Source: Psammoneis japonica (Eukaryota). Taken from it: 64,000 bases of DNA. Numbering within the stretch: the stretch's first letter is position 1; each line of letters begins with the position of its first letter. Both the position numbers and the translations under genes were made by a program. Below, one piece after another: positions 1-64,000 of this stretch. The notes under the pieces were generated by a model, which was not told where the DNA came from, did not search any database, and saw nothing but the letters and a program-made list of their open reading frames with translations. The stretch spans positions 508,874 through 572,873 of the forward strand of contig QPGO01000029.1 of NCBI GenBank assembly GCA_008632985.1, in the 5' to 3' direction.

Positions 1-3000
1 CAGAGCTCATTGCACTGCAGTGTGGCCATGATTGACATGCCATGGATGGCTCTGACAACTTGGATGTAAAGGACTCTCTTGCCTTTCTCCAGGAACACAT
101 GATGTCCATGCAGGTTGGGATCGATGCTCACTGGCATGTCCACTGACACTCCTGTGATCTTCATCACAATCCAGTCTTTGCCTTCTCCAGCATCTCAGTC
201 TGCACAAATGCACCTGGAACATTGGTGCTCATTGCTCATTTTGTCATGTCCTTCATGGTTGTCAACAATTGCCATCATCAACAACATCCACTTGGGGGAT
301 GCAGCAGACTGGCTGACTTGTCTTTGTCTGGCCATTCTTGGGTTGGTTTGCCCCATCACAGACCATCTGCTTTTTTGTGTGACCGTCTCATTTCTTGGCG
401 CAAGGCCACCATGGCCTTGATCCTTTCAGTTGGAGCCATGTTCTTGACCAATGCTGGTGCAAAACACATGTTGTCATGCAGCTGTTTGACTTCTTTCTCT
501 GAGGCATCATGCCCCTTCTGGCCAAATGCTTTGAGGCACACTCATGAAGCAAATGTTGCTGGGCAAAGCATGAGCCCTCTCCACTTCAGAGTCTGTCATC
601 AACCTCACACATGAAGTGTGTGAGCACCATTGCTGTTCATGCATCACACTCTACATTGAACTTGGGTTGGGACTCAGGTTGGCATGGGAACAAAGGTGCA
701 CTTGCAGGGATTCAATGACTTGTCCATGTGCAGGTTCACAGCACAGTGACTGCTTTTGGGAGAATCAACAAAACATGGTTACAGGCAGGTGCTGTTGACA
801 CCAGGTGCTTCCAGGGCCATTGTGTTTGTCTTGTCATTCTCAATGGAAATGACAAGTTTCCCAAACTTGAGCTAAATGTGTTTGTTGCAGTCCAGGTTTC
901 TTTGTTGCATGACAGTGTGTGAACTGCAGGTGTCAGAAATCCCTTCTTTTGCTGGTGTGCATGTTTGACATGATGACAGTGTTCTTCATTGTGGCTTGCT
1001 TGCACATCAGTTTGGGTGTCGTCATGTGTGGCATGTGGTGTGTGGTGGCTCAGGTTTGCTCCTTGATGGTCTGAATGCTTCACCAAACTTTGGGAACATG
1101 ATCCTTGGCATTCACAGAGATGAGCTCTAGATTTGCACAATTTGCAGCTTCTGCTGGCATGTCCTTGAACTTGGGATCACACTCAATGAAGTCAATCTTA
1201 AAGCAATGGGGCCATGTTGCACTGTTGGAGCATCACATTGTCCAAGGCTTTGCAAACATGTTCATGCTTCTTGGACTTAAGTGTCACACTCAATCAGGGC
1301 TTGATTGTCTTGCCAACCGTGTGCAGCATCAGTGCACTGCTGCATGCTTCCACAATGTCGGTCATGCCTTCTCTCTGCTTTTTGCATGTCTCAGGTGGCT
1401 GGCATGTCAATGATGTTGTTCCTCTCATGAGAATGCTGCACATGCTTGGTCTTGCCTTTGAGTGCATGCATTGGTGGATCCCACATCGCCACCATTCTGT
1501 CCACATCCTCAGGCAGGATGGGTGGGTTCTTCAACTGATTGGATCACAAAAGCAATTTGAAATCCCTTGCACTGGGTGTTCCAGCCTTGCTGCATGGTCT
1601 CAATGCTTCCTCAGCATTCACCACCTCTTGTTCAGCGCAGCCTTTCATGCTCTGTTTCACAGTTGAAGCAACAGCTCCCAATGCACTCCTGTGCTTTTCG
1701 TTGGTCTTTTTCACAACCTTCTTGTCCTTTGACAGCATGCTCACATGCAACTCATCTTCTTGGAGTTCTTTTGCATGGTTGAAGAATTGCTGGCTTGGTG
1801 CAAATGTGTGCAGTCCAATGCTGTTGACTTTGAACACTCTGACCTGTTTGCCAGCAGTCTTCTCATCCAGTGGACGGAACTCATCTGCCACTTGGTTGTT
1901 GCACACAATGCAGCACTTGCTCTTCACATCCTTGAGACTCAGGATGTTGGCTTTTGTGTTCTGCAATCTGAGCTCCTTGTCACCCCACACTGGCACAGTG
2001 CAGTCATTGTCCAAAGTGTCCACTCCTGCACTGGTGGAAAGATCAATCTTGATCCTTGCCCATTGCACGTTGCTTGTGCACTGGTCTCCAGCTTGCTGTT
2101 GTGCCAAAGGTGGAGCTTTTGTCAAGGATGATCTCATCTAACTCAGTGCTGACATCAGCCAGGCTCAAACTCATCTCCGGTCCTTCTTTGACCTGTTCAT
2201 CCAGCTGGAGCCCTTGCCATGCAATGTTTCTTCTGCCAGAGCTTGCAGATCAACTTGATCTGTGGGCGTCAATGCTGGCATCATTGCTGCTCACTGATGA
2301 AGAGTCTTCATTTCTCTGTGCATGACTCTGTCCCCTGGCATCTGGTTTCCTGCTGGTGTTCTTGTGCCAGTCCTTCTGCAGGATGTCATCCTCACATTGC
2401 AATCTGGGGCTGACTTGTGGTTTGCCTCACCACAACAATGGCACATTGCTTTGTTGCTCTGCACATGACTCTGGTCTTGTGGGTTCTTGGGTTTGTTGTT
2501 GCCCTTGTCCTCTTTCTTGTCATAAAAACCAAACCTGGTTTAAAGTGCTGTTGTGCCTTTGCCTCGCAGCACCAATGCCGGCCAACCCACACTTCTGGCA
2601 CACCCCACTGGGGGTGTGGCAGAAGCTTGTGCAATTGGCCAGACACAGCACCTCCAGAAGAAGGTGCCCAACAGAAAAACCAGCAACAGCACACTTCTTT
2701 CAGACTTTCTTCTTTCAATCGGGGTCTTGCCATGGACAGCCAATTCTGTGTGCAGGTGGTGCAGTGTGCTTGATTCTCCTAAAATGCATCTGACAAAACT
2801 CTGCAGTCTTCAGCCAAATGCTTTTGATGTTTGTTGCATGTCACAGTCAATTTGGTCTCCCATCCATCTCTGAGAAGACTTTCTTGAACCTGCATCACGA
2901 CCATGTGCCAGCCAATTTTCTCCTCCCAGAGTTCTTTCTTGTCATTCAGACTTTCATCATTCTTCTTCTTGTTCCACCTCTTGCACAGATTGTTGTCTTT

Positions 3001-4449
3001 CAGCTGGTTCAGCAACACATCCATTGCCTTCTCAAGGGTCTTTGGGTGCAAATCTCCCTCCCCAGGCTCTGCAGTCTCTCACGAGGCTCTTCTTGAGACT
3101 CTTGTGGCAGCAGTCATCACTGTTCTCCATGAACAGGCATGCAGCCCATGGCTCAAATGCAATGTCCTTCAGTGTCTGTTGATCCAACAGTTTGGCCTTG
3201 GTGCAGCACTTGCACACTCCTTGACATTCTTGATGAGTCCACTCAACATCTTCCTGCCAAGGCCTTCACTTGCAGTGTCCCATTGATTCTTTAATCTTGA
3301 CAGGCAGTCATTCAGTGACTCCTCATTCTCTGATTGTTTCACTTCCAGCATGTGCTTCAGGGACTTGACAAGTGCATGAAATGGATGTTGACCTCTCATG
3401 GAGTTGAACACAAGTGACTGGATCAGCTCCAACATCTTGATTGGGTTGTCTCTGATCCTTGAGCAACTGGGGTTGGCCTGCACTCTTTGCTTTGTCAGCT
3501 TGGAGCAGCAATCATCTGGGATTGTCACAAATGTGGCACTCTTGTTTTCTTCAAGCTTCTTGCCTTTCTTGTTGCAGTCATGCAACTTGATTTTGTGCTC
3601 ATGTTGTTCCAGCTGCCTTTCTTCTCTGGCCCTCTCATTCACCATTTTCTGGCAATCTGTGTCTGATGCTGGTTGCACTGCTGCAGATGGCATCTGAAGT
3701 GTTGGACTCACACCAGCAAAAGTCATGCATGCCATGTCTTCCAGGGACCTTGCCAGATGCACATCTTGATCATGCTCCTTCTGCACATGGTTGACAATCT
3801 TTTCCTTGGCATCTTTGAACATCGCATTGTGGGAGTTGCTGTTCATCGATGATGGACAAAACTTCATTTCCAGCTTGAAGCTTTTCCTGGGGTCAGTCTT
3901 CTTGTCCCCATCACAGCCAGACTTCTGGCCTCTGCCACCCTTGCCTTGGCCATGATGCATGACCTTGGCCTTTGGTGCTCCATTCTTCTTCCTCCTCTGC
4001 CACTCACAAGGCAGCTGACTTGGATGATGAAATGGAGGTTGGCACCGCATGCACCAAACACTGTGCTTGTGACTCTTTGGAGTGAATGTTGAACCAACAA
4101 GTCAATGTCACCAAAAGGGAATCCTCTGGGGTTTCCTGTGCCACTCGTCACACTTGTCCTGGCTGCTGTGGCAGCTGTCGTGGTGTGCCTCTCTGGAGGC
4201 TCTCCAACAAACTTCAATCTCATGATGTGAGGGGCACCTGCTGACACCACAATGCAATTTGTGTGAACCAGATGATTCCATCCAAGGAGTGAGACAAAAG
4301 AAGGTTGGTTAGATTAGTGACGAGTGCACGCTCCATTCCAAAGTGTCGCCTGGTCCGCCGTGGCCGCTGGCAGGATCAGAAGCATCTTCTCTTTAACAGA
4401 TCCACTTCCGGGTCTCTCACATTTCCTGCTCATTCTAGATGCTCCAACA
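1..4449 (-). mobile_element. Decayed Ty1/copia (CoDi-like) LTR retrotransposon, family A, copy 1; runs off the window's left edge
   Basis: Minus-strand fragments in copia order: putative 5' LTR ~4449-4253 (TG...CA), PBS-like TGGTGTCAGC at 4249-4240, gag-like ORF 3169-4050, protease/integrase remnants ~550-2300, RT N-terminus (LKAFGQKGHDASEKEVKQLHD, 356-541). Many stops and frameshifts. Clear nucleotide similarity to the copy starting at 19627. Confidence 0.8.
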
Positions 4450-4632
4450 TGTGGACCTCTGCCACCAACTGGAGTTTAGAGCTGGAGTCAGCTGCACTGT
4501 TGGAGCAGCGGCATTGCTGTGGCTCTCCCATCGTTCTTTGGGAGGAGTGCCGCAGCTGCACGAAGTGCGCAAGAGACAACGGTCAACGCACAGACTCACG
4601 ATGAGCGAATGCTCGCTCGCTCGCTTTTCACG

Positions 4633-4816
4633 TGAATAAATGCTGATGTGCTGTCACGTGTGTAGGCAGTTTAAGCGCTGTTGGCGATTGGTCCACTGTC
4701 GCTTATTTAGTGGCCCCAGCAGCGTAACATCTCACAATTCTAGAACCTGTTGATGCTGTTCAACACTCTGTCTTGTCTTACACCCAATTCTTAGCTATCA
4801 TGGCAGCATTTATTCA
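4633..4816 (+). repeat. 5' LTR of the family B element
   Basis: Starts TGAATAAATGCTG and ends CAGCATTTATTCA (13-bp inverted termini). Aligns ungapped with 11144-11327. Confidence 0.95.
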
Positions 4817-5362
4817 CTTTGTCAGAGCCAATGCGCTGTGATGTTCATCGCCTGGAACGGGCATCGCGAACGGTGCGACGGTGTCGTTGCGATCGATCGA
4901 TTTTTGCGGCAAGCGCCATGTTGGTCCCATGGTTGCTCGCGCAATCGCTGAGTCCTTTACACACATCAACATTCATGGATATGAACGACATGCTCTTGGA
5001 GACCAGAGCTGTGATCCGTTGGACATGACGCTAGAGTGTGGAATGTTTGATCACGTGGATGGAACATGTTGGCTAAGACACATGAACATTCGTGACAAAG
5101 CCAACATGATGATTTATGTGTGGAGGTCTGTCATTTGATCACACACATTTCATTAATCAAAATACGTTGTCAAATTGTTTGGACACTGCACATGTGGACA
5201 CATGTCTGTTGGATGTCATTGCTTGGGAGCAACACCGCCTGCTCGCGGGTTCGCCAAGTAGAAACCGCCAAATCGGCACGAGAGCCACACATTTTTCTCA
5301 CTTTCCTCCACTCACACAAGTGGATGCTCACGCGTCGAAACGCGAACAACTGCTGATGCACC

Positions 5363-6782
5363 ATGGCCGCTGCCGCAGCCTTTGCCACCTGTCTTGCGCG
5401 TTGTGGACACAATGCACAGACGCGTGCCCACATGGCCCGCCAAGGCTTCACTGCGATCGAGGACCTGGAACAGGTTCCTTTGACGGAAATCACCGACATG
5501 ACCAAGGGCATTGTGAAGAGCGTGGATGCCGCCGCCAACCCCCAAGTCCGCTTTCCCCACCTGGCAAATCGCAAGCTCAAGGCACTGCATGCATGGATTG
5601 ACTGCCGCAGAGCTTGGAATCAAGAGCCGACCACTGCTCTCTTCACTGGCAACGTTGTTGGGACATGGACGGCACGTCTGACGGAACTGGAGCAATTCAA
5701 GTCCGCCGACTCGGATGACGAATCGGCCGCCAAAACCGCCGTGGAACTCAAGAACCTGTGTGACTGGCCTGCCTTCCAGGAGCCATTGGAGACCGAACTG
5801 CGTCACCACCGCAGCACCGTTGCCGGAGTGCCCCTTGTCCACCTGGCCAGGGAACATGAAGAAGTCACCGCCGAGATGTTGGCTGCTGCCCACACCACCA
5901 TTGACGAGGACCTTGTTGCTGCCACCTGTCTTGCAGGAGCTCAGTGTGCGCAGGATGGGCAACACCTGCATGACCTCTTGAAGAAGTTGGTGATGGGGGG
6001 CCCGGATGGGCTTTTGTCAAACCTTCCAATCGCAATCGCGATGGTGCACTGCCTTCTTCGCACTTGAGAGGCAGGCGGAAGGATCGGCTGCCACCACCAC
6101 CCAAAAGAACCGTGCACATGCACAGATTGCTGCTGCAAAGTGCACCGGATGGGGTCGATTTACATTTGACCAGTGCACCCAGCGTCATCAAAAGGCTCAC
6201 AAGGACTTGTCTGAGCTTGACGAACCGGTGGCCGAGACCAAGAAGGTCTCTGACTTTCTGAAGGGCATCTCCAACCCCAGGTTGGAAACTGGAAGAGCGC
6301 AGTGGATGGAGACCCAACGAAGCGAGCGGACTTCTAGGCATGCCAGCAGCACATGAAAACTCTGGTCGAGAATGCCAAGAACCGCAATGCCGACGCTTGC
6401 GGGGTTGCATCCATCCAACGCCACAACAATCGGCGCACTGACCCTGGTGGGAAGCACCAACCTAAAAAGGATGAGCCCAGAATCCGGGCAGGCCATTGTC
6501 CTGTTGAAGAGTGGAGTGCTCTTGACGGTCCTGAATGAGAGCAAGTCCAAAAGCTCCGCGATGCCAAGAAGGCCGAGAAGAAATGCAAAGCTGCTGCTGC
6601 GTCCTCGGAGGCTGAGTCGGTCGATGCCGAAACTCGCGCCGCAAAGAAAGTGGCTGTTGCCGAGCCTGCTTCTCAACCCACTGACACACCAGAAAGACTC
6701 TGAAGAGCCTGACAAACCTGCTGCCAATGCAGGCACCCAGTTCGGACGCAGTGCGCACAAGAAACCTCAGAAGGAGGAATGA
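5363..6782 (+). pseudogene. Frameshifted gag-like gene of the family B copia
   Basis: Overlapping ORF pieces 5363-6067, 6006-6356 and 6353-6538/6372-6782 between the LTR and the protease. Motifs resemble diatom copia gag (DWPAFQEPLETEL, KKVSDFLKGISNPRL). Confidence 0.7.
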
Positions 6783-9700
6783 ATGGTTGCGCCAGCACTG
6801 GGAGGCATGGAACCGATTGTTGCCACACCTGCTGGCACTGTTCATTTGTCCAGGCGATTCTTGAAGGATGTGCACGTCTCTCCATCATCTGCTGGAAATT
6901 CAGATGACGAAGCCACCACTGATTTGGACTCGCACGCTGACACGTGTGCCGTTGGGTCCAATTTTGTGATGTGCTCTGACATCGACAGAACTGTCATGGT
7001 TCACCCCCACTCCGAAGAGCACGCACCAATGGAAAACATTCCCATTTGCACGGCTGCCACCATGTGGGTTGATCCAACTGATGGACAACCATGCCTGCCA
7101 CTGGTCCACGAGGCTGTGTTTTTTGGGGACAAGATGACCAACACCCTCCTGTGCCCCAACCAACTGCAAGCGAATGGGCTGATTGTCCACGACACCCCTC
7201 GCCAGTTTGATCCGACTGGCACACACTCCATTTCTTTCCCTGACTCGAAGATCAGGATCCCATTGTGAATGCGAGGTGTTGCTTCAGTCTTTGATTCACA
7301 CAAGCTGACAAAGGAGGATCTGGAGAACCTCCCCCGGCTGGAACTCACATCACCCCTGAGATGGGAGCCTTCTGCTGATGCCCTGGCACAAAAGGAGGAA
7401 GCGCATGCATGTGCCAGTGCGCACCAAGGATCAGCAAAGTCGGACGGACGGTCGGCGATGATGAATGCGACCAGGTGTGTCGCTTCCATTCATTCACACC
7501 AAACGTCCTATCACGACGAGAGTGTCATTGTGGATGCCAATGACGACGAATCACTGCATCACCGCCTGGTTGCTCAGGTGAATGTCTCCCACAACGACAC
7601 TGAGGGAGACGGGCTCCACGACCGGCATGACTTAGATGTCCACCCGGATTGTGCTGAGCGGAGACGGGTGTGTGCACTTTCGACCTCGAGTCGTGCATCG
7701 ACTGTCACGCCCGAGATGCTCTCTAAAAGGTGGAACATTGGCCTGACGGCTGCCAAGAACACCCTTGGAGTGACAACCCAGGCAGGGGTCCGCAATGTCT
7801 GCACACCATCTGAACAGAAAGTCTGGAAGAAAGCCCCTTGGCTTAAGTTCCCTGCTGTCAAGGGACGACTCTACTCCGATCAGATGTTTTCGAAGGTTAA
7901 ATTGATGCATGGCGAGACAGGAGGAAGCGTGTTTACCAACGGAAGAGGGCATGATGGGTTCCATCCTTGGAAGAGGAAACAGGACCACCCAGACGCCGTC
8001 ATGTCATTCACACATGACGTTGGCGCGCCGCAGGTCCTTGTGTCGGATGGCGCACCGGAAATGGCAGAAGGCCAGACCAAGGAGATCTGCAAGGAACACA
8101 GGATGCACCAGGAGGTGTCCACTCCACACAGCCCATGGCAGAACCTGGCCGAGGCATCCATTTGTGAGTTGAAGAAAAGAGTCCGTGTGACTCTGCGCCG
8201 GACTGGCGCTCACAGGCGACTTTGGTCCTGCAGCGCCAAATGGACATGTGATGTCCGATGCATGATTGCGACTGGCACATCGGACATGGGAGGACGAGTC
8301 CCAGAAGAGGAGGTGACAGGTTCAACACCCGACATCTCTTCCCTCTCTCTCTTTGATTGGCATCAACCTGTGCATTGCTGCATGCCTGTGGCGGAGTTCC
8401 CACACGAAAAGAAGTGCATTGGCCATTGGCTCGGAGCAGCTGACAATTGCACTGACGACATGGCATTCATTGTTTTGCCCGAATCAGGCAAACCCATCAT
8501 CCGGAAGGATGCGTGGGCCATGCCGGAGGATGACCTTAAAACTCCGGCGATCCTGACAGATCTTGCATCGGTCGAACAAGCTTTGATCGAACGGCTCAGC
8601 ATCCCGGAAAAGGATGCCAGTGCTGACTTCCCTGAACTCCCTGATGACTTCATGGACGAATGGGACGATGCCGTTGAACCCGTGGAACCCGACGCTTCCA
8701 AACTGGAAGCTGATGAGTGCACCCCGGAAGGGCCAGATGAACATCTCACGGCTCAAGTCATGTTGCCACGAGGAGGCGAGCTGACTCATGCTAGGGTCAT
8801 TGCACGCAAGCGAGACAGCGACGGGGTTCCCATCGGTGCTAGGAACGACAACCCTGTCCTAGACTCGAGGATTTACGACGTGGAATTCCCTGATGGATCC
8901 ACTGATTCCTGTGCTGCCAACATAATTGCAGAGAACCTGTTCACTCAGATCGACTCTGAAGGGAATGCCCACCAGATCATGAAGGAAACAGTCGATCACC
9001 GACGTGATGCCCGTGCTGTGACGGCCGATGATGGGTGCACAACGACTGAGACTGGCAGGCGTGCTCCTGGGAGGACGACAGTGGGCTGGGACCTGCAAGT
9101 CAAATGGAAGGATGGGACCACATCCTGGGTTCCTCTCAAGGATTTGAAGGAGTCCAACCCAGTCGAGGTTGCTGAGTGCGCTGCAGCGAACAAAACAGCC
9201 AGTGAACCAGCCTTCAACTGGTGGGTCCGAGACGTCTTGCATCGCAGGTCGAGGATCCTGAAGAAAGTCAAGTCGCGTTGCTGGAAACGTGCGCACAAGT
9301 TCAGAATTGAACTCCTGAAATCTGTTGAGGAAGCCATGGAGACAGACAACAGAATGGGGACCGACTTCTGGTTCAAAGCCATCAAGAAGGAAATGCATGA
9401 CGTCATGCCTGCGTTCGAATTCCGCGATGACGATGCTGCGCCGGTCGGGTGCAAACACATTGACTGTCACATGATCTTTGACATCAAGAGCACTCTCCAA
9501 CGTAAAGCGAGGTTCATGGCCGGAGGCCATCAAACCAATCCACCTGAGGAATCGACACATTCCAGCGTGGTGTCGCGTGACAGCATTAGGATGGCATTCA
9601 CTGTGGCAGCTCTGAATGACCTGGAGGTCCTGAGCGCTGACGTTCAGAATGCCTGCTTGAACGCACACACTGAGGAAAAATGTCACACCACTGCTGGCCT

Positions 9701-10991
9701 GGAATTTGGGAAGCAGAACGAAGGAAGGCCGGTGATCATTGTCCGTGCCTTGCATGGTCTCAAATCTTCAGGTGCAAGATTTAGGGAGCATGTGGCAGCC
9801 ACTCTGCGGGACGCTGAATTCGAGTCTTGCAATGCTGACCCGGACATCTGGATGCGGGCTGCGGTTGAGCCGGATGGCTTCAAGCACTGGGAACATGTGC
9901 TTGTCTACGTGGATGACTTGTTGTGCGTCTCCCATGAACCTCAGAAGGTCATGGATTGCATGAGCTCCAGGTGCACGCTCAAGGACGGAAGCATCTGCAA
10001 GCCGGAAGAGCACTCAGGCGCCCAGATTGGAAAGCACCAGCTGTCTGACTCGGATGGTGAGACACACTGGGCCATGTCCTCTGACCTTCGTGTCAAAAGG
10101 GCATTGGCTGACGTTGAATTGGAGCTTAAGAAAACTGACAGGCGTCTTCCGACAAAGGCGTTGACACCCTTGAGCTCGGGACACAGGCCTGAACTGGATG
10201 GTTCACCCGAGTTGAACACCAAAACAGCCAACTGCCATCAAGGCCTTGTCGGTGTGCTGTGGTGGGTGGTTGAACTGGGGCGAGTGGACATTTTTGTCGC
10301 TGTCTCGCTCATGTCCTCCCACTTGGCGGCACCACGAGTTGGACACCTGGACGAGGTGCTCCATGTCTTTGCATGCTTGAAGGCTCATTCTAAGTCTGCG
10401 CCAGTGTTCGATGACACTGAGCCCGTCTTTGACAAGAGTCGCTTCACCAAGTGTGATTGGGAAGAATGTCACCCTGGCGCGGCTGAACCAATGCCGCCAA
10501 ATGTGCCAGAGGCACGCGGGAATGGCATGACTGCCACTTGCTTTGTCGATGCTGATCACGCCGGATGCCGTGTGACGTGCAGGTCCCACACTGGGATCCT
10601 GATCTTCATCCAACGAGCGCCCATCTTGCATTGCTCTAAGCGGCAGAATGCCACAGAGTCCTCTGCTTTTGGGTCGGAGTTCGTGGCTATGAAGACTGCA
10701 GTGGAGCAAATTGAAGCCTTGCGTTGCAAGCTTCGGATGCTCGGAATCCCCATGGATGGGGCCACCAACGTTTTCTGCAACAATGAAGCTGTCTTCAAGA
10801 ACTCAACTAAACCAGAGTCCACTTTGAAGAAGAAGCACAATGCAATTGCCTGTCACAGGACTCGTGAGGCACAAGCCGCTGGAATGGTGCGCATTGCTTG
10901 GGAAGATGGGCACACGAATCCAGCGGACACACCAACTGAGTTGTTGCCTGGACCGAAGCTCCGGGAAATCATAAGTCACATCCTGTGGTGA
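6783..10991 (+). pseudogene. Copia pol polyprotein (aspartic protease, integrase, RT, RNase H) with one in-frame stop at 7266-7268
   Basis: Protease LDSHADTC; integrase SDGAPE...PHSPWQNLAEASI; RT DVQNACL, ALHGLKSSGA, VYVDDLL; RNase H FVDADHAG, SSAFGSEFVAM. Conserved Tyr residues are mostly replaced by Cys/His. Confidence 0.93.
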
Positions 10992-11143
10992 GTCCCAAAA
11001 GGGGACAAACCGAACGGGTTTGCCGCGCAGGTGCGGCTTTTTCCCACCCCCAAAATGCAATTGCTGCCCTGGAACAGGGCAGCATCAGGTTGCATTTGTC
11101 AGTCAATCTGACCCAAGCAGAGCTGGCGTCAGTTCGAGGGGAC

Positions 11144-11327
11144 TGAATGAATGCTGATGTGCTGTCATGGATGCAGGCAGTTTAAGCGCTGTTGGCGATT
11201 GGTCCACTGTCGCTTGTTTGGTGGCCCCAGTGGCGTGACATCTCACAATTCTAGAACCTGTTGATGCTGTTCAACACTCTGTCTTGTCTCACACCCAATT
11301 CTCAGCTGTCATGGCAGCATTCATTCA
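11144..11327 (+). repeat. 3' LTR of the family B element
   Basis: TGAATGAATGCTG...CAGCATTCATTCA; 14 mismatches to the 5' LTR by manual alignment. Confidence 0.95.
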
Positions 11328-13421
11328 CACGCACAACATTCTGGATTTGAGATTCCAACATGTTGCAATGTGATGGATTTCCAGATTGAGGATGAGGATG
11401 CCGCAACAGCATTTTTTCTGAGAAGCGTTTCTCCATTGCGTTGCCTCGAGACGATGAGGCCATCTCGACCATCTCAATGTTTGCTCATCGTGACACTCAA
11501 TGCACCACAAGGTTCAGGATCACATTTTGGCCACGTCCAACCTTTTTGACACCAGCACACAGTCCTGCGAATCATCATCAGTCATACGTCTCCGAGGTCC
11601 AGCAGACTTCACCAGATGCGGCATGCGGTGGCGCAGGCCAGAGTCTGCTGAAGACTTCTCCCTCCTTTCGCGCCTCATCCATCTGTCTCGAATCAAGGCA
11701 GAATGAAGTCGATGACGCCAATGACAGCGCAAAACTGCTGGGGAACACAATCGGCTCAACACTTTCTTTGCCTTCATGGCACAGCATAAGCTGCTGCGGC
11801 TGGACGACGCGACACAGGACCAGTTGATGGTCTGATTGTCTGATTGTCAAGGAAAGGCATTGTCAATGTCGCGCCCACGAAATGCTGTAGAATCGAAGCT
11901 TGCCAGACTGTGCTACAGCATGAAAGACATCCAAGTGAAAGATGACAGGTGTGGTGTTGGTGTTTGCGCAAGTGACGACAAAGGCATTCTCGGTCGAGTT
12001 CATGCAAGTGGAGGCCACGACAACGCACTGCATCAGGCGATGACATGAAAATTTCCACCGCAGCTAGTCCGACATGCATGTGCACCTCGTTGTCATCTGG
12101 CCAGACAACATGAGACGAAGAAGAGGGACTTCTCCAGAATGAGAAACTTCACGTTTCGCAAGACGACACTACAACCGACGACACATTTGACACCATTCAT
12201 TTGGGAGTGCCATCTTCATTCCCATGCTTTTGTGGGCTGTTAAGTGCAGCATTTGCATCTTCGACTTTCTGTGCTCCGACTCCCTGAGCCGGAAGCTCAT
12301 TTGCACACCGCCTGCTCTACATTGCTCTGTGAATTGATGAAAACAACCGACACTGCACTTTTGGGTAATGTGAGTGCCACGGCCTTGCCCGCCACTCTAT
12401 TTGATTCATGGAAATGTGCTCGCTCGTTTTGATTCAAGGTCGTGTTTTGGGCATTCTCGTTGAACCAGCCATCGGTGCTGGCAAGCAATTGTCTTCAGGT
12501 TTCTTGCGCGGTCTTGGGTGGCAGAGATCTGGTTGTCTTCATTCCACGGCATTTTTGTTGGGCAGGACGAGGAGCTTGCGATTGGATGTGGTCACCTGTC
12601 CCAATGCTTGCCGTCGCAGCAATTCATGTCCCGATGTGATTTCTTCCATGATGGCTCTCGGGCTCAACGAAACCTTGGGTCTTTGTCTTTGCACTGGGTG
12701 AGGCATCCGTGAAAACGGCTTGAAGGCTTGTCCCATTGTCACAACTGTCATGGAGTGCGTCGAAGACCTGTGCTTCTGGCTCGTCTTTTGTCAACTTCAG
12801 AAGCTGCGTGCTCCAACACGGTGATCATGGTCTCTTGCAGATGTCTCAAAAGAGCGGATCTGGAGGTTTTCTCAGCTCTCAATGGCAGCTGCTCTTAATG
12901 TGGCGTCGGGCTTCTGGTGTGTCGCTGTCATTGACACTCTCAGTGCAAACATGGGGTGAAGTTGACGCCGGCATCTTCAGGGCATCCTACCGCACAGTGT
13001 GTTTGTGCTGGTCAATGGCACCTCCTTGGCATCTGCGGCAGGGATCGAGTTCAGGCAATCATGTCGGCGAGAAGCAGGCTGGACAGGTTGGAATCGTCAT
13101 GGCATTTGCATTGTTGTTGGTCATGCCCGCCATCGCTGTCACCAGTGTTGGAATTCTCAGAGAGGCACTCATTCAAGACAAAGAGTTTCTCATGCCACTG
13201 GAAGAAGCAAAAAGCCATTGGCCGCTGCCCACTTTTTCGTGTGTTTCCGCCGCAGCCATTGAGCGCATGCTGCATTCCACGGGACGGATGGGGGCATCTT
13301 TTGGATGGGAATCATTGCAAGCTTACGAGCTGGCAATGCTGATGCATTGTTCATGACAACCGCGGACTGTTGCAATTGCTCTCTCCCGCTGTGAGGGACG
13401 TTTTTCCACTGCTTGGGGTTT

Positions 13422-14405
13422 TCAGATGTACACACGCAGCCGATTGCAGTTCATGAACCGAGATGAAAACCATGATGGTCCCTGCGCAAGACGTGCCTTC
13501 TTGTGTCCCAACTTCTGCTCGAGCTCTTCCATGCGCTTGCGGACACGGCGGTGCTCTTCTTGGTTGGCGTCATCTCCATCGTCGTTGCCAGCCTCTTCAG
13601 AAGCAACTGAGCATGCTTGAGCCACTGCTGGCACCGGCTGCGGTGCCTCCTTTTTGTCGAGCAGCAAGCATCGTGTGATTCTGGCATGCAGTTCCGGGAG
13701 CAGACACTTTCCCGTTCCGATCTTGAGGCAGTCGTCGGGAAAGTCTATGTTCTCACCAAGGCCCAGGTTGTCAAGTTTCCAAAGTGACTTCACACAACCA
13801 ATCTCATCGAGGCGGCAGATGCAGGCTTTGTTTGCCATCTTCGTGTCCTGCTGGACTTGATTGTTGATGAGCATGGTGGCACAGGGTTTGGAATCGGAGT
13901 GGGTTCGGAGGTGGTTGACCGTCTTCAGACCATTGACACTCTTCGCATGGGCTTGAAAGTGATCAATGTGACGATTTGCAGCTTGAACTCGACGTTTGTT
14001 GTTTTCATCCTTCTTGTTCTCCTTCTGCTTGATCGTTGCTCGTAGGTTCAGAATCTCCTCCTCCAACTGGACATCCTCCAACTGAATGTCATCAACCAGC
14101 TCCCTCTCCTGTCGCATGCCCTCGACACTGTCTCCCCTGCTTTGGAGACAGCCATCAAATGTGTCGCACAGCTGTGCGTTGTTGCAGTGCACGCAAGTCT
14201 CCAACAGGTCCTCGTCAAACTCATCCGCAGGCACATGGACAAACCTGGAATCGCTAAGTTCCTGAACCGTCAGGCACTCGGCGACGCTCCTCACGTGGCG
14301 CCTCAACATGTTGGGCGTGAAAGCCGCCGCGTGCGCCTCTCCATTGTCAACAAGCATTCCAGCAGCGGCCGCACTGAACATGGTGAATGGCAGCAGAGAA
14401 TGCAA
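13422..14405 (-). pseudogene. Hypothetical coiled-coil/acidic protein, TpA-eroded (probable pseudogene or TE-associated ORF)
   Basis: 327-aa ORF with protein-like composition (RQERELVDDIQLEDVQLEEEILNLRATIKQKE; RVRKRMEELEQKL) but almost no Tyr. No recognisable family. Confidence 0.4.
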
Positions 14406-17400
14406 TGCAACAAATGACGGATGTCAACATTGTGAGGGTGGCTGGGGAGACTCATTTTTTTGCGTGTGGGAAAAGCACTGAATTCGCACGTAGCGCTCAA
14501 GTTGGACTAACGGCTGCGCAGAAAAATGCAGTGCACAAATGCAGTGCTGACTCCAGCTGCAATGGGCATCGACAACGGCTGTGTAGAAAAAGCACTGAAT
14601 TTGTACGCAGCATTCATCATGCACACAAAAGGTGACAACGACAACTTCTCTGCGTAGAAAAATGCACAAATGTTCCAGCACTGATTCTCCACCGGTGACG
14701 GCAGATTACACTGGCGAAACGTGCCAGGACAGACGTTGCATTTTTGTGTCATGCCAGCTACGGTGTGCGTGCACACAGCTCATGCACCAACCATAAACAA
14801 GATGTTTCAGAAGCACGCAACAACACGTTCAATTGGCGATTGAAATGAGCAAATTTGAGTGCGTTTGAGCACATTTGAGCACATCTGAACACATCTGAAC
14901 ACATCTGAACAACAGCACCAAGGGCTGCCATGAAGGTTGTCGGCTGGTTCTGGCAGCCAGCCAAGCAGTGTGAAAAACGAGTTGTTTTGGCACCAGCAGA
15001 TTGGCTTGATTGAAACAGGCTGTTTTGCGCCACTTGGCAAGGGTCAAATGGGTCAAACAATGGCTCTTTTCCATTCTCTCCATGTTGCAAAATGCAAGAG
15101 GAACATGTGCAGCTCTCCAAAAAACACTCTTTGTTCAACCCTCGAGGAGCATGCGGTGCCGGAAGTTTGTTGCAGGGCATTTGCAGTTTTGCCATCTCTG
15201 GTTGAAGCTTTCATGTCTTGCCAACAATCTTTCCTCTTGAGCTCTGCAGCTCTCACCAGGAGTCAAGTGCATTTTGAGCATGCCTGGCACACTCTGGCTT
15301 GGCTGTGTGGCTGCAGCCACAGTCGTCTCTCCAGTGGCTTTCACACACACCCAGAGGAAAATGCCCCCTCAGCTCTTGGCAAAAGAGCACAAGGCTGCAC
15401 TGCCTCCCTGCTGGCTGCACAGGGGTTCACACCCAAAGAAGCCATGGTCAATGCATCTGCAGCCCCATTTTACAGTTTGCACCAGGTTTCCACCAAGCCT
15501 GCAGCTCAAATTAGATGGCAAGAAAACAAGGGGGGCTGTTCATTGGCAGGACAGTGTGTGCCATCAATCAACAGACCAAAGATTTCACAAGTCTCTCCAG
15601 CCTCTTGAACCAAGCTAATCTGGTGCAAATGCAAAAAAAAAAAGCATCTGTCAGCCTTTTTGAGATCACAACAACCACATGACATGCTCTTGCTTTGCAC
15701 GCACCATGTGCCAAAGCAACAGCACAATTTTCAAAGTGAAATGGCCAGCTGACCACTTCTTGATGGCTTTGCCATGCTTGTCAAAAAAAGCCTTTGAGCT
15801 GTTTCTCCATCAGGTGCAAGAAATGGCAACAATGTGCAAGTGCTGTGGGGCTTGGTGCCACCTTTGATGCTGGTGCAAGCAGACTCCTCATCTGCTGTCA
15901 TCTGAAGATCATGCCACCAAATCAGCCCACTGCAAATGATTTGGGGAAGACTCTGCAAAGAGCATCTTGAAGCATGTGATGCATTTGCTCTGTTTCTGCA
16001 TCATTGTCATCTCTTGCAACTGCCTGGTGAGCTCAAGCCCAAGGCCCATGAGTTGGGCTGCACTGAACTCACTGGTGGTCATGGCATGGCAGGCTGCCAC
16101 ATCCCCTGTGTGCCAGATGCCAGAATGTGCACTGCATGCTGAGATGCCAAGGGATGGGTGATGGGCCTTTTGAAAAATTTGAAAATCAGCAAAGAGGTTG
16201 AAGATTGCAATTGATGTGAAAAAGTGCATGCTGGAAAAGAGCCACAGCAATTGGTGCATCATGCACACATCTTCAAGACAGGGCAAACATTTTCTCCTGG
16301 CAAAGCCCAGCACATGCCATTGCTGCAAGTTGTGTTGCCACATTCATCATGTTTCTTCACACCCATGTGCCTTGATTTTGCCACCAACTCATTGTGGGCA
16401 AACATGTCCATCCATGTTGAAACATGTTCACCCATGTTGATTGCACACTGCAGCCATTGCAAGTTGCTGAAAGTTGTTGGGGAAAAGCAGCAGAACCTGG
16501 CAAAATGGTGCCAAAATGAGGAGTTGTGCTGTTCCCATGGGCACAGTTGCACAGATCTTTAAAGACCTTCAAGAGAGCCTGAGTTGTCTTTTGTCATCAC
16601 TTGGCAATGGCACCCAAGGACAGCACCTGCATTCTCCAATGAAGAAGACAAGGCAGTTCCAGCAACAGCCTGACAAGTGACCACTCATCTGAGAGCAAGC
16701 CCTTTGCAAGCAAGAGCCGCCAAAGCATCATTGACAACGCGAAGCCCCCCAGCCAAGCAAAGGCTGAAAATTCAGGAAAGGAGGCTGATCTTTGCCAAGA
16801 GACCTTTTTGCAAAAGCTCCTCCTCCTTCTCCTCACTGCTTCCAACATGGCAGAAGACCTTTTCCCATGTTCTCATGGTCGCATTGGCCAACCAGCCCTT
16901 GCTGGTGCCGGCATTGCAGCTGCTGGTGGCACATGACCAGCCCATGCTTGTGCTGCAGCTGCTGATGGTGGTGATTGCAATCTGCCAGCAAGGACCAGTG
17001 GAAACTTGTTTGTGTCTGTCAGGCCCACCAAAGCTCTGGCAGACTTGGGCACATGCTGCATCATCATCCACAAGCTGACCATCCTAAGAAGAGTGGGGAT
17101 CTCTTTGCTCAAACTGTCTCCAATGTTGACATTGGCCTGCATGCCCCCAACTCAAACTGACCATCCCTGGTGTGACTGATGCACACAACTTCAACAAGAT
17201 CAACCTTTGGGCAATTTTGAGTTGTGGTGCATGGGTCTGTTGACTCCACACAGTTGGTTGCACAAGCATCCAGTGTGGCTCATGAGCTGGAGGAGGACCC
17301 AGTCCACAGATGGCAAATCACAAAGACTCTCTGCATCCTTCCCAATGGAGCACATTGTGCCAAAGTGACCACATCACAAGGTGCCTCACCCCCAGACACC

Positions 17401-19626
17401 ATTGTCAACAAAACCCTGTTTTGCCTGAGCACTGCTGCTCCAGGCTTGTCATCACATGAGGAGCAGCAGTTTGTTCCTCTTCCCTGGTGAGAGTTTGCAC
17501 ACAAGAAGAAAGCCCAGGCTTGCTCAGGATGTCTGTGACTGTGACAATGTTGATGATGTCTGCTTGGCAATGCAAGGGATGGATTTGAACCCTTGGCACA
17601 CATGCACCACTTGGTGTTTGCAGTCTGGCTGTCACAGCATGTGCACAAAATCTTGTCAACCTTGTGGGCATGCAAGCAAATGCCAATGGCAAAAATGACA
17701 GAGTGGTGGTTTTGTTGAAGCAAATGATGTTGAGGAGGAGGTGGACAACAATGATGTCAAGGTGGAGGAGGAGACAATGGCTGACAACTTGTCACAAAAT
17801 CTCCTGGAGGAGCATCTTGATGATCTCCAGACAACACTCAGGCTGACCTCAGCAGCAGTGCAGTGGATGACTTGATTGATGCCAATGAAAGCATTGTCAA
17901 TGATGATGGTGCCCCAAGCAATGAGGAGCCAATCATCTTTGTTGCCAGCAGGGCTTGCTGCAAAAAGCAACCCCACACAAGTTGGGTCCAACCAGTGCTG
18001 CAAGCAGAGCAGGCATCTTTGCAAGGACCATGGACTTGCACCTGGCAAGCTGGTGCTCAAGCAGCACAAAAACATGGACAGTGCACAGTGTTCTTTTGAG
18101 CATTGTGGTGACAAGCAACACTGTTTTGCTTTCATTTGCCCATGGCCATTTGGAGGTGCAAGGTGGGCTGGCCAGTGATTCTTTTTCTTGAAGCCCTGCC
18201 CCAATGCATTTTTCTCTTTCCTGTGCCAAGCTTGGTGAGTGGGTGTGTTCTCAAATCATTTCAAGGCAAAAAAGCAGATGTGTTCAGCATGCTGCAGGAT
18301 GGCAGATGCCAGAAATCACATGGAAAAAGTGTGAAACACCAGCCAGCAGAAATTGTCCTCAAGGTTCTTTGCCCTTTTGTCTGTGCAATGCAAGTCCCAA
18401 CAACCAACTAACCACACTCTTCCATGCAGTGCTTGGCAAGGTCAGTTGTTGTGTGGCAGTTGTCAATGCAGAGGATGTGGTCTTTCTTGTGAGAGAGGCC
18501 ACATTGATGGGTCAGAGATGAGCCTCCAGCATCTTGGGTGTGGTGTTGGTTTCTTCTGCATTGTCTTTTCTGCTGTGGATGTTGAAGAAATGCACACAAG
18601 CAGACTCAGCACAGCACAGAGCAAACACCTTCACCACATGCTTGATGGGCTTTGCCAGCATGCACTGGACAAAGGTGATGGCTCTCTCTCTCCTTGCAAA
18701 GAATCACACTGTCATCTGTCATCATCAGCTTCTTGCCACAGCTCCATCCTTTCTGAAGTTTGGAAGACAGAAGATTGAGTGTTGGAATGACTTTGAAGAA
18801 TGGGTCATGTCCTGGCAAACCTTTTGGGTGTGCTCTTGAACTCTGAGCAAAGTGAACATTTTCTGAAACCAAGTGCATCATGACTCATCACATTGCAAAT
18901 CCATGGGCACCCCCCAGCCACATGGCTCATGCTCCCAACAATGCAAGTGCAACCAACCAGAGCCCCTTGATCTGCAAAGCCTTGCTGTGGCAAGCAAGGC
19001 CAGCACACAACATCCTCTCATGAACTTGAATTTTTTCAGTTCCTGTTTGGCATCACACCTGTGCTGGGGAGTGGGATTCTCTTTGTAGAGCCTCTGAAAG
19101 TGTGGCAGGATTTCCCTTTGTTGCATGGCACCTCTTCTGTGGCAGACCTCTGATGCTGCACTCATCTCTGGTGCATGTGCAAGTCAAGTGTCCCAGGCAC
19201 CCCCAGTCTTCAGCATCTTGGTCTGCTTTCCAAGCTTCATGAGTGGCTTGTGCTGGCTGTTTCTCTGCTTGCAGAAGGTGTGCTTGTTTCTTTTGTCCAG
19301 ATTTCTTGAACTGAGACTGTCGAGAGTGACTTGTCCCATCACTTCTTGAACCTGTCACAGAACATGATGACAAGAAATGGCACCCCACAATCTGCCAACA
19401 AGTTGCGAGCATTTCCAGCAGCTGACCACTTGCAAACTTGCAGACAATGTCAAGCTGCAAATTGAGCAGCTGTGATTTGTTGGGGTGCAGCTCTCACACA
19501 ACCTTGGTGTCACTTCATGATGACACACCAGTGTGGATCCACAAAAAAGTTGCAATGCTTTCGCATTTCAGCCCACCACAGTGTGAGTGCTTTTGTGAGT
19601 GGAGCACCCTGCACATCCACTCCATG

Positions 19627-22600
19627 TGTTAGAGCATCTGGAGTGAGTGGGAAACAGAAACTCAGAAAGGAAATGTTGAAGATTTGGTGACACCTGACAA
19701 GCAAGTCTGCTTGTTGCCAATCTTGCTGACCTCATTTTGTCTCACTCTTTGGAGTGAGTCATCTGGTTTGCACAAATCTCATTGTGGCATCAGCAGGCAC
19801 CTGCTGCATTGTGAGATTGAAGTTTGTTGAGGACTTTCAGGCAAACTGCAGCTGCCACAGCAACCAGGACAAGTGTGACAAGCAGCACAGGAAACCTCAG
19901 AGGACCCCCTTTTGGTGACATTGATTTGTTGGTTCAACATTCACTCCAAATGGTCACAAGCACTGCATTTGGTGCATGGAGACAGTGACCTCCATTCAAT
20001 CATTTGACACACAGGAACCTGCCTTGTGAGCAGCAGAGAAGGAGGTGAATCTGGCAGAGGAGGCCAAGGCATCAGCCAAGGCAGAGGTGACAAGTCTTTC
20101 TGTGACAAGAACAAGAAGACCAACCTGAAGAAGAGCTTCAAACCAGAGTTTCATCTTTCATCAATGAACAGCAACTCATGCAATTGAATGTTTGAAGATG
20201 CCAATGAAAAGATCATCAATCACATGTGCAGAAGGAGCATGGTCAAGGTGCACATTTTGTGGGGTCTCTGGAAGGTGTGGCACACAGAAATTTCTCTGGC
20301 AAGAGTCCTGCATTGGCACTGCCAATGACAATGGTGCCAGAACCAGGTCAAGCAGATTGCCAAAGTGTGGCAAACAAGAGAGCATGAGAAGAAAGACAAC
20401 TCAAGCATGAGTGCAAGATCAAGCTGCACAACCACAGTGAGAAAGTGAAGAAGCTTGAAGAAAACAAAACCACTGCATTTGCAGTGATCAGTGATCCTGG
20501 ATGATTGCTGCACCAAGCAAATGAAGCAGAGAGTGCAAGCCAACCATGGTCACCAGAGGATCAGAGATGACCCCCCCAATCAAGCTGCTGAAGCTGATCA
20601 TCCAGTCACCAACACTCAACTCCATGAGAGGTTGACATCCATTCCATGCACTTGCCAAGTCCCTGAAGCACATGCTGCAAGTGAAACAATTGGAGGACGA
20701 GTCACTGAATGACCACCTGTCAAGATTTAAGAATCAATGAGATGCCACAAGCAAAGAAGGTCTTGGCAGCAAGATGCCAGATGGACTCATCAAAAACACC
20801 GAGGAGCACAAGGACTGCACCACCCCAGTGGAACAGACCACATTGAAAGACCCTGCATTCAAGACATGGATGACACACCTGTTTTCAGAGAACAGCAATG
20901 ACTGCTTCTGCAAAAGAGCCTCAAGAAGAGCCTTGCCAGAGACTGCAGCCTGGGGAGGGACTCACATCAGAAGACCCTGGAGAAGACAATGGATGCACTG
21001 CTGAGCCACCCAAAGGACAACAATCCATGCAAGAGATGGAGCAAGAAGAGTGGTGAATGTCCAAGTCTCAGGAACTAAGACAGGACTGACAACAGGTCCC
21101 AGAACCCACAAGATCAAAGTCATGCCCAGAGTGGTGATCAAGGTGGCAACACAGTGTGCTGTTGTTGTGGTGTGAACCAAACCACAAGTTCCCAGACTGC
21201 AAGTGTGAGGATGAATCCCACAGAAGAGCTGGTGCAAGGACAGTGGAAAGAAACTGGGTGCCAGGGGACATGGTCACACACAAAGAGACAAAGACCAGCA
21301 TTCATCAGCGAGCATTGACAATGCTGGCATTGACACCTGCAGGTTTCTTGGTGTTCCTCACCAAGAAATGAGGTGTTTGCACAAAAGGGCAAATTGTCTG
21401 CAATGGCAAACTGACCCCAGAATGGTTGGACAAAGATGAATCAGCGAGCCCTGCTGAACCCCTTGAAGGAATGTTGACAACAGCAATCATTGACACCCAT
21501 GAAGGACACAGTGAAATGAGCACCAATGCTCCAAACGCATTTGTGCAGATGACAACACTGGAGCCTGGAGAAGGCAAAGACCAGGTTGTGATGAAGATTG
21601 CAGGAGCACCAGTGGACATGCCAGCAAGCATTGATCCCAACCTGTGTGGACCTTGTGTGGTTCCAGAGAAAGGCAAGAGAGTCCCTCATGCCCAAGTCAT
21701 CAGAGCCATCTGCAGTGTGCCAATCTTGGCTCTGCTGTGGTGCAATCAATTTTTGGAAAGACTTGGAGAAAACAGGATTCAAGTTTGGCCCACATGTGAT
21801 TCTTTGTGCATTGCCAATCATGCAGTCAATGGCAAGCAGTGCAGCCCATGATTTAATTTCATGTGGATGACCCCATTGTTGAGCCACAAGAACCCAAAAG
21901 CAAATGACAAGTTTCTGAGCTGGTCAAACAAGATGAGCTGCAGCCATGGTGAAATTGTTGCTGCATGAGGGAAGAGACATGGCTGTTCTGGCATGACCCT
22001 GGATTTCAGCCAGAAGGGCAAAATGAGAGTTGACATGACAGACTGTGCTTGCAAGATGATTGACCAATTTCCAGAAAAGTCAAACAGTGCAGACATTGCT
22101 GTGACACTGGCTGGAGAAAAGACTTTTGACACCTGTGGGACAAGCTCATCAGATGCAAAGGCTCAGACCTTCCACAAATGTGGGTGGCCAAGAGACTGTT
22201 CCTGTCCAAGAGAGGCCAAAAGGATGTGCACCTCGCTGTCACTGCATCATGCATGGAAGTGAGAGCTCAAACACAAAGGACCTTGGAGTTGTCAAGTGGC
22301 ATGTGGACACATCATTTTTGCAGCACATCCCAATTTCAAGAGCCACGCCAAAGGAGGAGTTGTGACAATGGGTGGTGGAGCAGTGCAGGCCACTTCAAAG
22401 TGCAAGAAGCTCCACACTCCAAGAAGCACAGAAGCTGAACTTGTTTGAGTTGACAATGCCATGGCTGTGACACTGTGGACCAAGCTGTTCTTGGAACACC
22501 AAGGGCATCCAATCAAACATCCTGCACCAGGACAACAACAGTTCCGTCCCACTGGCAACTGATGGGTGCAATTGTGCCGGCAAGCAATCGCAAGCACTCA

Positions 22601-24270
22601 ACATTTGGCATTTGCTTGTTGCTGATCAGATCAAGAAGGGCAACTTAAGAGTGCAGTGTTGTCCTGCCAATGACACACTGGGGGAACAGGCCCATGGAGA
22701 GCCCTGTGGTTGCATGGGTGTCACACAACATGGAAGCTGGTGGAAACCTTGATGGAAATGGATGCCAGTCATGAAGTGCGACAATGTCTCACTGCTGCCA
22801 CACCAATGTTCTCCATTTTTGGTGACAAAGGGATTGGACCCCCACCCAAACACACTGGAGCATGCCACTGAGGCACACAAGACCAAAGATTTTTGGCAAG
22901 TCCTGGGAGCTGATTCCTGGGGACAGAACAAGCAACTGCATCTGTGTGAAGGATCGACCTCCAGCAGGTGAACAGCATTTGTGGAGCCCAAGTGGTGGGC
23001 CAGAGCAAGAGGAAAAAAGATCAGCTTTGCCTTGACAAGACCAACATTGACAAGTCATGTTGGAAACCACACATCAGTTTTCCCACCTTTGGCATGAGCA
23101 AGAATGGGATTTGTGGTCCCCTCATGAAGCTCCAGAAGCTGGATCCTGTCAAAGCACAAGATCGATGAAGCCTCATGCTGGATGCTGAAGGAGTTGTTTG
23201 GGATGCCAGGAACTTGGCAGCATTTTCTTGCCATGAGACCTGATGACCACACCTCCTTGAGAGGTGGCATTGCTGCACTGACATGGTGCATCTGGACTTG
23301 GCTCCAGAGAGGACAATCAATGGTTGGGTCATGGACCAGCTTGAGCATGTGGAAGACAAGAATGAGAAAGAGAAATGTCATTGCACTCATGTGGAGCACT
23401 TTGTGAAGAGTGCACAGAGAGCTGCACGTGCATTGGATGACATGATTGGCCACAGCACCGATGGCAAGAATGCTCATTTGCATGTTTGTGAGTCACAGGA
23501 TGTTGAGAATCCTCAAGTGAGTGGCAGTGACACCAAGAGTCTTGAGCAGACTGATGAGCCACAAGACCACAATGAGTCTGATGAACACATGAACCACGTG
23601 AACAGCAGAACATCACTGCAAGTGTCTGCCAGACACACACCCCACACTGTCACCACATTGGGCACATGAGCAAGAGCTCCCACCAACAAGGATGTGGGGA
23701 AGCCAGTCCTTCATCTCAAGCATGTGAGCTGGGCAAGAAATGAAGTCACTGCAGCAAGGGTGAGAAGGACCTCCAAGTTGTCAAGTGGCATGTGAGCACA
23801 TCATTTGCAGTGCGCCCCAATTTCAAGAGCTGTGCTGGAGGAGTTCTCATGACAACAAGCAACAGAGCAGTGCAGGTCATCTCAAAGTGCCAGAAGCTCA
23901 ATGCCTGAAGCAGCATGGAAGCTGAACTTCTTGGAGTCAATGATGCCAGGGCTGTGATGCTGTGGACAAAGCTGTTCATGGAACACCAAGGGCATCCAAT
24001 TGACAAAAACATCCTGCATCAGAACAACAAGAGCACTGTCCTGCTGGAGACTGGTGGGCACAAGAGTGCCAGCAAGTGGTCCCAAGCACTCAATGTGTGG
24101 CATTTCTTTGTTGCCAATCCGATTGAGAAAGGCAACTCACAAGTGCAGTGTTGTCCTGCCAATGACATGCTTGGAGAGTTCATGACTGAGCTGTCACAAG
24201 GCAAGAAGTTTTTAAAGTTTAAACAAGCCATTGTGGTGGGTGGCTGGCTTCAAGCGAGACAGGCATGAGT
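19627..24270 (+). mobile_element. Decayed, internally deleted copia family A, copy 2
   Basis: Putative LTR 19627-19781, PBS-like TGGCATCAGC 19785-19794, gag remnant ~20040-21290, RT remnant (DKDESASP...MLTTAIIDTHEG...PNAFVQ, 21426-21851; MTLDFSQKGKMRVDM), RNase H remnant (EAELLGVNDA...HQNNKSTVLLE, 23915-24268). Similar to 1-4449 in the opposite orientation. Confidence 0.8.
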
Positions 24271-26276
24271 CCTTTTTTTTGTGATGTCAGATGAGAACAT
24301 CAATGCATGTGGGCAAAAGATCCCTGACACACTGATGTGCACCAAGCCAAATGGTTCAACAGCAATCACAATCTGTGGCTGCAATCGATTGATGAAAAGA
24401 TGAATGACAACTGTGATTTCAGATTGATCACATGAGGTGACCAACAACTGCAAGTTTGAGCTGGGGAACGGTGATGACATCCTCACCCAATGGCAGCCAT
24501 GGGACCATTGGGGTGGGTTCTGCAACCTTGAAAAGCTGGCCTGCAAGAACTTGAGAGATTGACGTGGTGCAACAAGGAACATGTCCAAGGGTTGCATGAG
24601 AGCAATGCATGGAGATTGGCACTTCATCCCAGTCCTTGCATTCATTGCAACACTGTTGATGCATGTGAAGTCAAGAGGTTGTGTGAGAGAATGAGGATCA
24701 AGGATCCAAGCCAGTGTTCCCAGCCTGGGGAATGGACAAGAAGGGCCTGTGGAGAGCCCTGTGGTGGTTGCAGAGCTGCCACAAAATGAAGGAGCTGCAG
24801 GTTGCACCAGATTTCTTGCAGATTCTCACTGTCATGCCTCATTTGGACATGCCAACAAGCAGTGGGCTTGCTGACTTTTCCATTGTTCTCATGACTGTGG
24901 TGCACACAAGTCTGCGAGCACCGCACTTGTCTCCAATTTGGATGGCCTGCCGTGCATCTGCTGATGAGTGTGCACATGCTGTCAGCATCGTGTTTTTTTT
25001 TCATGACAGGCACAGAATTGCCAAAATGACATTTTGATTGTCAAGCAAGGCAGGCAACAGTTTTGTTGACAACACACAATGCACCATGTGTGACTTTCAG
25101 CTGGGAGTGATGACACGTGTCCCAGCCAGCACACATTGACACGGCAACACACCATTGGATCTGTCATGCCAAATTGGTCTGCTGCACTGCAACTCATTGC
25201 TTTAGAAGCCTTGTGCTTGTTGATTTTTTGGCCAACAACACTGCAGCTTTGTTTTTTGTTCCTCTGTTGACTGCATGATGCAGTGCGTGCAACGTGCTTT
25301 GTGATCGGACAGCGCGGGAAATCAGGCCATGCAATGGATGGGAGCTCCAAGCCACTGGTGACCAGATCTGTGAACAGCTGCCAAGCTCACTCCAAATCCA
25401 TGCTCAGATGGTTTGGAGCAGCTGTCCTTCCTTGAAACTGTGTGTTGTTGACACCTGAGCTGAATTTGCCGCCTGTGGGCACCTTGGCCGGTGAACCACC
25501 CTCCTCCTTTCCTCAAACCAGCAAACGGCAATGGGGTCGGCATTGATTTTGCACTGCTCTTTTTCTGAGCTGAAGTTGCACCAGAGGGTCTGGTGGTTTC
25601 ACTCCAGTTTGGCAGATCTTCGGCTGCATTGTTGTCATTGTCCAACTCGCCACCCTGGCTGTGTCAGCTGCAGAGCGGCCTGAAAGTCTGCTGTCTCCAG
25701 CAAAGACTCGGCGGGAGCAAATTCACTGGTTGTGTCAGCTCCTGACCACTCCAGCAATTTGTCATCTTCCAGGATGCCTTCATCACATGCAGAGCACAAA
25801 TCATCACTGTTCTTGCTCTTGTGGGTGCACTCCACAACAACCGATCCATCGTCAGTGTCAAAAACAAAGCCACACCTTGAGCTCCAAGCTGCAAAACACC
25901 ATGTCATGCTGGCATGGCATCTTCCTCATTTTCATCACTTCAAAAATGCCAGAGTGTCAGTGCGAGTGCAGGAGAATGCAACAAAGCAAGAACGGCTTAA
26001 ATGTGCTATGTTTTGGTTGCCCTGCGGTGTTTTGCATTTTTCGATGCTGTTTCATGCAATGTGCTGAGAAAAAAGCAAAAAAAAAACGCGTGTTCCGAAG
26101 TACGAGCTATGCAAGCTGTTATTCTCGCTCCGTATGAACGTCGTTCCAGTTCTGCGGCATTCTACGGCCTTCGCCGCGAACAAATCTTTCACAAAGACGA
26201 ACGCCATTGCCGATCGCCATTGCCGATCGCCGCTGCGCTGCTTTTGCCATCGATTGGTTGGTCACATTGCAACATC

Positions 26277-27226
26277 ATGTTTGGTAACGTTGAAGCTGTC
26301 GGAAATAGCATTCTTGATATAGGCGCTGGTGGTAGCTCCGCAGTCAAGCCTCAGCCGATGATGCTTGGAGAACCCGGGGCGTTTGACATTCCTAATGTTT
26401 CAGATGTGAGTACTACGTTGTGTTGTTTCTTATCAGTGCCGATTGTAGCTTCCTCTTTTGTTTGTATGTGGGCGACTCACCTGTAACGCCTCGTAAATAC
26501 ATGCTTATTGTACAGCCAGCTCGTTACTGCCGCTCCAACACGGCGTCTGCGTCGGGCAACAAGGACTCGGCGCAAGAAGTCAAGTTTGCCAAAGGTACCA
26601 CGACGCTCGCCTTCAAGTTCAACGGCGGAATCATTGTATCGGTAGATTCTCGTTCCACCATGGGAAATTACATTTCCTCCGGTACAGTCAAGAAGATTAT
26701 CGAGATTAATCCCTTTCTGTTGGGAACCATGGCTGGCGGTGCTGCTGACTGCTCCTTTTGGGAGAGGAACCTCGGTGTACAGTGCCGCATGTACGAACTC
26801 CGCAACGGACGTCGCATCTCTGTGGCGGCAGCGTCCAAGCTGCTTGCAAACACCATGAATGCCTACAGGGGTTATGGACTCTCCATGGGCACCATGATTA
26901 CCGGTTGGGACGAGACCGGACCCCAGCTCTATTATGTGGACAATGACGGTACACGCCTCAAGGGAAAGTACTTTAGTGTCGGATCCGGTTCGACCTATGC
27001 CTACGGTGTGCTCGACACGGATTATCGAGAGGATCTTACGGTGGAAGAGGCCATTGACCTTGGAAAGCGCGCTATTTACCATGCCACTCATCGGGACGCG
27101 TTCTCTGGCGGCATCAACAATCTCTACCATGTCACCAAGGAGGGATGGGTAAAAGTTCACGCGATTGATGTCAATGACATGCACTATGAGTTTGCGGAAG
27201 AAAGGGCAGCTCGTGCGGCAGCGTAA
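26277..27226 (+). CDS. PSMB5: 20S proteasome subunit beta type-5 (two exons: 26277-26405, 26516-27226)
   Basis: Propeptide cleavage motif [41 protein letters not shown]. Phase-0 GT...AG intron 26406-26515. Confidence 0.96.
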
Positions 27227-27363
27227 TGTGTTTGCGAGCGAAAACAGCACTGCTGTAGTAGTCGGCATTCATCATTTAGGACTTTCTGAATTAGTCGTAC
27301 AGCACCTATATCCCGCAGATTGTGTGTTTGTATTGGATGTTGTTGCATCTAGATATTATGTTG

Positions 27364-27531
27364 CAGTGTGTGATGCTCTCAAATAGTGCTGGACATTGCC
27401 TCAGAAAGAAGTTTACTGTCTAGCGCCTGTTTGGCGGCAAAGACAGTCAGTGTGTGATGCTCTCAAATCGTGCTGGACAGTGCCTCAGAAAGAAGTTTAC
27501 TGTTTAGCACCTGTTCGGCGGCAAAGACAGT
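27364..27531. repeat. Tandem duplication of an 84-bp unit
   Basis: CAGTGTGTGATGCTCTCAAAT...GGCGGCAAAGACAGT at 27364-27447 and 27448-27531, with a few mismatches. Confidence 0.9.
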
Positions 27532-28353
27532 CTTTTGTTGCACTGCAAGGAACTGACAGGGGGGATGAGGGGCTTCAAAAATGGACTGGGGGCAACTGCG
27601 AAGATTTCCCCAAGAGGGGTCAGAAGTCCCAAGGGCGGGCTGTGCGAGCTGGCCTCAACACTGAAGAAGCAACACAAGTGCTGCCATTCCTTCTTTCTCT
27701 GGGAATCTGTTTTTGTGCACATTGACTGCCAGTGCAGCAGCAACTGCATGGCAGATTTCAATGAGGAGGCTGGTGCTCTGACAAAACTTCCTTCTTTTGC
27801 TCCTCTTTTTCTCACGACTCTTTTGCCCCAAGCTTCTTTTTTGAGTGCCCTCCAGAAGCACCCCCCACTCTGTTTGTTGGGCAGTGCACATTTGTTTTGC
27901 CCCCCCCCCCCCCCCTCTCTCTCTCTCCCTCTCTGTCAGAATTTCAGCTTGCGCGCCCGGTGCTGCCGTGGCTCAGCAGCCATCACACAGCGACGGCCAA
28001 GAACTCAAAGTGACAAAGGGGTCACTTCAAGAAGGGCAACTTGGCACAGCAGCAGTGAAAATCAGCAGCAGCTCAAAACAGAGCCAGCGCAAGCACCAAG
28101 CCGCTGGCTTTCTCTCTCAGCATGTTGTTGCCCCTGCTGCTCTTGCTTGTCTGGGTGCCACCAAGTTGTGCCACAAAAGCAGCAACACCTTGACTCTTTT
28201 TGAAAGCATTAACTTTGTCATGTTGTAGGACCAAGCAAGGTGAAACTTAAACTGACTGCTTTTGTTTTAGTTCCACATTGTGCAATGCAATGAAACTTTT
28301 CTTTACACTTCATTTAACAAAATAATTGCCCTCTTCTCAACCAGCAAAACATC

Positions 28354-28424
28354 GCGGCTATGGTGTAGTGGTAACATAAATGCCTTCCAAGCATTTGCCA
28401 TGGGTTCGATTCCCGTTAGCCGCA
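28354..28424 (+). tRNA. tRNA-Gly (anticodon UCC)
   Basis: Acceptor stem GCGGCTA/TAGCCGC, D-loop TAGTGGTA, anticodon arm AATGC-CTTCCAA-GCATT, T-loop GGTTCGATTCC, downstream T-run. Confidence 0.95.
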
Positions 28425-30322
28425 CTCGTTTTTAGGCGGCTGTGCTTTTTTATTATTTTCGCTTTTCATCGTACGTGCGTTGTGCGTGCATGCATTGGCG
28501 ATTCAAAATCCACTCGAGCGAGCGAGCGAGCGAGCGAGCGCGATCCAAGAAACTTCTTCCTTCCTTGCTTTCCCTTGGTCAATTGGCCAACGCAACCTCA
28601 ACACATCAAACACAAAATGAACATCATGCATGTGTTCGAGTCTCGACACGATTTGTTGTTGCGTCCACTGCGTTCACTGTGTTCATTGCGTTCATTGCGC
28701 TCTTCATTCTGAGTTCGACAGGCCCCATGTTTGGCAGAATGAATCTGCATGATGCGACACACTTTGCAAGTTGCAAGTGAGGACTTTTTGGAGCCACTGT
28801 CTGCTGTCTCTGTGCAATGTTGATTTGTCTCCTGTTCGGCATTTTGCAGCAGAAGCGCCGGCATGTGCCGCAAACGAAACGCTCGAAAAACGGCAAGGCA
28901 ACGACGTTGTGCAATGTCTTGCTGTTTGTCATGGGCATCTTGTGCCATTTGCTTTGTTTGCATTTTTGTGCATGTGTGTTGTTGCTTGTGTGTTGATGTG
29001 CTTTGAGATGCACCACTTGCTTCGATTGACATTTCGTCATTTGCCGAGCCGTTTTTTGTGCGAACATGGTGAGCATGTGTTGTGCAACATGCAACGAATC
29101 ACGAGGACAACGAATGAATTTTGTGCATCTGACAAAAGTGCTCTTTCTTTCTTTTGCAGACAATCAATGACACTGGTCCAATTCTGTCCTCCAATGACGC
29201 CGCTCTGACTGAAGCTCTGCACGTGTTGATGATGGTCCAAGCCCAAGTCCATCCTCCAAGAACGACAAGAAAAGCTGCGTCATGTGACAATGTCGACGAA
29301 CGGCACTGACAAAGCAGTGTCTTCATTTCTGCATCTTTCTGTGCCATCGGATCTACAGAGAAAGGCCGCCGAACGACTCGCACCTTGCCAATCCAGGGTT
29401 GTTGTCACAGGTCCACAGCAACTTCAAAAGCACCTTCCTCAAGACATGCCTCTTCACACCCCGCTTCTGTGGCAGAGTTTTAGAGAGTTGGACACTGTCC
29501 GACAATGCATGGGCGTTGCTGATTTTTCACAGACCTTGTTTGTCGCATTCGGCCATCTCATGCAATGCAAACAACAGTGCAACATCTTGTTGTGTTTTGC
29601 GAGTTCAAGAGTGACAAGATGTGAGAATGCCGACAAAAAACCGGCAGTGCGAGGACAGACCATCCGTGACTGATCAGGCGGGATTGATGCTTGCACGAAA
29701 TTGGCGCGCCGGAATTCCGCGGTCATCAATCTCAGAATCGACAAAAGGAAGGCGACTGTTGCATCGAGCAGCTTTGTTTTTTGACTGCTCTTTGAAAGGT
29801 GAGCATTTGTCTCCATTCACATCAATGTCTTGTGTGGTTTGTACATTGAGCATGATTTTCACTTCTCGTTTTTGGTTTGTCGTCGTGCCGATCATTTGAA
29901 CGCAAGAGTCGACGACTCCATCGGCACACGAGGTGCATCCGACGTCAATTGACTCGTCGTGACAGTGTCACACCAACAACGTTTTCCCCAGGTGAGCATT
30001 GAATCGACAATGCTGCTCTTCAATGATTTCCTCTTTGTGGAACAATGTGTTGCTCATTGACTGCTTTGTTTGGTGCTGACTGGTTGTTGGATCGATGTCG
30101 TTCAGCGTGTCGGAAACGATCGCACTGCAATGCAACGAGCACGCTACACTCGACTCCGCATTGGTGGAAGTGCACCTGTCGCTGTCATTCGGCACGGTGA
30201 GTGCAAAACCACATTGTTGTTCATGTTGCGCTCTTTTTTGTTTCTGGTTTGTTTCTGACAATCCATTGTTTGCTGTGGTGATGCCGAAGGATTCGCACTG
30301 CAGCTGGGTGTGTCGCATCACC

Positions 30323-32977
30323 ATGCCTCCCAAGCTGCACAAGCCCCTGGACAAAGGACAAAGGACTGTTGGCACCTTTTTTAGTCCCCTGGCCACTGCT
30401 CATGCAGCAGCTGGCGTCACAAGAAAGTTCAGGACTGCTGCCAGGACTCCTGCCATTGCGCTCCCAGTGAAGCGAAAGGTGGCCGAGACACCCGCGAGAG
30501 AGAAGTCCAAAGCTCCCAAATTGACCAAGCAAGCCACACTGCCTGTTGCTTCTTTCTTCCAATCACCACCGCCCGCCAGAGCCATTGATGCCCCCTCTCC
30601 AGTTTCGACTGACACTGACTTGCTTGCTGCCAACACTGCAGCCACCGACACCGACTCGTCTGCTGCCAGCACCGCAGCCACCGACACCAACTCGCCCACC
30701 GGTGCTGCCAACGTTGCAGCCACGGACACCGACTCGCCTGCCACTCACTCCTCAGTCACCACTGACACCGACTTGCTTGCCTCAAACAAGGATGACAACT
30801 GTGATGGCAAACAGCCATTTTACACCAAGGAAGAAAAGGAGCTTCTGGAACTAGAGAAGAAGCTGCAGGGACAAGAGCCCTTTGCTGACGACATGTCCGA
30901 TGGTCAGAAGGAGAAGTGCAATCGACATTTCGTGATGAAGATTGGTGGCGACCCAACGGCACGGAAGATTGCCAAGCCATTTGCTGAAAAGGCGTTCAAA
31001 ATCTTGAAGGAATCCTTGGAATTTGAAGATCCAAATGGACATCATTCACAATTTCTTGCATCTACGAAAAATGCCACCACGTGGGGTGGGACTCATGCTC
31101 GAATGGACCCAGAGCTTGAGCAAGTGCAAGGTGTGGGTGTGAGCACCAATTTTGTCAATCGCCGAAAGTGTCGGATTGAAAATGCAGGTGTCATCCCGGA
31201 GCAGTTTCGGGTTCTAGTGTCCCTTGATTTGATTGACGTTGAGGTCGAGAAGGAGCTTGTTCGCAATGTTGTGGATCCATTCATCAAGGCCATGGCAACC
31301 AATGAACTACTTCATCCATGTCAACGATTGTTTCATCAGCAGATTCGTGATCGTGGTGGCAATGTCCTTGGTTTCAAGAGGCAGGCACTGTTCCAATTGG
31401 TCGAGACAGGCATTCAGCTCCACTGTGGCTTGTTGAGCACACAAGAGCTGGCAATGTTTGATCATCAAGTTGCAAACAACTGTTGCACAATGGCGAGTGG
31501 CAGCTCGGAACGCATCTTTTCAGATTTACAACCGGTCGTGCGGTTTGCCAAATTCAACAATGCCAAGGTGTTTGTTCGTGCAATTGGTTCTTGGAAGCCT
31601 GGCCACAATGGCATGTCGAGCAACTGTGAGACAACCAATTGTGTCGTGGGACAAGAGCACATGTGGAGCGACACAATTGGCTTTCCTGCATTTGAGAATG
31701 CAAAGGGTGCGGATCAAATCTTTTCTGCCACCCACTCACCAGAACAGCGGGCAGGCGGGGACGCAGAAATGGACTCGGCTGTTGACGAGGTCGAAAGCCA
31801 CATTTGTGGCATTGGTGTTGTTGATGCGAACCACATTGTTTGCGTCAAGGATGAGGTGTTGTTGGAGAAGTTTGTCAAACGTGGCTACGAGTTGGCACGC
31901 CGGGAGGTTGACAATGAAATGATGGTTCTGGTCCATCCATCCAGGCCCCATGCATTTTTGATCAACCGACCCTTGTGTTTTGCCAGCGACAGTCGCAGCG
32001 AGATTCCCATGGCATGCAGAGCTCGTTGTGCTCTCAGCGCTGCTACGCTCACTAATGTTTTTCGATGCATCCGAGACGAGGAACCGCTCTGCCCGACCGA
32101 CGACTGTGTGAACCCCATCAACGCGATCCTTTCTTTCCAGACTGGACGTCTGGGATGCCGCCAGCACCCATTTGCCTGCAGTGCAGCCTTCCGCGACCTT
32201 GTCACCATGGAAGAAGTCCATGCATTGAAGGACAATAATCTCCCCAAGATGGACCCCAATGATGCGTTGACGTGTCGGTCTCGGTGCTGCAGCAGGAGAT
32301 TCCCACCAGAGCTTCTAGAGGGAAAGCGTGAGAATGATTCATTGATCATGGCCAAGGCACGTTGTCTGATTAGTTTGGCAAAAGCTGGAGAGGAGCAACA
32401 AATGTGTTGTGCCTTTAGGGAACTGCTTGAGAGCGGGGTTGGTGAAAACAATTCCAAAGCTTTGAGCTTGCGATTCAGAGACTTTCTTGGATGCCACATT
32501 CTCCCAGACTCGGAGCTTGGTTCTATTCTGCAAAAGCATTGGAGAGAAACGGCGGGCAATTGCAGCAACACAAGTGGCAGCGGGCAAACCAAAGACGAAA
32601 AGACAGACAGAGATTCAAAGTTGAAGGATCTCATGGAACGGTTTGCACCAGGCGAGGACGGCAAGGCTGGAGAAATGTTTTGGACTCGAGAGGTTAGAGC
32701 GCCATTTCCACCTGCTCCCGCAGAAGGTGAGCCCAGTGATTTGCCGACAAGCAGCCCCAGCATCACATTTCTGGGCAACATTTTTGTTTGTCACGGTCAC
32801 ACTGAGGGTTCCATTCGTGGGCGTGCGAAGAACGTAGTCCGACAAGGCAGCACCAATCATGCAACGTCGGCTGATTGCAACGATGTGTCCATTGTTGCAG
32901 TGACGCATGCGGGGAAATCAATTGGGACAAAGCCTGAAGAGGAAGGCTGGATCCTTTGTCAATTCATCAAGAAATGA
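30323..32977 (+). CDS. Unknown ~885-aa protein, repeat copy 1 (frame open but TpA-eroded, so possibly non-functional)
   Basis: Long ORF (probable start MPPKLHKPL at 30323) with an N-terminal T/D/S/A-rich low-complexity segment, highly similar to 35105-37759. Confidence 0.6.
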   Translation: MPPKLHKPLDKGQRTVGTFFSPLATAHAAAGVTRKFRTAARTPAIALPVKRKVAETPAREKSKAPKLTKQATLPVASFFQSPPPARAIDAPSPVSTDTDLLAANTAATDTDSSAASTAATDTNSPTGAANVAATDTDSPATHSSVTTDTDLLASNKDDNCDGKQPFYTKEEKELLELEKKLQGQEPFADDMSDGQKEKCNRHFVMKIGGDPTARKIAKPFAEKAFKILKESLEFEDPNGHHSQFLASTKNATTWGGTHARMDPELEQVQGVGVSTNFVNRRKCRIENAGVIPEQFRVLVSLDLIDVEVEKELVRNVVDPFIKAMATNELLHPCQRLFHQQIRDRGGNVLGFKRQALFQLVETGIQLHCGLLSTQELAMFDHQVANNCCTMASGSSERIFSDLQPVVRFAKFNNAKVFVRAIGSWKPGHNGMSSNCETTNCVVGQEHMWSDTIGFPAFENAKGADQIFSATHSPEQRAGGDAEMDSAVDEVESHICGIGVVDANHIVCVKDEVLLEKFVKRGYELARREVDNEMMVLVHPSRPHAFLINRPLCFASDSRSEIPMACRARCALSAATLTNVFRCIRDEEPLCPTDDCVNPINAILSFQTGRLGCRQHPFACSAAFRDLVTMEEVHALKDNNLPKMDPNDALTCRSRCCSRRFPPELLEGKRENDSLIMAKARCLISLAKAGEEQQMCCAFRELLESGVGENNSKALSLRFRDFLGCHILPDSELGSILQKHWRETAGNCSNTSGSGQTKDEKTDRDSKLKDLMERFAPGEDGKAGEMFWTREVRAPFPPAPAEGEPSDLPTSSPSITFLGNIFVCHGHTEGSIRGRAKNVVRQGSTNHATSADCNDVSIVAVTHAGKSIGTKPEEEGWILCQFIKK

Positions 32978-35104
32978 TGGACTTCATGGGTGGAACAATG
33001 TAGGGTGACATTCCTTTAGACTAAATTTTGGGCGGTTGAGCTTTTGCATCATACTTAGGCGGCTGTGCTTTTTATTATTTTTGCTTTTTGCAGTTCGTGC
33101 TGCACGCGTACGTGGTCGGGATGGCGGAAGGACGCAGAAAACCAAGGGAAGCAAGGAATGCAGGATTTTTTGGATTGTTTCACATAAGTTTCTGCCACCA
33201 TCATCAAGCGATGTGCGTCGCCTATCTTCCTTTACAGTAGCCTTAGGGTTGCCTGTTGCTCGGCACACTTGTGCTGACTGTGACAATGTGTGTATCCTCC
33301 ATCCATCTGTCTTTGCTGAAGCAGAGCTGCTGTTAGTGGTCAAGTGCTATATTGTCATTTGCAAGATGATTCTGAAACGACACAAGTCAGTAGAAGCGAC
33401 ATCCGAATTCTTATGGCGTCTATTTTCCTTTCTATGGATTGATCGTATCGCATCTGGTGAGCATTTGATGCGTGCTCTTTTGAACTTTTGTTGTCACTCC
33501 AGCACTCCATTCTTTACTTGCATTGTTTTCTCTTACGCTCTTTATTTCTTTTCTTCAGATTATGCCAACAGGAAACGACATACGCCATCCCTTGTTGACA
33601 GACAAGATGAAATAACTATTGTATTCATTGAGTCTCCACACGCTTTTTGCTGTGTGTTGGTATTTATGCTCTTTGGTTTTGCTGAAGATCAGCGTTGCGA
33701 CTTTGGGTATGGCAATAATTCGTTTTGGTGGCTTGAGACAGAGAGACATCCTTTTCTGCCATAGTTACCGGTCTAAAGTCATTAGCGAGAACGAGTGGTA
33801 TTGAAGAGAACAATCTCTCCATCTGCTAGCTACCGGTGGATTGTGGATTGCTGTGTTTGTATTATTGGTAAGCGACGCACCATTTCACTCTCGGCATCAT
33901 TTCGTCATTTCAATAGCTACTTGTCTCACACTCTGTCTATTCTGTTTTTATCAACATTATCAGAGGGGAGACGAGCATCGTGCCTCAATGTCTGCAAAAT
34001 GGTCACCTGCGCAATGTCGACGAACGGCACTGACAGAGCGGTGTCTTAATTTCCGTGTCTTGTTGTTCATTTCGATCTACACAGAATGGCCACCGAACGA
34101 CTCGTACCTTACCAATCTAGGGTTGTCGTCATAGGTCAAGACTTTGTGGTGACGAGTGTCAGCGAGTTACAGAAACTGCAGACGCACCTCGCGGCGTGCC
34201 GGCCCAAGACGAAGCCATCACTCATTTCATTCGAAGCACAGTCGTATTCGTTAACCAGAACGCACGGCATTCACACCAAGCAATCTCCCTGTCTGCTGTA
34301 AATTATGGAAAACTCTGTATTATTGGCAAGTTGATTACCATCTACAAGAAAGATGCTTTCTCTCACGGCATCGCATCGTTTACTTGATTGTTGCTGCTTG
34401 TCTCACTGTGCTTTGGATTCTCTATCATTGGGGCCTAAAGCCTGGCCACTGGTGCTGCAGTGGAGAGTGGGAGAGCCACAGCAGTCAATGCAATTAATGA
34501 ATGCTCGATTGTGCTCGCTGGCAAGTGTCAGTGCCATAGGTGTGCTCGCCTATCTACTCTCTACTCTCTAGCTAGTAGAGACAGTGTCTCCGCACCTCCG
34601 ACTCACGATTGACTCTCACGACTGAGAGATGAAAGATACGAATCACATGTCCAGAATGTATATGTTCAATACAGAGTGGCATTTTTTCGGCGCGTTTCGC
34701 CTCATTGATCAAACAAAAAACAAAGCGAGACATCACTCTACTCTCGTTATTGCACTTGCTTTTGGTGCGGCATTCCTTCTTTACCTCGTTTCATTTTCCT
34801 CATTCCGCTGTCGATGTGTGATGCTGGTGCTCACATTGGTTGTTACTTGTTGTTTGTTTCGCCATCTCAATGGTGACAGGAGACGAGTGCGAGATGCGAA
34901 GCTCTTCGTGCAGCTCGGCATTGGAGGCTGTGCACCAATCGCTGGCATGCGACACGGTGAGTGCTCAATCACATTGTCATTCATGCTGAATTCTTCTTTT
35001 GTCTCTGATGTTCATCTGGTCATTCGTCATTCTCATTGTTTGTCATGTCGTTTGCTCTTGTGATGCCGAAGGATTCGCGCCGCAGCTGCATGTGTCGCGT
35101 CATC

Positions 35105-37759
35105 ATGCCTCCCAAGCAGCATGAGCCCCTGGCCAAAGGACAAAGGACTGTCGGTGCCTTTTTCAGTCCCCTTGCCAATGCCAATGCAGCAGCTGGCATC
35201 ACAAGAAAGTTCAGGACTGCCACCAGGACTCCTGCTGTTGCGCTCCCAGTGAAGCGAAAGGCGGCCGAGACACCCACGAGAGAGAAGTCCAAAGCTCCCA
35301 AATTGACCGAGCAAGCCACACTGCCTGTCACCAGTTTCTTCCAATCACCACCGCCTGCTGGAGCTGTTGACACCCCCTCTCCAATTTCGACTGATGCCCA
35401 CTCGTCCACTGCCAGCACTGCTTCCACCGACACCGACTCGTCTGCTGCCAGCACCGCAGCCACCGACACCAACTCGCCTGCCGGTGCTGCCAACGTTGCA
35501 GCCACGGATGCCGACTCGCCCACTGCTCACTCCTCAGCAACTGCCGACACCGACTTGATTGCCTCAACCAAGGATGACAACTGTGGTGGCAAACAGCCAT
35601 TTTACACCAAGGAAGAAAAGGAGCTTCTGGAACTGGAGAGGAAGAATCAGGGACAAGAGCCCTTTGCTGATGACATGTCCGATGGTCAGAAGGAGAAGTG
35701 CAATCAACATTTCGTGATGAAGATTGGTGGCGACCCAACGGCATGGAAGATTGCCAAGCCATTTGCTGAAAAGGCGTTCAAAATCTTGAAGGAATCCTTG
35801 GAATTTGAAGATCCAAATGGACGTTGCTCACAATTTCTTGCATCTACGAAAAATGTCACCACGCGGGGTGGGACTTGTGCTCGAATGGACCCAGAGCTTG
35901 AGCAAGTGCAAGGTGTGGGCGTGAGCACCAATTTTGTCAATCGCCGAAAGTGTCGGATTGAAAATGCAGGCATCATCCCGGAGCAGTTTCGGGTTCTAGC
36001 ATCCCTTGATTTGATTGACGTTGAGGTCAAGAAGGAGCTTGTTCGCAATGTTGTGGATCCATTCATCAAGGCCATGGCAACCAATGAACTGCTTCATCCA
36101 TTTCAACGATTGTTTCATCGGCAGATTTGTGATCGTGGTGGCGATGTCCTTGGTTTCAAGAGGCAGGCACTGTTCCAATTGGTGGAGACAGGTGTGCAGC
36201 AACACCATGGCTTGTCGAGCACTCAAGAGCTGGTGATGTTTGACCATCAAGTTGCAAACAACTGTTGCGAGACTGCCAGCTGCAGCTCGGAATGCATCTT
36301 TTCAGATTTACAACCGGTCGTGCGGTTTGCCAAATCCAACAATGCCAAGGTGTTTGTTCGTGCAATTGGTTCTTGGAAGCCTGGCCACAATGGCATGTCG
36401 AGCAAACGTGAGACAACCAATTGTGTTGTGGGACAAGAGCACGCACTCAGTGACATGCTTGGCTTTCCTGCATTTGAGAACGCAAAGGGTGCGGATCAAA
36501 TCTTTTCTGCCGCCTGTTCACCAGAACAGCGGGCAGGCGGGGACGTAGAAATGGATTCGGCCATTGACGAGGTCGAAAGCCACATTTGTGGTGTTGGCAT
36601 TGTTGACACGAACCACATCATTTGCGTCAAGGATGAGGTGTTGTTGGCGAAGTTTGTCAAACGTGGCCACAAGTTGGTGCGCCGGGAGGTTGACAATGAA
36701 ATGATGGTTCTGGTCCATCCATCCAGGCCCCATGCATTTTTGATCAACCGACCCTTGTGTTTTGCCAGTGGCAGTTGCAGCGAGATTCCCATGGCACACA
36801 GAGCTCGTCGTGCTCTCAGCGCTGCTGCGCTCACTAATGTTTTTCGACGCGTCCGAGATGAGGAACCGCTCTGCCCGACCGACGACCACATGAACCCCAT
36901 CAACACGATCCTTTCTTTCCAGACTGGACATCTGGGATGCCACCAGCACCCTTTCACCTGCAGTGCAGCCTTCCGCGACCTTGTTGCCACAGAAGAAGTC
37001 CATGCATTGAAGGACAACAATCTCCCCAAGATGGACCCCAATGGTGCGTTGACGTGTCGGTCTCGGTGCTGCAACAGGAGATTCCCACCAGAGCTTCTAG
37101 AGGGAAAGCGTGAGAATTGTTCATTGATCATGGCCAAGGCACGTTGTCTGACCAGTTTGGCAAAAGCTGGAGAGGAGCAACAAATGTGTTATGCCTTTGG
37201 GGAATTGCTTGAGAGCGGGGTTGGTGGAAACAATTCCAAAGCTTTGAGCTTGCGATTCAGAGACTTTCTTGGATGCCACATTCTCCCAGACTCAGAGCTT
37301 GGTTCTATTCTGCAAAAGCATTGGAGGGAAACGGCCGGCAATCGCGGCAACACAAGTGGCAGCGGGCAAACCAAAGATGAAAAGACAGACAGAGATTCAA
37401 AGTTGAAGGATCTCATGGAACGGTTTGCCCCAGGCGAGGACGGCAAGGCTGGAGAAATGTTTTGGACTCGAGAGGTTAGAGTGCCATTTCCACCTGCTCC
37501 CGCAGAAGGCGAGCCCAGTGATTTGCCGACAAGCAGCCCCAGCATCACATTTCCCGGTGACATTTTTGTTCATCACTGTCACACCAAGGATTCCATTTGT
37601 GGGCGTACGAAGAACGTAGTCTGACAAGGCAACACCAATCATGCAACGTCGGCTGATTACAACGATGTGTCTGTTGTTGCAGTGACGCATGCGGGGAAAT
37701 CAATTGGGACAAAGCCTGAAGAGGAAGGCTGGATCCTTTGTCAATTCATCAAGAAATAA
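35105..37759 (+). pseudogene. Unknown protein, repeat copy 2, premature stop at 37622-37624
   Basis: Colinear with copy 1. CGA in copy 1 is TGA here, and homology continues to the original stop near 37759. Confidence 0.75.
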
Positions 37760-39443
37760 TGGACTTCATGGGTGGAACAATGTAGGACAACATTCCTTTA
37801 GACTGAATTTTGGGCGGTTGTGATTTTTCAAAATGGGGCACATTCGCTCGTGATCACACGTTACGAAATCCAAGGGAAAGCAAGGGAATGAAAAACCAAG
37901 GGACGGAAGGTTGGCAGAATGCAGAAAAAACACCACAAGTGTCATTTTTTCATGCATCGCTTGCTGCGCTGTGGCCTTCTTCAGCCTTGCCTTGCAGTTG
38001 TCGACTGCCCGCCAAGAACATTGTTCATGTTGACTGCAATCTGTTGGAGCTGAAATGGCGTCATTGCTGTGGTCAAGAGAATTTCACATCACATGGCAGC
38101 TCTTCTTTGTGGTGTTCGTTTCTTTCTTTTGGGCTGCAGTCAAAAGGATGTGATCATGCGCAAAGTCTTGAATGCGTGAACAATTTGTTCACTCACTCAC
38201 GTGTGCTTGGCTTGTTTGAATGTTTGTTGTTGCTTCATTTGTTGCTTGTGCTCTTTGTTCTTTTTCGCTGATTGGAGTGGAGGGGAGACGTCTGTTGACT
38301 GACACGGTCAGTTTGATTCATTGCACAAGGCAAGAGACTTGCACAATTGTCTCCATTTGTGCACAAGATGCATGTGCTTCAGCTCTCTGTGTTGACAAAT
38401 GCTCTTGATCTGGCTCCACTCGTTTCTCTTGTTTGAATTTGGTTGCTGCCGGGCGGTCCATTCGAAGACACACCTCAAGACATGTGTTGCCTCAACATGC
38501 ACCTCAAGACACACAGCACCTCAAGATGCACAACCACACGGGCTTTTGTTCTTGTTTTTTGTTGCACTTGGATCTGCCTCAAGAAATGCAGCATCTCATT
38601 TCTTGCTCATTGATGATGACATGTTGGCACCGAAGCTTCAATTCTCTGTCTCTGTCCAAAGAGTGTTGGTTGCACCCATTTTGCAGTGCACTTCTCTGCT
38701 GTCTGGCCTTTTGTAAGAGCGCAGTGGGCACTGCACAGTGCCGCATCTTTCGGCCAATGTGGGACCTCATCTGGAGCTCTGGAGAGAGGCCCCGCTGTCA
38801 TGTTGTTGGATGGAGAGCAAAGATGGATGAAGCAAGACGCCGGTGCAGCACAATTGAGGTGCACGTGCCTGTCATCATCAGTCCCTGTGACCACAATTCA
38901 CACAAGACCCAGATCACATGGCTGTGTTCAGGATGGTTGTTGGCAATTGTGCAACTTTTTTCTGGCGTGTCATCTCCCCTCACTTCTTCGGCAAAACGCA
39001 ACGAGATGAGAGACCCATCATGGCACTTTTGGTCTTTGCCCCTGCTGTTGGTGAGGTTTGCCTTATGACCCATTTAGTGCATTTCCTCATTCTGCATTCT
39101 GACATTGATGTTGTGCTCACATTGACTGTTGTTGTTGTTGTTGTTGTTGTTGTTCGTTGTAGATTTGTGCCAATGTCTGATGAAGAGAACGAGACACTTT
39201 GCTCGACTCGCCATTGGTTGCACATCACAACCATTGGAAAAGGCAAGCTGCACTGTTGATCTAATTGCTCTGCAATGCTTTCTCATTGCATTTTTTCTCA
39301 TTCATCCATCGTCACAAATTTCTCACATTGTTTGCAATTTTTGTTGTTGTTGTTTGTTCAGCTGTCTCAAAAGTGATGGGAAACAAGGACTCGATGTACA
39401 AAGCTCTCAGCATTGACAGCACACCAATCACTGTCATTCAGCC

Positions 39444-40745
39444 ATGCCTCCAGCCGGTGAAAACAAGCCTCTGTCCAGGGGACAAAAGACCATTGGTGCA
39501 TTTTTTTGTTCAATGAGCAATCCAAGAATTGCCAGCAAGACCCCGGTGATGACAACAGCAAAACAAAAAGCTGCCGAATCACCTGTGGTCAGGAACTCCA
39601 AAGCCACAAAAAGGACTGAGCTGTCAACTCTGCCAATTGCCAGTTTCTTCCAGTCCTTGCCTTTGACTGGAGCAATTGACATCTCCTCTCCAGTTTCCAC
39701 TGATGACGACTCTCATCCACTGCCGGTGTTGCAGCCACTGATGCTGACTCGTCTGCCACCAGCATTGCAGCCACCGACAACTGCTCATCTGCTGCCGGCA
39801 TTGCAGCCTTGGACACCGACTCCTCTGCTGCCGGCATTGTTTGCTGCTGGTGTTGCAGCCTTTGACACTGACTCATCTGCCTTTTACACTGTCTCATCTG
39901 CTGCCAATGTTGCAGCCTTTTCTTCGAACACATTCAGTGAGCAAATGGCGAGGAAGATTGCAAAAAACCACGTGCTGAACAAGCATTTAAAATCCTGGAG
40001 GAGGCATTGGAGTTTGAAGATCCAAATGGACATCACTCTCAATTTCTTGCATCTGCAAAAAATGTCACCACATGGGGTGGGACTCATGCTTGAATGGACA
40101 CAGAGCTTGAGCCGCAAGCACAAGGTGTGGGCATGAGTGCCAATTTTGTCAATCGCCGAAAGCATCCTCAGATTGAAAATGCAGGCATTGCCCCAGAGCA
40201 GTTTTGGGCTCTGGCGTCCCTTGATTTGATTGACATTGAGGTCAAGAAGGAGCTTGTTTGCAATGTTGTAGATCCAATCATCAAGGCCATGGCAACCAAT
40301 GAACTGCTTCATCCATTTCAACGATTGTTTCTTGTGATTGTGGTTGCAACGTCCTTGGTTTCAAGAGGCAGGCACTGTTCCAATTGGTGGAGACAGGTGC
40401 ACAACAGCAACACTGTGGCTTGTCAAGCACTCAAGAACTGGCAATGTTTGATGATCAAGTCGCAAACAACTGCTGGCAGGACCACCAGCTGCAGCTCCAA
40501 ATGCACCTTTTCAGATTTGCAACCCGTCGTGCGGTTTGCCAAATCCAACAATGCCAAGGTGTTTGTTTGTGCAATTGGTTCTTGGAAGCCTGACCACAGC
40601 GGCATGTCAAGCAACTGTGAGACAACAAATTGTGTCATGGGACAAGAGCACGTGTTCAGTGACACACTTGGCTTTCCTGCATTTGGCGAATGCAAAGGGT
40701 GCAGATCAAATCTTTTGCACTGCCTGTTCACCAGAGCAGCAGGTG
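39444..40745 (+). pseudogene. Unknown protein, repeat copy 3, truncated and frameshifted
   Basis: Fragments MPPAGENKPLSRGQKTIGAFF, DLIDIEVKKELV...KAMATNELLHPFQRLF and NNAKVFVCAIGSWKP match copies 1 and 2. Confidence 0.8.
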
Positions 40746-41207
40746 CCTGGTGTTTTCTTTTCAGTTTCATTGCATCAGCCTGGCGGCGAAGAATGATGTT
40801 AACTCCGTTTCTGGTTTTGCGGTGTTGCTTGGTGTCGGCCGGAGTTTGGCGGCTGCTGTCTGGACTGTCGGAGATACAGTGTTGACTCATCTTTCGACAC
40901 ATTCAAAGCGCGCGACTGCTGCGTCAACCGTCCAAGAATGCGCAAGGCTTGAATCTCCTCAAATTTCGCTTGTCGCTACTCTCTGCTTCAGCTGCCTCTC
41001 TAATAGCGGCGTCGCGGCAGCGCTAAGCTATGGGCATTATAGCTCTTGTGAGGCTAAAGAAGTGCGTTGCTACTCTAGCTAGCTTATACTTCTGTACGTA
41101 TCTTCGAGCTGAAAGACGCCATGCAGTACAAGCATTGTAAAAGTCTATTCATCGTTCATGTCTAGAGAAGTACTAGTCCAATCAACCCCCATCAAGTTCA
41201 TGCCCTT

Positions 41208-43423
<2,216 letters not shown>

Positions 43424-44155
43424 TCTGCAATGATATAAATGACAGGTCAAGTACCTTTGCAGTTGTTTGAGCCTGAGTTCAGTGTGGTTTGTGCCTGCTT
43501 CTTGTGCCGTCTTTGTGAAAGCGTTGTTTTCTCGCGTTGCCGGCTTTGGCGAGCCGACTTGCTCGAGTACATTGCTCGCGTGATTCAAGTTCCAGTACAA
43601 GATCCAGTTAAAATGTACATACGTAGTATGGCAGTAGTGATTTCACGAAGAGTTGCCATGAGTATCATATTTTGTGTACAGAATGAAATTTCATTTTTCT
43701 GGTAATTTTTTGGAAGAAACAGAAAACGCAATGGCGGGTGGGTCCACGAAAGGCAAGCACACTGCTACAGTAGAGAGAGCACATACTTTAAGAGTGGCAA
43801 AACCGCGATCGAAGGTGGTTACTATGAGGCCTGTAGCGTCTTTAGTAATGATTCGTAAACATCAAAGAGTTTTTCGTGTCTCCATCATCGACAATGATGC
43901 TTAATGCCCATGATGTAACACTTTGGGCCCACGCTTATCTTTGAAGCCTTTGTTGATATGGTGTCGTCCCCTTTGATAAAAAAGAGAGATCGATTACACT
44001 AGTCGCTGTGTTATTTCGAGCTTTTCGTCGAATAAATAGATGTTCGGCTATGAGCTGCGAACACATGTTGTGAGGATGGGTGTATGCGAACTCCACCTGA
44101 TGTGTCGACTCGCGGTCGCACCACCAACAGAAAAAATTTACAAGAGAACTTGATC

Positions 44156-45649
44156 ATGGTACTCGACCTTTCATTTTTGCAGTTGATAGTGTTCACGAGC
44201 CTTAACGCAGCGCTATGGAAGTTGCATGGCGACGCCATCCCAACTCGAGATGTCGCCTTTGGTGTGATTGTGGCATTCGTGGTCGTTATGGTTCGCATCC
44301 TCTGGCCTCCTTCTTCTGAAAAGGTGGCCCTGACAAAATCGAAGCTATTCAAAGCTCTGTTTCCTCTTTTGTCGATAGCAGAGTTTGTGGTATTTCTCAT
44401 TGCACCATGGGTGCTTCTAAGTAACGCGGCACGTGAGGATTTCGCCTTTGATGCAGCATACATTCTCGCTTCTCATCTCTTCATCATCCAGACTCAAATT
44501 GCTCTGGAGCCTATCTTGGCATTAGATGATCGACGAAGAGCATCATTTCGTTACATTGTTGGGACCAATATGTATCGCGGTCTTGGCCTTGCAACTCTCA
44601 TCAAGCGCTTTATAGAAATCCGTCCGGCCTTGTCAACCGAGTCCATGGCCATGACGCGTTTTCTCGACGGCTATGTTGTAGTCGCGCTTTTCGTTTGGCT
44701 GGCTTCAAATGCCATTATCGCGTTTGTTTGGCGCCCTTGTCTACGAAAAAGCAATGTTGGATTAAAAGGCGGACTGCGAACGTTCAAAGATGCCGTTGTC
44801 ATCATCACCGGTGCCGCATCGGGGATTGGACGAGCTCTTGCAGAAGATCTTGCTGACCGAGGAGCAAAGGTTGTCGTTCTGGTTGATCGACAAATAGAAC
44901 TAGCAGAACAAGTTGCTGCCAATGTCATTGAGAAAGGCGCCGACGCTGCAGCATACGAAGTCGACGTGCGCGACTACAATGAAGTAAAGAGAGTTGTAAA
45001 CGAGACCAAGGAAGTGTTTGGTCGCATTGACTACGTGTTTAACAACGCTGGCATTCTCATTATTGGCCCGATTGAACAAATTGGTGTCTCCAACTTTGAC
45101 TACATATTCGATGTCAATGTAAAGGGAATTCATCATGGAATTCAGGCAGCTTATCCAATTATGAAGGAACAAGGCTTTGGTCATATTGTAAACAGCAGCT
45201 CTCTACTAGGTCTCATTCCGGGTGGACAGTGGGCTGTAGCATACTCGGCTTCCAAACATGCACTCGTCGGTTTGACGACCAACTTACGCATTGAGGCTGC
45301 AAAGTATGGGATCCGTGTATCCCTCTTTTGTCCTGGTACAATAGATACACCGATTCACACGGGTGGTGAATATGGTAAGAATCTCACTGGCATTCCCAAG
45401 GATGTCTGGAACAAGCAGGTTGCTACAATGAAGGCTATGGACCCAAAGAAGTGTGCGTCAGAGACTCTTGATGCTGTTGCAGAGAACAAGGCCATCATCA
45501 TCGTTCCTGAACGACCATTCATGTGGTCTCGTCTGCTCTATCGCCTGTCGCCTTCGCTTTGGCTTGACCGGGCTGTTGCCAAAGTCGACTGGAGGAGGAG
45601 CCTTCAAAACCAGATGGCCAACGCGGATGAAAAAGGAAAGGAGTCATAA
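44156..45649 (+). CDS. Short-chain dehydrogenase/reductase with an N-terminal multi-pass membrane region
   Basis: TGAASGIG, NNAG and catalytic YSASK. The first ~200 aa contain several hydrophobic segments. Start codon uncertain (44084 or 44156). Confidence 0.88.
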   Translation: MVLDLSFLQLIVFTSLNAALWKLHGDAIPTRDVAFGVIVAFVVVMVRILWPPSSEKVALTKSKLFKALFPLLSIAEFVVFLIAPWVLLSNAAREDFAFDAAYILASHLFIIQTQIALEPILALDDRRRASFRYIVGTNMYRGLGLATLIKRFIEIRPALSTESMAMTRFLDGYVVVALFVWLASNAIIAFVWRPCLRKSNVGLKGGLRTFKDAVVIITGAASGIGRALAEDLADRGAKVVVLVDRQIELAEQVAANVIEKGADAAAYEVDVRDYNEVKRVVNETKEVFGRIDYVFNNAGILIIGPIEQIGVSNFDYIFDVNVKGIHHGIQAAYPIMKEQGFGHIVNSSSLLGLIPGGQWAVAYSASKHALVGLTTNLRIEAAKYGIRVSLFCPGTIDTPIHTGGEYGKNLTGIPKDVWNKQVATMKAMDPKKCASETLDAVAENKAIIIVPERPFMWSRLLYRLSPSLWLDRAVAKVDWRRSLQNQMANADEKGKES

Positions 45650-46019
45650 CATTGGGACGACTCGTCTATTATCTATCTTCGCAGTCTAGCATCCGTGTGT
45701 CAAGAAGAGTTGTACGCAAGTTTCTTACGAGACCGGTGACACGAATGCAGTTCATGTTTATATATTACAGTACTTTTAAACTATGGATGATTGCATGAAA
45801 CGACTTGCTGCCATCTTTGTGACCTCAGCACTCGACGGATTGATCTTTCCTTGTACCAAGTAGTGTACCACCCGCTAGAGAATGATATCGTCGAGAGCAC
45901 CAAAACTCAGAGAGTCCATGCCTCTCTAGTAGAAGAGACCGTCAGCTCAATGGGCCATTGCATTGACTGTTATGGTCAATCAATGTCTACAATTCGGACG
46001 TCGAGTCACGATAAAAGGA

Positions 46020-47543
46020 TCAAGTCGAAGAAGTTGGAGAGACTTCGGGAGCTGATGTCTCAGTGTCGGGGGCAAATGCTTCGGCATCGGGAGATGATGT
46101 CTCAATCGATGATTCGACATGTGCATCCGTATCATTGCTGGTGTTGTCTGCCAAATGGTCAGAGTGTGTCGGCTCGGATGATTCCACAACGTTCCTGTCG
46201 GTCTCGCTGCCGGGGTTACCTTCCAAACCATTTTCAGGGAATGATGTCTCAGCTTCGGAAGGTGAAGTCTCAAAGGATGCCTCGACATCTGTGTCAGCCT
46301 CGGAGGTCCCTCCAAGAACGCTGGTTTTGCAGAGTGGGCAACACCCTTGCCGTTCTGTGAGCCACGGCAAAATGCAATCAGGATGAAACCCGTGACCACA
46401 TCTCGGCAACAAACATAATCGCTCCCCGTCCTCAAAGTCGTCAATGCAAATGGAACATGTTGTACAAGAAGCGGACAGACGATAGCCTCCTTCGGTATTT
46501 TCCAAATTATCTTCCTGGGAAGTAGGTAGGTCCGTTACCTCTTGCGGTGGTTGGGCTTCATTCGACTCCGGCGCTTCTTCAGAGACGCTTTCTGAATCGT
46601 CAGTTTCTGGCGAGCGGTATTCAATCACGGGCAACGCAAGAAACTGCTCTTTCGTTAGTCGATCCGAGACAGGATTCTCGGCATTTGCTGACCCCGCCGC
46701 ACCTCCAGCAAACCAATAGCGCATGGGGCTTACATATTGCAGCCCAGTTATTCGTCCTTCTTCATTTCGACGCAGCAATATGCGACCTCCTCCGCCCCAC
46801 CACAAGTAAATCGCCCTCATGCACGGAGCAACAATGAGTAGCGCAAACAAGACAAATCTCAGCCAATAGAACATATTTTCGCCTCTGGAAGAACCCCTCC
46901 CAGATTGATTCGACGAACCGTACGGATACCCAGTCGGTTTTTGCTCAGGCTCAGGAGGGAGTTTCTCAAGGAGAATTGGCATATCCCACCCAGTGCTGTT
47001 GGCGCCAAGAAAGTATGGGCTCTTCTGGGTGCGACTGGCATGGTCAGCGATCTGCTCACGAACGGTGTCACCAGTGCCCGTGCCAACGAAAAGCAACGAG
47101 AGTCGATTCAGATCCCAAAGCACCTCTTCGGGAGAAGCCGCCGACATCACCAGTATTGACTGACGATTGTCGGGGTCGTTATTGTACACAATAACGTATC
47201 GCACGGTCGAGTTCTTCTGCAGTTTGGCGGCGTTTCGAGCCTTTCGCTCAAAGGAACACTCACCGCGACTAACAAACAGTGCAACCTCATATTCTGGGAG
47301 GCTGGCTTGGGAATTCAGCAACTCCAGATCAGGTTCTTGACATAAGTAGGGGTCACTTTCACTAGGTGGCAGCATCAAATTAGCGTAATTCGTCAACCCT
47401 GGTCTCATTGGAGCACCAAAGTTCGCAGCACGGGCCTTGTGAGCCTTCGGAGATGGGTTCAATACCGTCATCGCAGCACGTGCTGACACCACGGGAACCC
47501 CATATCCCAAACATACCAGCGACAAAACGATCCGAAGAAACAT
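46020..47543 (-). CDS. PA-domain, transmembrane, RING-H2 E3 ubiquitin ligase (RNF13/RMR-like)
   Basis: Signal peptide, PA motif (VSRGECSFERKARNA...VIVYNN), TM helix, RING-H2 CSICIDDF...LLPRCGHGFHPDCILPWL...CPLCK. Confidence 0.9.
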   Translation of the reverse strand: MFLRIVLSLVCLGYGVPVVSARAAMTVLNPSPKAHKARAANFGAPMRPGLTNYANLMLPPSESDPYLCQEPDLELLNSQASLPEYEVALFVSRGECSFERKARNAAKLQKNSTVRYVIVYNNDPDNRQSILVMSAASPEEVLWDLNRLSLLFVGTGTGDTVREQIADHASRTQKSPYFLGANSTGWDMPILLEKLPPEPEQKPTGYPYGSSNQSGRGSSRGENMFYWLRFVLFALLIVAPCMRAIYLWWGGGGRILLRRNEEGRITGLQYVSPMRYWFAGGAAGSANAENPVSDRLTKEQFLALPVIEYRSPETDDSESVSEEAPESNEAQPPQEVTDLPTSQEDNLENTEGGYRLSASCTTCSICIDDFEDGERLCLLPRCGHGFHPDCILPWLTERQGCCPLCKTSVLGGTSEADTDVEASFETSPSEAETSFPENGLEGNPGSETDRNVVESSEPTHSDHLADNTSNDTDAHVESSIETSSPDAEAFAPDTETSAPEVSPTSST

Positions 47544-48241
47544 ACTCGTACTTCTTAAAAGATAAGTGGACGGTAACAAGATCCAACACCTGTTTTTGTT
47601 TGCAGGCCCTGAAGTTTTCTGCTGTGATTGGAGTAAAGAGATGACTCACTATGAACGCGCACCTTCGGGAAGCACTTCCCCTTCACAAACTCCAAAACGC
47701 AAGCGAAGCACGGCAAAATTACGAGCTGTTGCTCAACTGCCGCGCACCGTGCACCTGTGAAATTTTCGTACGATCAACCGTGACCAACATTATAATATTT
47801 TATTCAAAAACGCATTTCTATAAAAACACTTATACGGTCATAAGTACATTTAAGTAAATTTTGGCGGGAAAATTCTCCGTTGAATATACGTATTAGGTCT
47901 TTAATATTTTTTTTACTTTTACTATTAGTCAAAGTATCGAGACATTGTACGGAAGCTCTGGTATTCCACATGCGTAGAAATTTTCAAATTGTGTCGGGCG
48001 GGGAGGAGACTGTAGGTACTACCGTAGAGAGGTGAAAATTCTAGGTTTATGACGCGATTGCATTCAAATCTCCAAAAGAAAAGGTACGAGAGATCAATAC
48101 GTTATATCCCCTCTTTAGGTCTATACCTACGTACCCACAGCAGATAAATATCAAATAGAGTAAGCAATTGAACGCATCACGCCAACGAATGGTCGCCACG
48201 GAGTTCCGAACAACCAAGCATCCATAGCGAAACCCAAATTT

Positions 48242-49745
48242 TCACGCTGACGATGATATTGACGGTGGCTTTGGTTCTTTTGACGAAGAATCTCCCTCAG
48301 TCTTATCCGCCGGCTTTGATTCAGCCTTGACAGGTCTAGCAGGCGAAGCCGACTTTGGAGTTTTCGGTTCCGTTGCGTCAACAGGTGGGTGCACAAGAAT
48401 TCCACCCGCTAACGGAAGAATGCCAACAGGAGGGGGTGTAACGTGCGGCTCTCCCACCACCATGTCTTCCGACATATGAGGATCCGTAGCATAAGATTCA
48501 GGGAAACCCTGAATTTCAATATTGAGTCGTCGAAGAGTCATAAACTAAGATTGGAAATGATCGCAAGCAAAAGAATACAGTAAGAAGACTGTAAATAGAC
48601 TACCCGCAAACAAAAACAGACTAGTGGCGACAATCTTCCGCTGTGATAATCTTACCTCATCCATCTCCACTTGTACTGACGCATTTCGCAGTTCTGGAGG
48701 AGGTTCGTCCGGTCGCCGCTTCAACTTTGGCTGGTACGGACAGATATGCCCCTTCTTCGGAACTCCGCACTGAATTGTAGGAACAAAAGAGTAAAATAAG
48801 TTAGAATAGCCAAATCAACATGATAGAAGAATAGAGTCCGGAGTCTTTACTTACCCTGCCACATCGATAGCTTCCTCTTCCCTTGTCGTCTTTTGAGTGG
48901 CTCTTGGAGTCGCTCCTCATCGTGTGTGACTTTCCCTCGTCGTCATGACGAGATTCAACAAAGGAACCCATATCTCCTCCAGCACTTCGATCCATTCCCA
49001 CTGGCTTGCACAAGATATCGGCAGCTCCCATCGCGTTGGAAACGCCAGGAAACGGGCTGTCGGCCGTGGACGCTCTCAGTCGGCTTGCCGGTCTCACTGG
49101 CGACGTGAGGTTGCTACCGGCTCCACCCGGCCAGGCATTCCCACCTTGCGGTCCATTGGGAAACATGTGCTGCGCAATGGCCGGCCCATTCGGAGGAGGC
49201 GCGGTTTGCTGGGGTGGCATTTGTGGAGCACCACCCTGCCATACTTGCGGAGGAGCACCACTCCACTGTTGCCCACCCCACGGCTGCTGCTGTCCCCATT
49301 GACCGAACTGTTGCGATCCTTGACCACCCATAGGAGGCGCCACGCCACCCTTTTGCCCCTGAGGATTGTTTGGCGCAATGTTTGGACGTCGACCCTGCGA
49401 TTGCTGCGGAGGGCCGCCTCTAAAATTGTTCCAGTCGTTTCGGTCCGGTGTCATGGGCCCGTTCTGTGGCATGCCGCCGCCGGCCGGTGCTTGTCGAAAC
49501 ATGTTTGCCTGTTGTCCAAACGGATGCGGAGGCTGGTTTCCATAGGGGGGAGGCGGTTGCTGCTGACCATGTTGCCACATACCGAAGCCTGGTTGTGGCG
49601 GAGGTTGCATGGGACCAGGAAACTGCTGTTGCCCAAACGGTGGCTGCTGAAAAGGACCAGAGAATTGTGGAGGTTGATTAAAGTTTGCACCAGATGGACC
49701 GTTTCCGTCTCCTCCTTTGGCTCTCTTGTTCCCTCCCTGAGGCAT
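48242..49745 (-). CDS. Gln/Pro/Gly-rich protein with a CxxC-H-C zinc-knuckle-like motif (three exons)
   Basis: Low-complexity N-terminal exon. Spliced motif YRCGR|CGVPKKGHICPYQPK, then last exon MTLRRLNIEIQGFPESY. Confidence 0.75.
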
Positions 49746-50827
49746 TTGATGAAAACTTGAGCAAAGACCTCAAGTCTGACGCCCGAGATAAACAAAGTTG
49801 TGCGACTGCAAATACAATCTCGTCCTTTCAACGAGATCTCAACCAAGATAACTCGATCTAGAATCTAGTGACACCGCTGAATATCACGATATGCCTCGCC
49901 CTTTTAGCTGTGACTAGAAGACAACACGCGGAATAAGGCGGGAAACAATGATTAGAGGGCGTTGATAACAAAGAGGAATAGCTTGTATACTTGAAGAAAC
50001 GAGGGAAATTGGCATCATGGCGACACTATTCGATGTTGATGACCGCCAGCGTGGAAACGACAGCCACAATCGAGGAGCGGATCCAAGCCTCTACTCAACG
50101 GACAAAGTGCGTGTGATTCACTACTCCCCACGGGTAGAAACACGCTGCTTGGTCACGCCACGTCCCCGGTACTTTTTCAAGGTTATTTTCCGGCCTGGTT
50201 CAAACCACTATTTCATTATCATTGTTGAGACTTACGCTATGGTTTCGGCAGTGCAATGTAGGCTGGATGGAATAGAAGGTCGTTAGTTGCCGTCGTTATC
50301 GGAGCAACAATGCCATTCACAACCCTCTGGGATTTGAGAGTGTGACGGATGTCGACGGAGTTGAGCGTTGCGTCGTATTTTCTACGTAGTTTCAGTACCA
50401 TCTTTTTTTTCTTTTTGCCAAATAGAGCGAGAACAGACCGTTGAGAGTATACCGTGATTATAGAAGAATGAGCAATGGAATAAACTTATAAATAAATATA
50501 TATATTTAATACCCATTAAAGGATTTAACCGATAGACAAATTTTGATGTTTTATTGCATCACTAGAGACAATATAAAATGTGTCTGAACTAAAAATCTCA
50601 TACTGTATTGAGGCAAGCACGTCGTTTCGCCGACTCCTTCGACTCACCATGAAGTGCGCAAAGCTGGAGAAGCGCGGGAACAGATGATTCGCAAAGATTC
50701 TGTTCGTCTCATGACGATGACTGACTGTGCTGACAGACACATCGCACAATTGCACCAGCTAGCCAGGACAACACCCAACACTGTCATCGTCGAAGTAATA
50801 ACCGCTTCTGTTTTAACATAGTCCACC

Positions 50828-51967
50828 ATGTTGGGAGAAAAGGAACGAGCCCTCTTTGAGGTGACGAAAAAGGGCGATATCGAACAAGTCCAGCGCGAGT
50901 GCAAAAAGGGCGGTAATGTCAATGCCAGCAACGATTGGAATGTCACGCCCGTCTACCTAGCCAGCCAATACGGTCATGTCGAGATTGTCCAATTCTTGTT
51001 GAGACATGGAGCCAAGGTGGACAGTGCCAAAAAGGACGGAACGACACCGCTCTACATTGCGTGTTGGAACGGACACGCGGGCGTCGTGACGGTGCTGTTG
51101 AAGAAAAGGGCAGACGTGACCAAGGAAGAAAATACCCACCAACGAACGCCCCTGTACGCCGCGACTCACCAAGGACACATTGACGTGGTGCGAGTCTTGT
51201 TGGACGGTGAATACAGTGGCAAGAAGCCGGACGTGAATGTTGCCTGTATGTACGGTTGGACACCGTTAAAGATTGCCTCCTTGCACGGCGATAAAGATCT
51301 GGTGGAGCTGCTCTTGGATCACGGTGCCGCAATTGATCAGCCCAGTACACATGGTCGTACCGCCTTGTGGAATGCCAGTGGAGCAGGAAAAGAACCTATT
51401 GTAGAGTTGCTCCTCGACAAGGGCGCTTCTATTGATCAAGGCGACAAGGAGGGACACACACCCCTCTACGCTGCCAGTCAGAACAATCACGCACAAGTCG
51501 TTCGGGTATTGTTGGCAAGAAATGCTCTTGTCAACCAGGCTACAGAAGTAAAGACAACTCCACTTTGGGTGGCTAGTGAACAAGGGCATGACGAGATTGT
51601 CGGGTTGCTTCTCGAGAACGGAGCCGACGACAATGTCACTCGCTCGTTTGACAATGCCACTCCTCTTTGGATCTCCAGTTGCAACGGACACACCGATGTT
51701 GTTCGACTTTTGCTCGAGCATCCCAGCGCTAGTGGCGATAATATGGTCAATGTGCCGTTGCACAAGTGGAGAGGTGGCACGACGCCCTTGTTCATGGCGG
51801 CCCAAAACGGTCATGAAGAGATTGTCAAGCTCTTGCTGCACCATGGTGCTGACCGGAAGCTTGCAGGATCGTACTTTAGAAGCACACCTCTGTCTGTGGC
51901 CAAACGGAACAAGCATGCTGCCATTGTGAGCTTGTTAGAGGAGGCGGAATCGTCCACCACAGACTAA
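50828..51967 (+). CDS. Ankyrin-repeat protein
   Basis: About ten TPLxxA...GH..IV..LL..GA repeats. Confidence 0.95.
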   Translation: MLGEKERALFEVTKKGDIEQVQRECKKGGNVNASNDWNVTPVYLASQYGHVEIVQFLLRHGAKVDSAKKDGTTPLYIACWNGHAGVVTVLLKKRADVTKEENTHQRTPLYAATHQGHIDVVRVLLDGEYSGKKPDVNVACMYGWTPLKIASLHGDKDLVELLLDHGAAIDQPSTHGRTALWNASGAGKEPIVELLLDKGASIDQGDKEGHTPLYAASQNNHAQVVRVLLARNALVNQATEVKTTPLWVASEQGHDEIVGLLLENGADDNVTRSFDNATPLWISSCNGHTDVVRLLLEHPSASGDNMVNVPLHKWRGGTTPLFMAAQNGHEEIVKLLLHHGADRKLAGSYFRSTPLSVAKRNKHAAIVSLLEEAESSTTD

Positions 51968-52493
51968 ACAATGTTCTCAGCAGTTTGAAACAAAAAGCTA
52001 GTTTCATTGTGACAGCTTTAGCGGGTCAAGCCGGAGTCACTAGATTTAAAATTAGGCCATAAATGATTTTCGAATCACATCATCACTGAATATTCGGCTC
52101 TGTTACACTCTACCGTAGAGCAGTATCTGAGGTAGACTAACGCGAAATCTCGCGATCTAGCTAGAGAAAGGTCGAGATATTCGTGCACTCGTGTGGTAGC
52201 AACAGTCTGCTCTATCTCTCTACTCTACTAGATAGAGCGAACAGTATGTAGATAGGCTATTACTGTTTTTCGAGTTTTCTTCGTCGACAAGTCCGTCTCG
52301 TCTCTGCCTCCTCTACCGAAGAGCACACGCTACTTTTCACGAAAAATCGAAATCGCTGTCGGCGACATTGAACATCTTCACAATGATCTTTTGATAGAAG
52401 GAGGAAGTTACAGTACATTGTTGCTTTCGTCCAAGCAATTACGATACGGAACACATCATCGACTGTGTTATAATGTAATTGAAAGAGTGAAAA

Positions 52494-55400
52494 ATGACGC
52501 CAACTTCTAGAAAGCGGCGAAGACTCAATACTGCGAATGCCGAGCTTGCGGAGGAGTCAAGCACGGATGTTTCTACTCTACGCACAATTGGAAAGGTGAC
52601 TGGGTGCAGAGAAGTTTGCCTTCTCTTTGATTTTTTATCTCGATTTTGTCCGTCGCTGCCGTGGAAGGTAGATGCATGTCCTCCTGAAGACCTCAATCGG
52701 CTTGAACAGTCCGTGGTATGCCCTTCCGAATCTATGCCACAAATCACTTCTCTTTCAGCTGTTGAGCGTCGGGAGCCACTTTCTGACATTGTGGATGATG
52801 TGATCTGTTCCTTATTAAGAAAACAAGCTGATAACAAGCGAAAACGTGGAGCCGAGCATGACTGGTCTCAACATCGGAACCTATTATGCCATGGATACGT
52901 GCTGGCTAGCGATCACTTGCAACAACAGAATGTGGTCCGTCCCTGCCCCAATATGCGACCAGGCACTCCAGTTCTTTGCACACAAATCAATTCCACTGTA
53001 TCATTTTGCAAGTCATCAAGCTTTTGTCAGAACTTACACCGTATTGTCGGCGACGAGATGGTTCGGATCCTATTGCTGCACACGACGATGCTTGCTCCGG
53101 CAGGAACCGATCCAAACAATTCTCGCGGTAACTATGTTGCAATTTGCGGATCTACTGCACTGCTACACAGCGATAGAAATGGCTCGAAACCCTTCATATC
53201 AGAAGCAGGGAGCTCCTCGTTGCTCGAAGGTCACTGGAAGCAAAATAGCCGCAACAAATGTAGGAGGACGAAAGCCAAGAGAAAAAGAAAGCGAAAGAGC
53301 CACATCGCAGAGTCGACCGATGCTGACACGCCAAGTACGGACAAGCAAATCACGCTGGATCCCAATGGGGCAGTTCCGCGTCATTCCCTCTTCCACTCCG
53401 ATTTCTTTGTACCAAAGGCAGGGTTGCCCTCCAATCACGTACTGAACGAGGCAGGTGACTGCAAGGCGCTTCTAAATTCAATGTTCTCTTTCTCCACAGG
53501 GAGGAAGAAGAAACGCAAAACGTGGGCGAGACTACGCGTCGAAGGCTTAACTCTATGCGATGAAATTTTGAAAAGGCACGGCAAATGTGACTACCCAAGG
53601 TTGCTTCAGCGGTTCTGTCCTCTACCTGCGTGCATTTCAGACAGACAGCAGAAATCAGATGAAGCAATGGAGGCTCCTTCATTGGACCAAGTTTCATCCA
53701 TGCATACGCAGATAGATTCCGTTCACTCGTTTGTAGGTGCAGTGCTTCGAAGAGTATTCCCTCCCAAATTCGTTGGGTCTGACCACAACTTTCAGCAAAT
53801 TATGCGGATTGCAAAGGTTTTCCTCGGAGCTAAAATGAATGAGAAGTTTCCGCAAAAGGCCCTCACGCTAGGAATTCGCGTCAAGGATGTAAAGTGGCTC
53901 TATGACTGCTCTGAAACCTCCGAGACCATCGTACTCCGTGACAAGGAGAAACGAAGACGTCTTTCTAGAACAAACCACATGGCTTTGACGAACCTTGTGT
54001 CGAAAATGATTCGCTGGGTGTTTTGCCAGTACCTCGTACCTCTCCTCCGTTCTACCTTTTACGTAACCGAGGGGGAGTTCTGTGGTGGCTGCGTGTTGTA
54101 CTACCGTAAGCCGGTATGGTCCATGTTTCGTTCAATGTCAATGAAAACATTACTGCTCAAGCAATACGTTGAAATTGGTCGTGAAGAGGCCCTGGCGCGC
54201 ATCAAGAAGCAGCGAATGGGATGCTGCCGACTTCGCCTAAAACCAAAAAAGAGCGGCGTCCGGCCTCTTGCTCTCTTGTCTACGCGGGAGTTCATAGATG
54301 GTGAAGAGAAAAGCATTGGGAATGAAAGCAGAAAGCATTTAGAGAGGAAGAGACTATCTACAAACAGAATCTTAGGTGAGACGTTTGAGGTTCTTCGTTA
54401 CGAACAGCGATGCAACCCTCAAGCCTCTGGGGCTGGTGTTTTCGGTTTGAACGAAGTATACCCTTTGCTGCGGAGTTTCTTACATCAAGTCCGGTCGCGT
54501 TCATCATCTCAAAACACTCGACTCTACTTTACGACTGTCGATATCCATCGTTGTTACGATAACATCAACCAAAACCGCCTTCTTGATATTGTTCAGCGAC
54601 TCCTCAATGAAGACGACTATCTCATTCAGAAGTATGCAGTCGTCCGATCTTCCGATGATCAGGGGAATGGTCGATTGCGTGTGGCTAAGAGAGTAGGGCC
54701 GCCCGACCTCTTTCGAGACTCGCATCTGATAGCCGAGGATGCGTATCACAAGCATCAAAAGTCTATTTTTATTGGCGACTTGAGTTGCAGTAGCATAAGA
54801 GCGGAAAACGTTGTCGAAATGCTGAGAGAACATCTACTGCGTAACATGGTGGTTACCAGTGGTCGATATGGAGAGCGTTATCTCCTTCAACACAATGGTA
54901 TCCCCCAGGGAAGCATTCTCTCTGGTATGCTGTGCAATGTGTACTACGGGAAGGTTGAGGAGACGCTTCTGAAAGGCTTGTTTTCCTCTCCGGTAAATAG
55001 AGCAAGAGACTTTGATCATCCGACTGATCAGAACGTGCATATGCTTGTCCGTGTTGTTGATGATTTTCTTCTAGTCAGTACGAGTCACGAAACATCGGTC
55101 CGCTTCCTCAACACAATGAGCGCGGGAAGTCCCTCTCTTGGTGTCAAGATCAACGGAATCAAGACTCGCGTGAATTACAAAGTGAGAAACGAGGCAGCTG
55201 GTAAGACCTTGGAACCAACAAATATTCAGAATGCTGGCTCACTCTTTCCCTGGTGCGGCATGCTCTTTGACACTGATACTGGCGAAGTTAGGATTGACTA
55301 TGTTAGGTATGCTGAAGCGCATCCTGGAGGTGGTCTCACTATTGATCGTGATGATAGAATGGGACAGAAACTTAAATGGCGGATGAAGGGCTTTGTACGA

Positions 55401-55844
55401 CCGCGCAACCAGCCAATCCTTTTTGACCCTGATATCAACAGTGCGGAAGTCATCGTAACCAACTTTTACCAAGCCCTATTGCTGTGTGCCATGAAGACAG
55501 CTGACTATCTCGACACTAATGGAGTCATGTTGAATGTCCCTTTTGTTCTTCGGTGCATTGATGACATAACAAAGTACTACCAAAGCTCAATCGAGAAAAG
55601 ACTACTCCAGGAGGGAAGCTCTAACACGCACTTTGGCATCTGCACTGCGACGTCTTTGTGGCTAGGGCGAGATGCTTTTCTTTCCATCTTTGAACGACGT
55701 GGCGTGGGATTCAAGGTCATCGCTAATGAGCTGCGCTCAGTTATGTCCAGTGAACAGAGAAGTTTGAATCGTAGATGGGGGCATACAAAGAAGGTTGCAC
55801 TTCATCAGTTTGGTCTGTTACCGCAGCCAAAGAGTCTCGGCTGA
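52494..55844 (+). CDS. TERT: Telomerase reverse transcriptase
   Basis: 1116-aa ORF with T motif FYVTE...YYRKPVW, motifs 1/2 RLKPKKSGVRPL, A DIHRCYDNI, B' GIPQGSILSGMLCNVYY, C LVRVVDDFLLVS and E FPWCG. Confidence 0.96.
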   Translation: MTPTSRKRRRLNTANAELAEESSTDVSTLRTIGKVTGCREVCLLFDFLSRFCPSLPWKVDACPPEDLNRLEQSVVCPSESMPQITSLSAVERREPLSDIVDDVICSLLRKQADNKRKRGAEHDWSQHRNLLCHGYVLASDHLQQQNVVRPCPNMRPGTPVLCTQINSTVSFCKSSSFCQNLHRIVGDEMVRILLLHTTMLAPAGTDPNNSRGNYVAICGSTALLHSDRNGSKPFISEAGSSSLLEGHWKQNSRNKCRRTKAKRKRKRKSHIAESTDADTPSTDKQITLDPNGAVPRHSLFHSDFFVPKAGLPSNHVLNEAGDCKALLNSMFSFSTGRKKKRKTWARLRVEGLTLCDEILKRHGKCDYPRLLQRFCPLPACISDRQQKSDEAMEAPSLDQVSSMHTQIDSVHSFVGAVLRRVFPPKFVGSDHNFQQIMRIAKVFLGAKMNEKFPQKALTLGIRVKDVKWLYDCSETSETIVLRDKEKRRRLSRTNHMALTNLVSKMIRWVFCQYLVPLLRSTFYVTEGEFCGGCVLYYRKPVWSMFRSMSMKTLLLKQYVEIGREEALARIKKQRMGCCRLRLKPKKSGVRPLALLSTREFIDGEEKSIGNESRKHLERKRLSTNRILGETFEVLRYEQRCNPQASGAGVFGLNEVYPLLRSFLHQVRSRSSSQNTRLYFTTVDIHRCYDNINQNRLLDIVQRLLNEDDYLIQKYAVVRSSDDQGNGRLRVAKRVGPPDLFRDSHLIAEDAYHKHQKSIFIGDLSCSSIRAENVVEMLREHLLRNMVVTSGRYGERYLLQHNGIPQGSILSGMLCNVYYGKVEETLLKGLFSSPVNRARDFDHPTDQNVHMLVRVVDDFLLVSTSHETSVRFLNTMSAGSPSLGVKINGIKTRVNYKVRNEAAGKTLEPTNIQNAGSLFPWCGMLFDTDTGEVRIDYVRYAEAHPGGGLTIDRDDRMGQKLKWRMKGFVRPRNQPILFDPDINSAEVIVTNFYQALLLCAMKTADYLDTNGVMLNVPFVLRCIDDITKYYQSSIEKRLLQEGSSNTHFGICTATSLWLGRDAFLSIFERRGVGFKVIANELRSVMSSEQRSLNRRWGHTKKVALHQFGLLPQPKSLG

Positions 55845-56622
55845 TGTTTTCCTTGTAAGTTTTGATATTTGCAGTACCCGATTCCTGTTTCATCCTTGAC
55901 TAAAGGTGACTACAGTATCTTGTTCGATCTCAAGCTCGAGCGTCGCCCCAGCAGTTGAGCTGTTTTTCTACTCTTCGATCCACAACAGTCTGACAGCACT
56001 TGCTGCTTTCTCTGGAAACGGAGATAACGGAGATTCACAGTAATGAATACGTCCATGGTTAGATCGGGTTATGGTAGATCACATTTCAGCTGGGCAGAAC
56101 AAGCTGGTCGTTCTAACAAGATACCGTGTAGTCTACTCTACTAAGTAGTCGTACTGTACTCTAGAGAGAGAGTAGCCAGAGAGTAGAGAGGCTCCTTAGA
56201 GTTATCAAAGACGAGCGGTGATGGCAGAGCAGTCGCGATGACACCCTATAATGCGTAACAACGTTCGTTTACATGTTCTCTCTCTACTCTCTCTACTCTA
56301 TTAGCTCTAGAGAGCGAGAGAGTACCGGTAGAGAGCATGTAGACTACATCGCAGCTAAACCTTACTGCTGTCGACGCACATACGCACGAACGAGAAAGAT
56401 GTGGCGGGAAATATTATGAACGGACCACGACACAACATGACACATCATGCAAGTGACACAACAGGCGGAGGCAATCGAGTTGCAGGTTGCAGCACAAGCC
56501 AAAAATAGAACTTGAAAGTCGTCTAGAGAGACAGAGTTATCGAGAAGAGAGAAAGAATTGATATACTGAGACGCCTGCGGTGCGGAAGAATAAGAAGTGA
56601 GGTGGAAATTCTAGGAAACAGC

Positions 56623-59600
56623 ATGGATGAATCATCATCGAGGTTGCCATTCTGGGCATCAAGTCTAACAACCTACGCGAGCGTTGACGGTGGCAACGGG
56701 GGAGAGAGATATTTCCAGTATGAGTGCTTTATTGCGGGTGTCTCAATCTTTTTCTGCAGAATGACAGTGGCATCGAACAAAAACGAACCGCTGCTGCTCC
56801 GTCTGTTCTTTGCCATGGCGCTCGCCCTCTTGGCATACGCAAAGGAATCGTATGAAATCGTGTGTTCTGTACAGTTGTTCTCGTACCTCGTCCCTCTCCT
56901 ATTGACGTGCCAATACAAGAAGATCGCACCTGTCGCCGTGCAAGAATTTCCAGAGAAAGCCGTACGATTGGTTCTTATTGTCATGGGCGCCGCACTCGCG
57001 CCTCTTCTTTGCCACTATGCTTCTGCCTGTTTTGGCGTGTTAGCTCGATTGTCTCCTCGCTTCATTGACGACGCCATGCATTCATTACTTCCGATTGACG
57101 AATTTCGACAGGCCTACAAAAGCGTTGGTGCTTTCGTGGACTCAAAAGTTTTAGAGAAACATCTTTCTCATTTGCTCTTCGTAACGTTCAATTGCCAGGT
57201 AAGACAACCATCTGCCGCCTTTCCTCTGACCTGTTGAGCGAAAATGGTCTCAATCTCGGGCTTGCGTTATTTCCGTCCATGAACAATCTCTTGATTGTGT
57301 TCTTGTCCTACTTGCAAACGTCCGTGGCGTGGCCGGTTTGACGACGCGAATTCGTATTGATCACAGGTCGCTATGGGTTACCTTGGCATTAACTTTTTAA
57401 CTCGAGAGCAAAACAGAAGAAATGAATTGATACGAATGGAACTCGTCGGCAAAACAGCACCAGGTACAAATGGAACTACAAACAATGATTCGAAAGACAA
57501 TGTCAACCTCAAGAGGATGGAGGCATCAAAAAAGTTTCGTCGAAGCGCGGCGCCGTTCATTTTCACTGTAGCAGTTCCTTACATGACGCAGATCATTGCA
57601 ATTGGAAACATGAACATGTTTGCGTTTGCTTGCGTCAAAGATGACATACACCGTGAGCTACGAGTAAACCAGCTCTTTGAAAACGATTCTCATTTGACGG
57701 CAATGTCTCAGGATTCTGCGGCGTCTCCGGCATGTAAGTTTGCTCCAACAGCACGTCTTCGTTCTTCCTCTTTATTTGTTTCGTTGCCGAATCTTTTGCT
57801 AAAGCCTGGTTTCTGATCTCTCTTTCGGTGATACTTTCTAGCATATGCATCTTCAATGGACACGATTGTATCTACGACGTACGACATTTTCAATCGGAAG
57901 CTCTTTAGCCTTCCGAAATTAGTTCTCTTACCCGGAATCATTATGAAACAGCCCGCCCTCCTTGCGAAGATCTTTCCATTTATTTTCGCCAGTGACTTCA
58001 TCAAGGGGCGAGTTGTGGCTTTCATGACGTCGACAATTGAACAGCTAGAGAAAGATGCGAAAGATGTAAGTTCCTCGGATCGACGCCAATGGCAATATTT
58101 CTGCAATCCCAGAGAAACTTACTTTGTCCCTGTGTTCCGCACTACTATAGATTGATTCGGTGCGTGTCAAAGTCGAACAATACGACATGAAGAATGCAGA
58201 GTTGATACGGCGTAGCGGTCAGGGTGCAACGCAGTTTACTCAACGTCGATGGGAAGAACTAACTGCAAAATTCAGCAGAAGCAGATAATGGCAGATTTGG
58301 TAAAGCGAACAAAGGGTTTCTTCCAATGGCTACAGCGAAACTTTATCTTTTCCGTCTTGATCGATTGCGCACTCGCGAACCTCATTGCTGTGGGGAAAAT
58401 CGTTGCTGCTGAGATCTTTGTGTTTTCCAGGGCGATTGAGGATGCAGTGGATCTAGTCTTGATGAAGAGTAGGGCTGAATCGGAATTGGCCAGAATGTTG
58501 ACAGAGATTGATAGGTTGTACCAGCTTACGAATGTGTGGGAGAAGAGCAAAGAACGATCGTTGCTATCTTGTCATATTGCACCTCCAGAAGACGCGTCGC
58601 TTGGGATCTCAATACGAAATCTCCAATATTCGCGTGGGACTGCAATGGTAACTACTCGTAACCGCGACATCTCTACTGTGTTCCATTAAGCCACACCTCA
58701 CACTTTGTGTTTGGGCCACTCTTTGTGATGAAGGTGCGGGTCGACCATATTGATCTCCCTGCTGGTGTTTATGCGTTAACAGGAGGCAACGGCAGCGGAA
58801 AAAGTACCCTGTTCCGTTTACTCATGAGCTGCGATACCAACATCAAGAGCATAGATTTACCAGACAGCATCATGTTGTTGACGCCCGAGCCACACATTGA
58901 CCCAATGGAGGACTCATGCAGTGCAGCGGATGAAGAATCATGTGAATCGCCAGACGAGGATTCTACTGCTGAAACCGCAATGAGCGAAGACATACCGCAA
59001 GTGTCCATCACAATGCCGTCATCTGATGTTGCAGAGATAAGTCAATCGTTTTATTGGCCGCTATACACAAAACCTGGGGATTGGATTTACCAAAGCAATC
59101 TCTTGGAATTGGACTGTGATAAGCGTGATGCGATGATTCGTCGTGCCGCCGAAGAGTTGCATTCCTTGGCTTTTACACAGGCAATCGAGACCGACAATGC
59201 AACCATGCCAGAAGAAGGCGCAGGTAACGAGCTTCCATTGCTGAACCGTACTTTGAATAGAATAGTGGACGAACTAAAAGAGGAGAAAGAAGATTGGCTC
59301 GGCGAGTTGTCGGGTGGTCAACAAAGCAAGGTAGAGCTCGTACGAAAGGTAAGCAGTGTGATTCGCTCGCTCAAATTGTGCTGTGGTAGTTTGTTGTTCC
59401 TCATCTCATGACCTTCCTTGGTATGGACCAGGTGTTTCTCCACGACGAATGCCCAAAAGTACTGTTAATTGACGAGACAATGGCGCCCCTCGACCCAACG
59501 AGTAAGAGCCTTGTGATGGGCAAGCTGAAATCCTTTTGCAGCGAAAGTGTAGTGATTGTCATTTATCACACTGACGTGCGTGATGGACATGTGGAGGAGT

Positions 59601-59677
59601 GTGTGCCCAGCAACAATTTCTTTGACTACAACATCCATGTGGAGCATCACGTGCTAATGAGGCGTCCTGTATGTTAA
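56623..59677 (+). CDS. ABC transporter-like protein (membrane region plus one ATPase domain), multi-exon
   Basis: Walker A GGNGSGKST, signature LSGGQQ, Walker B VLLIDE, H-loop VIYH. Hydrophobic upstream exons with GT-AG introns. Start uncertain. Confidence 0.82.
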
Positions 59678-59879
59678 CCCCTCTGAGCTAGTTTCATAAT
59701 CCCGTTAGCTTCGGGCCTGTACAAAAAATCCGTTTAGCCATGTCTTTGTTGTCGAAGAGCACTACGACTCTATTCCCTCTATATATTGTTGCTAGCTAGG
59801 TATGTTACTCGTACCGGTGTCAGCGGTGCCTCTGGCAGAGGGAGAGCAAAATGTGAGTGTACAAGTACAAAACTGAATA

Positions 59880-60045
59880 TAGACTACGAGCTATGAGAAG
59901 TTACTCTAGCTAGCTAGTAGAGTTACTCTCTCTCTAGCTAGAGCTAGCTCTCTCTCTCTCTCTCTCTACTTAGCTAGCTAGCTAGGCTCTACTCTCTAGC
60001 TAGACTAGCTACAGTAGCTACAGTAGAGTAGAGCTAGCTAGCAAA
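59880..60045. repeat. CTAG/CTCT/AGAG low-complexity repeat
   Basis: Runs of TAGC, CTAG and (CT)n. Similar tracts near 34550-34585, 52150-52260 and 56130-56340. Confidence 0.8.
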
Positions 60046-61264
60046 ATGTTCGTCATTCAGTCATCAGTTCGGCCGTTGAGATATCTTCAACTTCCTCATG
60101 CCTTTAGTACTGAAAAACGTGGAATCCTACATAACATGAGCGATTATTGTATTCAAGTCTTGTTGCGTTGAGTAATTGCAACTTGAACGCACTTGGCCGT
60201 AGACTATACGTGACACCTCCTACTCAGCGATCAACGGTTGTTCAGCATGATATGTAATCCTTCATTACCTAAGTTTGAACATAGAAAATTGTTATCGATA
60301 CAAGGGAGCTGATCATTTGAATAAATAATGTAGCACCGCCAGCATTCCTTTTTGTTCGTGAAGATCGTGTATGATTTTATAATCCATTTATTAGGCTTTT
60401 AGGATATTCATATATTCGATATTAGCTAATCTGTTTATTTCACACTTATTCAAGTACTTAAGGTGTATAAAGTATTTCTGTAGAATCCTACCCAAAAAGA
60501 TGCGAACTCCAATAAAGATTCTCGCCTATGTGTTTTTTGCGACATGCATGGCCGGCGCGCTTATAATGCATGCCAGCGACCGTTAGGTCATGCCAACTCT
60601 ATTCGGGATAGAGGTGAACATTGCAACAAATTCTTTTTCATTTCTTCGTGTCAAAGTGTTCAGTTCGACGAAGATAAAACTCTCCATAACCACACTCGCC
60701 GTCATTATCATACAGATTGTATGTTTATTGACTTGCATCACTTTTCTCTCGTGAATCATTCAAATTGATATTGCCACCAAGACGAGCACCAAAGAGGATC
60801 TGGAACAAACGCTCTAGATTCATTCAACGGTAAGTTACATGTCACGTGGCGGCTGCAGAATGACTCGTACGTTGTGTGACTGCTACTCTAGTGGATGCAG
60901 TTGGCTGGCATTCGTTTCAGAGACGACGATGATCGTGAGCCGCGCCAAAATATTTGAACTTGATGTTTGGACGACAGTCGCCTCAAATGCCAGGGGCGTG
61001 GGTCTGATACCTCTCATTCATCAGCGGTGTTCTCTGCTGTCACTCTGCGATGTACCGAGTCGTACGGAGCAGCCACGTTCGTCTCGGTGGCAATGATACT
61101 TCAGAACTTTATGTCGATCGCAACGATTCAAACACCGATTCCCGCCCTCTCGTCACCGTACAGTACAACAACACTCACCCACATATGCTCTCTCTGCCTG
61201 TTCTCGCCTCCTTTACAGACTACAAACAACGCATACGGTACAACGTACGTAAGAACCTACCATC

Positions 61265-62648
61265 ATGACTACCAGAAGAACTCGCAAAGACAAGAAGAAG
61301 GAGGAAGACGAGGAGGAGGAACCCAAAGAGGAAGAAGTAGCCGAGGAGAAAGAAGAAGAGGAGGAGGAAGCTGAAGCCGAAGAGGAGAAGGAAGCTGAAG
61401 CCGAAGAGGAGAAAGAAGCAGAGGAAAAAGAAGAGGAGGAGAAGGAAAAGAGCGAGGAGCCCGAACCTGAGAAGGCAGCGCCCGCTGCGGAGCCAGAACC
61501 GCAGCCACCCGTCGATCCCAAGATCGCCGAGGAGCAGGAGATTATCAAGAACAACAAGCCCGAGTCAGAGCTTGAGATGGCTCTTGCCTCTACTCTTGAA
61601 AGGAAGGAAGCTCACATTGAGAGGCTTACGGGTGAGGTTCAGAAGCTCAAGGCTTTCATCAGCAAGAGGAAGCAGACCTACAAACGTAAGCGCAAGGACG
61701 AGGGGGCTCCGACTCGCGCTCTCTCTGCGTACAATATCTTTGTGCAGGATCGCTTCTCCCAGCTCGCCAAGGAGAATGAGCAGGCTCTTCGCAGTGCCGA
61801 CACGGATGCTCAGCTAAAGCGCGTCCCTCCGGCGTCGCTCGTTGCCTCTACGGGAAACCAGTGGAAGGAACTCTCCCCCGAGGAGAAGGCCCACTACGAA
61901 GAACGGTATGTCACGCTATCGCATCGGTTCTCGTTCACAACAACCTTGCAACTTGTTCTCACTCTTTTACTTTTCTCTCTATATTGTAGGGCCCGGGAAG
62001 ATCGCAAGCGTTACGAGGAGCAGATGGCCAAATACCAGCCCCCGGATAAGCAGGCCAACCGCAAGCGTAACAAGACGGGGTACAACATGTTCTTCTCCGC
62101 GCATGTCCTCAGGCTTAAGCAGACCGAGGCCGGCGTGCCCTCTGAGAGAGGTTCTGTTGCTCGTCTGGTCGGAAACGCTTGGAAGGTATGTTCTCGACTC
62201 TCGCTTTCAGTACCGTACTCTCTTGTTGATGTCCATTCTAACATCACTTTGTTTTGCTATTCTTGTCATACAGCAACTCTCCGCCGAGGAGAAGCAGTAC
62301 TACGAGCGGGAGGCCGACAAGCAGAACGGCATGAACCCTGTCGACAAGGACGACGATGAAGAGGACGACAACGACAAGAGGCCCATGGGCGAGTATGGTC
62401 ATATGCCTCCTCATGGCGAGTACGGACACATGCCTCCCCCGCCAATGGCCGGCATGCATCCACAGCACGACCCCCGTCAGCATCCCGCCTACGCTTACCC
62501 AACACACCACATGCCTTATGGACAGCCTCCCTACCAGGGTCAGGGAGAGTATGCTGGTCAGCCCCGCCACTACCAAGGACGTGGATACCAGAACTACCCT
62601 CCTGCGGGACAGTCTCATCCGTATGACCAGAGGGGAATGGGCATGTAA
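61265..62648 (+). CDS. HMG-box protein with two HMG boxes and an acidic N-terminus (introns ~61906-61989 and ~62186-62273)
   Basis: APTRALSAYNIFVQ...GNQWKELSPEEKAHYEE and KRNKTGYNMFFS...VGNAWK|QLSAEEKQYYERE. Confidence 0.92.
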
Positions 62649-63125
62649 ACTGCTGGTGTTTGTGCCGTTCTCTCTCAAGGTTGAGATTTATTTGTACTTT
62701 GCATATGACGATTGTGATGAATGTGAAATCATTGAGCTTGATTCCTTCTGTTCCGTATGAATGGCATCAATCTCGAATGATTGTAGTGTGACTCTTTGAA
62801 GCGCGTCTCGTTGGACTCTTTATATTGGGATTACTAGATAGGAGGGCAACACGTTGCATTGAGTTCAGTAATAACTTACTATTTGTTCGAATTGTAGTCG
62901 CTCAGTTCCGTGGTAGATCGGCGGATGGATGGACGGGCCGCCGCTGGCTAGAAGATCAAACACCGCGCGTACCACATACCGGTACAGGGATATCAGCGCA
63001 CTGATAGCTGTCTCTTTCTTGTCGACGTCGGCTACCGGTACTTCAGAGGACGAGCGACACCCATTCTTTTGTTGCATTCAAGAGCCAGCAAGTTATTGCA
63101 TCGAAGCATGTCCTAATTTGTGCCG

Positions 63126-64000
63126 ATGAAACAAAATATTGGAGAGCACCTGCAGAAGCCGGAGCAGGCTGCATGCTTCTCGAACTTGTTCCGTGATGAA
63201 ACCTTCTTTTCACAGCAAGTCGGACAGTTCCTTCACATTAATGATGTAAACACTTTGAGCATGGTCAGCAAGGGTACGCAAAAGGCCATTCAGAATTTAC
63301 CAAGACCAGTGATTCGGGAAGTTAGGGAGGAGACCATGTCGGGCTTTCTGCACACACATGACGGACGTTTCATGGATGAGCCAGATGTAGAAGACGCTTT
63401 TTATGTTGTGACTCAAATCCAACCCTTTACGTTTTATTTGAACATCACCCCGCCTGGTGAAGATGAATCGAGAAAGATAAAGGTTGGGATTAAGTTGGAG
63501 AACGACGTTTGGTATGAGTATCGAACCAAAAAGATTTCGTTTGGACCGCCAAGACGGACCCGAATGCGACTTCGGGTCGAGTATCCGGAACAGTCCAACC
63601 AAGCCGGGGGGGAATATTTTTTCTGCATATCACGTCGATACGATAGATTGCTGGTATCTCTATCTTGACAGGCCCCAAGAATGCACCATCTATGATGAAG
63701 ACTCGAGGATGGATAGAAGGTCTATCGACGGCCGACAGTGGTCCGCCCGTGAACAGAGGTGTTTGCGTCTTGCCATGGACTGTGTCTACAAGTGTGCCAA
63801 GCGGATTTCCCACTGGCACGAGCAAGACTTTGAAGGATTTTATCCTACGGCCGGGTATCTGATGCGATCCTTGCCGCAGTGGATGTGGCAGTTTTTCCCC
63901 GACGACTTTGAATGGAGCGAGGACAATACCCGCGACCGCAAAACCTTTGTCCATGAGTTTTTCTATCATCACACCCCCGACGACGACGAGTGGTACGCGT
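63126..64000 (+). CDS. Hypothetical protein, possibly with an F-box-like N-terminus; frame switch near 63442-63668; runs off the window
   Basis: ORF 63126-63668 overlaps a +1 frame that is open from 63442 to the window end (YLDRPQECTIY...WMWQFFPDDFEW). Confidence 0.5.

Follow-up and report, generated by a model that had tools for sequence, protein, structure and literature searches.

We found that transposon and repeat DNA in a 64,000-nt window of the genome of the diatom Psammoneis japonica (the whole stretch that was analyzed, to which all positions below refer) has lost nearly all of its TA dinucleotides. The pattern of this loss points to a real, DNA-level hypermutation of nuclear mobile DNA that acts after integration, converts TpA to TpG or CpA, and leaves the adjacent genes untouched, a reading to which we assign a probability of roughly 0.8. 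Five depleted blocks, amounting to 36,415 bp within positions 1 to 40,990, contain 130 TA against approximately 1,587 expected from the density in normal DNA of the same window, i.e., 3.6 versus 43.6 per kb (the latter from 1,068 TA over 24,501 bp). In 2-kb windows, the observed/expected ratio (o/e) of TA is 0.01 to 0.22 across 1 to 26 kb and 0.06 to 0.14 over most of 28 to 40 kb, versus 0.58 to 0.76 in 42 to 64 kb, and 57 of the 58 TA-free stretches of at least 200 bp (the longest being 1,566 bp) lie within 1 to 40,990. The depleted DNA is correspondingly rich in TG and CA on the same strand (o/e up to 1.4 to 2.3), and its GC content is 0.52 to 0.55 in blocks that have lost TA only versus 0.46 to 0.51 in the gene region; a gain of CG alongside the loss of TA was looked for in these blocks and not seen. 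CpG is also nearly gone (o/e 0.00 to 0.15) from positions 1 to 4000 and 15000 to 25500, a loss that the initial annotation did not mention. That annotation had described TA as nearly absent across most of 1 to 26 kb and 27.5 to 41 kb and normal from 41 to 64 kb, with abundant TG and CA on one strand. The o/e windows and block counts agree with it on all of this, except that the depleted range is not continuous, being interrupted by TA-normal islands at 4310 to 5259, 25998 to 27505, 28210 to 28472, and 32991 to 34844.

The first block (1 to 4309), nearly devoid of TA as well as CG, includes a repeat (2964 to 4305) that is 73% identical to the opposite strand of 19729 to 21049. The TA-bearing island that follows (4310 to 5259) includes the spared 5' long terminal repeat (LTR; 4633 to 4817) and about 440 bp of leader of a forward-strand Copia-type retrotransposon (4633 to 11328) with TGAAT...ATTCA termini and CACG on either flank. 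The remainder of this element, namely, its pol frame (6783 to 10991, with an upstream protease motif, an RVT_2 domain, and one in-frame TGA at 7266 to 7268) and its 3' LTR (11144 to 11328), belongs to the second block (5260 to 25997), which has lost TA throughout and CpG from about 15000 to 25500. An untouched host gene on the forward strand, coding for proteasome subunit beta 5 (island 25998 to 27505; mRNA-like contig 26242 to 27297; GT..AG intron 26406 to 26515), separates it from the third block, a 704-bp TA-free stretch (27506 to 28209). Beyond the short island at 28210 to 28472, the fourth block (28473 to 32990) contains repeat copy A (30154 to 33048), whose open reading frame (30080 to 32977) codes for a member of an unnamed protein family. 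The fifth (34845 to 40990) contains copy B (34914 to 37830; frame 35009 to 37624) and a partial copy C (39944 to 40743). The rest of the window (41001 to 64000), with SDR, RING, ankyrin, TERT, and HMG-box genes and a TA o/e of 0.58 to 0.76, serves as an internal control. Thus, the blocks hold the Copia element and repeats while the proteasome gene and the genes from 41 to 64 kb are normal, in keeping with the restriction to repeat domains that had been proposed. The edges are abrupt at 500-bp resolution (e.g., at about 5260 and 40990), their sharpness being finer than about 30 to 250 bp.

Complete conversion of a single dinucleotide resembles a systematic base-calling error, and a modified base misread in repeats, or a polishing step that converts TA, might in principle generate it. 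We compared the assembly with k-mer unitigs built straight from the reads of the DNA run X1, which may be the assembly's own data and for which no platform is on record. These unitigs, at a word depth of 62 to 72, match the TA-free DNA with no differences (e.g., 21001 to 21611, 23088 to 23793, and 24141 to 25620), the proteasome gene unitig has a depth of 61.9, and a single 1,883-bp unitig (25977 to 27859) spans both the gene and TA-free DNA. No half-depth bubbles carrying TG/CA alternatives occur in the X1 unitigs. The reads, therefore, have TG or CA and not TA, as the initial annotation required, which rules out a polishing or consensus artifact, with X1 not counting as an independent platform. 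Further, an artifact would have to accommodate the lack of CG gain, a TA retention that obeys a flanking-base rule, a choice between CA and TG that varies between near-identical copies, and a background divergence that scales with CpG decay across copy pairs (see below for the last three), and we consider it extremely improbable. As a rough guide, since depth sums over relatives, the summed word depth exceeds the single-copy level in most blocks, though it is 51 in the bin 27671 to 28337, which is mostly the TA-free third block. The spared island between copies A and B (32991 to 34844), on which contigs from both X1 and a second, RNA-like run (X2) lie, appears to be multicopy by the same rough measure, with a summed depth above single copy in both runs, whose contigs include diverged relatives. 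No simple rule invoking whole elements or any repeat fits both this island and the spared 5' end of the Copia element.

Comparison of the Copia pol with 50 homologs allowed us to polarize the changes. Of 538 conserved columns, 88 differ, and 35 of these are TA>TG (20) or TA>CA (15), whereas A>G or T>C occurs only once outside TA. CpG transitions account for 20 more, other transitions for 5, transversions for 16, and multiple changes for 11. Changes of Arg to Trp, Cys, His, or Gln are present. In the 32 columns where Tyr is conserved, Tyr persists in only 3, with His in 14, Cys in 12, and other residues in 3 (29 of 32 lost). The Tyr content of the Copia frame is 0.32%, versus 3.49% in 92 homologs, and that of a second frame is 0.21% and 0.23% in its two copies, versus 2.82% in 66 homologs. 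These comparisons indicate that the TA loss is mutational, with the direction TA to TG/CA. They bear out three earlier statements, namely, an A:T to G:C change at TpA, translations that almost lack Tyr and are rich in Cys and His, and a missense load on transposons, which is mainly Tyr to His or Cys. A polarized spectrum with no excess of TA to TG/CA had been set as one refutation of the proposal; the excess is large. Composition alone, and nothing more, would be compatible with transposon families that are inherently TA-free through selection or the makeup of a master copy. However, all 80 related Copia loci in metagenomes have normal TA (o/e 0.48 to 0.98), and Tyr stands at 2.9 to 4.6% in 120 of 120 homologs among the matches listed. 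The replacement of conserved Tyr by His or Cys, the occurrence of CA in one sister copy where another has TG, and the TA-bearing 5' LTR refute such a composition, whose probability we regard as negligible; active, intact family members free of TA by nature had been named as grounds for abandoning the proposal, and the intact relatives are normal instead.

The sister copies provide independent evidence for the ancestral state. CA in one copy opposite TG in the other, a double difference at one dinucleotide, is seen more often between copies A and B than any other dinucleotide difference, and such sites occur in 43 of 2,895, 11 of 787, 13 of 787, 58 of 1,293, and 18 of 398 columns in the individual pairs. 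This implies an ancestral TA that changed independently in each copy. At the 43 sites discordant with copy B, copy A has 22 TG and 21 CA, arranged in 29 runs versus 22.5 ± 3.2 expected, i.e., in no tracts. Across the pairs, background divergence and CpG decay rise together, and TA loss is near saturation while background divergence is only about 1 to 4%. Together with the 14 His and 12 Cys on the Copia coding strand, these counts uphold the strand symmetry noted at the outset, and since both strands are hit equally, editing of sense RNA, which predicts TA>TG alone on the coding strand, is excluded.

The two LTRs of the Copia element place the loss in time. The 5' LTR retains 11 TA, of which the 3' LTR has TG at 5, CA at 4, and TA at 2, the 2 retained lying in TTAA and CTAG; a further site is CA in one LTR and TG in the other. 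Hence, among 12 sites, 10 are converted in the 3' LTR versus 1 in the 5' LTR. The other differences number 3 in 185 columns (1 CpG transition, 1 other transition, and 1 transversion), with 1 of 5 CpG sites differing, and the excess of TA change over background in the 3' LTR is of the order of 100-fold (10 of 12 versus 2 non-TA, non-CpG differences in 185 columns). The TA loss thus postdates the insertion, and dating of insertions by LTR divergence in such genomes will be badly biased. That the best-characterized element is an LTR retrotransposon might suggest editing before integration, by an ADAR/ADAT-like enzyme on retroelement RNA or by a deaminase on cDNA, so that copies arrive already mutated; RNA adenosine deaminases usually prefer U or T 5' of the edited A, as cited in the available text of a recent preprint (Mettrop et al., bioRxiv 10.64898/2026.01.13.699255, 2026). 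Yet, edits in RNA that are fixed by retrotransposition must be identical in both LTRs, whereas these LTRs differ at 10 TA sites and the 3' LTR carries both products. Likewise, copy A has both products in near-equal numbers, and the first 630 bp or so of the Copia element are spared up to a sharp internal edge while its 3' LTR is not. Preintegration editing is largely refuted by these observations and, in our assessment, very unlikely.

TA retention depends strongly on the flanking bases, being 0.015 at RTAY, 0.071 at mixed sites, and 0.24 at YTAR (chi-square P = 4e-19), so that 98.5% of RTAY but 76% of YTAR have been lost. A model with independent half-sites predicts 0.060 for the mixed sites, and the half-site with the lowest retention is TAYY. 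On the basis of these sequence counts, the effect fits a preference for pyrimidines 3' of the A, operating at two independent strand-wise half-sites; it is equally readable as a preference for a purine 5' of the T. Tyr codons preceded by a purine became His in 10 cases and Cys in 4, whereas those preceded by a pyrimidine became Cys in 8 and His in 4 and include all 3 retained Tyr, a split by preceding base that comprises only 26 codons. The predicted products, RCAR/YTGY, are clearly in excess when the blocks are pooled but not within the Copia element by itself. The order RTAY over YTAR, with TAYY half-sites, amounts to a finer target motif that any candidate enzyme must reproduce.

The initial annotation knew of no description of such a system, a statement now out of date because the same signature has been reported in the chlorarachniophyte Bigelowiella natans. 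According to the available text of that preprint (10.64898/2026.01.13.699255), de novo TpA to TpG/CpA hypermutation affects integrated viral DNA in mutation accumulation lines, where two integrated viral regions received 231 of 302 mutations and, within them, A>G and T>C changes lie at TpA without exception. The rate is about 1,000-fold above background in only some lines, and the authors put forward an ADAT2-like DNA adenine deaminase as a candidate. These rates bear on the alternative that no dedicated mutator exists and that a replication or repair bias in heterochromatin, such as mismatch or base excision repair toward G:C at TpA, slowly erodes TA. Confinement of the loss to domains that also show CpG decay, as in silent methylated chromatin, and partial states such as the single converted site of 12 in the 5' LTR would agree with slow erosion. 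Against it stand the roughly 100-fold excess in the 3' LTR, the abrupt block edges, the strict tetranucleotide specificity, and the raised, line-specific rates in B. natans, which make it decidedly unlikely.

We propose instead that hypermutation would target the adenine of 5'-TA-3' in whichever strand it lies, with A:T becoming G:C. The most likely candidate enzyme, we infer, is an adenine deaminase with sequence selectivity, either ADAT2/TadA-like or of some other deaminase fold, which would generate hypoxanthine at TpA that is read as G, and which some mark (chromatin, methylation, or small RNA) may steer to silent mobile DNA. We give a deaminase so directed about an even chance. Owing to the genetic code, TA to TG/CA changes never create stop codons; elements would rather be disabled through missense changes (Tyr to His/Cys and Ile to Met/Thr) and through the destruction of TA-containing signals such as AATAAA. 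The slower conversion of CpG to TpG/CpA in the same blocks would follow, its simplest source being deamination of 5-methylcytosine (5mC).

A rather unlikely variant makes thymine the mutated base: a TET/JBP-type oxygenase might produce 5-hydroxymethyluracil (5hmU) or 5-formyluracil at 5'-TA-3' in silent DNA, which mispairs with G and yields T>C. In dinoflagellates, 5hmU occurs preferentially at TpA. Every result presented here fits this variant equally, for TA is palindromic and T>C cannot be told from A>G on the other strand. No evidence of thymine hypermodification in diatoms was met in the literature consulted, and the sole paper on the TpA signature, in its available text, favors adenine deamination (10.64898/2026.01.13.699255); neither point amounts to a test. 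Returning to adenine deamination, we tentatively raise the doubtful possibility of an ancient SAR defense shared by diatoms and chlorarachniophytes, in which a DNA deaminase capable of acting on double strands, with a preference for a 5'-TAYY half-site, would be targeted at silent mobile DNA. This enzyme itself, or a relative deaminating both A and C, might also cause the near-total CpG loss of the older blocks. If so, one system would move every pyrimidine-purine step to TpG/CpA, and the enzyme could be tracked down by matching the phylogenetic profiles of deaminase-fold genes to the genomic signature.

The phenomenon has several practical consequences. With two lineages bearing the signature, a comparative search for deaminase or oxygenase genes that cooccur with it becomes feasible, and TA-bearing elements adjoining erased ones offer natural test substrates. 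A natural A-to-G mutator of DNA would be of interest to base editing. As only TGA stops are left in TA-free repeats, their open frames stay very long, and the resulting Tyr-free, Cys/His-rich pseudoproteins will pollute gene catalogs.

Among known systems, repeat-induced point mutation (RIP) of Neurospora and other fungi is comparable in being a context-specific, transition-only, strand-symmetric, DNA-level process with sharp edges that acts on mobile or repeated DNA in genome defense. In fungal RIP, CpA is the site of a C:G to T:A change that generates TpA and stop codons and reduces GC. The diatom process, in contrast, changes A:T to G:C, destroys TpA, creates no stop codons, and raises GC; the TpA enrichment and lower GC predicted by RIP are the reverse of what we found (TpA removal and GC of 0.52 to 0.55 versus 0.46 to 0.51). 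The host is a diatom and not a fungus, and the available text of Hoguin et al. (2023) describes DNMT4, related to the RIP protein RID, as widespread in diatoms. Deamination of 5mC at CpG operates in the same blocks with the same products, TpG and CpA, and its mark in repeats is found for the CpG loss only; unlike TpA hypermutation, it cannot remove TpA, and CpG loss is slower (1 of 5 CpG versus 10 of 12 TA in the LTR pair). ADAR and APOBEC likewise represent deaminase-type hypermutation directed against mobile or viral nucleic acids, and the RNA adenosine deaminases share the preference for a 5' U or T. However, their substrate is RNA or single-stranded cDNA, and the mark they leave is confined to one strand and identical in both LTRs, whereas the diatom changes fall equally on the two strands and are not the same in the two LTRs.

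The closest parallel is B. natans. A single 2026 preprint, on that rhizarian alga, describes TpA-erasing hypermutation, and we found no literature report of it in diatoms; the available text of the preprint makes no mention of diatoms, stramenopiles, or flanking or trinucleotide context. As reported there, the diatom window has a TpA-only spectrum of A>G and T>C changes, giving TpG and CpA according to strand and on both strands, that stays within foreign or mobile DNA and leaves neighboring genes normal. The hosts differ, being rhizarian in one case and a stramenopile in the other. Whereas in B. natans the process was caught de novo, with a 186-kb giant-virus insert only mildly depleted (rho TpA 0.45), the diatom presents the end state alone, near saturated (o/e 0.00 to 0.2), in an LTR retrotransposon and in repeats of no assigned class. 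Saturation on diatom retrotransposons means that the signature is peculiar neither to one lineage nor to viral inserts. We regard the two as the same kind of process, which makes the diatom the second case on record of a recently described type of genome defense by point mutation; to what was reported in B. natans, the present analysis adds the flanking-base rule, the comparison of LTRs, and the CpG loss that goes with the TA loss.

The window can be assigned to diatom nuclear DNA on the basis of a proteasome beta-5 protein (26420-27226) that is 85 to 89% identical to diatom proteins. Its left 41 kb consists for the most part of mobile and repeated DNA, from which the TpA (TA) dinucleotide is nearly gone: five depleted blocks (1-4309, 5260-25997, 27506-28209, 28473-32990, and 34845-40990; 36,415 bp together) contain 130 TA versus ~1,587 predicted from the density in normal DNA, and 57 of the 58 TA-free stretches of at least 200 bp, the longest of 1,566 bp, are found here. 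On the same strand, TG and CA reach 1.4 to 2.3 times their expectation in the depleted DNA. The genes at 41 to 64 kb, which code for a short-chain dehydrogenase, RING, ankyrin, and HMG-box proteins, and a telomerase reverse transcriptase, have observed/expected (o/e) TA ratios of 0.58 to 0.76. The initial annotation had proposed a "reverse RIP," in which TpA in repeat domains is hypermutated to TpG or CpA, and both of its primary observations, the TA-poor left part versus the TA-normal 41 to 64 kb and the excess of TG together with CA on one strand, are borne out by these counts. A Pfam search with 25 further reading frames from the blocks gave none above the curated cutoffs, so the blocks other than the Copia element discussed below are unclassified. 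The telomerase reverse transcriptase (52494-55844) is a single unbroken frame of 1,116 codons with Telomerase_RBD, RVT_1, and TERT_C domains.

TA-normal islands occur within the left part at 4310-5259, 25998-27505 (the proteasome gene), 28210-28472, and 32991-34844. Around the proteasome gene, TA-free DNA ends 245 bp ahead of the 5' end of an mRNA-like contig and restarts 209 bp past its poly(A) site, and at the right edge of the depleted region (~40990) TA density jumps inside roughly 30 bp. An 85-bp unit in tandem duplicate (27364-27532; 94% identical) lies exactly where the proteasome island meets the TA-free block.

An artifact, with a modified base being misread or an error arising in consensus building or polishing, could in principle mimic such a pattern. 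A public DNA run from the same organism (X1) contains 94% of the words sampled from 21001-31000, and its unitigs match TA-free window DNA without a single difference at 21001-21611, 23088-23793, 24141-24715, 24687-25620, and 39165-40307 and with one difference at 37759-39116. The word depth of the TA-free unitigs (62 to 72) is at the level of the single-copy gene unitig (61.9), and this same gene unitig (1,883 bp; 25977-27859) physically joins the TA-normal proteasome gene to TA-free DNA. Strand-by-strand misreading predicts half-depth TG/CA branches and shattered unitigs, whereas those of X1 are not shattered. No platform is recorded for X1, and the run may be the assembly's own data, so that the raw-read check proposed earlier excludes a consensus or polishing artifact but does not constitute an independent platform. 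Upstream of the proteasome gene, the window has CG at 26142-26143 versus AA in a full-depth X1 unitig, a discrepancy that reflects either variation between strains or a minor error in the assembly. In an RNA-like run (X2; no listed run is on record as RNA), the proteasome contig is spliced and polyadenylated. The X2 contigs over 29 to 37.6 kb differ from the window at 7 to 52 letters per 236 to 313 bases and hence derive from other family members; absence of X2 cover is no indication of silence.

The timing of the change can be read from a Copia long terminal repeat (LTR) retrotransposon on the forward strand (4633-11328), whose 185-bp LTRs (4633-4817 and 11144-11328; termini TGAAT...ATTCA, with CACG flanking each end) are 92% identical. 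The two LTRs of such an element are identical upon integration. At the positions of the 11 TA of the 5' LTR, the 3' LTR now has TG in five and CA in four, and it retains TA only inside TTAA and CTAG; at one additional site the two LTRs differ by CA versus TG. Since the LTRs were identical at insertion and are now unlike, 10 of the 12 TA sites in the 3' LTR must have mutated after insertion. The remaining differences amount to 3 of 185 columns (one CpG transition, one other transition, and one transversion), and relative to a background of ~1% the TA change in the 3' LTR is in excess by an order of 100-fold. Among the casualties is an AATAAA of the 5' LTR, which reads AATGAA in the 3' LTR. The 5' LTR and ~440 bp of the leader (4633-5259) have kept their TA (19 in 627 bp) up to a sharp edge at ~5260. 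The 3' LTR lies mid-block and has been erased.

The Copia pol frame, which has hundreds of full-length relatives at 45 to 60% identity, provides a polarized spectrum of substitutions. Across 538 columns that met a conservation threshold of 80% among 50 relatives, the window departs at 88, comprising 20 TA>TG, 15 TA>CA, 20 CpG transitions, 1 other A>G or T>C, 5 other transitions, 16 transversions, and 11 cases needing two changes. TA>TG/CA thus accounts for 35 of the 88 differences versus a single other A>G or T>C, in agreement with the direction originally claimed. At 32 columns with at least 60% Tyr among homologues, the window has Tyr in 3, His in 14, Cys in 12, and another residue in 3, in contrast to the complete retention of Glu (33/33), Phe (24/24), and His (12/12); the loss of Tyr and richness in Cys and His noticed in translations of this DNA are confirmed. 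Because TGA could come only from TAA, the conversion of TA to TG or CA never creates a stop codon and affected frames stay open, as in those of 1,240, 965, and 871 codons. The damage is instead dealt via missense changes, stop loss, and loss of TA-containing signals, which upholds the missense load inferred in the initial annotation. A single in-frame TGA (7266-7268) separates the protease part of the Copia polyprotein (6783-7265, with the LDSHADT motif) from the remainder. The TpA process is unable to make a stop of this sort; its source could be a CGA>TGA CpG transition.

Sister copies of other repeats in the window tell the same story. In every pair of repeat copies, we found double differences in which one dinucleotide is CA in one copy and TG in the other: 43 in 2,895 columns between copies A (30154-33048) and B (34914-37830), where this is the commonest dinucleotide difference; 11 and 13 in 787 columns between the partial copy C (39944-40743) and A and B, respectively; 18 in 398 columns of a further pair; and 58 in 1,293 columns for D (2964-4305, with a related copy on the other strand at 19729-21049) versus E, a pair that is also CpG depleted, so that ancestral CG sites may add to its count. 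Double differences of this sort are what results when one sister copy changes a TA to CA and the other, independently, changes it to TG. The upstream regions of A and B, except for a piece of 126 bp, gave no alignment (49% identity) and hence no comparison of mutated with unmutated sequence.

Copies A and B code for an unnamed family of ~900 aa (open reading frames 30080-32977 and 35009-37624), probably an undescribed mobile-element protein. A word-index search with the 965-aa frame of copy A gave no matches, a full HMMER scan retrieved 126 relatives, and ten of these when scanned had no Pfam family above the curated cutoff. Tyr makes up 0.21% (A) and 0.23% (B) of the residues versus 2.82% in 66 homologues, and two conserved Tyr columns have His in copy A and Cys in copy B. 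Three short homologues in the public protein library (P0271, P0328, and P0331) of 204 to 274 aa, with 0 to 0.4% Tyr and 7 to 9% Cys plus His, suggest that TA-erased copies of the family have elsewhere been annotated as genes. The families are not intrinsically TA free, since TA o/e ratios lie between 0.48 and 0.98 in all 80 related Copia loci of metagenomic origin and the listed homologues have 2.9 to 4.6% Tyr in 120/120; no TA-free relative of the kind that would speak against hypermutation was encountered among them.

The change is strand symmetric, with 14 His versus 12 Cys at the Copia Tyr columns, 5 TG versus 4 CA in the 3' LTR, and, where A and B are discordant (43 sites), 22 TG versus 21 CA in copy A. 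Strand choice at neighboring sites is not clustered (29 runs versus 22.5 ± 3.2 expected), and a search of the discordant sites of A and B for strand-coordinated tracts such as those left by RIP or APOBEC found none. It is also strictly TA limited: outside TA and CG, transitions between A and B show no excess over transversions (47 versus 57). Editing of an RNA intermediate was considered as the main source and is ruled out by the sense-strand T>C changes and by LTRs that are unlike each other.

Flanking bases have a strong influence. Taking the density in normal DNA as 1, RTAY sites have been retained at 0.015, those favorable on one side only at 0.071, and YTAR sites at 0.24 (chi-square P = 4e-19); a model of independent half-sites, one per strand, with hazards of 2.1 for TAY and 0.71 for TAR predicts 0.060 versus the observed 0.071 for the mixed class. 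By 3' neighbor, retention is 0.03 (T), 0.09 (C), 0.18 (G), and 0.23 (A); TATA, TATC, TACT, TACC, and TATT are the half-sites most lost, and TAAA, TAAG, and TAGA are those least lost. Most of the 11 TA common to A and B have a 5' pyrimidine. Although small in number, Copia Tyr codons preceded by a purine became His in 10 cases versus Cys in 4, and those preceded by a pyrimidine became Cys in 8 versus His in 4, with all three surviving Tyr in the latter class. A product bias is present in the pooled blocks, although it was not seen in Copia alone.

We conclude that TpA was converted to TpG or CpA at the DNA level and after integration, in a strand-symmetric and flank-selective manner restricted to mobile DNA; the interpretation in the initial annotation accordingly holds in its direction, its strand symmetry, and its confinement to mobile DNA. 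The mechanism would be enzymatic deamination of adenine to hypoxanthine in 5'-TAY, a reading to which we assign a probability of roughly 0.5. TA being palindromic, sequence alone is unable to tell which base is attacked, and the mirror image, with the thymine of RTA modified instead, would produce the same outcome; we regard it as rather unlikely. A bias of repair or replication acting without a dedicated enzyme appears very unlikely.

Besides the putative adenine deamination, a second process, absent from the initial annotation, has acted on the same DNA. CpG is nearly absent (o/e, 0.00 to 0.15) at 1-4000 and 15000-25500, where TG and CA are almost the sole remaining pyrimidine-purine steps. 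Its loss is independent of the 3' base, with CGA, CGC, CGG, and CGT all at 0.07 to 0.09 of normal, and in Copia pol the changed Arg columns have become Trp, Cys, His, or Gln in 8 of 11 cases. This change of CpG to TpG/CpA is slower than that of TpA: the LTR pair differs at one of five CpG sites versus 10 of 12 TA sites, and A and B have 49 CG↔TG/CA differences versus 98 shared CG. In copy C most CpG are gone, and none remain in the D/E pair (7% transversions). The simplest reading is deamination of 5-methylcytosine in methylated transposons; CpG methylation of diatom transposons has been described (Hoguin et al. 2023). One metagenomic Copia locus (L072) combines a CpG o/e of 0.24 with a normal TA of 0.60, which indicates that CpG decay without TpA loss occurs in other hosts.

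Targeting may rest on more than repetitiveness. The TA-normal and CpG-normal island at 32991-34844, between the erased copies A and B, has contigs of X1 and of X2 that in both runs exceed the single-copy level in summed depth, and the bin 27671-28337, mostly within the TA-free block 27506-28209, is at about single-copy depth, a measure that includes diverged relatives and is a rough hint only. Given a spared island and an erased bin at single-copy depth, copy number alone would not seem to explain the pattern. Together with the sparing of the Copia 5' LTR and leader, that of the island would be easier to understand if a local state (for instance, silent chromatin, methylation, or small RNA) directed the process than if a rule applied to every repeat or every element. 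A 251-aa open reading frame in the island (33009-33764) has no Pfam match.

Fungal RIP, which mutates C to T at CpA and thereby creates TpA, is the closest functional analogue, but the window fails its defining chemistry. Literature searches combining diatoms with hypermutation, RIP, RIP-like, or TpA or TA dinucleotide did not turn up any account of TA being lost from the repeats of diatoms. One directly relevant paper emerged from a phrase search on TpA depletion; it concerns the chlorarachniophyte Bigelowiella natans (Mettrop et al., bioRxiv 10.64898/2026.01.13.699255), so that the earlier statement that no such system had been described is outdated. In the mutation-accumulation lines of this preprint, two integrated viral regions received 231 of the 302 single-nucleotide mutations, a rate of ~6e-7 per site per generation (~1000× background). 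With a single exception they were A>G or T>C changes, every one of which lay at TpA; only some lines were affected. The B. natans genome has 124 clusters of TpA-poor, CpA- and TpG-rich windows, its TpA-depleted coding sequences are enriched for reverse transcriptase and DDE domains, and the authors' candidate is an ADAT2-like DNA adenine deaminase (bioRxiv 10.64898/2026.01.13.699255). A search of the preprint's available text found no mention of diatom, stramenopile, flanking, or trinucleotide. The hypermutation in the window is of the same kind but far more advanced, and its host belongs to a second lineage distant from the first. The window is thus a diatom instance of a very recently described kind of system, to which it adds, beyond the extension to diatoms, details of the motif and of when TpA changes relative to CpG decay, as well as proof that the change follows integration.

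Follow-up and report, generated by a model that had tools for sequence, protein, structure and literature searches.

In ascomycete fungi, RIP recognises duplicated DNA and converts C to T, mainly at CpA, creating TpA. APOBEC3 changes C to U on minus-strand cDNA before integration, giving G to A on the plus strand; ADAR hyper-editing targets repeat-derived double-stranded RNA, and deamination of 5-methylcytosine in methylated transposons leads to CpG decay. In the literature searched, for diatoms or elsewhere, a process of the kind presented here was found described in a single preprint, which reports that NCLDV and virophage DNA integrated in Bigelowiella natans undergoes TpA-specific hypermutation (Mettrop et al., bioRxiv 10.64898/2026.01.13.699255). 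According to its main text, mutation-accumulation lines gained 231 de novo mutations across two integrated viral regions; 230 of them were A to G or T to C, all of these at TpA, and the rate reached ~1000-fold background in a subset of lines (10.64898/2026.01.13.699255). A DNA adenine deaminase resembling ADAT2, which would convert A to inosine that is then read as G, is proposed there without proof (10.64898/2026.01.13.699255). The viral hypermutable regions of B. natans retain many TpA, one of them exceeding the genome average, and the NCLDV region has TA odds of 0.45; TpA-poor, CpA+TpG-rich clusters are present, and low-TpA coding sequences are enriched in reverse transcriptase and DDE domains (10.64898/2026.01.13.699255). 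The main text of this preprint makes no mention of LTRs, retrotransposons, CpG, context or diatoms, while its supplementary low-TpA tables may list retrotransposons. Diatom DNMT4 is kin of the fungal RID enzyme, and the passages on RIP in the report concerned give no mutation signature (PMC9998398).

The element presented here lies in a 64-kb window, by which is meant the whole stretch of DNA analysed, and its features are collected in Table 1. With good confidence, and jointly with the TpA mutator explanation developed below, it is a defunct member of a high-copy Ty1/copia LTR retrotransposon family, located in the genome of a diatom. It is the host genes of the window that point to a diatom; a protein search with TERT led to telomerase clusters of mixed phyla and did not help to place the taxon. 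Its Ty1/copia affiliation is indicated by direct LTRs with TG...CA ends, a short target-site duplication, and a copia-type reverse transcriptase (RVT_2) with a weak integrase match upstream. The 5' LTR termini form a 13-bp terminal inverted repeat. Copia target-site duplications are usually 5 bp, and the one found here is 4 bp. Judging by its position, GAGGGGAC is a putative polypurine tract. In a profile search, residues 725-896 of the polyprotein remnant matched Pfam RVT_2 (E=3.5e-12, over the curated cut-off), and residues 247-289 gave a weak match to rve (integrase; E=0.0097, under the cut-off). The remnant aligns over its full length with homologues of ~1370 aa, the best identity being 59% among 666 RVT_2 proteins aligned end to end. 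A blastn search detected no further copies of the element inside the 64-kb window, and a 27-nt stretch of the LTR had 0 matches in metagenome_contigs and 0 in viral_contigs. Sequence of the window was found in one public run (X1), from whose sample two further runs exist, with no RNA run listed. Both flank/LTR junctions were recovered in X1 contigs with 0 differences at single-copy depth, X1 being possibly the same sample as the assembly and not independent biology. Summed contig depth, which is not a copy number, is 4,277-15,875 over the element, with its highest value in the 5' LTR, versus 66-169 in the flanks.

Table 1. Features of the retrotransposon and of the surrounding window, in window positions
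Feature	Position	Strand	Remarks
Left target-site duplication CACG, 4 bp	4629..4632	none	Same bases directly 3' of 3' LTR
5' LTR, 185 bp	4633..4817	+	11 TA, TA odds 0.82; almost unmutated
Leader and start of internal region	4818..5260	+	Adjoins 5' LTR; 8 TA; partly spared
Hypermutated body	5261..11143	+	26 TA in 5883 bp; TA odds 0.09
Ty1/copia polyprotein remnant	6924..10991	+	RVT_2; weak integrase match upstream
In-frame TGA breaking the polyprotein	7266..7268	+	Homologues have E/S/T/D there
Purine-rich tract GAGGGGAC	11136..11143	+	Abuts 3' LTR; read from sequence
3' LTR, 185 bp	11144..11328	+	2 TA (TTAA, CTAG); TA odds 0.18
Right target-site duplication CACG	11329..11332	none	Matches left copy
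Continuous TA-depleted repeat domain containing the element	1..26000	none	TA odds 0-0.2 per 500 bp except 4501-5000
Normal-TA island, proteasome beta-5 gene	26001..27500	+	TA odds 0.38-0.90 per 250 bp
Normal-TA island, 250 bp	28251..28500	+	13 TA; around tRNA-Gly (28354-28425)

An ungapped comparison over 185 bp shows 14 mismatched positions between the two LTRs, an identity of 92%. A preliminary description of the locus had counted the same 14 mismatches and the same numbers of TA in each LTR; it had made the LTRs one base too short, at 184 bp ending at 11327, and the two sequence examples that it quoted are present. As it had stated, nine TA sites of the 5' LTR read TG or CA in the 3' LTR: five are TA/TG (4638, 4705, 4709, 4726 and 4797) and four are TA/CA (4663, 4779, 4792 and 4811). 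The one further CA-versus-TG site that it reported is the double mismatch at 4720-4721, with CA in the 5' LTR and TG in the 3' LTR, which needs a TA ancestor. The other mismatches are 4657 (CG in the 5' LTR, TG in the 3' LTR), 4659 (T/G) and 4660 (G/A). The TA sites make up 22 of the 185 positions yet hold 9 of the 14 mismatches (binomial p=5e-6), all nine in the same direction (two-sided p=0.004) and split between the strands as 5 A>G and 4 T>C. Counting at least 12 ancestral TA, the 5' LTR has lost 1 of 12 and the 3' LTR 10 of 12 (Fisher p=0.0006), as seen in the one LTR pair examined. TA survival varies by tetranucleotide, and the two contexts surviving in the 3' LTR are among the best-surviving TA contexts window-wide. 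As a control, 16 terminal-repeat pairs were found among 35 metagenomic copia loci that are related to the element and no shorter than 5 kb; 15 of their 141 mismatches were TA-type, divided by side as 6 versus 9, with 0 TG/CA doubles, so that the element's LTR pair differs from them in TA-type mismatches with Fisher p=1.4e-5. Raw LTR divergence is 14/185 (7.6%) versus 2/153 (1.3%) outside TA and CG positions, an inflation of about six-fold that agrees with the earlier warning that LTR-divergence dating would be biased here.

The direction of the change can be read from the polyprotein. At 22 columns with Tyr in at least 80% of 60 homologues, the element has His at 10, Cys at 9, Arg at 1 and Tyr at 2, the codons being CAY (10), TGY (9), CGT (1) and TAC (2), compared with 436 of 500 other conserved columns at which it keeps the conserved residue (87%; Fisher p=3e-15). 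The open part of the frame (7269-10991, 1240 aa) contains 4.8% His, 3.1% Cys and 0.32% Tyr, versus 2.9-4.6% Tyr in all 120 homologues listed. TA odds are 0.48-0.95 (median 0.735) in 80 of 80 related copia loci, indicating that TA depletion is not a family trait. The TA to TG/CA direction given in the preliminary description is therefore upheld, both by Tyr to His or Cys replacement at conserved columns and by the CA/TG site needing a TA ancestor. That description had also made its reading depend on the family state at the nine LTR sites, which is covered at one of the nine (40 variant places listed of 1,423), and there, at position 4780, most family contigs have TG and not TA; the polarity of the LTR changes accordingly rests on parsimony plus the Tyr evidence of the body. 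The site at 4779-80 is three-state, with TA in the 5' LTR, CA in the 3' LTR and TG in most family contigs, and TA at insertion is the shortest path despite the family TG.

The TG of most family contigs at 4780 is what might be expected had a RIP-like C to T process made TA from CA or TG in the 5' LTR, leaving the 3' LTR in the insertion state, and a TA-poor master copy is conceivable. Such a gain of TA is very improbable, since the window has no TA excess (maximum per 2 kb 0.76) and the 5' end was judged to lie at or below the host value of 0.65 (TA odds 0.82 in the 5' LTR and 0.44 over 4633-5260, with TG/CA still enriched). Furthermore, conserved Tyr codons were lost rather than gained, sites 4720-21 (CA/TG) and 4779-80 (three-state) require a TA intermediate, and the TG/CA doubles in other repeat pairs are not a product of TA gain. 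The RIP signature proper, a TpA excess with a CpA/TpG deficit, is contradicted by TA odds of 0-0.2 and TG/CA odds of 1.3-2.3 in the window repeats. Loss of TpA, the reading preferred here, resembles RIP in its dinucleotide-specific, both-strand transitions in chromosomal DNA, its destruction of transposons after integration, its inflation of copy divergence and the ability to halt at unique genes. It differs in that TpA is destroyed rather than created, and in that the equally repeated 5' LTR is spared here while flanks at single-copy depth are changed.

Both strands are changed, which places the event in chromosomal DNA and not in RNA or cDNA; the post-integration, chromosomal timing advanced in the preliminary description is thus sustained by strand symmetry together with the TA-free state of non-LTR repeats and flanks. 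Change before integration, whether the element's RNA underwent ADAR-like A-to-I editing or its single-stranded cDNA was deaminated while being reverse transcribed, has in its favour that edited retroelement copies are known in animals, as in the account of APOBEC editing of LTR elements in PMC4866542, and that ADAR prefers U before the edited A according to the Discussion of Mettrop et al. (10.64898/2026.01.13.699255). It is nevertheless a far-fetched explanation for this locus. Had sense RNA been edited, only plus-strand A>G would result, and had minus-strand cDNA been edited, only T>C, but both changes are equally common (His 10 and Cys 9 in the polyprotein, 5 and 4 in the LTR); LTRs copied from one template would match each other; and the same signature is borne by the flanks and by tandem and inverted repeats of non-retroelement type. 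The process seen here is like ADAR in that A is read as G and U/T is favoured before the target, but ADAR acts on RNA and would fix one strand and leave identical LTRs, neither of which is seen. Likewise, it shares with APOBEC3 a deaminase-type hypermutation that kills retroelements with a context-specific footprint, but here the change is A:T to G:C, on both strands and after integration. If the copy that inserted here had already been mutated and was mobilised in trans, some of the missing TA in the body may have been lost before insertion.

The signature extends well beyond the element. TA odds are 0-0.2 in every repeat of the window, versus 0.65 in the host genes at 42-64 kb (CG odds 0.98), and the element flanks at single-copy depth are likewise TA-poor. 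The tandem pair 30154-33048 / 34914-37830 shows 43 TG/CA double mismatches, with 58 more in an inverted pair and 18 in another pair. The edges of the proteasome beta-5 island are sharp, within 250 bp, and the tRNA-Gly island sits between TA-free repeats. In this one 64-kb window the depletion is confined to foreign or silent DNA, and the host genes are normal. Majority-rule polarising was also tried, on the tandem copies 30955-31751 / 35737-36533 / 39944-40743; it was rejected as it misreads direction, because once sites are saturated the derived state is often common to two copies. A neighbour model, in which the base after A or before T picks the strand, was dropped, since informative Tyr and LTR sites split about evenly, with a hand tally of 6 for and 5 against one of its two versions; the corresponding k-mer excess is confounded by unknown starting composition.

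A base-calling or consensus artefact, with errors at modified heterochromatin bases turning TA and CG into TG/CA, was also considered. No record gives the sequencing platform used for the assembly or for X1, and X1 contigs contain only 0.60 of the window's sampled words. Errors, however, would not cease within 250 bp of a gene, would not randomly pick TG or CA per site, and would not equalise Tyr to His and Tyr to Cys changes. The k-mer contigs of X1, which are up to 315 kb long, contain exact junctions that include three kept TA and three changed sites, suggesting accurate reads, and contigs of other copies, numbering in the thousands, differ mainly by transitions, which account for 1,276 of the 1,423 variant places. 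An artefact is accordingly the least credible of the explanations considered, and genuine mutation of the chromosome is preferred.

A slower, separate decay of CpG to TpG/CpA runs alongside the TA loss. CG odds fall to 0.03-0.1 in older repeats, CG is also almost absent in 1-4000 and 15001-25000, and 8 of 46 conserved Arg columns of the polyprotein read W, C, H or Q. In the body of the element (5261..11143) the odds are 1.70 for TG, 1.32 for CA and 0.69 for CG, the last far from saturation where TA is nearly gone, so that the two processes differ in rate. Both make TG/CA from a palindromic dinucleotide, but the target of the one is CG and that of the main process here is TA.

Sparing of the element is restricted to its first 185-630 bases. 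TA odds fall stepwise from the 5' LTR inward, being lower over the next 440 bp and reaching their body value beyond; the TA sites of 4818..5260 include the sensitive contexts ATAT and ATAC, and from the end of this tract TA is absent until 6161. Partial protection of the promoter-side LTR, as proposed in the preliminary description, is compatible with these TA odds and would fit the TA islands found at two host genes, for a proteasome subunit and a tRNA, but gene conversion would look identical, so that this part of the earlier account stands in observation and not as to cause. On that alternative the 5' end was mutated too and then overwritten from an unmutated sister copy, or else the assembly is a chimera of two copies. 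The family is highly repeated, as the summed contig depth indicates, so donors exist, and the spared tract is richer in CpG than the body (odds 0.91 vs 0.69), as expected of a younger tract. With only 2 of 153 LTR differences outside TA/CG positions, the donor must have been a near-identical yet unmutated sibling; moreover, TA drops stepwise rather than as one block, and the sharp spared islands at two host genes need no conversion. A chimeric assembly is further opposed by the matching CACG duplication and by recovery of both junctions at single-copy depth. Overwriting or chimerism is therefore rated a real but unlikely alternative to protection. In this one case the 5' LTR is spared despite having the highest depth while depletion affects a right flank of single-copy depth, which speaks against pure repeat recognition; we favour targeting by silent chromatin over repeat pairing.

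Most probably, then, this locus records post-integration TpA to TpG/CpA hypermutation of a dead copia element in a diatom. A process acting on chromosomal double-stranded DNA after integration would have converted TpA to TpG or CpA through an A:T to G:C change at the A of TpA on either strand. It would have stripped the body of ~90% of its TA and the 3' LTR of 10 out of at least 12, leaving the 5' LTR nearly intact (1 of 12 lost) and the following 440 bp partly changed, and the same process would have emptied every other repeat of the window of TA, halting sharply at host genes. The data show the direction, the dinucleotide, the change of both strands, the timing after integration and the local sparing; the enzyme, its targeting and the cause of the 5' sparing are inferred. 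The chemistry could also be oxidation of the TpA thymine to 5-hydroxymethyl- or 5-formyluracil, which mispairs with G, with no adenine deamination; in some protists modified thymine occurs mainly at TpA, and since both chemistries yield A:T to G:C at a palindromic TpA, sequence cannot separate them. This is considered improbable, the only published proposal, in the main text of Mettrop et al., being adenine deamination by an ADAT2-like enzyme. An adenine deaminase is the candidate retained here.

The comparison with B. natans, as far as the preprint's main text describes that system, is close: the changes are A to G and T to C only, all at TpA, they affect both strands of the chromosome, and they are limited to DNA that is foreign or silent, the remaining genome being normal. 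The hosts differ, B. natans being a chlorarachniophyte (rhizarian) and the present host a diatom (stramenopile), as do the targets, which are viruses there and a high-copy LTR retrotransposon, tandem repeats and inverted repeats here. Mutation was watched in B. natans, whereas here it is deduced from an end state and not from observed mutations. That end state is near-saturated over tens of kb (TA odds 0-0.2, against 0.45 for the B. natans NCLDV region); since the B. natans regions still contain TpA, saturation here exceeds what is documented there.

TA-free DNA has TGA as its only stop, and consequently yields long false open reading frames on both strands; in the depleted DNA of the window, both strands together contain 1778 TGA, 143 TAA and 130 TAG triplets. 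The Tyr-free 'proteins' predicted from such DNA would confuse annotation. The LTR pair has a wider value, as it indicates that the mutator works after integration and that identical repeats 6.5 kb apart were treated unequally, which bears on target choice. As part of the best explanation of this locus, it is highly probable that a TpA-specific, DNA-level mutator so far reported from one unrelated alga acts also in diatoms. More tentatively, and with somewhat less than even confidence, we suggest a diatom defence that mirrors fungal RIP: a TpA-specific A:T to G:C DNA mutator, directed by chromatin or transcription state and not by repeat pairing, which would erase TpA, every Tyr codon, TAA and TAG in silenced transposons and would spare active promoters, genes and a 250-bp tRNA island. 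Because the same signature occurs in a rhizarian alga, such a system would be old within the SAR clade. Transformable diatom species exist, so that the enzyme and its targeting are directly testable, and if the process is active in diatoms to saturation on retrotransposons, it would be a widespread eukaryotic genome defence and not a curiosity.

The terminal repeats of the copia element were recovered in a repeat search of the window as a direct-repeat pair of 185 nt with 92% identity, rather than the 184 nt of the preliminary description. Each LTR begins with TG and ends with CA, with a terminal inverted repeat of 13 bp, and CACG is found on either side of the pair (4629-4632 and 11329-11332), indicating that both LTRs belong to one insertion. 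Ungapped comparison identified 14 mismatched positions, nine of which fall on the 22 TA positions of the 185 (binomial p=5e-6) and all run in the same direction (p=0.004). The 5' LTR contains 11 TA dinucleotides versus two in the 3' LTR, in the contexts TTAA and CTAG; the counts and sequence examples described earlier were thus correct, and the mismatch pattern is real and non-random. Among 35 related metagenome copia loci of at least 5 kb, 16 carried a terminal repeat pair, some of which may not be true LTRs but overlaps in assembly or tandem copies; their 141 mismatches comprised 15 of TA type, divided 6 vs 9 by side, and no sites with TG in one copy and CA in the other (TG/CA doubles). The difference in TA-type mismatches between the window's LTR pair and these controls is significant (p=1.4e-5).

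Positions of the LTR pair, its mismatches and other features of the window
Feature	Position	Remarks
LTR pair	4633-4817; 11144-11328	
TA (5') / TG (3')	4638, 4705, 4709, 4726, 4797	n=5
TA (5') / CA (3')	4663, 4779, 4792, 4811	n=4
CA (5') / TG (3')	4720-4721	
CG (5') / TG (3')	4657	
Mismatches outside every class	4659, 4660	T/G, G/A
Conserved Tyr column read as Arg	10089-10091	CGT; TA to CG, both bases of one TA changed
Large inverted repeat	9-4324; 19710-21746	72-90% complementary in pieces; encloses ~15 kb including the copia element
Normal-TA island	26001-27500	Proteasome beta-5 gene
Tandem duplication	27364-27531	84 bp, 94% identity; at the TA-island boundary, immediately after the proteasome gene
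Normal-TA island	28251-28500	250 bp, 13 TA; tRNA-Gly(TCC) at 28354-28425, TA-free repeats either side
Three tandem units	29288-41000	~4.2-4.8 kb, 84-91% alike
Open frames in tandem units	30080-32977; 35009-37624	965 aa; 871 aa; internal 36/42-nt repeats
Telomerase reverse transcriptase	52491-55844	Single 1117-codon frame, no introns; closest database homologue 53% identity

The element contains an open frame of 1240 aa (7269-10991, + strand) with a copia-type reverse transcriptase domain (RVT_2, E=3.5e-12) preceded by a weak integrase match, and its product has 666 end-to-end protein matches with a top identity of 59%. In tblastn, two homologues, 1370 and 1384 aa long, aligned from 6924 or 6867 to 10988, a span that includes an in-frame TGA at 7266-7268; this copy is dead. 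In the one public run found to contain the stretch, summed contig depth was 4,277-15,875 over the element versus 66 and 169 in its flanks, and 7,349 contig pieces aligned onto the stretch, with transitions at 1,276 of 1,423 variant places; summed depth does not equal copy number, and these values point to a high-copy, diverged family. Both flank/LTR junctions (4410-4690 and 11299-11600), spanning three kept TA in the 5' LTR and three altered sites in the 3' LTR, matched two single-copy-depth contigs with 0 differences, the run behind these contigs possibly being the window's own source.

The direction of change, proposed earlier as TA to TG or CA, is supported by the fate of conserved tyrosines. 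Tyrosine makes up only 4 of the 1240 residues of the pol frame (0.32%), with His at 4.8% and Cys at 3.1%, versus 2.9-4.6% Tyr and medians of 2.4% His and 1.3% Cys in the 120 homologues listed. When the copy was aligned with 60 homologues, the 22 columns with Tyr in at least 80% were occupied by His (10), Cys (9), Arg (1) and Tyr (2), encoded by CAY, TGY, CGT and TAC. Other conserved columns were retained at 436 of 500 (Fisher p=3e-15), ranging by residue type from 56% (Ile, replaced by Thr and Met) up to 100%. Because TA is obligatory in the codons of Tyr alone, these replacements indicate that TA was lost from the element, by T-to-C and A-to-G changes equally. TA dinucleotide odds are 0.48-0.95 (median 0.735) in 80 of 80 related copia loci from metagenomes versus 0.14 in the element, so TA avoidance is not a property of the family. 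At site 4779-80, where the 5' LTR has TA and the 3' LTR CA, TG accounts for 94% of family contig depth; TA at insertion requires one change in the element, and TG three. For the CA/TG site, the best reading is that TA was present at insertion and that each LTR lost it in its own way.

LTR retroelements replicate by copying both LTRs from a single template, and a newly integrated element carries identical LTRs. Two pre-integration routes were rejected: sense-RNA editing is expected to give A-to-G alone on the + strand and deamination of minus-strand cDNA T-to-C alone, whereas the two change types are equally frequent in the element. The TA-loss signature is also present in non-retroelement repeats and in the element flanks. 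Together, the strand balance, the difference between the LTRs and the wider signature indicate that the change occurred after integration, in chromosomal DNA, in agreement with the timing first suggested.

Across 1-26000 and 28501-41000, TA odds are 0-0.2 while TG and CA odds are 1.3-2.3. In the copia element and its flanks CG odds are ~0.7 although TA is nearly absent. In 1-4000 and 15001-25000 CG is nearly gone as well (odds 0.0-0.15), meaning that the CG-poor and CG-keeping repeats differ either in age class or in chromatin class; of the two processes, TA loss is clearly the faster. Host genes from 41001 onward have TA odds of 0.65 and CG odds of 0.98, and the edges of the TA-depleted domains are sharp at 250-bp resolution. 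In the smaller island TA is also kept outside the 72-nt tRNA-Gly gene, so selection on the tRNA alone is insufficient to explain it.

The window's other repeat pairs show the end state of the process seen in the LTR pair. TG/CA doubles, which arise when a palindromic dinucleotide (TA or CG) is resolved one way in one copy and the opposite way in the other, number 43 between 30154-33048 and 34914-37830, 58 between 2964-4305 and its inverted copy, and 18 between 22276-22675 and 23765-24167. On both strands of the depleted DNA, stop triplets comprise 1778 TGA, 143 TAA and 130 TAG, and the scarcity of the latter two leads to long open frames on both strands, whose products contain 0-0.33% Tyr. The 965- and 871-aa frames (0.2% Tyr each, no Pfam match) may be open merely through this loss. 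The large inverted repeat, whose ORFs likewise gave no Pfam match, could be a pair of long terminal inverted repeats from a big DNA transposon, or a single repeat present twice in opposite orientations. In an exploratory analysis of the depleted parts (34,140 bp), TA survival relative to host-gene density, with this window's host genes as the only baseline, was 0 in ATAT, 0.005 in ATAC/GTAT, 0.31 in CTAA/TTAG and 0.45 in TTAA.

TA loss is unequal within the element: taking the inserted LTR to have carried a minimum of 12 TA, one has disappeared from the 5' copy and 10 from the 3' copy (Fisher p=0.0006). The 5' LTR has TA odds of 0.82, compared with 0.18 for the 3' LTR and 0.09 for the body. 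Eight TA, some of them in the sensitive contexts ATAT and ATAC, persist in the 440 bp downstream of the 5' LTR, after which the next TA is at 6161. This pattern makes the earlier reading of a protected promoter-side LTR reasonable, short of proof, as the 5' end may instead have been overwritten by gene conversion from an unmutated sister copy; against such conversion, the LTRs, with TA and CG positions set aside, differ at just 2 of 153 sites, and TA declines stepwise inward from the 5' LTR. Targeting by repeat pairing is disfavored because summed contig depth peaks in the bin that contains the spared 5' LTR, TA is depleted in the right flank despite its single-copy depth, and two host-gene islands interrupt the depleted DNA. 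These observations favor a local state, silent chromatin for example, as the inferred basis of targeting.

The host genes of the window are long intron-free frames encoding telomerase reverse transcriptase, a short-chain dehydrogenase, a RING protein and an ankyrin protein. The organism-named sequences among 26 telomerase homologues are Thalassiosira profunda (39% identity) and "Aulaco" (37%), read as the diatom Aulacoseira, and those among the best 120 proteasome homologues are all diatoms except one bolidophyte (top identity 89%).

TpA hypermutation is not categorically new, its kind having been described only months ago in Bigelowiella natans (bioRxiv 10.64898/2026.01.13.699255), the one description of the signature found in a literature search. 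In that preprint, 231 of 302 nuclear mutations in mutation-accumulation lines lay in integrated giant-virus and virophage regions, and 230 of these 231 were A-to-G or T-to-C, all at TpA, at ~6e-7 per site per generation in some lines only. Low-TpA coding sequences there are enriched in reverse transcriptase and DDE domains, and the candidate enzyme put forward is an ADAT2-like adenine deaminase; the words LTR, retrotransposon, CpG, context and diatom are absent from the main text. In contrast to this distant alga, the host here is a diatom, the target a retrotransposon and TA loss is at saturation. The bias anticipated for LTR dating is borne out, as divergence is 7.6% raw versus 1.3% outside TA and CG positions, and an insertion age calculated from the pair would be ~six-fold too high.

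Follow-up and report, generated by a model that had tools for sequence, protein, structure and literature searches.

A Ty1/copia retrotransposon of the diatom Psammoneis japonica and the repeats next to it have, with a probability that we put at roughly 80%, undergone a region-confined hypermutation of integrated DNA that converted TpA into TpG or CpA. In the window (the whole 64,000-nucleotide stretch that was analysed), TpA o/e is 0–0.1 across ~36 kb with sharp edges, as against ~0.6 between 41 and 64 kb. The original prediction concerned the pol ORF of the copia element, in which polarised TA>TG/CA mutation was thought to have wrecked conserved motifs; comparison with relatives supports this, and the signature is not peculiar to pol but spans most of positions 1–41000, non-copia repeats included. 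The signature, its post-integration timing, strand symmetry, regional limits and flank dependence can be read from the letters themselves, and the mutation history that they suggest is one reconstructed from a single window.

The copia element and the regional map of depletion

Judged from its sequence, the element at ~4633–11328 is a Ty1/copia LTR retrotransposon, "CoDi"-like by similarity to diatom copia proteins. Its LTRs (4633–4817 and 11144–11328) are 92% identical, have TG...CA ends, and are flanked by CACG on both sides, the second copy being 11328–11331, given an LTR end at CA. The element comprises the following features:

4629..4632, + strand: target-site duplication CACG, read from the flanks
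4633..4817, + strand: 5' LTR, 185 bp, TG...CA ends, 11 TA kept
5363..6067, + strand: ORF upstream of pol in a different frame; putative gag, by its position
6783..7268, + strand: N-terminal part of the pol frame with the LDSHADTC block, closing at an in-frame TGA (7266–7268)
7269..10991, + strand: 1240-aa ORF, C-terminal part of pol, with an integrase-like region, RVT_2 reverse transcriptase and an RNase H region
11144..11328, + strand: 3' LTR, 185 bp; only two TA remain, both YTAR

The polyprotein frame starts near 6783 and is ~1400 aa long, with the 1240-aa ORF as its C-terminal portion. That the frame stays open, as originally proposed, is true of this ORF but not of the full pol frame, which is interrupted by the TGA; the LDSHADTC block in the part before it is near-invariant among relatives. 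The 1240-aa ORF has 1,603 relatives at E<=1e-3, the best of which is 70% identical and one of which is named Fragilaria crotonensis. In Pfam it matches RVT_2 (PF07727, E=3.5e-12, 46.9 bits vs a cutoff of 31.6), and the match to rve is weak (residues 247–289, E=0.0097, 16.6 bits, below the cutoff of 32.6), with a degraded domain whose place fits the copia order; PF00665 is present in 2 of the 120 listed relatives (of 1,603). A Pfam scan of the ORF at 5363..6067 gave no match, and tblastn with four copia proteins gave no second copia within the window. Around the element, depleted and normal DNA are arranged as follows:

1..4305, no strand assigned: old dispersed repeat; TpA o/e 0–0.09, CpG 0–0.15, both erased
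11333..25997, no strand assigned: TpA-depleted flank; CpG partly retained to ~15000, both TpA and CpG erased from ~15000 to 25997
25998..27505, + strand: normal-composition island with a proteasome-subunit gene (ORF 26396–27223)
28473..33000, + strand: tract depleted of TpA, with tandem copy A (30154–33048)
30080..32974, + strand: copy A ORF, 965 aa with 2 Tyr, of a diatom protein family without assigned function
34845..40976, + strand: TpA-depleted tract with tandem copy B (34914–37830) and partial copy C (~39640–40740)
41001..64000, no strand assigned: host DNA of normal composition (TpA o/e ~0.6, CpG ~1.0), the internal control

The control region contains SDR, RING, ankyrin, TERT, ABC, and HMG genes, and host genes are spared: composition is normal at the proteasome, TERT, SDR, RING, and ankyrin genes. 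To judge by the relatives of its host genes, the window is diatom DNA. The Pfam scan of 73 ORFs of at least 120 aa in positions 1–42000 (copia element excluded) had the proteasome gene in the normal island as its sole match, and no Pfam domains were found in 11333..25997. The repeat at 1..4305 is an inverted copy of 19729–21710 with 74–75% identity. CpG o/e is 0.70 in the copia ORF, ~0.05 in the old repeats and down to 0.03 in the tracts, and the copia element has lost ~82–89% of its TpA vs ~27% of its CpG. Depletion has edges at 33001 and 34844, within 47–70 bp of the edges of the A/B duplication at 33048 and 34914, these being the two informative tandem-duplication edges out of four.

The product of the tandem gene (P0147) has no Pfam match, no Atlas match and no word-based homologue; an exhaustive HMMER search found 126 relatives at 22–47% identity, one of which is a Seminavis robusta "expressed unknown protein", and none of the 13 relatives scanned against Pfam scored above threshold.

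Conserved residues lost from the pol ORF

Dinucleotide o/e in the ORF at 7269–10991 is 0.12 for TpA, 1.65 for TpG, 1.33 for CpA, and 0.70 for CpG, and 23 TA are retained. As first noted, the 1240 residues include just four Tyr (0.32%; residues 81, 202, 536, and 880) compared with 2.86–4.59% (mean 3.62) in the 120 listed relatives of the 1,603, and Cys (3.14%) and His (4.83%) exceed their means in these relatives (1.28% and 2.41%). All six motifs singled out beforehand deviate from the majority of 60 relatives (NAYL>NACL, LYGLK>LHGLK, YLG>HSG, RYK>RCK, AYHR>ACHR, and LADLLTK>PADTPTE), and Cys, His or Pro at these columns, the finding that would have spoken against the proposal, occurs in 0–1 of the 60. 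The codon contexts agree with the single TA>TG/CA steps that had been proposed, including L916>S (TCA) and the change of K to E across a codon boundary (GAG preceded by t, at residues 760 and 1224), and the catalytic YVDD has survived, with Y880 encoded at 9906.

The alignment to intact relatives that had been named as the test was scored over 329 columns that are >=95% conserved among 60 full-length relatives. The ORF deviates at 38 of them; single TA>TG/CA steps explain 21 (55%), and CG>TG/CA explains 10. In the loci of 10 intact relatives, scored at conserved columns in the same manner, TA>TG/CA explains 4 of 116 differences (3.4%) and CG>TG/CA 3 of 116. The proposed TA>TG/CA mutation is supported, with a second process at CG that accounts for a further 10 of the 38 changes. 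The ORF keeps 2 of the 18 most conserved Tyr, vs 16–18 in the 10 intact controls, and the 16 that are lost have become eight Cys, seven His, and one Arg, the last through two hits that turned TAT into CGT. Tyr>Cys and Tyr>His are equally frequent (13:13) at columns where at least 60% of relatives have Tyr, which leaves no strand bias.

The copia coding frame (4818–10991) has 16 stops, 14 of them TGA. TA>TG/CA cannot make stops and removes TAA and TAG, so that long frames remain open while the codons for Tyr (TAY), Leu (TTA/CTA), and Ile (ATA) are rewritten, as are those at codon boundaries.

Depletion is not a trait of the family, since 80 related metagenome copia loci have TpA o/e of 0.46–0.98 (median 0.655). 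None of these 80 best loci is TpA-depleted, a result that says little about the spread of the process because the scan, with search patterns derived from conserved peptides, favoured best-scoring intact copies.

Timing, strand symmetry and flanking bases

The LTRs differ at 14 of 185 positions, nine of which are TA in the 5' LTR vs TG/CA in the 3' LTR; there are also one CG vs TG difference and one site with CA vs TG, and outside TA/CG sites only 2 of 185 positions differ. TA counts are 11 and 2, respectively, and TA/(TA+TG+CA) of the 5' LTR is 0.234 vs 0.238 in normal DNA, which makes this copy essentially unmutated. The LTRs of one element are identical at insertion, and nine one-way TA differences between them therefore place the hypermutation after integration, on DNA. 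The 5' LTR is within the part of the element that has the highest summed contig depth in a DNA run; high depth together with an unmutated state is hard to square with a simple rule under which no repeat copy escapes.

Between tandem copies A and B there are 217 differences over 2,659 positions: 82 in TG<>CA doublets (41 sites), 49 of the type CG<>TG/CA, and 12 of the type TA<>TG/CA. Similarly, the comparison of the old inverted repeats gives 295 differences over 1,291 positions, 104 of them within TG<>CA doublets. Doublets of this kind point to independent hits after duplication.

Mutability depends 13-fold on the flanking bases. In a comparison of 139 surviving TA with 1,149 background sites, survival relative to normal DNA is 0.02 for RTAY, 0.065 for RTAR, 0.084 for YTAY, and 0.26 for YTAR, so that RTAY is the most and YTAR the least mutable context; all three surviving conserved Tyr (3/3) have a preceding pyrimidine. 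The order of 3' neighbours implied by the survivors is T>C>G>A. ADAR favours a 3' G, and the contexts of ADAR and of natural ADAT targets differ from this order, which thus lends a deaminase no positive context support.

Polarised Tyr codons gave 9 His to 4 Cys after a purine and 4 His to 9 Cys after a pyrimidine, which is not significant (Fisher P=0.12), and TAT-type codons became CAT six times and TGT once. Assignment of the flank preference to position +1 or -2 of the mutated A was rejected, given the P of 0.12 for this Tyr-codon trend. Patch-wise events were likewise dropped, as the clustering of surviving TA in the element is non-significant (gap CV P=0.076, largest gap P=0.155).

Candidate mechanisms, related systems and implications

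The process that we propose would change A:T to G:C at 5'-TA-3' on either strand, close to saturation in the copia element, and would have acted likewise on the neighbouring repeats and the tandemly duplicated gene family, with a sharp stop where unique host DNA begins. On top of this lies a slower decay of CpG to TpG/CpA, which is complete solely in the oldest repeats; it may be separate (5mC deamination) or another product of the machinery that acts on TpA. By analogy, this could be enzyme-driven silencing or genome defence of the kind seen in Bigelowiella natans, probably targeted by repeats or heterochromatin. The most plausible chemistry, which we put forward tentatively and at rather less than even odds, is one in which an ADAT/TadA-like enzyme deaminates adenine in DNA to hypoxanthine.

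A less probable chemistry starts from thymine: a TET/JBP-type dioxygenase would oxidise T in TpA to 5-hydroxymethyl- or 5-formyl-uracil, which mispairs with G and yields T>C. The signature is symmetric, so that A>G on one strand is indistinguishable from T>C on the other; CpG, whose 5-methylcytosine is likewise a 5-methylpyrimidine, decays in the same tracts, and dinoflagellate hmU is enriched at TpA. However, TpA and CpG losses in the copia element are uncoupled in rate, and the diatom analysed gave no sign of such a modification or enzyme. This route contests the chemistry only, not the phenomenon.

We consider it improbable that the tracts arose without dedicated editing, through an untargeted heterochromatin bias (replication or repair errors) or ancient selection against TpA. 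TpA is indeed mildly low everywhere (host ~0.6; relatives 0.46–0.98), and the tracts are repeat-rich and probably silenced. Yet a bias of this sort would have to produce near-total loss of one dinucleotide with the 13-fold flank dependence, and to reach saturation in an element whose LTRs have otherwise hardly diverged (2/185), whereas selection against TpA is at odds with the destruction of conserved catalytic-domain residues.

A-to-I editing of the retrotransposon transcript by an ADAR- or ADAT-like enzyme, fixed by reverse transcription before integration, would account for the mutation type (A>G with a 5' U/T neighbour) and for a retroelement as target, but it is very hard to reconcile with LTRs that were copied from one template and differ at nine TA sites in a single direction, with equal hits on both strands, or with non-copia flanks, old repeats, and a tandem duplication that share the signature and carry post-duplication hits.

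The contigs of the DNA run bear on the accuracy of the assembly. The run contains 59% of the sampled words of the element and may be the assembly's own source sample, so its support is not independent. A 281-nt contig equals positions 4410–4690 across the flank/LTR junction with zero differences (depth 63), 1,128 contig pieces are at least 99% alike to the window, and 989 of the 1,082 change sites listed for the 7,349 pieces are transitions. Systematic miscalls at modified bases in repeats whose true sequence is TA are equally far-fetched as an explanation: DNA modification is to be expected in repeats such as these tracts, and the sequence was found in a single run, possibly the source sample, but its contigs reproduce the window down to the exact junction piece, the changes are site-consistent, paralogues differ as TG vs CA, and stretches of normal and of depleted DNA follow one another along one contig with sharp edges.

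The closest parallel to DNA hypermutation at TpA is Bigelowiella natans. The available text of a preprint (bioRxiv 10.64898/2026.01.13.699255, Mettrop et al.) describes how NCLDV and virophage DNA, once integrated, is hypermutated A:T>G:C at TpA only, de novo in mutation-accumulation lines at ~1000x the background rate and episodically between lines, proposes an ADAT2-like DNA adenine deaminase, and reports enrichment of reverse-transcriptase and DDE domains in TpA-depleted CDS. As far as that text goes, both systems convert TpA to TpG/CpA on both strands in discrete foreign or selfish nuclear regions, spare host genes, and leave clusters of long-term TpA depletion with CpA/TpG enrichment. They differ in host, a chlorarachniophyte (rhizarian) there and a diatom (stramenopile) here, and in targets: those seen in the diatom are an LTR retrotransposon, dispersed repeats of old age, and a tandemly duplicated gene, with no viral genes recognised. 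Depletion is deeper here (o/e 0–0.1, near saturation, vs a Rho of 0.45 given there for the NCLDV region), CG>TG/CA occurs in the same tracts, perhaps as a separate 5mC-driven process, instead of A:T>G:C exclusively, the RTAY over YTAR hierarchy is visible in the diatom tracts, and two edges of the tracts fall together with those of a duplication, whereas the NCLDV region is single-copy. Its events were seen de novo; the diatom process is known from its signature.

Fungal RIP, as described in the available text of PMC7296669 and PMC3318451, is likewise a DNA-level transition hypermutation that inactivates transposons and mutates each copy independently. Its confinement to repeats, with sharp edges near homology edges, may have a counterpart in the diatom tracts, where the two informative edges lie near homology edges but the high-copy 5' LTR is spared. 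RIP is premeiotic, depends on RID or DIM-2, and acts C:G>T:A, mostly at CpA, so that it raises TpA and creates stops. The diatom process is the opposite, A:T>G:C at TpA, and removes both TpA and stops. Diatoms encode the RID-related DNMT4, according to the available text of PMC9998398. ADAR hyperediting and APOBEC (PMC4866542, available text) also inactivate retroelements by neighbour-dependent, deaminase-type transitions. In the diatom, unlike in those systems, the two LTRs are no longer alike, hits fall on both strands, and non-retroelement sequence is affected. ADAR and APOBEC edit RNA or minus-strand cDNA before integration, are strand-specific, and leave both LTRs identical. CG>TG/CA confined to repeat tracts resembles CpG methylation of diatom transposons followed by 5mC deamination, as presented in the available text of PMC9998398 and PMC5124317. 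This decay has removed part of the CpG from the young copia (o/e 0.70) and has run to completion in the old repeats (~0.05), and 5mC deamination covers the CpG part only (10/38 columns and 1/14 LTR differences), not the TpA loss.

Several consequences concern the reading of diatom genomes. Diatom transposons have been dated from LTR divergence with a genome-wide mutation rate (bioRxiv 10.1101/2025.10.24.684338, available text), and with 12 of 14 LTR differences at TA/CG sites, such dating would overestimate ages. Hypermutated DNA loses TAA and TAG, so that spurious ORFs of great length arise in all six frames and gene finders take the genes of dead transposons for intact ones, and lost Tyr, Leu, and Ile codons hide homology, which may explain the absence of Pfam domains from ~30 kb of tracts.

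TpA-only hypermutation of selfish DNA has been reported once so far, in a chlorarachniophyte (2026 preprint, bioRxiv 10.64898/2026.01.13.699255), and we found no published report of it in diatoms in the literature. That this signature is present, at saturation, in a retrotransposon, old repeats, and a duplicated gene of a diatom suggests that it is not the peculiarity of one alga, and the process may be widespread among eukaryotes as a genome defence, a mirror image of fungal RIP. As diatoms are transformable and CRISPR-editable (knockouts in the available text of PMC9998398), the enzyme and its targeting rule are accessible to experiment. Diatoms could possess a RIP-like defence that recognises repeated or foreign DNA and rewrites every TpA in place, likely by adenine deamination, and that is homologous to or convergent with that of B. 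natans, a proposal in which we place somewhat less than even confidence. If it is true, the RTAY over YTAR hierarchy would be an enzyme footprint, CpG loss could be a second activity, and TpA editing of selfish DNA would be widespread or ancestral in the SAR supergroup.

The copia element and its conserved columns

The 1240-aa pol ORF matches Pfam RVT_2 and, weakly and under the cutoff, an integrase core (E=0.0097). A protein search with it returned 1603 relatives at E<=1e-3, and the 120 listed, which include Fragilaria crotonensis as a named organism, are 56-70% identical to it over residues 640-1240. These matches, together with direct LTRs that have TG...CA termini and CACG on both flanks, place the ORF in a Ty1/copia LTR retrotransposon of ~6.7 kb:

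4633-4817, 5' LTR, 185 bp
6783-7265, + strand, N-terminal conserved part of the polyprotein frame, by homology to relatives
7269-10991, + strand, pol ORF, 1240 aa, Pfam RVT_2 (E=3.5e-12)
11144-11328, 3' LTR, 185 bp, same orientation as the 5' LTR, 92% identity

The alignment of relatives begins at ~6846-6909, and the true pol frame starts near 6783, close to an LDSHADTC block that is almost invariant among relatives. An in-frame TGA at 7266-7268, in a column that varies among 15 relatives (E, S, K, A, T, or G), separates the N-terminal conserved block from the 1240-aa ORF. The original prediction of an open frame therefore holds for these 1240 aa but not for the pol frame as a whole, which this TGA breaks. 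In the genetic code, TA>TG/CA makes no TAA, TAG, or TGA out of sense codons, and it turns TAG into TGG or CAG and TAA into CAA or TGA. Because stops cannot arise from sense codons in this way, the ORF stays open and the stops that remain are nearly all TGA (14 of 16 in the pol frame over 4818-10991, and almost every one across the three forward frames of the element). The 9-kb surroundings (5-14 kb) contain 25 ORFs of at least 100 aa in six frames. The bases directly 3' of the 5' LTR (4818-4830) read TTTGTCAGAGCC. Primer-binding sites of copia elements that pair with initiator tRNA-Met include TATCAGAGC; if this sequence applies, the primer-binding site at 4818-4830 would itself carry a TA>TG change.

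Only 4 of the 1240 residues are Tyr (0.32%), as first counted, versus 2.86-4.59% in the 120 listed relatives, and the ORF is rich in Cys (3.14% versus their mean of 1.28%) and His (4.83% versus 2.41%). All six motifs quoted in the original prediction as departing from the copia norm depart from the majority of relatives as claimed, and the catalytic YVDD is indeed intact. We aligned the ORF to intact relatives, the comparison proposed with that prediction, taking the first 60 of the 120 listed with a length of at least 1300 aa and leaving aside shorter relatives and the remaining long ones. Window residues were compared with the majority residue by column conservation.

Differences between the window ORF and the majority residue of 60 relatives
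Columns at least 95% conserved: 329; window different, 38; TA>TG/CA, 21; CG>TG/CA only, 10; other, 7
Columns at least 80% conserved: 515; window different, 92; TA>TG/CA, 36; CG>TG/CA only, 18; other, 38
Columns at least 60% conserved: 748; window different, 168; TA>TG/CA, 51; CG>TG/CA only, 27; other, 90

One of the seven other changes in the most conserved class is Tyr>Arg (TAT>CGT), in which TA is changed on both strands. Among the 18 most conserved Tyr, eight have become Cys, seven His, and one Arg, and two are kept. The replacement residues at affected columns are present in 0-1 of the 60 relatives, so the refutation named with the prediction, natural Cys, His, or Pro at these columns in intact relatives, does not hold for this set. 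The identical procedure on 10 intact full-length relative loci from metagenomes, which keep 16-18 of the 18 conserved Tyr, gave 116 differences at columns at least 95% conserved, of which 4 are TA-explainable and 3 CG-explainable; some of these loci may encode members of the reference set, which would lower the difference counts and leave the explained fraction unaffected. The predicted polarity is thus borne out, with 21/38 differences explained in the window versus 4/116 in the controls.

Fifty-nine percent of the sampled words of 4400-11500 are present in a DNA sequencing run (X1). Its 7349 contig pieces matched to the window at a likeness of at least 80% comprise 1128 at >=99%, 1608 at 95-99%, 2850 at 90-95%, and 1763 below 90%; one 281-nt contig matches 4410-4690 with 0 differences at a depth of 63, and 989 of 1082 listed places of change are transitions. 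The contigs thus show a high-copy copia family with mainly transitions between its copies, and they reproduce the window sequence; X1 may be the assembly's own sample, so they do not confirm it independently.

Regional extent of TpA depletion

The original interpretation is supported but needs corrections: the phenomenon is real and regional and works at the DNA level. The observed/expected (o/e) ratio of TpA is 0.12 in the pol ORF, and 0.00-0.10 across the greater part of the intervals 1-26 kb and 28.5-41 kb versus ~0.6 in 41-64 kb, and TpG and CpA reach 1.6-2.3 in the depleted DNA. TpA depletion is therefore a feature of the region and not peculiar to the pol ORF:

1 to ~4100, TpA erased, CpG erased (o/e <=0.15)
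~4100-15000, TpA erased, CpG 0.5-0.9 in most 500-bp bins
~15000-25997, TpA and CpG erased
25998-27505, TpA and CpG normal
27506-28209, without TA
28210-28472, TpA normal
28473-33000, TpA erased
33001-34844, TpA normal
34845-40976, TpA erased
from 41001, TpA and CpG normal

Nor is it a family trait, since 80 related copia loci from metagenomes have normal TpA (o/e 0.46-0.98, median 0.655; CpG median 0.965). The normal island at 26-27.5 kb contains a proteasome-subunit gene (E=3.8e-53), the sole Pfam match among 73 ORFs of at least 120 aa outside the copia element; the other 72 have none. Two tandem 84-nt units (27364-27531, 94% identity) lie exactly at the edge of this island and border the 705-bp TA-free stretch (27506-28209) beside it. 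The 41-64 kb region carries ordinary genes (SDR, RING, ankyrin, TERT, ABC, and HMG), including:

52491-55841, + strand, TERT, 1117 aa, single intronless ORF with Telomerase_RBD, RVT_1, and TERT_C

The best match of TERT in the protein database is unnamed and only 53% identical (named relatives: Thalassiosira profunda, 39%; an Aulacoseira transcriptome, 37%), so the window is from a diatom species that the public protein collection covers poorly, and not from Bigelowiella natans.

Paralogous sequences inside the depleted tracts bear the same marks:

45-4305 (+) and 19729-21710 (-), old dispersed repeat, inverted pair, 74-75% identity
30154-33048, tandem copy A (A/B homology)
30080-32974, tandem ORF (P0147), 965 aa, 2 Tyr (0.21%)
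34914-37830, tandem copy B (A/B homology)
35009-37621, tandem ORF of copy B, 871 aa, 2 Tyr
about 39640-40740, tandem copy C

Alignment of copies A and B over 2659 positions gives 217 differing positions, 82 of which form TG<>CA doublets (41 sites), the expected result of opposite-strand hits at one ancestral TA in two copies; the others are 49 CG<>TG/CA, 12 TA<>TG/CA, 34 other transitions, and 40 transversions. These tandem copies thus carry the same TpA hypermutation as the copia element. Among the 126 distant relatives of P0147, one of them an "expressed unknown protein" of Seminavis robusta, the median Tyr content is 2.9%. The family lacks a Pfam domain and is a host gene that became duplicated or else a mobile element not recognised as such. 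Two P0147 relatives from other public data have zero Tyr (P0178, 254 aa, Cys 6.3%; P0235, 204 aa, Cys 3.9%, His 3.4%), and could represent TpA-erased copies from other organisms or samples.

Both members of the inverted repeat pair have TpA and CpG erased (o/e <=0.15), and 104 of the 295 differing positions between 2964-4305 and 19729-21049 lie in TG<>CA doublets. The TpG/CpA excess flips with orientation (CpA > TpG in 1-4 kb, TpG > CpA in 20-22 kb), which points to either an element-oriented bias or ancestral composition.

Timing, flanking bases, and targeting

An LTR pair is identical when the element integrates. The two LTRs now differ at 14 of 185 positions: at nine, always in this direction, a TA of the 5' LTR is matched by TG or CA in its 3' counterpart; one is CG versus TG, one site (two positions) is CA versus TG, and two are other changes. 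Since the LTRs diverged at TA sites, the changes postdate insertion and were made in chromosomal DNA; had RNA or cDNA been edited before integration, the two LTRs would be alike. Tyr>Cys (coding-strand A>G) and Tyr>His (T>C) each occur 13 times at columns conserved in at least 60% of relatives, and thus show no strand bias.

Survival of TA depends on the flanking bases. Relative to normal DNA (139 surviving TA in depleted tracts totalling 35.8 kb versus 1149 TA in 26.5 kb), it is 0.02 for RTAY, 0.065 for RTAR, 0.084 for YTAY, and 0.26 for YTAR, with ATAT lowest (0.009) and TTAA highest (0.42) among single contexts, against a background of host DNA from which the ancestral repeats may have differed. 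By our own arithmetic, the ten contexts fit a multiplicative per-strand model well, in which the palindromic symmetry of TA prevents assignment of flanks to strands. The 26 mutated Tyr trend in the expected direction (nine His and four Cys after a purine, four His and nine Cys after a pyrimidine), which is not significant (Fisher P=0.12); three of three surviving Tyr follow a pyrimidine.

Two edges of depletion, 33001 and 34844, fall close to where A/B homology ends (33048 and 34914, 47 and 70 bp away) and resemble those of a homology-limited process; the other two A/B edges are uninformative because depletion runs on into neighbouring tracts. The 5' LTR and the ~450 bp after it (4633-5260) largely escaped TpA hypermutation, whereas the 3' LTR was fully hit: there are 11 TA in the 5' LTR and 8 in 4818-5260 versus 2 in the 3' LTR, and TA/(TA+TG+CA) is 0.234 in the 5' LTR, close to the 0.238 of host DNA, versus 0.043 for the 3' LTR and 0.008-0.033 for the element interior. 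The near-untouched 5' LTR lies in the bin where the summed depth of X1 contigs is greatest, which counts against a simple repeat rule. The escape of 4633-5260 may reflect promoter protection, gene conversion, or a tract edge, and targeting could be repeat-induced, chromatin-directed, or RNA-guided.

Mechanism and precedent

The window records a TpA-specific A:T>G:C process that postdates integration, hits both strands, keeps to bounded regions, and is sensitive to the flanking bases, alongside a slower CpG>TpG/CpA decay. The TpA process would be enzyme-driven and aimed at selfish or repeated DNA. Adenine deamination is our tentative first choice of chemistry (probability about 0.4); a route in which thymine is oxidised to a derivative that pairs with G ranks second and is rather unlikely, and the two are inseparable from sequence alone. 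The CpG loss would most simply reflect methylated CpG decaying in transposons that are silenced. Diatom TEs are CpG-methylated, and a RID-related DNMT4, whose function is unknown, is encoded by many diatoms (PMC9998398). Machinery shared with the TpA process may be responsible for the CpG loss instead.

The closest precedent that we found is a preprint on B. natans (bioRxiv 10.64898/2026.01.13.699255), in which two integrated viral regions of mutation-accumulation lines gained 231 mutations, 230 of them A>G or T>C and, according to the authors, all of those at TpA, with rates ~1000 times background. It also describes clusters of TpA-depleted windows in the genome and enrichment of RT and DDE domains in TpA-depleted CDS, and proposes an ADAT2-like DNA adenine deaminase. 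Compared with the main text of that preprint, the lineage here is a diatom, the targets comprise a retrotransposon together with old repeats and a duplicated gene, depletion is saturated, a flank hierarchy is visible, and CpG decays within the same tracts. A full-text literature search, which brought up this preprint and took in diatom TE papers, showed nothing on TpA hypermutation of diatoms in the text it covered. By its sequence signature, the process in the window appears to belong with the very recently described B. natans type. Across 1-41000, TGA is almost the sole stop kept in six frames and many long spurious ORFs are found; such ORFs in hypermutated DNA are a hazard to gene prediction in such genomes.

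What the first reader, a model, noticed from the sequence alone, without database searches (positions are those of the whole stretch)
7269..11327. Surviving TA sites show a context rule (YTAR survives, RTAY is gone), a mechanistic fingerprint
Seen (hand count, may miss a few): about 23 TA remain in the 3.7-kb pol ORF, roughly 14 YTAR (TTAA, CTAG, CTAA, TTAG), 9 YTAY/RTAR and no RTAY. The two TA kept in both LTRs are also YTAR. Established: TadA-type deaminases act on U-A-C in tRNA and their DNA-editing derivatives prefer TA, and DNA polymerase eta produces A->G at WA/TA motifs during error-prone repair. Inference: candidates are a natural DNA adenine deaminase or Y-family polymerase patch repair recruited to methylated chromatin. 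No candidate enzyme is visible in this window.
Basis: partly seen in the sequence, partly recalled or inferred. Interest (0 to 1): 0.72.

Follow-up and report, generated by a model that had tools for sequence, protein, structure and literature searches.

The report
Context signature of TA-erasing diatom mutator
In this diatom's silenced DNA an unknown process rewrites TA to TG or CA, and which TAs it hits depends on their neighbouring bases and apparently on how the DNA is turned on the nucleosome, which narrows down what the enzyme can be.

Summary
Observation confirmed: 23 TA in the copia pol ORF, 14 YTAR, 9 YTAY/RTAR, 0 RTAY. It survives normalisation: at TA sites seen across 30 copies this copy keeps 14/50 YTAR, 9/93 mixed, 0/62 RTAY, and held-out genome stretches agree. 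The TAs are survivors, lost independently per copy after insertion, on both strands, without strand-coordinated runs. The changed A is mostly the one with a 3' pyrimidine; fitted motif RRTA*YY. TAY is the reported optimum of TadA-derived editors; ADAR (UAG), amphioxus ADAT2 (GAA) and pol eta (WA, with transversions) do not fit. New here: surviving TAs lie out of phase with AA/TT at about 10.1 bp (z -7; held-out z -4.3), surviving CGs in phase, pointing to a nucleosome effect. No expanded or chromatin-fused deaminase was found; a pol iota-like gene exists. Sequence cannot tell whether A or T is attacked. TpA hypermutation is in a 2026 Bigelowiella preprint, without flanking context; this scan noted the TA loss and the TAY rule before on other pieces of this genome.

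The parts
4633..11327 (+). Ty1/copia LTR retrotransposon of a diatom-type family, TA-converted; CACG lies on both sides
   Evidence: LTR pair 92%, RVT_2, nearest Atlas clusters Bacillariophyta copia RT, 41 matches in the genome, flanks
4633..4817 (+). 5' LTR, largely spared: 11 TA
11144..11328 (+). 3' LTR, 2 TA left (TTAA 11183, CTAG 11252); 9 TAs of the 5' LTR read TG or CA here
   Evidence: 10 of 12 TA sites differ between the LTRs against 3 of 159 other positions
5357..7268 (+). Broken gag-like region and a protease-like frame (DSHADT near 6926, motif recalled); frames interrupted
   Evidence: ORF list, sequence; no Pfam match
7269..10991 (+). pol ORF, 1240 codons, 23 TA left (14 YTAR, 6 YTAY, 3 RTAR, 0 RTAY); 4 Tyr codons left, one in YVDD at 9906
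1..25500 (.). TA-depleted domain (TA o/e mostly 0.0-0.17); CG also nearly gone in 1-4000 and 15001-25000 but only partly in 5001-15000
11328..14600 (.). TA-depleted DNA with no long second copy found: conversion is not limited to currently repeated sequence
   Evidence: (12900-14300: self plus two short matches under 80 bp); flat contig depth 66
41001..64000 (.). Gene-rich unconverted DNA used as baseline (TA o/e 0.42-0.89; RTAY 300, YTAR 166)

Best explanation
A host activity acts on chromosomal DNA of silent domains after insertion and turns the A:T pair of TpA into G:C, one site at a time and on either strand, until nearly all TA is gone (shown). Its rate depends on the flanks, highest at RRTA*YY and lowest at TTTAAA-like sites (shown), and on position relative to local AA/TT phasing at about 10.1 bp (shown as a statistical signal; reading it as nucleosome rotation is inferred). 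The most likely chemistry is deamination of the adenine to hypoxanthine, read as G, by a TadA/ADAT-fold enzyme or an unrecognised deaminase that reaches TA steps whose minor groove faces the histones, or whose lesions escape repair there (inferred). It is separate from CG decay, which has the opposite phase and almost no flank rule.
For: Losses go almost only to TG or CA and 20 of 22 window TAs are also TA in a little-converted copy. Survival over 24 converted copies at 182 sites: YTAR 0.29, YTAY 0.087, RTAR 0.087, RTAY 0.007. Fit on 403 sites, 8530 site-copy observations: base 3' of A C 1.5, T 1.6, G 0.7, A 0.6; base 5' of T A/G 1.2, T 0.73; bootstrap intervals separate. At 146 of 191 asymmetric sites the A with a 3' pyrimidine is the one changed more often (p 1e-14). 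TG 3548 vs CA 3557; no runs; direction concordance near expectation in 14 of 16 copy pairs. LTR pairs: 49 of 56 TA sites differ vs 9 of 618 other positions. Phase: TA -1.16% (z -7.0), CG +0.48% (z +4.1) in 341 depleted tiles; held-out z -4.3; survivors 1.8 times commoner in the out-of-phase than the in-phase quintile, 35 of 47 stretches. TAY is the top ABE motif; the Bigelowiella preprint proposes ADAT2 for TpA>TpG. ADAT2-, TadA-, ADAT1- and ADAR-like genes are present, no MPG/AAG match.
Against: No enzyme is identified; the deaminases found are single, ordinary-looking and unfused. The TadA-like protein keeps Asp at the E. coli 108 position (meaning of D108), and the one natural DNA-editing ADAT2 reported acts at GAA (abstract), the least-changed context here (0.74%). 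A>G in TA*Y and T>C in RT*A are the same base pair. A weak 3'-pyrimidine bias also shows in non-TA A>G changes that do not track TA loss, so part of the rule may be generic. TadA-type enzymes are known to need unpaired DNA (recalled), which sits poorly with a nucleosome phase unless repair makes it. The phase did not replicate in held-out intermediate tiles (z -0.9), is weakly present in normal tiles (z -2.9, amplitude -0.22%), is marginal in the copia family (rho -0.11, p 0.048), and AA/TT is not itself periodic here. An EndoV gene is present.
Confidence: 0.5

Rival explanations
1. The thymine is attacked: T in RT*A of silent repeats is oxidised (5hmU or 5fU), pairs with G and becomes C.
For: Same base pair as TA*Y, so every count fits. 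In dinoflagellates 5hmU marks repeats and was reported to replace T preferentially in TA and TC (PMC11572971, passages).
Against: No Tet_JBP match, though the control rang nowhere so this is uninformative. TC (GA on the other strand) is the least-changed context (0.7-1.4%). The same authors' preprint gives TG-rich 5hmU motifs. 5hmU is weakly miscoding (recalled).
Confidence: 0.2
2. Single-base gap filling by a pol iota-like Y-family polymerase puts G opposite the T of TpA after the A has been removed.
For: A pol iota-like gene exists (L041, best hits human pol iota E 2e-26 vs kappa 2e-14). G-opposite-T preference of pol iota is recalled; only confirms its very high misincorporation rate. Single-base events fit the lack of runs.
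Against: Needs an unknown TA-specific first step; gives no reason for near-absolute TA specificity; ortholog status rests on best hits of one exon, no tree.
Confidence: 0.12
3. A basal lesion at TA forms everywhere and is simply not repaired in silent chromatin; the flank and phase rules are those of repair.
For: Phase effect; slight same-sign phase in normal tiles; no MPG/AAG match (control rang in 4 of 14).
Against: TA sites differ between LTRs about 60 times more often than other positions, and other transitions are not raised; spontaneous damage this TA-specific is not known to me.
Confidence: 0.1
4. Pol eta long-patch repair at WA, triggered near methylated or deaminated CG.
For: Two eta-like genes are present; AA is changed slightly more than GA.
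Against: Pol eta gives A to C/G at WA (PMC4686820, passages). Here AA>AG is 1.2-3.6% against 85-98% loss of TA sites in converted copies, A>C 0.17%; no same-strand runs; TA loss is not raised next to a lost CG and strands are not coordinated.
Confidence: 0.03
5. The YTAR excess is new TA made by C>T at dipyrimidines (YCA>YTA), an effect of coding constraint, or an assembly artefact.
For: The 2:1:0 class pattern is what dipyrimidine C>T would give; YTAR cannot sit at codon position 1.
Against: 20 of 22 TAs are shared with a little-converted copy; rule holds at codon positions 2 and 3 and outside the ORF; contigs of run X1 agree with the assembly over 11299-19500 apart from 6 substitutions, none restoring a TA, though X1 may be the source data.
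Confidence: 0.02

Closest known systems
TpA hypermutation of integrated viral DNA in Bigelowiella natans (Mettrop et al., bioRxiv 10.64898/2026.01.13.699255; read parts 1-4 of 5, supplements not seen)
   Same: TpA>TpG/CpA almost exclusively, both strands, confined to silent foreign DNA, target need not be repeated, ADAT2 proposed but untested.
   Different: Rhizarian, seen directly in mutation-accumulation lines on viral inserts; here a diatom, transposons and gene copies, conversion near completion. Its main text has no hit for trinucleotide, flanking, context, diatom or polymerase, so no flank rule or nucleosome phase is given.
TadA-derived adenine base editors (PMC10879117, passages)
   Same: A>G, highest at TAY, lowest at MAR.
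   Different: Engineered, Cas-guided, on displaced single strands; GAC, GAT and CAT are listed as favoured there but are near background here (1.3-1.4%); here TA specificity is far stricter.
Fungal RIP (RID/DNMT4-linked; PMC9998398, passages)
   Same: Repeat- and transposon-directed, dinucleotide-specific transition hypermutation; DNMT4-like genes occur in diatoms and several such genes are in this genome (assignment by recalled motifs, no tree).
   Different: Opposite direction (RIP makes TA from CA, here TA is erased); near-unique DNA is also converted; no strand-coordinated runs.
Dinoflagellate TET/JBP 5hmU marking of transposons (PMC11572971, passages)
   Same: A T-centred mark enriched on repeats, reported in TA and TC.
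   Different: Described as an epigenetic mark, not a mutator; TC is not changed here; no Tet_JBP match (uninformative control).

Membership tests
Bigelowiella-type TpA hypermutation | Changes almost only TpA>TpG/CpA | tested here: met
Bigelowiella-type TpA hypermutation | Confined to foreign or silent regions, genes spared | tested here: met
   TA o/e under 0.15 in blocks vs about 0.6 in gene-rich DNA; silence itself not measured
Bigelowiella-type TpA hypermutation | Rate about 1000 times background per generation | tested here: inconclusive
   LTR pairs give at least about 60-fold, saturated (49/56 vs 9/618); no per-generation rate
Bigelowiella-type TpA hypermutation | Same enzyme and same flank rule in both organisms | not testable with these tools
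   enzyme unknown in both; the preprint's mutation table is in supplements that could not be seen
TadA/ABE-type DNA adenine deamination | A>G with TAY optimum | tested here: met
TadA/ABE-type DNA adenine deamination | Appreciable editing at CAY and GAY | tested here: not met
   1.3-2.3%, not tracking TA loss
TadA/ABE-type DNA adenine deamination | Inosine intermediate in DNA | not testable with these tools
   needs chemistry
TadA/ABE-type DNA adenine deamination | A deaminase adapted to DNA, expanded or chromatin-fused | tested here: inconclusive
   9 PF00383, 5 PF14437, 4 PF02137 matches resolve to ordinary-looking genes; exons only were scanned; divergent families would be missed
ADAR-type editing | UAG preference and one-strand (RNA-level) bias | tested here: not met
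   TA*G rate 0.7 vs TA*Y 1.5-1.6; TG 3548 vs CA 3557; UAG
Pol eta WA mutagenesis | AA hit along with TA; A>C present; same-strand tracts | tested here: not met
Fungal RIP | C>T at CpA/TpG | tested here: not met
   direction is TA>TG/CA
Fungal RIP | Triggered by pairing of repeats in the sexual cycle | tested here: inconclusive
   near-unique DNA is converted, but a lost or unassembled copy cannot be excluded; timing untestable

The most novel reading that the evidence does not exclude
Diatoms and chlorarachniophytes share an undescribed genome-defence mutator, a natural DNA adenine deaminase (or TA-specific modifying enzyme) that edits nucleosome-wrapped double-stranded DNA at RRTA*YY from the face opposite to the one where CG decays, i.e. 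a natural adenine base editor that needs no R-loop.
Probability: 0.3. Interest if true: 0.93.

Novelty: new variant of a known kind. Interest (0 to 1): 0.7.

Why it matters
The enzyme behind TpA hypermutation is unknown. A quantitative signature (RRTA*YY, strand-symmetric, non-processive, 10-bp phased, opposite to CG decay) gives a direct read-out for screening candidates and already removes pol eta, ADAR-like and reverse-transcription-stage editing as good fits. It also allows a simple test of whether the diatom and Bigelowiella processes are the same system. If it is an adenine deaminase acting on chromatin DNA, it is a kind of enzyme that so far had to be engineered, and a repeat-silencing mutator of opposite polarity to RIP.

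Tried and rejected
Regain of TA by dipyrimidine C>T: rejected. Codon constraint: rejected. Inheritance of converted states from a master copy: rejected for 14 of 16 pairs; L020/L024 are near-duplicates (0.97; L024 dropped family counts) and L012/L016 show an excess (0.74 vs 0.60). Strand-coordinated runs: none. Local coupling to CG loss: none; sites near CG survive slightly better (rho -0.16 with distance, p 0.002); across 29 copies CG loss and TA loss correlate weakly (rho 0.43, p 0.02). Same flank rule for CG: not seen. Spacing between surviving TAs themselves gave no consistent 10-bp peak (11 bp in depleted, 10.25 and 12.75 in intermediate tiles). A second repeat family for an independent site-level test was not found. 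N6/N4 methylase PF01555: no match. Tet_JBP: no match, control silent. No RNA holder listed. The alignment of 28900-30300 with 33620-35100 gave only short homology. Psoralen-like or UV TA photoproducts were considered and dropped from recall (they give transversions and are not repeat-confined). Literature searches for a diatom description found none; one search found nothing; Pich et al. 2018 was not held.
Full report
What is there. The coordinates cover the pol ORF and 3' LTR of a Ty1/copia element at 4633-11327 (LTRs 92% alike; RVT_2; nearest Atlas clusters mostly Bacillariophyta). It lies in a block where TA o/e is mostly below 0.17, against about 0.6 in the gene-rich part 41001-64000. Contigs of one DNA run agree with the assembly over the TA-poor stretch 11299-19500 except for 6 substitutions, none restoring a TA; that run may be the source data, so it is not independent.

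Normalising with real copies. The genome search gave 41 matches, 30 fetched as loci including this one; 5' extensions were fetched for 20 of them. Four copies (L012, L015, L016, L026) are much less converted and served as references. Against L015 the window copy keeps 12 of 36 YTAR, 5 of 39 YTAY, 3 of 26 RTAR and 0 of 26 RTAY (chi-square p 0.003), and 20 of its 22 TAs in the aligned part are TA in L015, so they are survivors, not new. Over 24 converted copies and 182 of 186 sites, survival is 0.29, 0.087, 0.087 and 0.007. With 403 sites defined across all 30 copies, the pol ORF of this copy keeps 14/50, 6/55, 3/38 and 0/62 (p 4e-6). The rule holds at codon positions 2 and 3 and outside the ORF. 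It is genome-wide: in 61 stretches (654 kb) depleted tiles hold 685 YTAR, 533 mixed and 63 RTAY against 1211, 3713 and 2029 in normal tiles; the 4-mer ratio runs from TTAA 0.50 to ATAT 0.005 with this family masked. Forty stretches were picked beside known repeats or loci, 20 by contig number (one only 266 bases); copies of this family were masked only.

The motif. Each TA offers two targets. At 146 of 191 asymmetric sites the A followed by a pyrimidine is changed more often (42 the other way, 3 ties). A competing-risk fit gives relative rates of 1.5 (C), 1.6 (T), 0.7 (G), 0.6 (A) for the base 3' of A; 1.2 (A, G), 0.96 (C), 0.73 (T) for the base 5' of T; 1.36 (A) to 0.69 (T) one further 5'; 1.27 (C) to 0.69 (A) one further 3' (200 site bootstraps). 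The target is thus RRTA*YY, nearly a palindrome, and TTTAAA-like sites are coldest. Saturation and site heterogeneity compress these numbers, and sites lost the same way in all copies are missed. A>G in TA*Y and T>C in RT*A are one base pair, so sequence cannot name the attacked base.

How the process runs. TG and CA outcomes are equal (3548 vs 3557), 387 of 403 sites show both, neighbouring losses are not on the same strand more than expected, and 14 of 16 copy pairs agree in direction about as often as site bias predicts. In four LTR pairs 49 of 56 TA sites differ against 9 of 618 other positions. So conversion happens on chromosomal DNA after insertion, site by site, not on the RNA or first cDNA strand and not in one processive burst. 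Away from TA, A>G is 0.7-3.6% and each transversion 0.2-0.3%, and these do not follow a copy's TA loss. TA loss is not raised beside a CG lost in the same copy, and CG survival shows no comparable flank rule.

Residual survival after the flank model autocorrelates at about 10.25 bp in the family (p 0.01 within 9.5-11 bp, 0.04 over all periods, noticed post hoc). In genome tiles, AA/TT around surviving TAs peaks near 25, 35 and 45 bp and dips near 20, 30 and 40. I fixed the test in a note before running held-out stretches: amplitude -1.45% at 10.0 bp, z -4.3 by block bootstrap over 16 stretches, flank-matched TG/CA control +0.08%. Over all data TA gives z -7.0 and CG z +4.1, the opposite phase; survivors are 1.8 times commoner out of phase than in phase, in 35 of 47 stretches. 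Against it: held-out intermediate tiles z -0.9, a small same-sign signal in normal tiles, only rho -0.11 in the family, and no AA/TT self-periodicity. TT is over-represented at inward rotational settings (PMC6287878, passages), so I infer that TAs at inward-minor-groove positions are lost faster, either because the enzyme comes from the exposed major groove or because lesions there are repaired less. No nucleosome map was available.

Candidates in the genome. PF00383 gave 9 matches and PF14437 5: dCMP deaminase (two loci), RibD, a TadA-like protein with an N-terminal extension and Asp at the E. coli 108 position (L033), one ADAT2 with the usual Asn there (L036), a small deaminase beside a purine-permease-like gene (L038) and a deaminase fused to a 2OG-Fe(II) dioxygenase (L035). 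PF02137 gave two genes, one ADAT1-like by recalled motif and one ADAR-like. None is expanded or shows a chromatin domain in the exons scanned. Y-family: REV1, kappa-like (by domains), two eta-like, one iota-like. C5 methylase: 27 matches, several DNMT4-like by recalled motifs, one next to a chromodomain frame; diatom DNMT4 is known and of unknown function. No match for MPG/AAG or N6/N4 methylase, one EndoV. These are six-frame searches with a filter; absence is not shown.

Comparison with the literature. TpA>TpG/CpA hypermutation is reported for viral inserts of Bigelowiella natans, with ADAT2 as an untested candidate (parts 1-4 of 5 read; its supplements, which hold the mutation list, were not seen and may show flank context). 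I owe this lead to an earlier scan note and checked it. TAY is the best motif of adenine base editors, ADAR prefers UAG, amphioxus ADAT2 GAA (abstract), pol eta gives A to C/G at WA, dinoflagellate 5hmU falls on repeats and in TA and TC. Searches for a diatom description found none in the held library, which lacks most subscription papers. The scan itself has recorded the TA loss many times and the TAY rule at least three times on other pieces of this genome.

Verdict. It excludes some mechanisms but does not identify the enzyme: adenine deamination 0.5, thymine oxidation 0.2, pol iota-like fill-in 0.12, unrepaired basal damage 0.1, pol eta 0.03. The phenomenon has a precedent in one preprint, so this is a new variant of a known kind; the flank rule, the independence and strand tests and the 10-bp phase make it directly testable. 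Interest 0.7.

Noticed in passing
window 4633-5250; L002, L003, L013: The 5' LTR and leader are spared (11-14 TA) while the 3' LTR of the same copy keeps 2-3, in 4 of 14 copies with both LTRs; suggests promoter chromatin blocks the mutator.
   Followed up: partly
L012, L015, L016, L026: Four of 30 copies are only about a third to half converted yet have CG loss like the others, so TA conversion and CG decay are partly uncoupled.
   Followed up: partly
window 30080-40900: Three tandem copies of an unknown gene, TA-depleted but with open frames of 965 and 871 codons and no Pfam match.
   Followed up: no
L035:313-1785 (-), G000:C79: Zinc deaminase domain fused to a DIOX_N/2OG-Fe(II) oxygenase; probably nucleobase salvage, but it joins the two chemistries under discussion.
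   Followed up: partly
L095-L109: 27 matches to C5 DNA methylase; several DNMT4-like genes, and copies on C297, C301 and C28 that are themselves TA-converted with almost no Tyr.
   Followed up: partly
L088, G000:C79:344558-345390: A second ADAR/ADAT1-family deaminase with a DCHAE motif, best hits ADAR2, beside a separate ADAT1-like gene on C40.
   Followed up: partly
window 1-4330 and 19700-21750: Two inverted copies of another repeat family, 72-90% alike, that have lost both TA and CG.
   Followed up: no
window 52491-55844: Telomerase reverse transcriptase gene, unconverted.
   Followed up: no
window 29288-29413 vs 34012-34137: A short duplicated segment in which the first copy has TG/CA where the second has TA.
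   Followed up: partly
TA-depleted tiles, all stretches: GC is in phase and AT out of phase with AA/TT (z +3.3, -3.8), the reverse of the usual nucleosome pattern (recalled); likely a by-product of TA conversion.
   Followed up: no

Follow-up and report, generated by a model that had tools for sequence, protein, structure and literature searches.

Transition loss of TpA in repeated DNA and TpA-normal islands at PSMB5 and a tRNA-Gly gene in a diatom

Described systems and how the locus compares

In Neurospora and other fungi, RIP is a very fast process that introduces transitions into repeats and transposons once they have been duplicated, strikes each copy independently, prefers a particular dinucleotide and stops near the borders of the repeats, leaving neighbouring single-copy genes intact; mutation that ends at the border of the repeated unit is the rule. 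The diatom DNA described here looks similar in these respects, although a spared 5' LTR makes confinement to duplicated segments less certain, and the direction of change is opposite: RIP turns C into T, mainly CpA into TpA, producing TA-rich DNA and stop codons in a fungal host, whereas here TpA becomes CpA or TpG, the DNA is left nearly TA-free, TAA and TAG are removed and reading frames stay open. The classic RIP direction, which yields an excess of TpA, was rejected on nine differences between paired LTRs, on the replacement of Tyr by His or Cys in 20 of 23 conserved columns and on TA obs/exp of 0.03-0.08. RIP takes place before meiosis and requires a cytosine methyltransferase of the RID/DIM-2 type. 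In the part of PMC9998398 that treats it, diatom DNMT4 is described as related to RID and of unknown function.

Vertebrate CpG islands offer a second parallel, for they too are stretches of normal dinucleotide content at expressed genes and promoters, non-coding parts included, within a background that lost the dinucleotide by a context-specific transition. The dinucleotide is CpG in that case and the depleted background is the whole genome, whereas here it is TpA, the loss is near-total and fast, and the background is repeat DNA; we know of no base modification at TpA in diatoms. Pre-integration editing by ADAR (A to G) or APOBEC3 (G to A) likewise leaves clustered transitions in transposons and includes A-to-G changes with a 5' T/U preference, but at this locus non-retroelement DNA is struck too. 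Editing of the ADAR type, confined to the sense strand and leaving identical LTRs, was ruled out by the near equality of CA and TG, a His:Cys ratio of 11:9 and LTRs that differ at 14 of 185 positions.

In dinoflagellates, the TET/JBP thymine modification 5-hydroxymethyluracil is enriched in repeats and silences transposons, and the T that it replaces is preferentially that of TA and TC (PMC11572971, in its relevant part). The likeness lies in a TA-context modification placed on transposons, and that part of the source describes no mutational footprint. Among the matches listed by a literature search combining diatoms and 5-hydroxymethyluracil, all concerned dinoflagellates or Symbiodinium by title. 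To our knowledge, neither such a base nor a TET/JBP-type enzyme has been shown in diatoms; by analogy, a link between 5-hydroxymethyluracil and the loss of TA may be taken as a lead.

Loss of TA: extent, direction and timing

The window (the whole 64,000-bp stretch analysed) is diatom nuclear DNA. Dinucleotide counts give TA obs/exp of 0.03-0.08 over most of positions 1-40970 and 0.65 (1004 TA) in 40971-64000, the local norm being 0.65-0.70. The longest depleted tract, 5261-25990, holds 68 TA in 20,730 bp (obs/exp 0.06) and comprises the body of a Copia element, a copy of the dispersed repeat TE-A and other unrecognisable DNA, a Pfam search of its ORFs giving no significant match besides Copia; further depleted segments are 28481-32990 (21 TA, 0.08) and 34851-40970 (28 TA, 0.07). 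In all, transposons and duplications amounting to some 36 kb have had nearly every TA changed to CA or TG. The sum of CA and TG is raised to about 1.6-2.0 times expectation wherever TA is lost, and CA about equals TG in all depleted segments, that is, the change is strand-symmetric. Methylation-driven decay of CpG to TpG/CpA, as in silenced DNA, is also found in the window (CG obs/exp 0.09 in 1-4300, near 0 in about 15000-25500 and 0.41-0.77 elsewhere); it does not explain the loss of TA, since TA is entirely gone from 28501-30250 at a near-normal CG obs/exp of 0.75-1.1.

The direction of change can be read from the element at 4633-11328 (+ strand), whose LTRs span 4633-4817 and 11144-11328 and whose pol ORF spans 7269-10991. 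Judged by its paired LTRs, target-site duplication (CACG at both ends), purine tract ahead of the 3' LTR, integrase (a weak rve match) and RVT_2 domain (E 3.5e-12), it is a Ty1/Copia LTR retrotransposon, with homologues of up to 70% identity and a frame of 1240 codons that is still open. Its LTRs, alike in every letter when the element was inserted, are now 92.4% identical; at nine of the 14 differing positions the 5' LTR has TA and the 3' LTR has CA or TG, a further two together make up one CA/TG pair, and only one is a transversion. The promoter-bearing 5' LTR has 11 TA, and the 3' LTR retains two of them, in the resistant contexts TTAA and CTAG. Along the same line, Tyr is present in at least 80% of 40 homologues at 23 alignment columns, and of these columns the element in the window has Tyr in 2, His in 11, Cys in 9 and Arg in 1, while its other conserved residues are retained at 56-100%; Tyr makes up 0.32% of its ORF, against 2.86-4.59% in all 120 homologues listed. 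Since, in addition, TA obs/exp is 0.46-0.95 (median 0.66) in 79 related Copia loci from metagenomes, TA depletion is not a trait of the Copia family.

Duplicated DNA gives the same picture. TE-A occupies 1-4305 (TA obs/exp 0.04, CG 0.09) and has an inverted copy at 19708-21753, the two being 73% identical by self-BLAST and 89-91.5% identical in purine/pyrimidine code. Three TA-depleted tandem units follow on the + strand: unit 1 (30154-33048), whose 965-codon open frame returned nothing in a homologue search; unit 2 (34914-37830), 90.7% identical to it; and the partial unit 3 (39593-40743), 84-85% identical to both, the homology between units 2 and 3 (family D18) starting at 34847. Of 2895 sites aligned between units 1 and 2, 253 differ, including 43 CA/TG double differences, 14 of TA versus CA/TG and 49 of CG versus CA/TG; as the differences spread over codon positions 89:67:90, the copies evolve neutrally. 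We infer from these counts that each lineage lost about 92-95% of its TA, background change being about 2%. Each of the three tandem copies, and each of the two TE-A copies, was struck independently after duplication.

Survival of TA relative to normal DNA depends on its flanks, being 0 for ATAT, 0.01 for ATAC/GTAT, 0.036 for GTAC, 0.13 for CTAG, 0.26 for CTAA/TTAG and 0.34 for TTAA, values fitted by an additive per-flank model; erosion thus favours R-TA-Y and spares Y-TA-R most. The erosion is a real hypermutation by transition, from TA to CA or TG, and is later than insertion and duplication.

Islands and their edges

The island at 25991-27510 (67 TA, obs/exp 0.70; CG 1.04) surrounds a + strand gene at 26277-27226 (exon 1 to 26405, GT..AG intron 26406-26515, exon 2 26516-27226). 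The predicted protein has a Pfam Proteasome match (E 3.8e-53) and, among its best 120 matches, 80-90% identity to diatom beta-5 proteins, several bearing the source name '20S proteasome subunit beta 5'; by its beta-type domain and beta-5 orthology the gene is assigned to PSMB5. A spliced contig joins 26242-26405 to 26516-27297, with an A-run as loose end behind 27297. TA is normal from about 25998 to 27505, a stretch that takes in the promoter region, the intron and the 3' flank and overshoots the spliced contig by about 150-250 bp; within the island TA stays flat at 1-8 per 100 bp, without a gradient, and CpG depletion has its edges in common with it. At the right edge, two tandem 84-bp copies (27364-27532, 94% identity) both keep their TA. 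The initial annotation had described an abrupt return of TA at PSMB5, a loss for some 700 bp and a second return at the tRNA gene, and the TA counts bear this out. Its left edge, placed near 26.0-26.1 kb, is real, if less exact: two TA (25998 and 26007) precede the next at 26101, beside an A-run at 26069-26086, which places the edge between about 25990 and 26100.

Between PSMB5 and the tRNA gene, 27511-28205 is a spacer of 695 bp without a single TA (CG obs/exp 0.28, AT 0.38), in which about 30 would be expected at the normal 0.0436 TA/bp (P of none about 7e-14); in the normal 23 kb the longest gap without TA is 205 bp. The spacer has no Pfam match and no repeat partner within the window. TA then returns in 28206-28480 (16 TA, obs/exp 0.68) around an intact tRNA-Gly gene with anticodon TCC (28354-28425, + strand; ARAGORN; Rfam tRNA 68.3 bits), followed by a T-run. 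The TA-normal stretch measures 263 bp, extending 144 bp ahead of the gene and 47 bp beyond it. In budding and fission yeasts, tDNA barriers, which are intact Pol III genes that can bind TFIIIC, part silent from active chromatin; the likeness here is limited to an intact Pol III gene beside seemingly silenced DNA, for the DNA is eroded on both sides of the tRNA island (obs/exp 0.08 to its right, and not one TA in the spacer to its left). The tRNA-Gly gene is therefore an island, not the barrier it had been proposed to be. The wider claim that protection goes beyond codons does stand, as the PSMB5 promoter region and intron and the flanks of both genes keep their TA.

A further sharp edge, also noted at first, lies near 40970: the last sparse TA is at 40875 and dense TA begins at 40977, just past the 3' end of a minus-strand protein-kinase gene in 40971-43400, putatively of the NDR subfamily (Pkinase match 42612-43214, E 1.8e-23). 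A spliced contig that has CT..AC joints covers the gene from 41063 to past 43000. Like that of PSMB5, this island coincides with a spliced, cDNA-like contig unit in a run that may be of the same sample.

Two other islands were absent from the initial annotation. That at 4310-5259 (24 TA, obs/exp 0.41; CG 0.86) is partly protected and consists of a 327-bp flank, the 5' LTR and the first ~440 bp of Copia. The other, at 33001-34844 (83 TA, obs/exp 0.61), lies between tandem units 1 and 2; at 33055-33088 it repeats 35 bp of the tRNA gene's 3' flank, and it also has 126 bp homologous to 29288-29413; its summed contig depth of 171-284, compared with about 60 for single-copy DNA, indicates that it may be multi-copy and yet TA-normal. 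By the same measure the depleted stretches 27511-28205 and 37759-40307 look single-copy at 90% likeness or more; these may be old, diverged copies.

In at least three places an edge and the end of a repeat homology lie 5-50 bp apart (4305/4310, 33048/33001 and 34847/34844); TE-A homology, for instance, stops at 4305, and TA reappears in the adjoining island from 4310. TA is kept in the short stretches of homology within islands (126 bp, 35 bp and the 84-bp tandem). The PSMB5 and tRNA edges could be matched to no element terminus. The edges may simply be the borders of repeated units targeted by a mutator, with no barrier needed.

Explanations weighed and the preferred reading

We consider repeat-targeted TA hypermutation that leaves single-copy expressed genes intact the best explanation overall, with a probability of roughly 0.55. 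Silenced repeats (Copia, another dispersed repeat, the three-copy tandem and older, unrecognisable material) would be targets of a very fast mutator converting TA to CA or TG, i.e. A:T to G:C on either strand. PSMB5 and tRNA-Gly, flanks included, would keep TA because they were never its substrates, being single-copy, expressed DNA between mutated units; the sharp edges would mark the borders of these units, with no tRNA barrier involved. Chromatin at active promoters probably protects as well, as the sparing of the 5' LTR suggests.

Some observations sit uneasily with this reading. The 5' LTR and the ~440 bp after it are as repeated as the 3' LTR and yet mostly spared, so repeat identity is not by itself what selects the target. 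Normal TA is also kept by the possibly multi-copy island at 33001-34844, some depleted stretches look single-copy, and no element terminus could be matched to the PSMB5 and tRNA edges.

A less likely alternative is that a spreading chromatin or transcription state guides the mutator and is stopped by active units, PSMB5 and the tRNA gene acting as barriers or insulators as yeast tDNAs do. The protected intron and non-coding flanks, the overshoot of both islands beyond their transcribed units, the contrast between a spared 5' and a struck 3' LTR and the PSMB5 edges shared with CpG depletion would all fit; on the other hand, the tRNA gene stops nothing, three edges lie at repeat-homology ends, and complete loss of TA at near-normal CpG (28501-30250) is not simply a footprint of CpG decay. 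The initial proposal of targeting by chromatin or transcription is supported in part: the spliced units and the spared 5' LTR favour it, and the edges at homology ends do not.

Still less probable is strict, RIP-like homology pairing, under which duplicates above a length threshold are mutated, unique DNA is untouched and chromatin is irrelevant. It accounts for the independent mutation of tandem and TE-A copies after duplication, for edges at homology ends and for the sparing of 35-126 bp homologies; the spared 5' LTR would call for later gene conversion, or for other family copies lacking that part. It is at odds with the sharply different TA loss of one element's two LTRs, with the normal TA of the multi-copy-looking 33001-34844 and with depleted stretches lacking a detectable partner in the window, although partners may lie elsewhere in the genome.

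A sequencing or assembly artefact, in which base modification at TA leads to misreading in silent chromatin, or the domains stem from chimeric joins, could explain a random-looking choice between CA and TG and domains that resemble chromatin domains. However, separately built word-based contigs of a public run (word depth about 51-73; possibly the very sample from which the window was assembled) agree with the depleted stretches to within 0-2 letters in pieces 565-2345 bp long, and single contigs bridge the edges at 27505-27531, 28205-28210, 28472-28481 and 40970, which are therefore not assembly joins. Eroded sites create no CG, and the context rule and neutral divergence of copies suit real mutation; the artefact is largely refuted. 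Equally improbable is compositional selection, whereby elements would intrinsically avoid TA (and locally CG, both being avoided as in some viruses) owing to a TA-reading nuclease, UA-directed RNA decay or TA-targeting transposons: the changes postdate insertion, replace conserved tyrosines and are neutral by codon position, and the 79 related elements elsewhere have normal TA. The evidence points to a targeted mutator, apparently undescribed, as more apt than selection or assembly fault.

For repeat-targeted hypermutation, then, the target would be repeats or silenced chromatin, the chemistry adenine deamination or mutagenic thymine modification at TpA, and the role genome defence. A literature search found no account of such a TA-to-CA/TG process. 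It is conceivable, at slightly below even odds, that this diatom possesses a 'reverse RIP', an undescribed A:T-to-G:C mutator that acts on DNA for genome defence and that spares expressed genes, tRNA genes and active promoters by an epigenetic exemption; candidate enzymes would be an adenine deaminase with 5'-T-A-Y as its site, or a thymine modifier at R-T-A with a mispairing product. If so, transposons and duplicated genes would be inactivated by the rewriting of every TA, Tyr giving way to His or Cys without stop codons, and 'TpA islands' would arise in analogy to CpG islands.

TA content, edges and genes of the window

The TA pattern of the window is highly non-random, and the window-wide values (TA obs/exp 0.32; CA and TG 1.46) are the sum of two states. 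Nearly all TA is missing from 1-4300 (12 TA, obs/exp 0.04), 5261-25990 (68, 0.06), 28481-32990 (21, 0.08) and 34851-40970 (28, 0.07), as well as from the spacer between PSMB5 and tRNA-Gly at 27511-28205 (0, 0.00). TA is normal in the domain 40971-64000 (1004, 0.65) and in islands holding PSMB5 (25991-27510; 67, 0.70), the tRNA (28206-28480; 16, 0.68) and the sequence between units 1 and 2 of a tandem repeat (32991-34850; 83, 0.61), and is partly retained at 4301-5260 (24, 0.41). The counts agree with the initial annotation, which had described PSMB5 and the tRNA as TA-normal islands separated by ~700 bp, the left edge being looser. At normal TA density the 695-bp TA-free gap from PSMB5 to the tRNA has P ~7e-14, and no TA-free gap in the normal 23 kb exceeds 205 bp. 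TA surviving in depleted DNA is only mildly clustered (variance/mean ratio 1.5, 300-bp bins).

In the TA-free spacer 27511-28205, AT is likewise very scarce (obs/exp 0.38), and a C-run with CT repeats lies at 27889-27941. The opposite extreme to eroded DNA occurs in the normal domain, where the AT-rich stretches 47501-48250 and 59501-60750 (GC 0.36-0.46) carry TA at or above expectation (obs/exp 0.8-1.37).

A public sequencing run (X1) contains 0.87 of the sampled words of 25001-35000; contigs built separately from its reads have a word depth of ~51-73 and differ by 0-2 letters from the depleted stretches 23088-23793, 24141-24715, 24687-25620, 37759-39116 and 39165-40307. Coincidence with assembly joins, which the initial annotation named as a refutation, does not hold for four of the edges: single X1 contigs span 27505-27531 (contig 25977-27859), 28205-28210 and 28472-28481 (27942-28506), and 40970 (40656-43000). 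Joins and polishing errors are thereby ruled out, X1 (library type unrecorded) being possibly the very sample behind the assembly and thus no independent isolate. X1 contigs also join 29194 to 34074 and 30591 to 35455, skipping ~4.9 kb; the sample probably contains a version short of one tandem unit as well, be it the other haplotype or a paralogue.

The translation of PSMB5 exon 2 matches 5581 proteins at E <=1e-20, the best 120 of the 5581 being 80-90% identical and, where named, from diatoms (Synedropsis, Proboscia, Helicotheca, Discostella, Seminavis and others), which identifies the window as nuclear DNA of a diatom. Within its island, TA per 100 bp is without gradient and extends into the intron and both flanks, so that codon selection alone does not explain the protection, as initially argued. 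The left edge is placeable only to about 25990-26100; exactly at the end of the eroded DNA lies the A-run AAAAAAGCAAAAAAAAAA (26069-26086), perhaps the poly(A) tail that a retroposed element left behind; to the left of this run no sign of a reverse transcriptase was detected. At 26142-26143, upstream of PSMB5, the window reads CG and an X1 contig AA, an allelic or assembly difference.

A second run from the same sample (X2), its library type only guessed as DNA, yields an intron-less PSMB5 contig in which 26516-27297 follows directly on 26242-26405 (a GT..AG junction) and an A-run trails 27297, and a kinase-gene contig with multiple splices. Both look cDNA-like, judging from these splices; parts of the depleted DNA are without X2 cover, which counts as no evidence of silence, and a third run, X3, gave no matching contig. 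The PSMB5 island reaches ~150-250 bp past the spliced contig on either side.

The intact tRNA-Gly(TCC) at 28354-28425 (ARAGORN; Rfam 68.3 bits) sits in an island that opens 144 bp before the gene and closes 47 bp after it. A 35-bp copy (94% identical) of its 3' flank 28432-28466 lies at 33055-33088, the start of the next island, which suggests a breakpoint of the tandem duplication just behind the tRNA; both copies retain TA. Eroded DNA lies on both sides of the tRNA island, so the tRNA does not act as a barrier between two domains, the role initially proposed for it; it is another spared single-copy unit. The abrupt edge noticed near 40970 beside the 3' end of a kinase gene is borne out: a minus-strand protein kinase gene occupies 41-43.4 kb (Pkinase E 1.8e-23), its spliced contig extending down to 41063, and Pfam on open frames detected no kinase in 28.5-41 kb. 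Further into the normal domain lies a telomerase reverse transcriptase gene (52491-55844; Telomerase_RBD E 1.4e-28, RVT_1, TERT_C), near genes for an SDR (44054-45649), a RING-finger protein (46020-47645, minus strand), an ankyrin-repeat protein (50822-51967) and an HMG-box protein (61253-62359).

Direction, tempo and signature of TA loss

The LTRs of a retrotransposon are identical when the element inserts. The Copia element at 4633-11328, the clearest clock in the window, carries an RVT_2 domain and is bounded by LTRs at 4633-4817 and 11144-11328, with CACG on both flanks and a purine tract ahead of the 3' LTR. Its LTRs differ at 14 of 185 positions: nine are TA in the 5' LTR versus CA or TG in the 3' LTR, two form a CA/TG pair, one is CG versus TG, and only one is a transversion. 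The 5' LTR holds 11 TA and the 3' LTR two, in TTAA and CTAG. At the 23 pol columns with Tyr in at least 80% of 40 homologues, Copia has Tyr twice, His 11 times, Cys nine times and Arg once; by the same criterion Ile is retained at 10 of 18 columns, with Thr and Met as the commonest replacements, and other conserved residues are 75-100% retained. Of the residues in the frame 0.32% are Tyr, whereas the 120 homologues listed have 2.86-4.59%. Related Copia loci from metagenomes (79) show TA obs/exp of 0.46-0.95 (median 0.66); a metagenome scan with the mutated Copia protein returned 38 pattern matches, none confirmed. Taken together, the LTR pair, the Tyr columns and the normal TA of related elements indicate that TA changed to CA/TG in place and after insertion, and that the element family as a whole does not share its loss. 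Pre-integration editing by ADAR or APOBEC is ruled out because the changes are symmetric and the LTRs differ.

The tandem unit of ~2.9 kb (30154-33048, 34914-37830 and, in part, 39593-40743) allows the tempo to be estimated. Of the 2895 sites aligned between units 1 and 2, 253 differ, 196 of these by a transition; the tally includes 43 double differences of the CA/TG kind, 14 of TA versus CA/TG and 49 of CG versus CA/TG. Judging from the CG counts, few of the double differences would be attributable to CpG, and the remainder would imply ~100 ancestral TA lost independently in each unit, that is, a TA loss of ~92-95% per unit lineage against ~2% background change. Counted by codon position in the long open frame, the differences divide 89:67:90, from which it follows that the copies drift neutrally. 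Recoding as purine/pyrimidine raises identity from 92.4% to 99.5% between the LTRs, from 90.7% to 97.5% between the units, and from 73% to 89-91% between the copies of TE-A, a TA- and CG-depleted repeat (1-4305, inverted at 19708-21753). BLAST between spacers in the same code yielded nothing beyond meaningless alignments at ~70% identity, which were set aside. CpG decay is present and separate from the TA process: in 28501-30250, for example, TA loss is complete with CpG still near normal, and CpG is gone as well in the older-looking tracts 1-4300 and 15000-25500, hence the TA process must be much the faster.

CA approximately equals TG in every depleted segment which, with the His:Cys ratio of 11:9, shows equal action on both strands. 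Relative to normal DNA, the survival of TA varies strongly with its neighbouring bases, rising from 0 in ATAT through 0.01 (ATAC/GTAT), 0.03 (ATAG/CTAT), 0.036 (GTAC), 0.04 (ATAA/TTAT), 0.085 (GTAA/TTAC), 0.11 (CTAC/GTAG), 0.13 (CTAG) and 0.26 (CTAA/TTAG) to 0.34 in TTAA. R-TA-Y is thus the favoured target and Y-TA-R resistant, and an additive contribution of each flank reproduces these values. The targeted base would be either A (in 5'-T-A-Y) or T (in R-T-A), the sequence alone being compatible with both; TadA-type deaminases favour T-A-C, and oxidised thymine (5-formyluracil) mispairs with G. Among 63 polarised events (36 TG and 27 CA, some sites counted twice across copy pairs), predicting the product from the flanks gave log-likelihoods of -44.2 for the 3' neighbour of a changed A, -52.6 for its mirror and -43.7 for a coin flip, which disfavours the mirror model only.

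The process removes TAA and TAG and is unable to make a new in-frame stop; long open frames consequently occur on both strands of depleted DNA, including a 1240-codon Copia frame. The window has 129 open frames of at least 120 codons, long ones in depleted 1-40970 being, for example, 7269-10991, 30080-32977 and 35009-37624. The Copia polyprotein frame 5994-10991 is interrupted only at 6354-6356, 6780-6782 and 7266-7268, stops which, if TGA, would be better explained by CpG decay of CGA to TGA than by the TA process. The tandem-unit frames of 965 and 871 codons evolve neutrally and are without homologues; for the former none appeared at E <=1e-5 among 8000 candidates, nor any usable Atlas match. 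In a Pfam search of 26 + 135 + 5 open frames, only Copia matches passed within depleted DNA.

What sets the edges

Three edges coincide with repeat ends. TE-A homology runs out at 4305, shortly before the next island opens with a TA at 4310; unit 1 homology reaches 33048, TA being back from 33001; unit 3 homology begins at 34847, just past the final TA of the island at 34844. These borders speak against pure chromatin spreading. The initial annotation had proposed, as probable, targeting by chromatin state or transcription; this is supported in part, protection correlating with expressed units, and several edges are accounted for by repeat borders.

A pure homology-pairing model would take those borders in its stride. 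Where a short homology lies inside an island, it has kept TA now missing from its counterpart in depleted DNA, as a repeat-limited process would predict; the 126-bp pair 34012-34137 (island) and 29288-29413 (depleted) provides four polarised events. Repeat identity is, however, not the whole story, since the Copia 5' LTR and the next ~440 bp are largely spared, the 3' LTR being mutated, and since the island 33001-34844 has normal TA at a summed contig depth of 171-284 versus ~60 for single-copy DNA. On this evidence the favoured reading is a process that would target silenced repeat units, active promoter chromatin being exempt from the mutator; both pure models rank behind it as rivals.

Known systems and significance

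Targeted repeat hypermutation is known essentially from fungi, solely as C-to-T change. The present process resembles fungal RIP in target and tempo, yet its direction is opposite, and it therefore lacks RIP's defining chemistry; the TA islands work much as CpG islands do. The diatom DNMT4 is reported (PMC9998398) to be RID-related and of unknown function. In dinoflagellates, 5-hydroxymethyluracil made by TET/JBP marks and silences transposons, reportedly with a preference for TA and TC (PMC11572971), and it offers a possible chemical lead. No description of TpA-to-CpA/TpG repeat hypermutation was found in the literature searched, including passages of PMC9998398, PMC9258296, PMC11572971, 10.1101/2025.01.10.632494, PMC11071213 and PMC11804724, the last of which contained none of the mutation terms looked for, and the phenomenon appears to be new.

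Lacking TAA and TAG stops, TA-free DNA yields long spurious open frames whichever of the six frames is read, which matters for annotation; gene finders would over-call it. The pattern is easily testable genome-wide and points to a natural activity that changes A to G (or T to C) in DNA, with R-TA-Y as its defined preference. The sharp islands would offer a direct sequence readout of what is "self, in use" and what is "repeat, silenced", and near-complete TA-to-CA/TG conversion in a diatom would mean that an unrelated lineage of eukaryotes has met the same problem in a second way, by different chemistry.

Follow-up and report, generated by a model that had tools for sequence, protein, structure and literature searches.

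TpA-restricted A:T>G:C erosion with graded sparing of a 5' module in a tRNA-anchored array of the diatom Psammoneis japonica

Fungal RIP mutates both members of a long linked duplicate, and the A:T mutagenesis of polymerase eta follows a WA motif, with AA>AG raised together with TA>TG. Penelope-like elements, to which the array described below can be likened, form tandem arrays and retain introns. The closest described system is that of Bigelowiella natans, in which TpA-restricted A:T>G:C hypermutation has been measured in a single-copy, silent region, with an ongoing rate about 1000-fold above background and targets of viral origin, and in which an ADAT2-like deaminase has been proposed, but not demonstrated (available text of bioRxiv 10.64898/2026.01.13.699255). 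For TadA-derived adenine base editors, TAT and TAC are among the promoted motifs and purine-followed motifs among the inhibited ones (excerpted text of PMC10879117), while the accessible part of PMC10661471 holds nothing on the sequence context of TadA. A TpA-specific DNA mutator has so far been measured in one alga only. The literature searched, which left out most subscription papers, holds no description of TpA hypermutation in a diatom beyond the Bigelowiella preprint, in whose available text the words 'diatom', 'promoter' and 'context' are absent.

The window is the whole 64,000-nt stretch of Psammoneis japonica DNA analysed here (contig QPGO01000029.1); 24 matches to silicon transporters above the Pfam cut-off mark the genome as that of a diatom. 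The window contains three tandem units that begin shortly after a tRNA-Gly gene, each with a 5' module (about 1.9 kb) followed by an ORF (about 880 aa). The modules are of two diverged types, A and B, which share little beyond a 126-nt block and a 35-nt start, and outside this block the modules of units 1 and 2 are too diverged for BLAST alignment. The ORF regions at 30154-33048 and 34914-37830 form a linked duplicate of 2.9 kb with 90.7% identity in a self-BLAST of the window. The module of unit 2, hereafter the island, returned 42 matches as a genome query; the comparison set comprises six arrays (C29, C135, C103, C83, C43 and C167) and further loci that carry the block only. The features of the window are as follows.

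28354..28425, + strand: tRNA-Gly(TCC), the anchor of the array (ARAGORN; Rfam RF00005, 68.3 bits)
28432..28466, + strand: unit 1 start motif, beginning 7 nt after the tRNA; with 33055-33088 a 35-nt direct repeat that brackets unit 1
28432..30322, + strand: 5' module of unit 1, A type, fully TA-eroded (TA O/E 0.06) with normal CpG (O/E 0.98)
29288..29413, + strand: conserved non-coding block, eroded copy, in the unit 1 module
30323..32977, + strand: eroded ORF of unit 1, probably of the GIY-YIG nuclease family (about 884 aa, counted from ATG)
33028..33048, + strand: older start motif, copied with the 3' end of unit 1 (twin at 37810-37830)
33055..34850, + strand: the island, 5' module of unit 2, B type, partly spared
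33457..33558, + strand: GT-AG intron position, absent from a transcript-like contig of a sister copy
33868..33963, + strand: GT-AG intron position, likewise absent from a transcript-like contig of a sister copy
34012..34137, + strand: conserved block, spared copy, inside a leader exon and within the tract 34000-34345
34326..34327, + strand: putative splice donor, GT in the intact copy C135a and GC in the island through a TA>CA change
34850..35104, + strand: fully eroded 3' terminus of the B-type module, holding an intron position (34957-35068) that is spliced in a C135a-like contig
35105..37624, + strand: ORF of unit 2, eroded, ending early
37810..40760, + strand: unit 3, in which an eroded module and a partial, broken ORF follow the start motif

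The sequence-only reading had described 29288-29413 and 34012-34137 as paralogous, which self-BLAST bears out (83.3% identity over 126 nt, E 4e-31, 133 bits, against a top score of 29.2 bits among 20 shuffled windows). Each is a copy of one conserved block, carried by the 5' module of unit 1 and that of unit 2 in a single tandem array. The 37-mers at 34101 and 29377, the cleanest stretch of the block, differ by exactly the five transitions that had been listed, four TA>CA/TG and one CG>TG. Across the whole block, the 21 differences consist of 13 transitions and 8 transversions, with TA>CA/TG accounting for 4 of the 21 and one TA kept in both copies; given the 8 transversions, most of the divergence of the block is older than, or unrelated to, the loss of TA. 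The direction at the five named sites also holds. Among six TA-rich relatives, two of which belong to another, more remote family that carries the block, the four sites read TA in 5/6, 5/6, 6/6 and 4/6 and the fifth reads CG in 6/6, so that an ancestral TG/CA, the outcome that could have overturned this direction, is not what the outgroup comparison returned.

The two blocks are probably copies of a single conserved non-coding element that belongs to the spliced 5' leader of adjacent units. In the searches for a structured non-coding RNA, tRNA was the sole Rfam family to reach its gathering score, the covariation of paired bases was equalled by 44 of 500 shuffles and thus gave no support for a structure, and fold stability reached a z of -1.4 at best. 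A conserved hairpin can be drawn in the block, but it lends no support to a structure, as the TA>TG/CA changes themselves account for 2 of the 3 changes that affect both of its sides.

Within the window, TA loss affects a copia element and the array. The loss is regional and leaves ordinary genes intact, with an observed/expected ratio (O/E) for TA of 0.65 across 41000-64000 compared to 0.07 in 28432-30153 and 0.08-0.11 in the two ORFs. At the 46 sites that read TA in both TA-rich A-type modules, unit 1 reads CA/TG at 40, TA at 4 and other letters at 2. The changes in the unit 1 module fall on TpA in 36/79 cases, against 8/182 for TpT, 8/138 for TpC, 14/136 for TpG and 7/111 for CpG. Similarly, six eroded copies have 0.42-0.46 of their TpA bases changed, compared to 0.01-0.10 for TpT, TpC and TpG. 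In these copies CpA, the dinucleotide on which C>T change of the fungal RIP kind would show, is changed at 0.01-0.05, and the TpT/ApA class at 0.02-0.07, which equals the background. This confinement to TpA sets the process apart from RIP and from the WA pattern of polymerase eta; A:T mutagenesis of the latter type was rejected because AA>AG is not raised alongside TA>TG.

TA loss precedes CpG loss and can go to completion without CpG decay, as seen in the unit 1 module. Conversion is higher for A before a pyrimidine (0.55) than before a purine (0.28), values drawn from sites that are common to several copies and hence not independent, and the surviving TA sites stand mostly in TTAA, CTAA/TTAG and CTAG. 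At sites converted in both ORFs of the window, units 1 and 2 show the same choice of CA or TG in 38/56 cases, no better than the 58-63% of distant pairs (binomial p 0.28), which places the erosion of the two ORFs as separate events after their duplication. In each of these ORF copies, 10 of 13 reference Tyr codons have become Cys or His, including the Tyr of the GIY box (31094 in unit 1). A Tet_JBP search found no match anywhere, its controls being likewise without a match, and so carries no weight for or against a route through thymine modification. Deaminase-like genes gave five matches in the genome; this gene class is universal, and none of the five is linked to TA loss.

The island had been considered TA-normal and intact. 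Its O/E over 33055-34800 (0.61) is indeed close to that of 41000-64000, but it is partly eroded, with 52/81 reference TA sites kept, compared to 5/73 downstream (Fisher p 2e-14). A stricter polarising over eight copies counts 18 eroded and 56 kept island sites. The sparing is graded, as TA is kept at 32/37 sites in the core (33600-34350), 13/25 in the left flank and 7/19 in the right flank, and 1/18 remain at 34800-35104. The description of the island as being without an evident gene does not hold, since the island is the 5' part of a unit whose ORF starts at 35105. A stop-to-stop frame of 251 aa at 33009-33764 was discarded as a gene, as it has no Pfam match and is not preserved as such in C135a, where the longest frames measure 105-107 aa. 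Coding selection was also discarded as a cause of the sparing, as the island is non-coding and TA is kept in its introns too. The graded sparing probably reflects an A-to-G mutator that acts regionally, is guided by chromatin and leaves active 5' ends alone.

Alternatively, the island may reflect time and not protection, with the module, or most of it, arriving late from an intact copy by insertion or conversion and eroding inward from its flanks. The composition of the island bears on this possibility. The tract at 34000-34345, around the 126-nt block, has 0.6% transversions from C135a, and 34429-34585 shares 7/7 converted states and a deletion with C135b. In the left flank, the converted states equal those of C83B at 9/9 shared CA/TG sites, suggesting that part of the 'erosion' there may be inherited, or may represent TA gain in the reference. 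This mosaic ancestry indicates that gene conversion has acted in the island, and it favours a late arrival, as do the intact start motif at 33055, which sits 25 nt behind the older one, and the graded erosion edges on both sides of the island. Read contigs also show copies or alleles outside the comparison set, the letters at 31901-31922 matching 0/5 aligned copies. However, three relatives align continuously across the erosion edge at about 34800, where the sequence is still of B type. The ancestry of unit 2 changes from C135-like to unit-1-like a further 250-400 nt downstream, in the region of 35060-35200, and thus the edge is not an insertion junction. In addition, 33120-34000 differs by 3.7-4.5% transversions from its nearest assembled relatives, and the 35-nt repeat bracketing unit 1, together with the continuity of unit 2 into unit 3, suggests that unit 1 is the later addition. 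First units behind a tRNA gene speak on both sides, being TA-rich in C103 and C43 but eroded in C29 and C83, with C167 TA-poor. A recent insertion, which the sequence-only reading had named as a possible refutation, is made less likely by the edge without an ancestry break, while the mosaic tract at 34000-34345 points the other way. On this balance, late arrival is a possible but unlikely account of the island.

A chimera of the assembly, in which an intact paralogue was joined to an eroded array, is highly improbable. Contigs often break over the array, and none among the pieces listed spans an island edge. Against this, the window's letters reach a depth (all minus other) of 62-70 in DNA run X1 at four sites of the island, similar to the 58-62 of single-copy flanks; this is not independent evidence, given that X1 is possibly the source sample of the assembly. 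The island is also at least 9% different from every assembled relative.

Comparison among copies addresses the role of pairing. The claim that being duplicated is not sufficient for erosion gains support from pairs other than the original one. C135a and C135b lie in tandem, 7 kb apart, with 1.6-1.9% transversions, and their TA loss is one-way (39:0 and 41:1), C135a keeping TA over 2 kb beside a linked twin without it. C103a and C83A, with 1.3% transversions and both directly behind tRNA-Glu, show one-way loss of 75:2. The original pair is a poor test of pairing, as it consists of the 126-nt block only, whereas the real duplicate of 2.9 kb is eroded in both copies. The island is in addition an unduplicated spacer between these two eroded ORF copies, so that the pair cannot be used for this purpose.

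This arrangement is what a RIP-like process would leave if mutation triggered by pairing had struck the linked ORF copies and spilled over by a few hundred bases into the single-copy spacer between them, which would then be the island. The edges of the island (about 33050 and 34800-34900) coincide with the ends of the duplicate 30154-33048 / 34914-37830, both ORF copies are eroded, and RIP is described as leaking into flanks (excerpted text of PMC7296669). However, the modules of units 1 and 3 are fully eroded although they have no close linked partner in the window, and the Bigelowiella target is single-copy (available text of bioRxiv 10.64898/2026.01.13.699255). Erosion of both copies is found for the two ORFs but not for C135a/C135b, and the three one-way counts largely refute a RIP-like mechanism, unless the intact copies, C135a among them, are recent arrivals. 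Such a mechanism is improbable here.

Five of the 17 modules measured are TA-rich (0.55-0.75) and the other 12 are eroded (0.02-0.12). In all five TA-rich modules, the TA level declines from the module toward the 3' end of the ORF, although the start of one module, C103d, was drawn by eye where TA rises, which favours this 5'-to-3' pattern; among 14 ORFs measured, none is TA-rich behind an eroded module. The TA-rich state of C135a, C103a and C43a may stem from a young age or from a position at the margin of an array. The 5' LTR of the copia element in the window keeps TA 9:0 relative to its 3' LTR.

Runs X1 and X2 derive from one sample, X2 being labelled 'DNA?'. As the X2 contigs lack the GT-AG introns of host genes nearby and terminate in poly-A, X2 was read as a transcript assembly. 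X2 contigs on the module bridge the intron positions 33457-33558, 33868-33963 and 34957-35068, the last joining the start of the ORF, which identifies the module as a long spliced leader in active sister copies. The intron at donor 34326-34327 is read from the end of contig record 10, its joint not being among those listed. Among the differences listed, the letters of the X2 module contigs equal C135a at 19/19 sites checked, and the window copy's own letter appears at 0/19; two X2 junction pieces match a TA-rich copy outside the comparison set. The earlier suggestion that the island may hide a promoter or ncRNA is thus half sustained, with a spliced 5' leader in sister copies but neither an Rfam family nor covariation in support of an ncRNA. 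The sister transcripts extend at least to the equivalent of 33159, placing their start at the left edge of the island, whereas the best-spared part is 33600-34350; this, like the absence of the window copy's own letter at the 19 sites, counts against the chromatin-guided reading. A sigma-70 scan gave no match, a motif type that is irrelevant here.

Under the favoured reading of a chromatin-guided mutator, a DNA mutator would turn TpA into TpG/CpA across entire patches of a chromosome, acting on each copy separately once duplication has taken place. It would most likely deaminate A, as a TadA/ADAT2-like enzyme might, in silenced chromatin, and would be kept off where the promoter and leader of a unit are active, or were recently so. 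Such exclusion would account for the way in which sparing peaks in the 5' module and declines through the ORF. In this scheme, unit 1 would have undergone full conversion, while in unit 2, whose promoter and leader may be or may recently have been active, the ORF would have been lost and the leader largely retained.

The element that carries these modules is anchored to tRNA genes in 5 of the 7 contigs that encode its protein core, at five tRNA genes for three amino acids in this genome. The spacing is 7, 9, 8, 8 and 10 nt behind Gly-TCC, Gly-GCC, Glu-TTC, Glu-CTC and Phe-GAA, respectively. Of the remaining two contigs, C135 is cut by the contig end and C84 is without a tRNA in 13.5 kb. The genome has five occurrences of an exact 18-mer of the start motif, and none of its reversed control; four of the five follow a tRNA gene and the fifth is the start of the island. 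A variant of the motif follows tRNA-Gly in C43.

A search of 50% representatives gave 375 relatives of the array protein at E<=0.001, and a homologue is annotated in Nitzschia inconspicua (KAG7344000.1). In an alignment of 147 sequences, the conserved residues are Y79 (79/87), G93 (86/91), R101 (77/86) and E182 (98/100 rows with a residue), which we take to be the bipartite GIY-YIG motif followed by the conserved Arg and Glu. Pfam matches to GIY-YIG/T5orf172 are weak and all below cut-off, in 4/30 homologues, and a profile match to T4 EndoII has E 0.004. The predicted structure has a pLDDT of 89.5 (49.9 in an earlier model from 10 sequences), and the I-TevI catalytic domain aligns with model residues 75-192 at Z 5.2 and rmsd 1.9 over 65/92 residues, ranking 50/50. 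Based on the residue pattern, with weak support from these three kinds of match, the protein is a probable GIY-YIG nuclease, with about 600 further residues that belong to no known family. Foldseek against PDB and viral structures gave no match at E<=0.001, and the best hit of a VIA structure search had Z 7.2, none reaching 8. Separately, residues 236-405 resemble a uracil-DNA glycosylase (Z 5.3, rmsd 4.3, 145 aligned), a lead only.

Pfam gave no match in the array ORFs scanned, including no reverse transcriptase or integrase, and no reverse transcriptase was found in 30 homologues either; the ORF fills the unit. A 941-aa ORF had no relative by word-based protein search and no usable match in the Atlas, and a single-pattern scan of viral contigs returned no relative of the array protein. 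The element may move through recombination triggered by its nuclease. It is apparently undescribed, judging from the literature searched, with most subscription papers outside that search. Tentatively, the array would belong to a diatom mobile element without reverse transcriptase, whose GIY-YIG nuclease homes 7-10 nt behind tRNA genes and which swaps leader and ORF modules; a TadA-like A-to-G mutator of the host, excluded from transcribed 5' ends, would disable its copies chiefly through Tyr codons and GTAAG donors.

As near-identical copies of the array have opposite fates, expressed or eroded, what guides the mutator (pairing, age or chromatin) becomes testable copy by copy. The arrays also reveal the order in which the mutator acts (TA before CpG), its local preference (A before a pyrimidine) and its mode of gene killing, and their host element looks like an undescribed family of tRNA-targeting nucleases with hundreds of relatives among protein representatives.

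Compared to known systems, the array resembles GIY-YIG homing endonucleases such as I-TevI and T4 EndoII in its GIY-YIG-like domain (excerpted text of PMC1564403). It differs from GIY-YIG endonucleases and Penelope-like elements in its roughly 600 additional residues outside known families, its lack of a detected RT, its nuclear spliceosomal leader and its anchoring 3' of tRNA genes. Like TRE3 and Skipper-2 of Dictyostelium, it is inserted just 3' of several tRNA isotypes, at a distance comparable to the 8-23 bp of Skipper-2; those elements, however, are retrotransposons, unlike the array as scanned here (excerpted text of PMC5911963). The erosion is similar to that of TadA-derived editors in changing A to G with a preference for A before a pyrimidine, whereas those editors are engineered and Cas9-guided and also act on CAT, GAC and GAT, and here TA only is affected (excerpted text of PMC10879117). 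With RIP in Neurospora it shares dinucleotide-biased transitions in repeats that spread to flanks, but its chemistry is the opposite, A>G in place of C>T (excerpted text of PMC7296669). Furthermore, in contrast to RIP, one of two near-identical linked copies can escape, and modules with no close linked partner are eroded. The closest likeness is to Bigelowiella, in which the change is likewise TpA>TpG/CpA only, regional, directed at foreign or mobile DNA and not tied to a second copy. Unlike the Bigelowiella case, as far as the available text describes it, the erosion reported here occurs in a diatom, reaches near-complete conversion, strikes an apparently non-viral element, spares 5' regions in a graded manner, prefers A before a pyrimidine and is followed by CpG decay that lags behind (available text of bioRxiv 10.64898/2026.01.13.699255).

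Depletion within the window takes two forms, since both TA and CG are depleted at 1-4300 and 15000-25500, where the observed/expected ratio of CG falls to about 0-0.3, in contrast to 28500-38000, where the depletion concerns TA only. Nine sites in the LTRs of a copia-type element read TA in the 5' LTR and CA or TG in the 3' LTR. The neighbors of the telomerase reverse transcriptase gene are ordinary, TA-normal genes. These features, together with one found elsewhere in the same genome (G000), are:

Window 4633-11328: copia-type element, with RVT_2 in a 1240-aa frame (7269-10991)
Window 52491-55844: a single frame of 1117 aa that encodes telomerase reverse transcriptase
G000:C38:226311-230342: a single frame of 1511 aa that contains three silicon-transporter domains

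Two tRNA-Glu genes, at G000:C83:232532-232604 and C103:226967-227039, differ at three sites, one involving the anticodon, and the other two (TA>CA and TA>TG) lie opposite each other in the acceptor stem. Upstream of the C43 array is a further group of tRNA calls, and the DNA around these is TA-poor, except where it adjoins the array:

G000:C43:275830-278800: six tandem tRNA-Gly(GCC) calls

In the window array, the only contig of the DNA run (X1) covering positions 31081 and 31756 differs there from the letters of both the window and unit 2, both differences being CpG>TpG/CpA, and the X1 letter also differs at 28868. These three differences possibly reflect ongoing CpG decay or alleles. At 31858-31998, an X1 contig of about half depth, also found in the presumed transcript assembly (X2), has no match among the five aligned copies; it is either an allele or an unassembled and probably expressed copy.

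A divergent copy of the array protein has no tRNA nearby, and a reversed conserved block lies behind it. Further copies of this 126-nt non-coding block adjoin long ORFs that weakly match a 3'-5' exonuclease:

G000:C84:329329-331690 (L056): the divergent protein copy, at 25% identity
L059:674-3328 and L060:4013-6982: the long ORFs, adjoined by further block copies

One or two copies of the block are also located close to an end of another repeat family, which is young and distinct from the array (G000:C199:38390-44000, with L039, L063 and L058, and contigs C222, C49 and C8) and whose copies are 97-99.9% alike. On the opposite strand, this family carries an ORF of 1150-1250 aa that has a match to TNP-like RNase H, N-terminal (PF21787). 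The conserved block is common to two unrelated elements, the array and the TNP-like RNase H repeat family.
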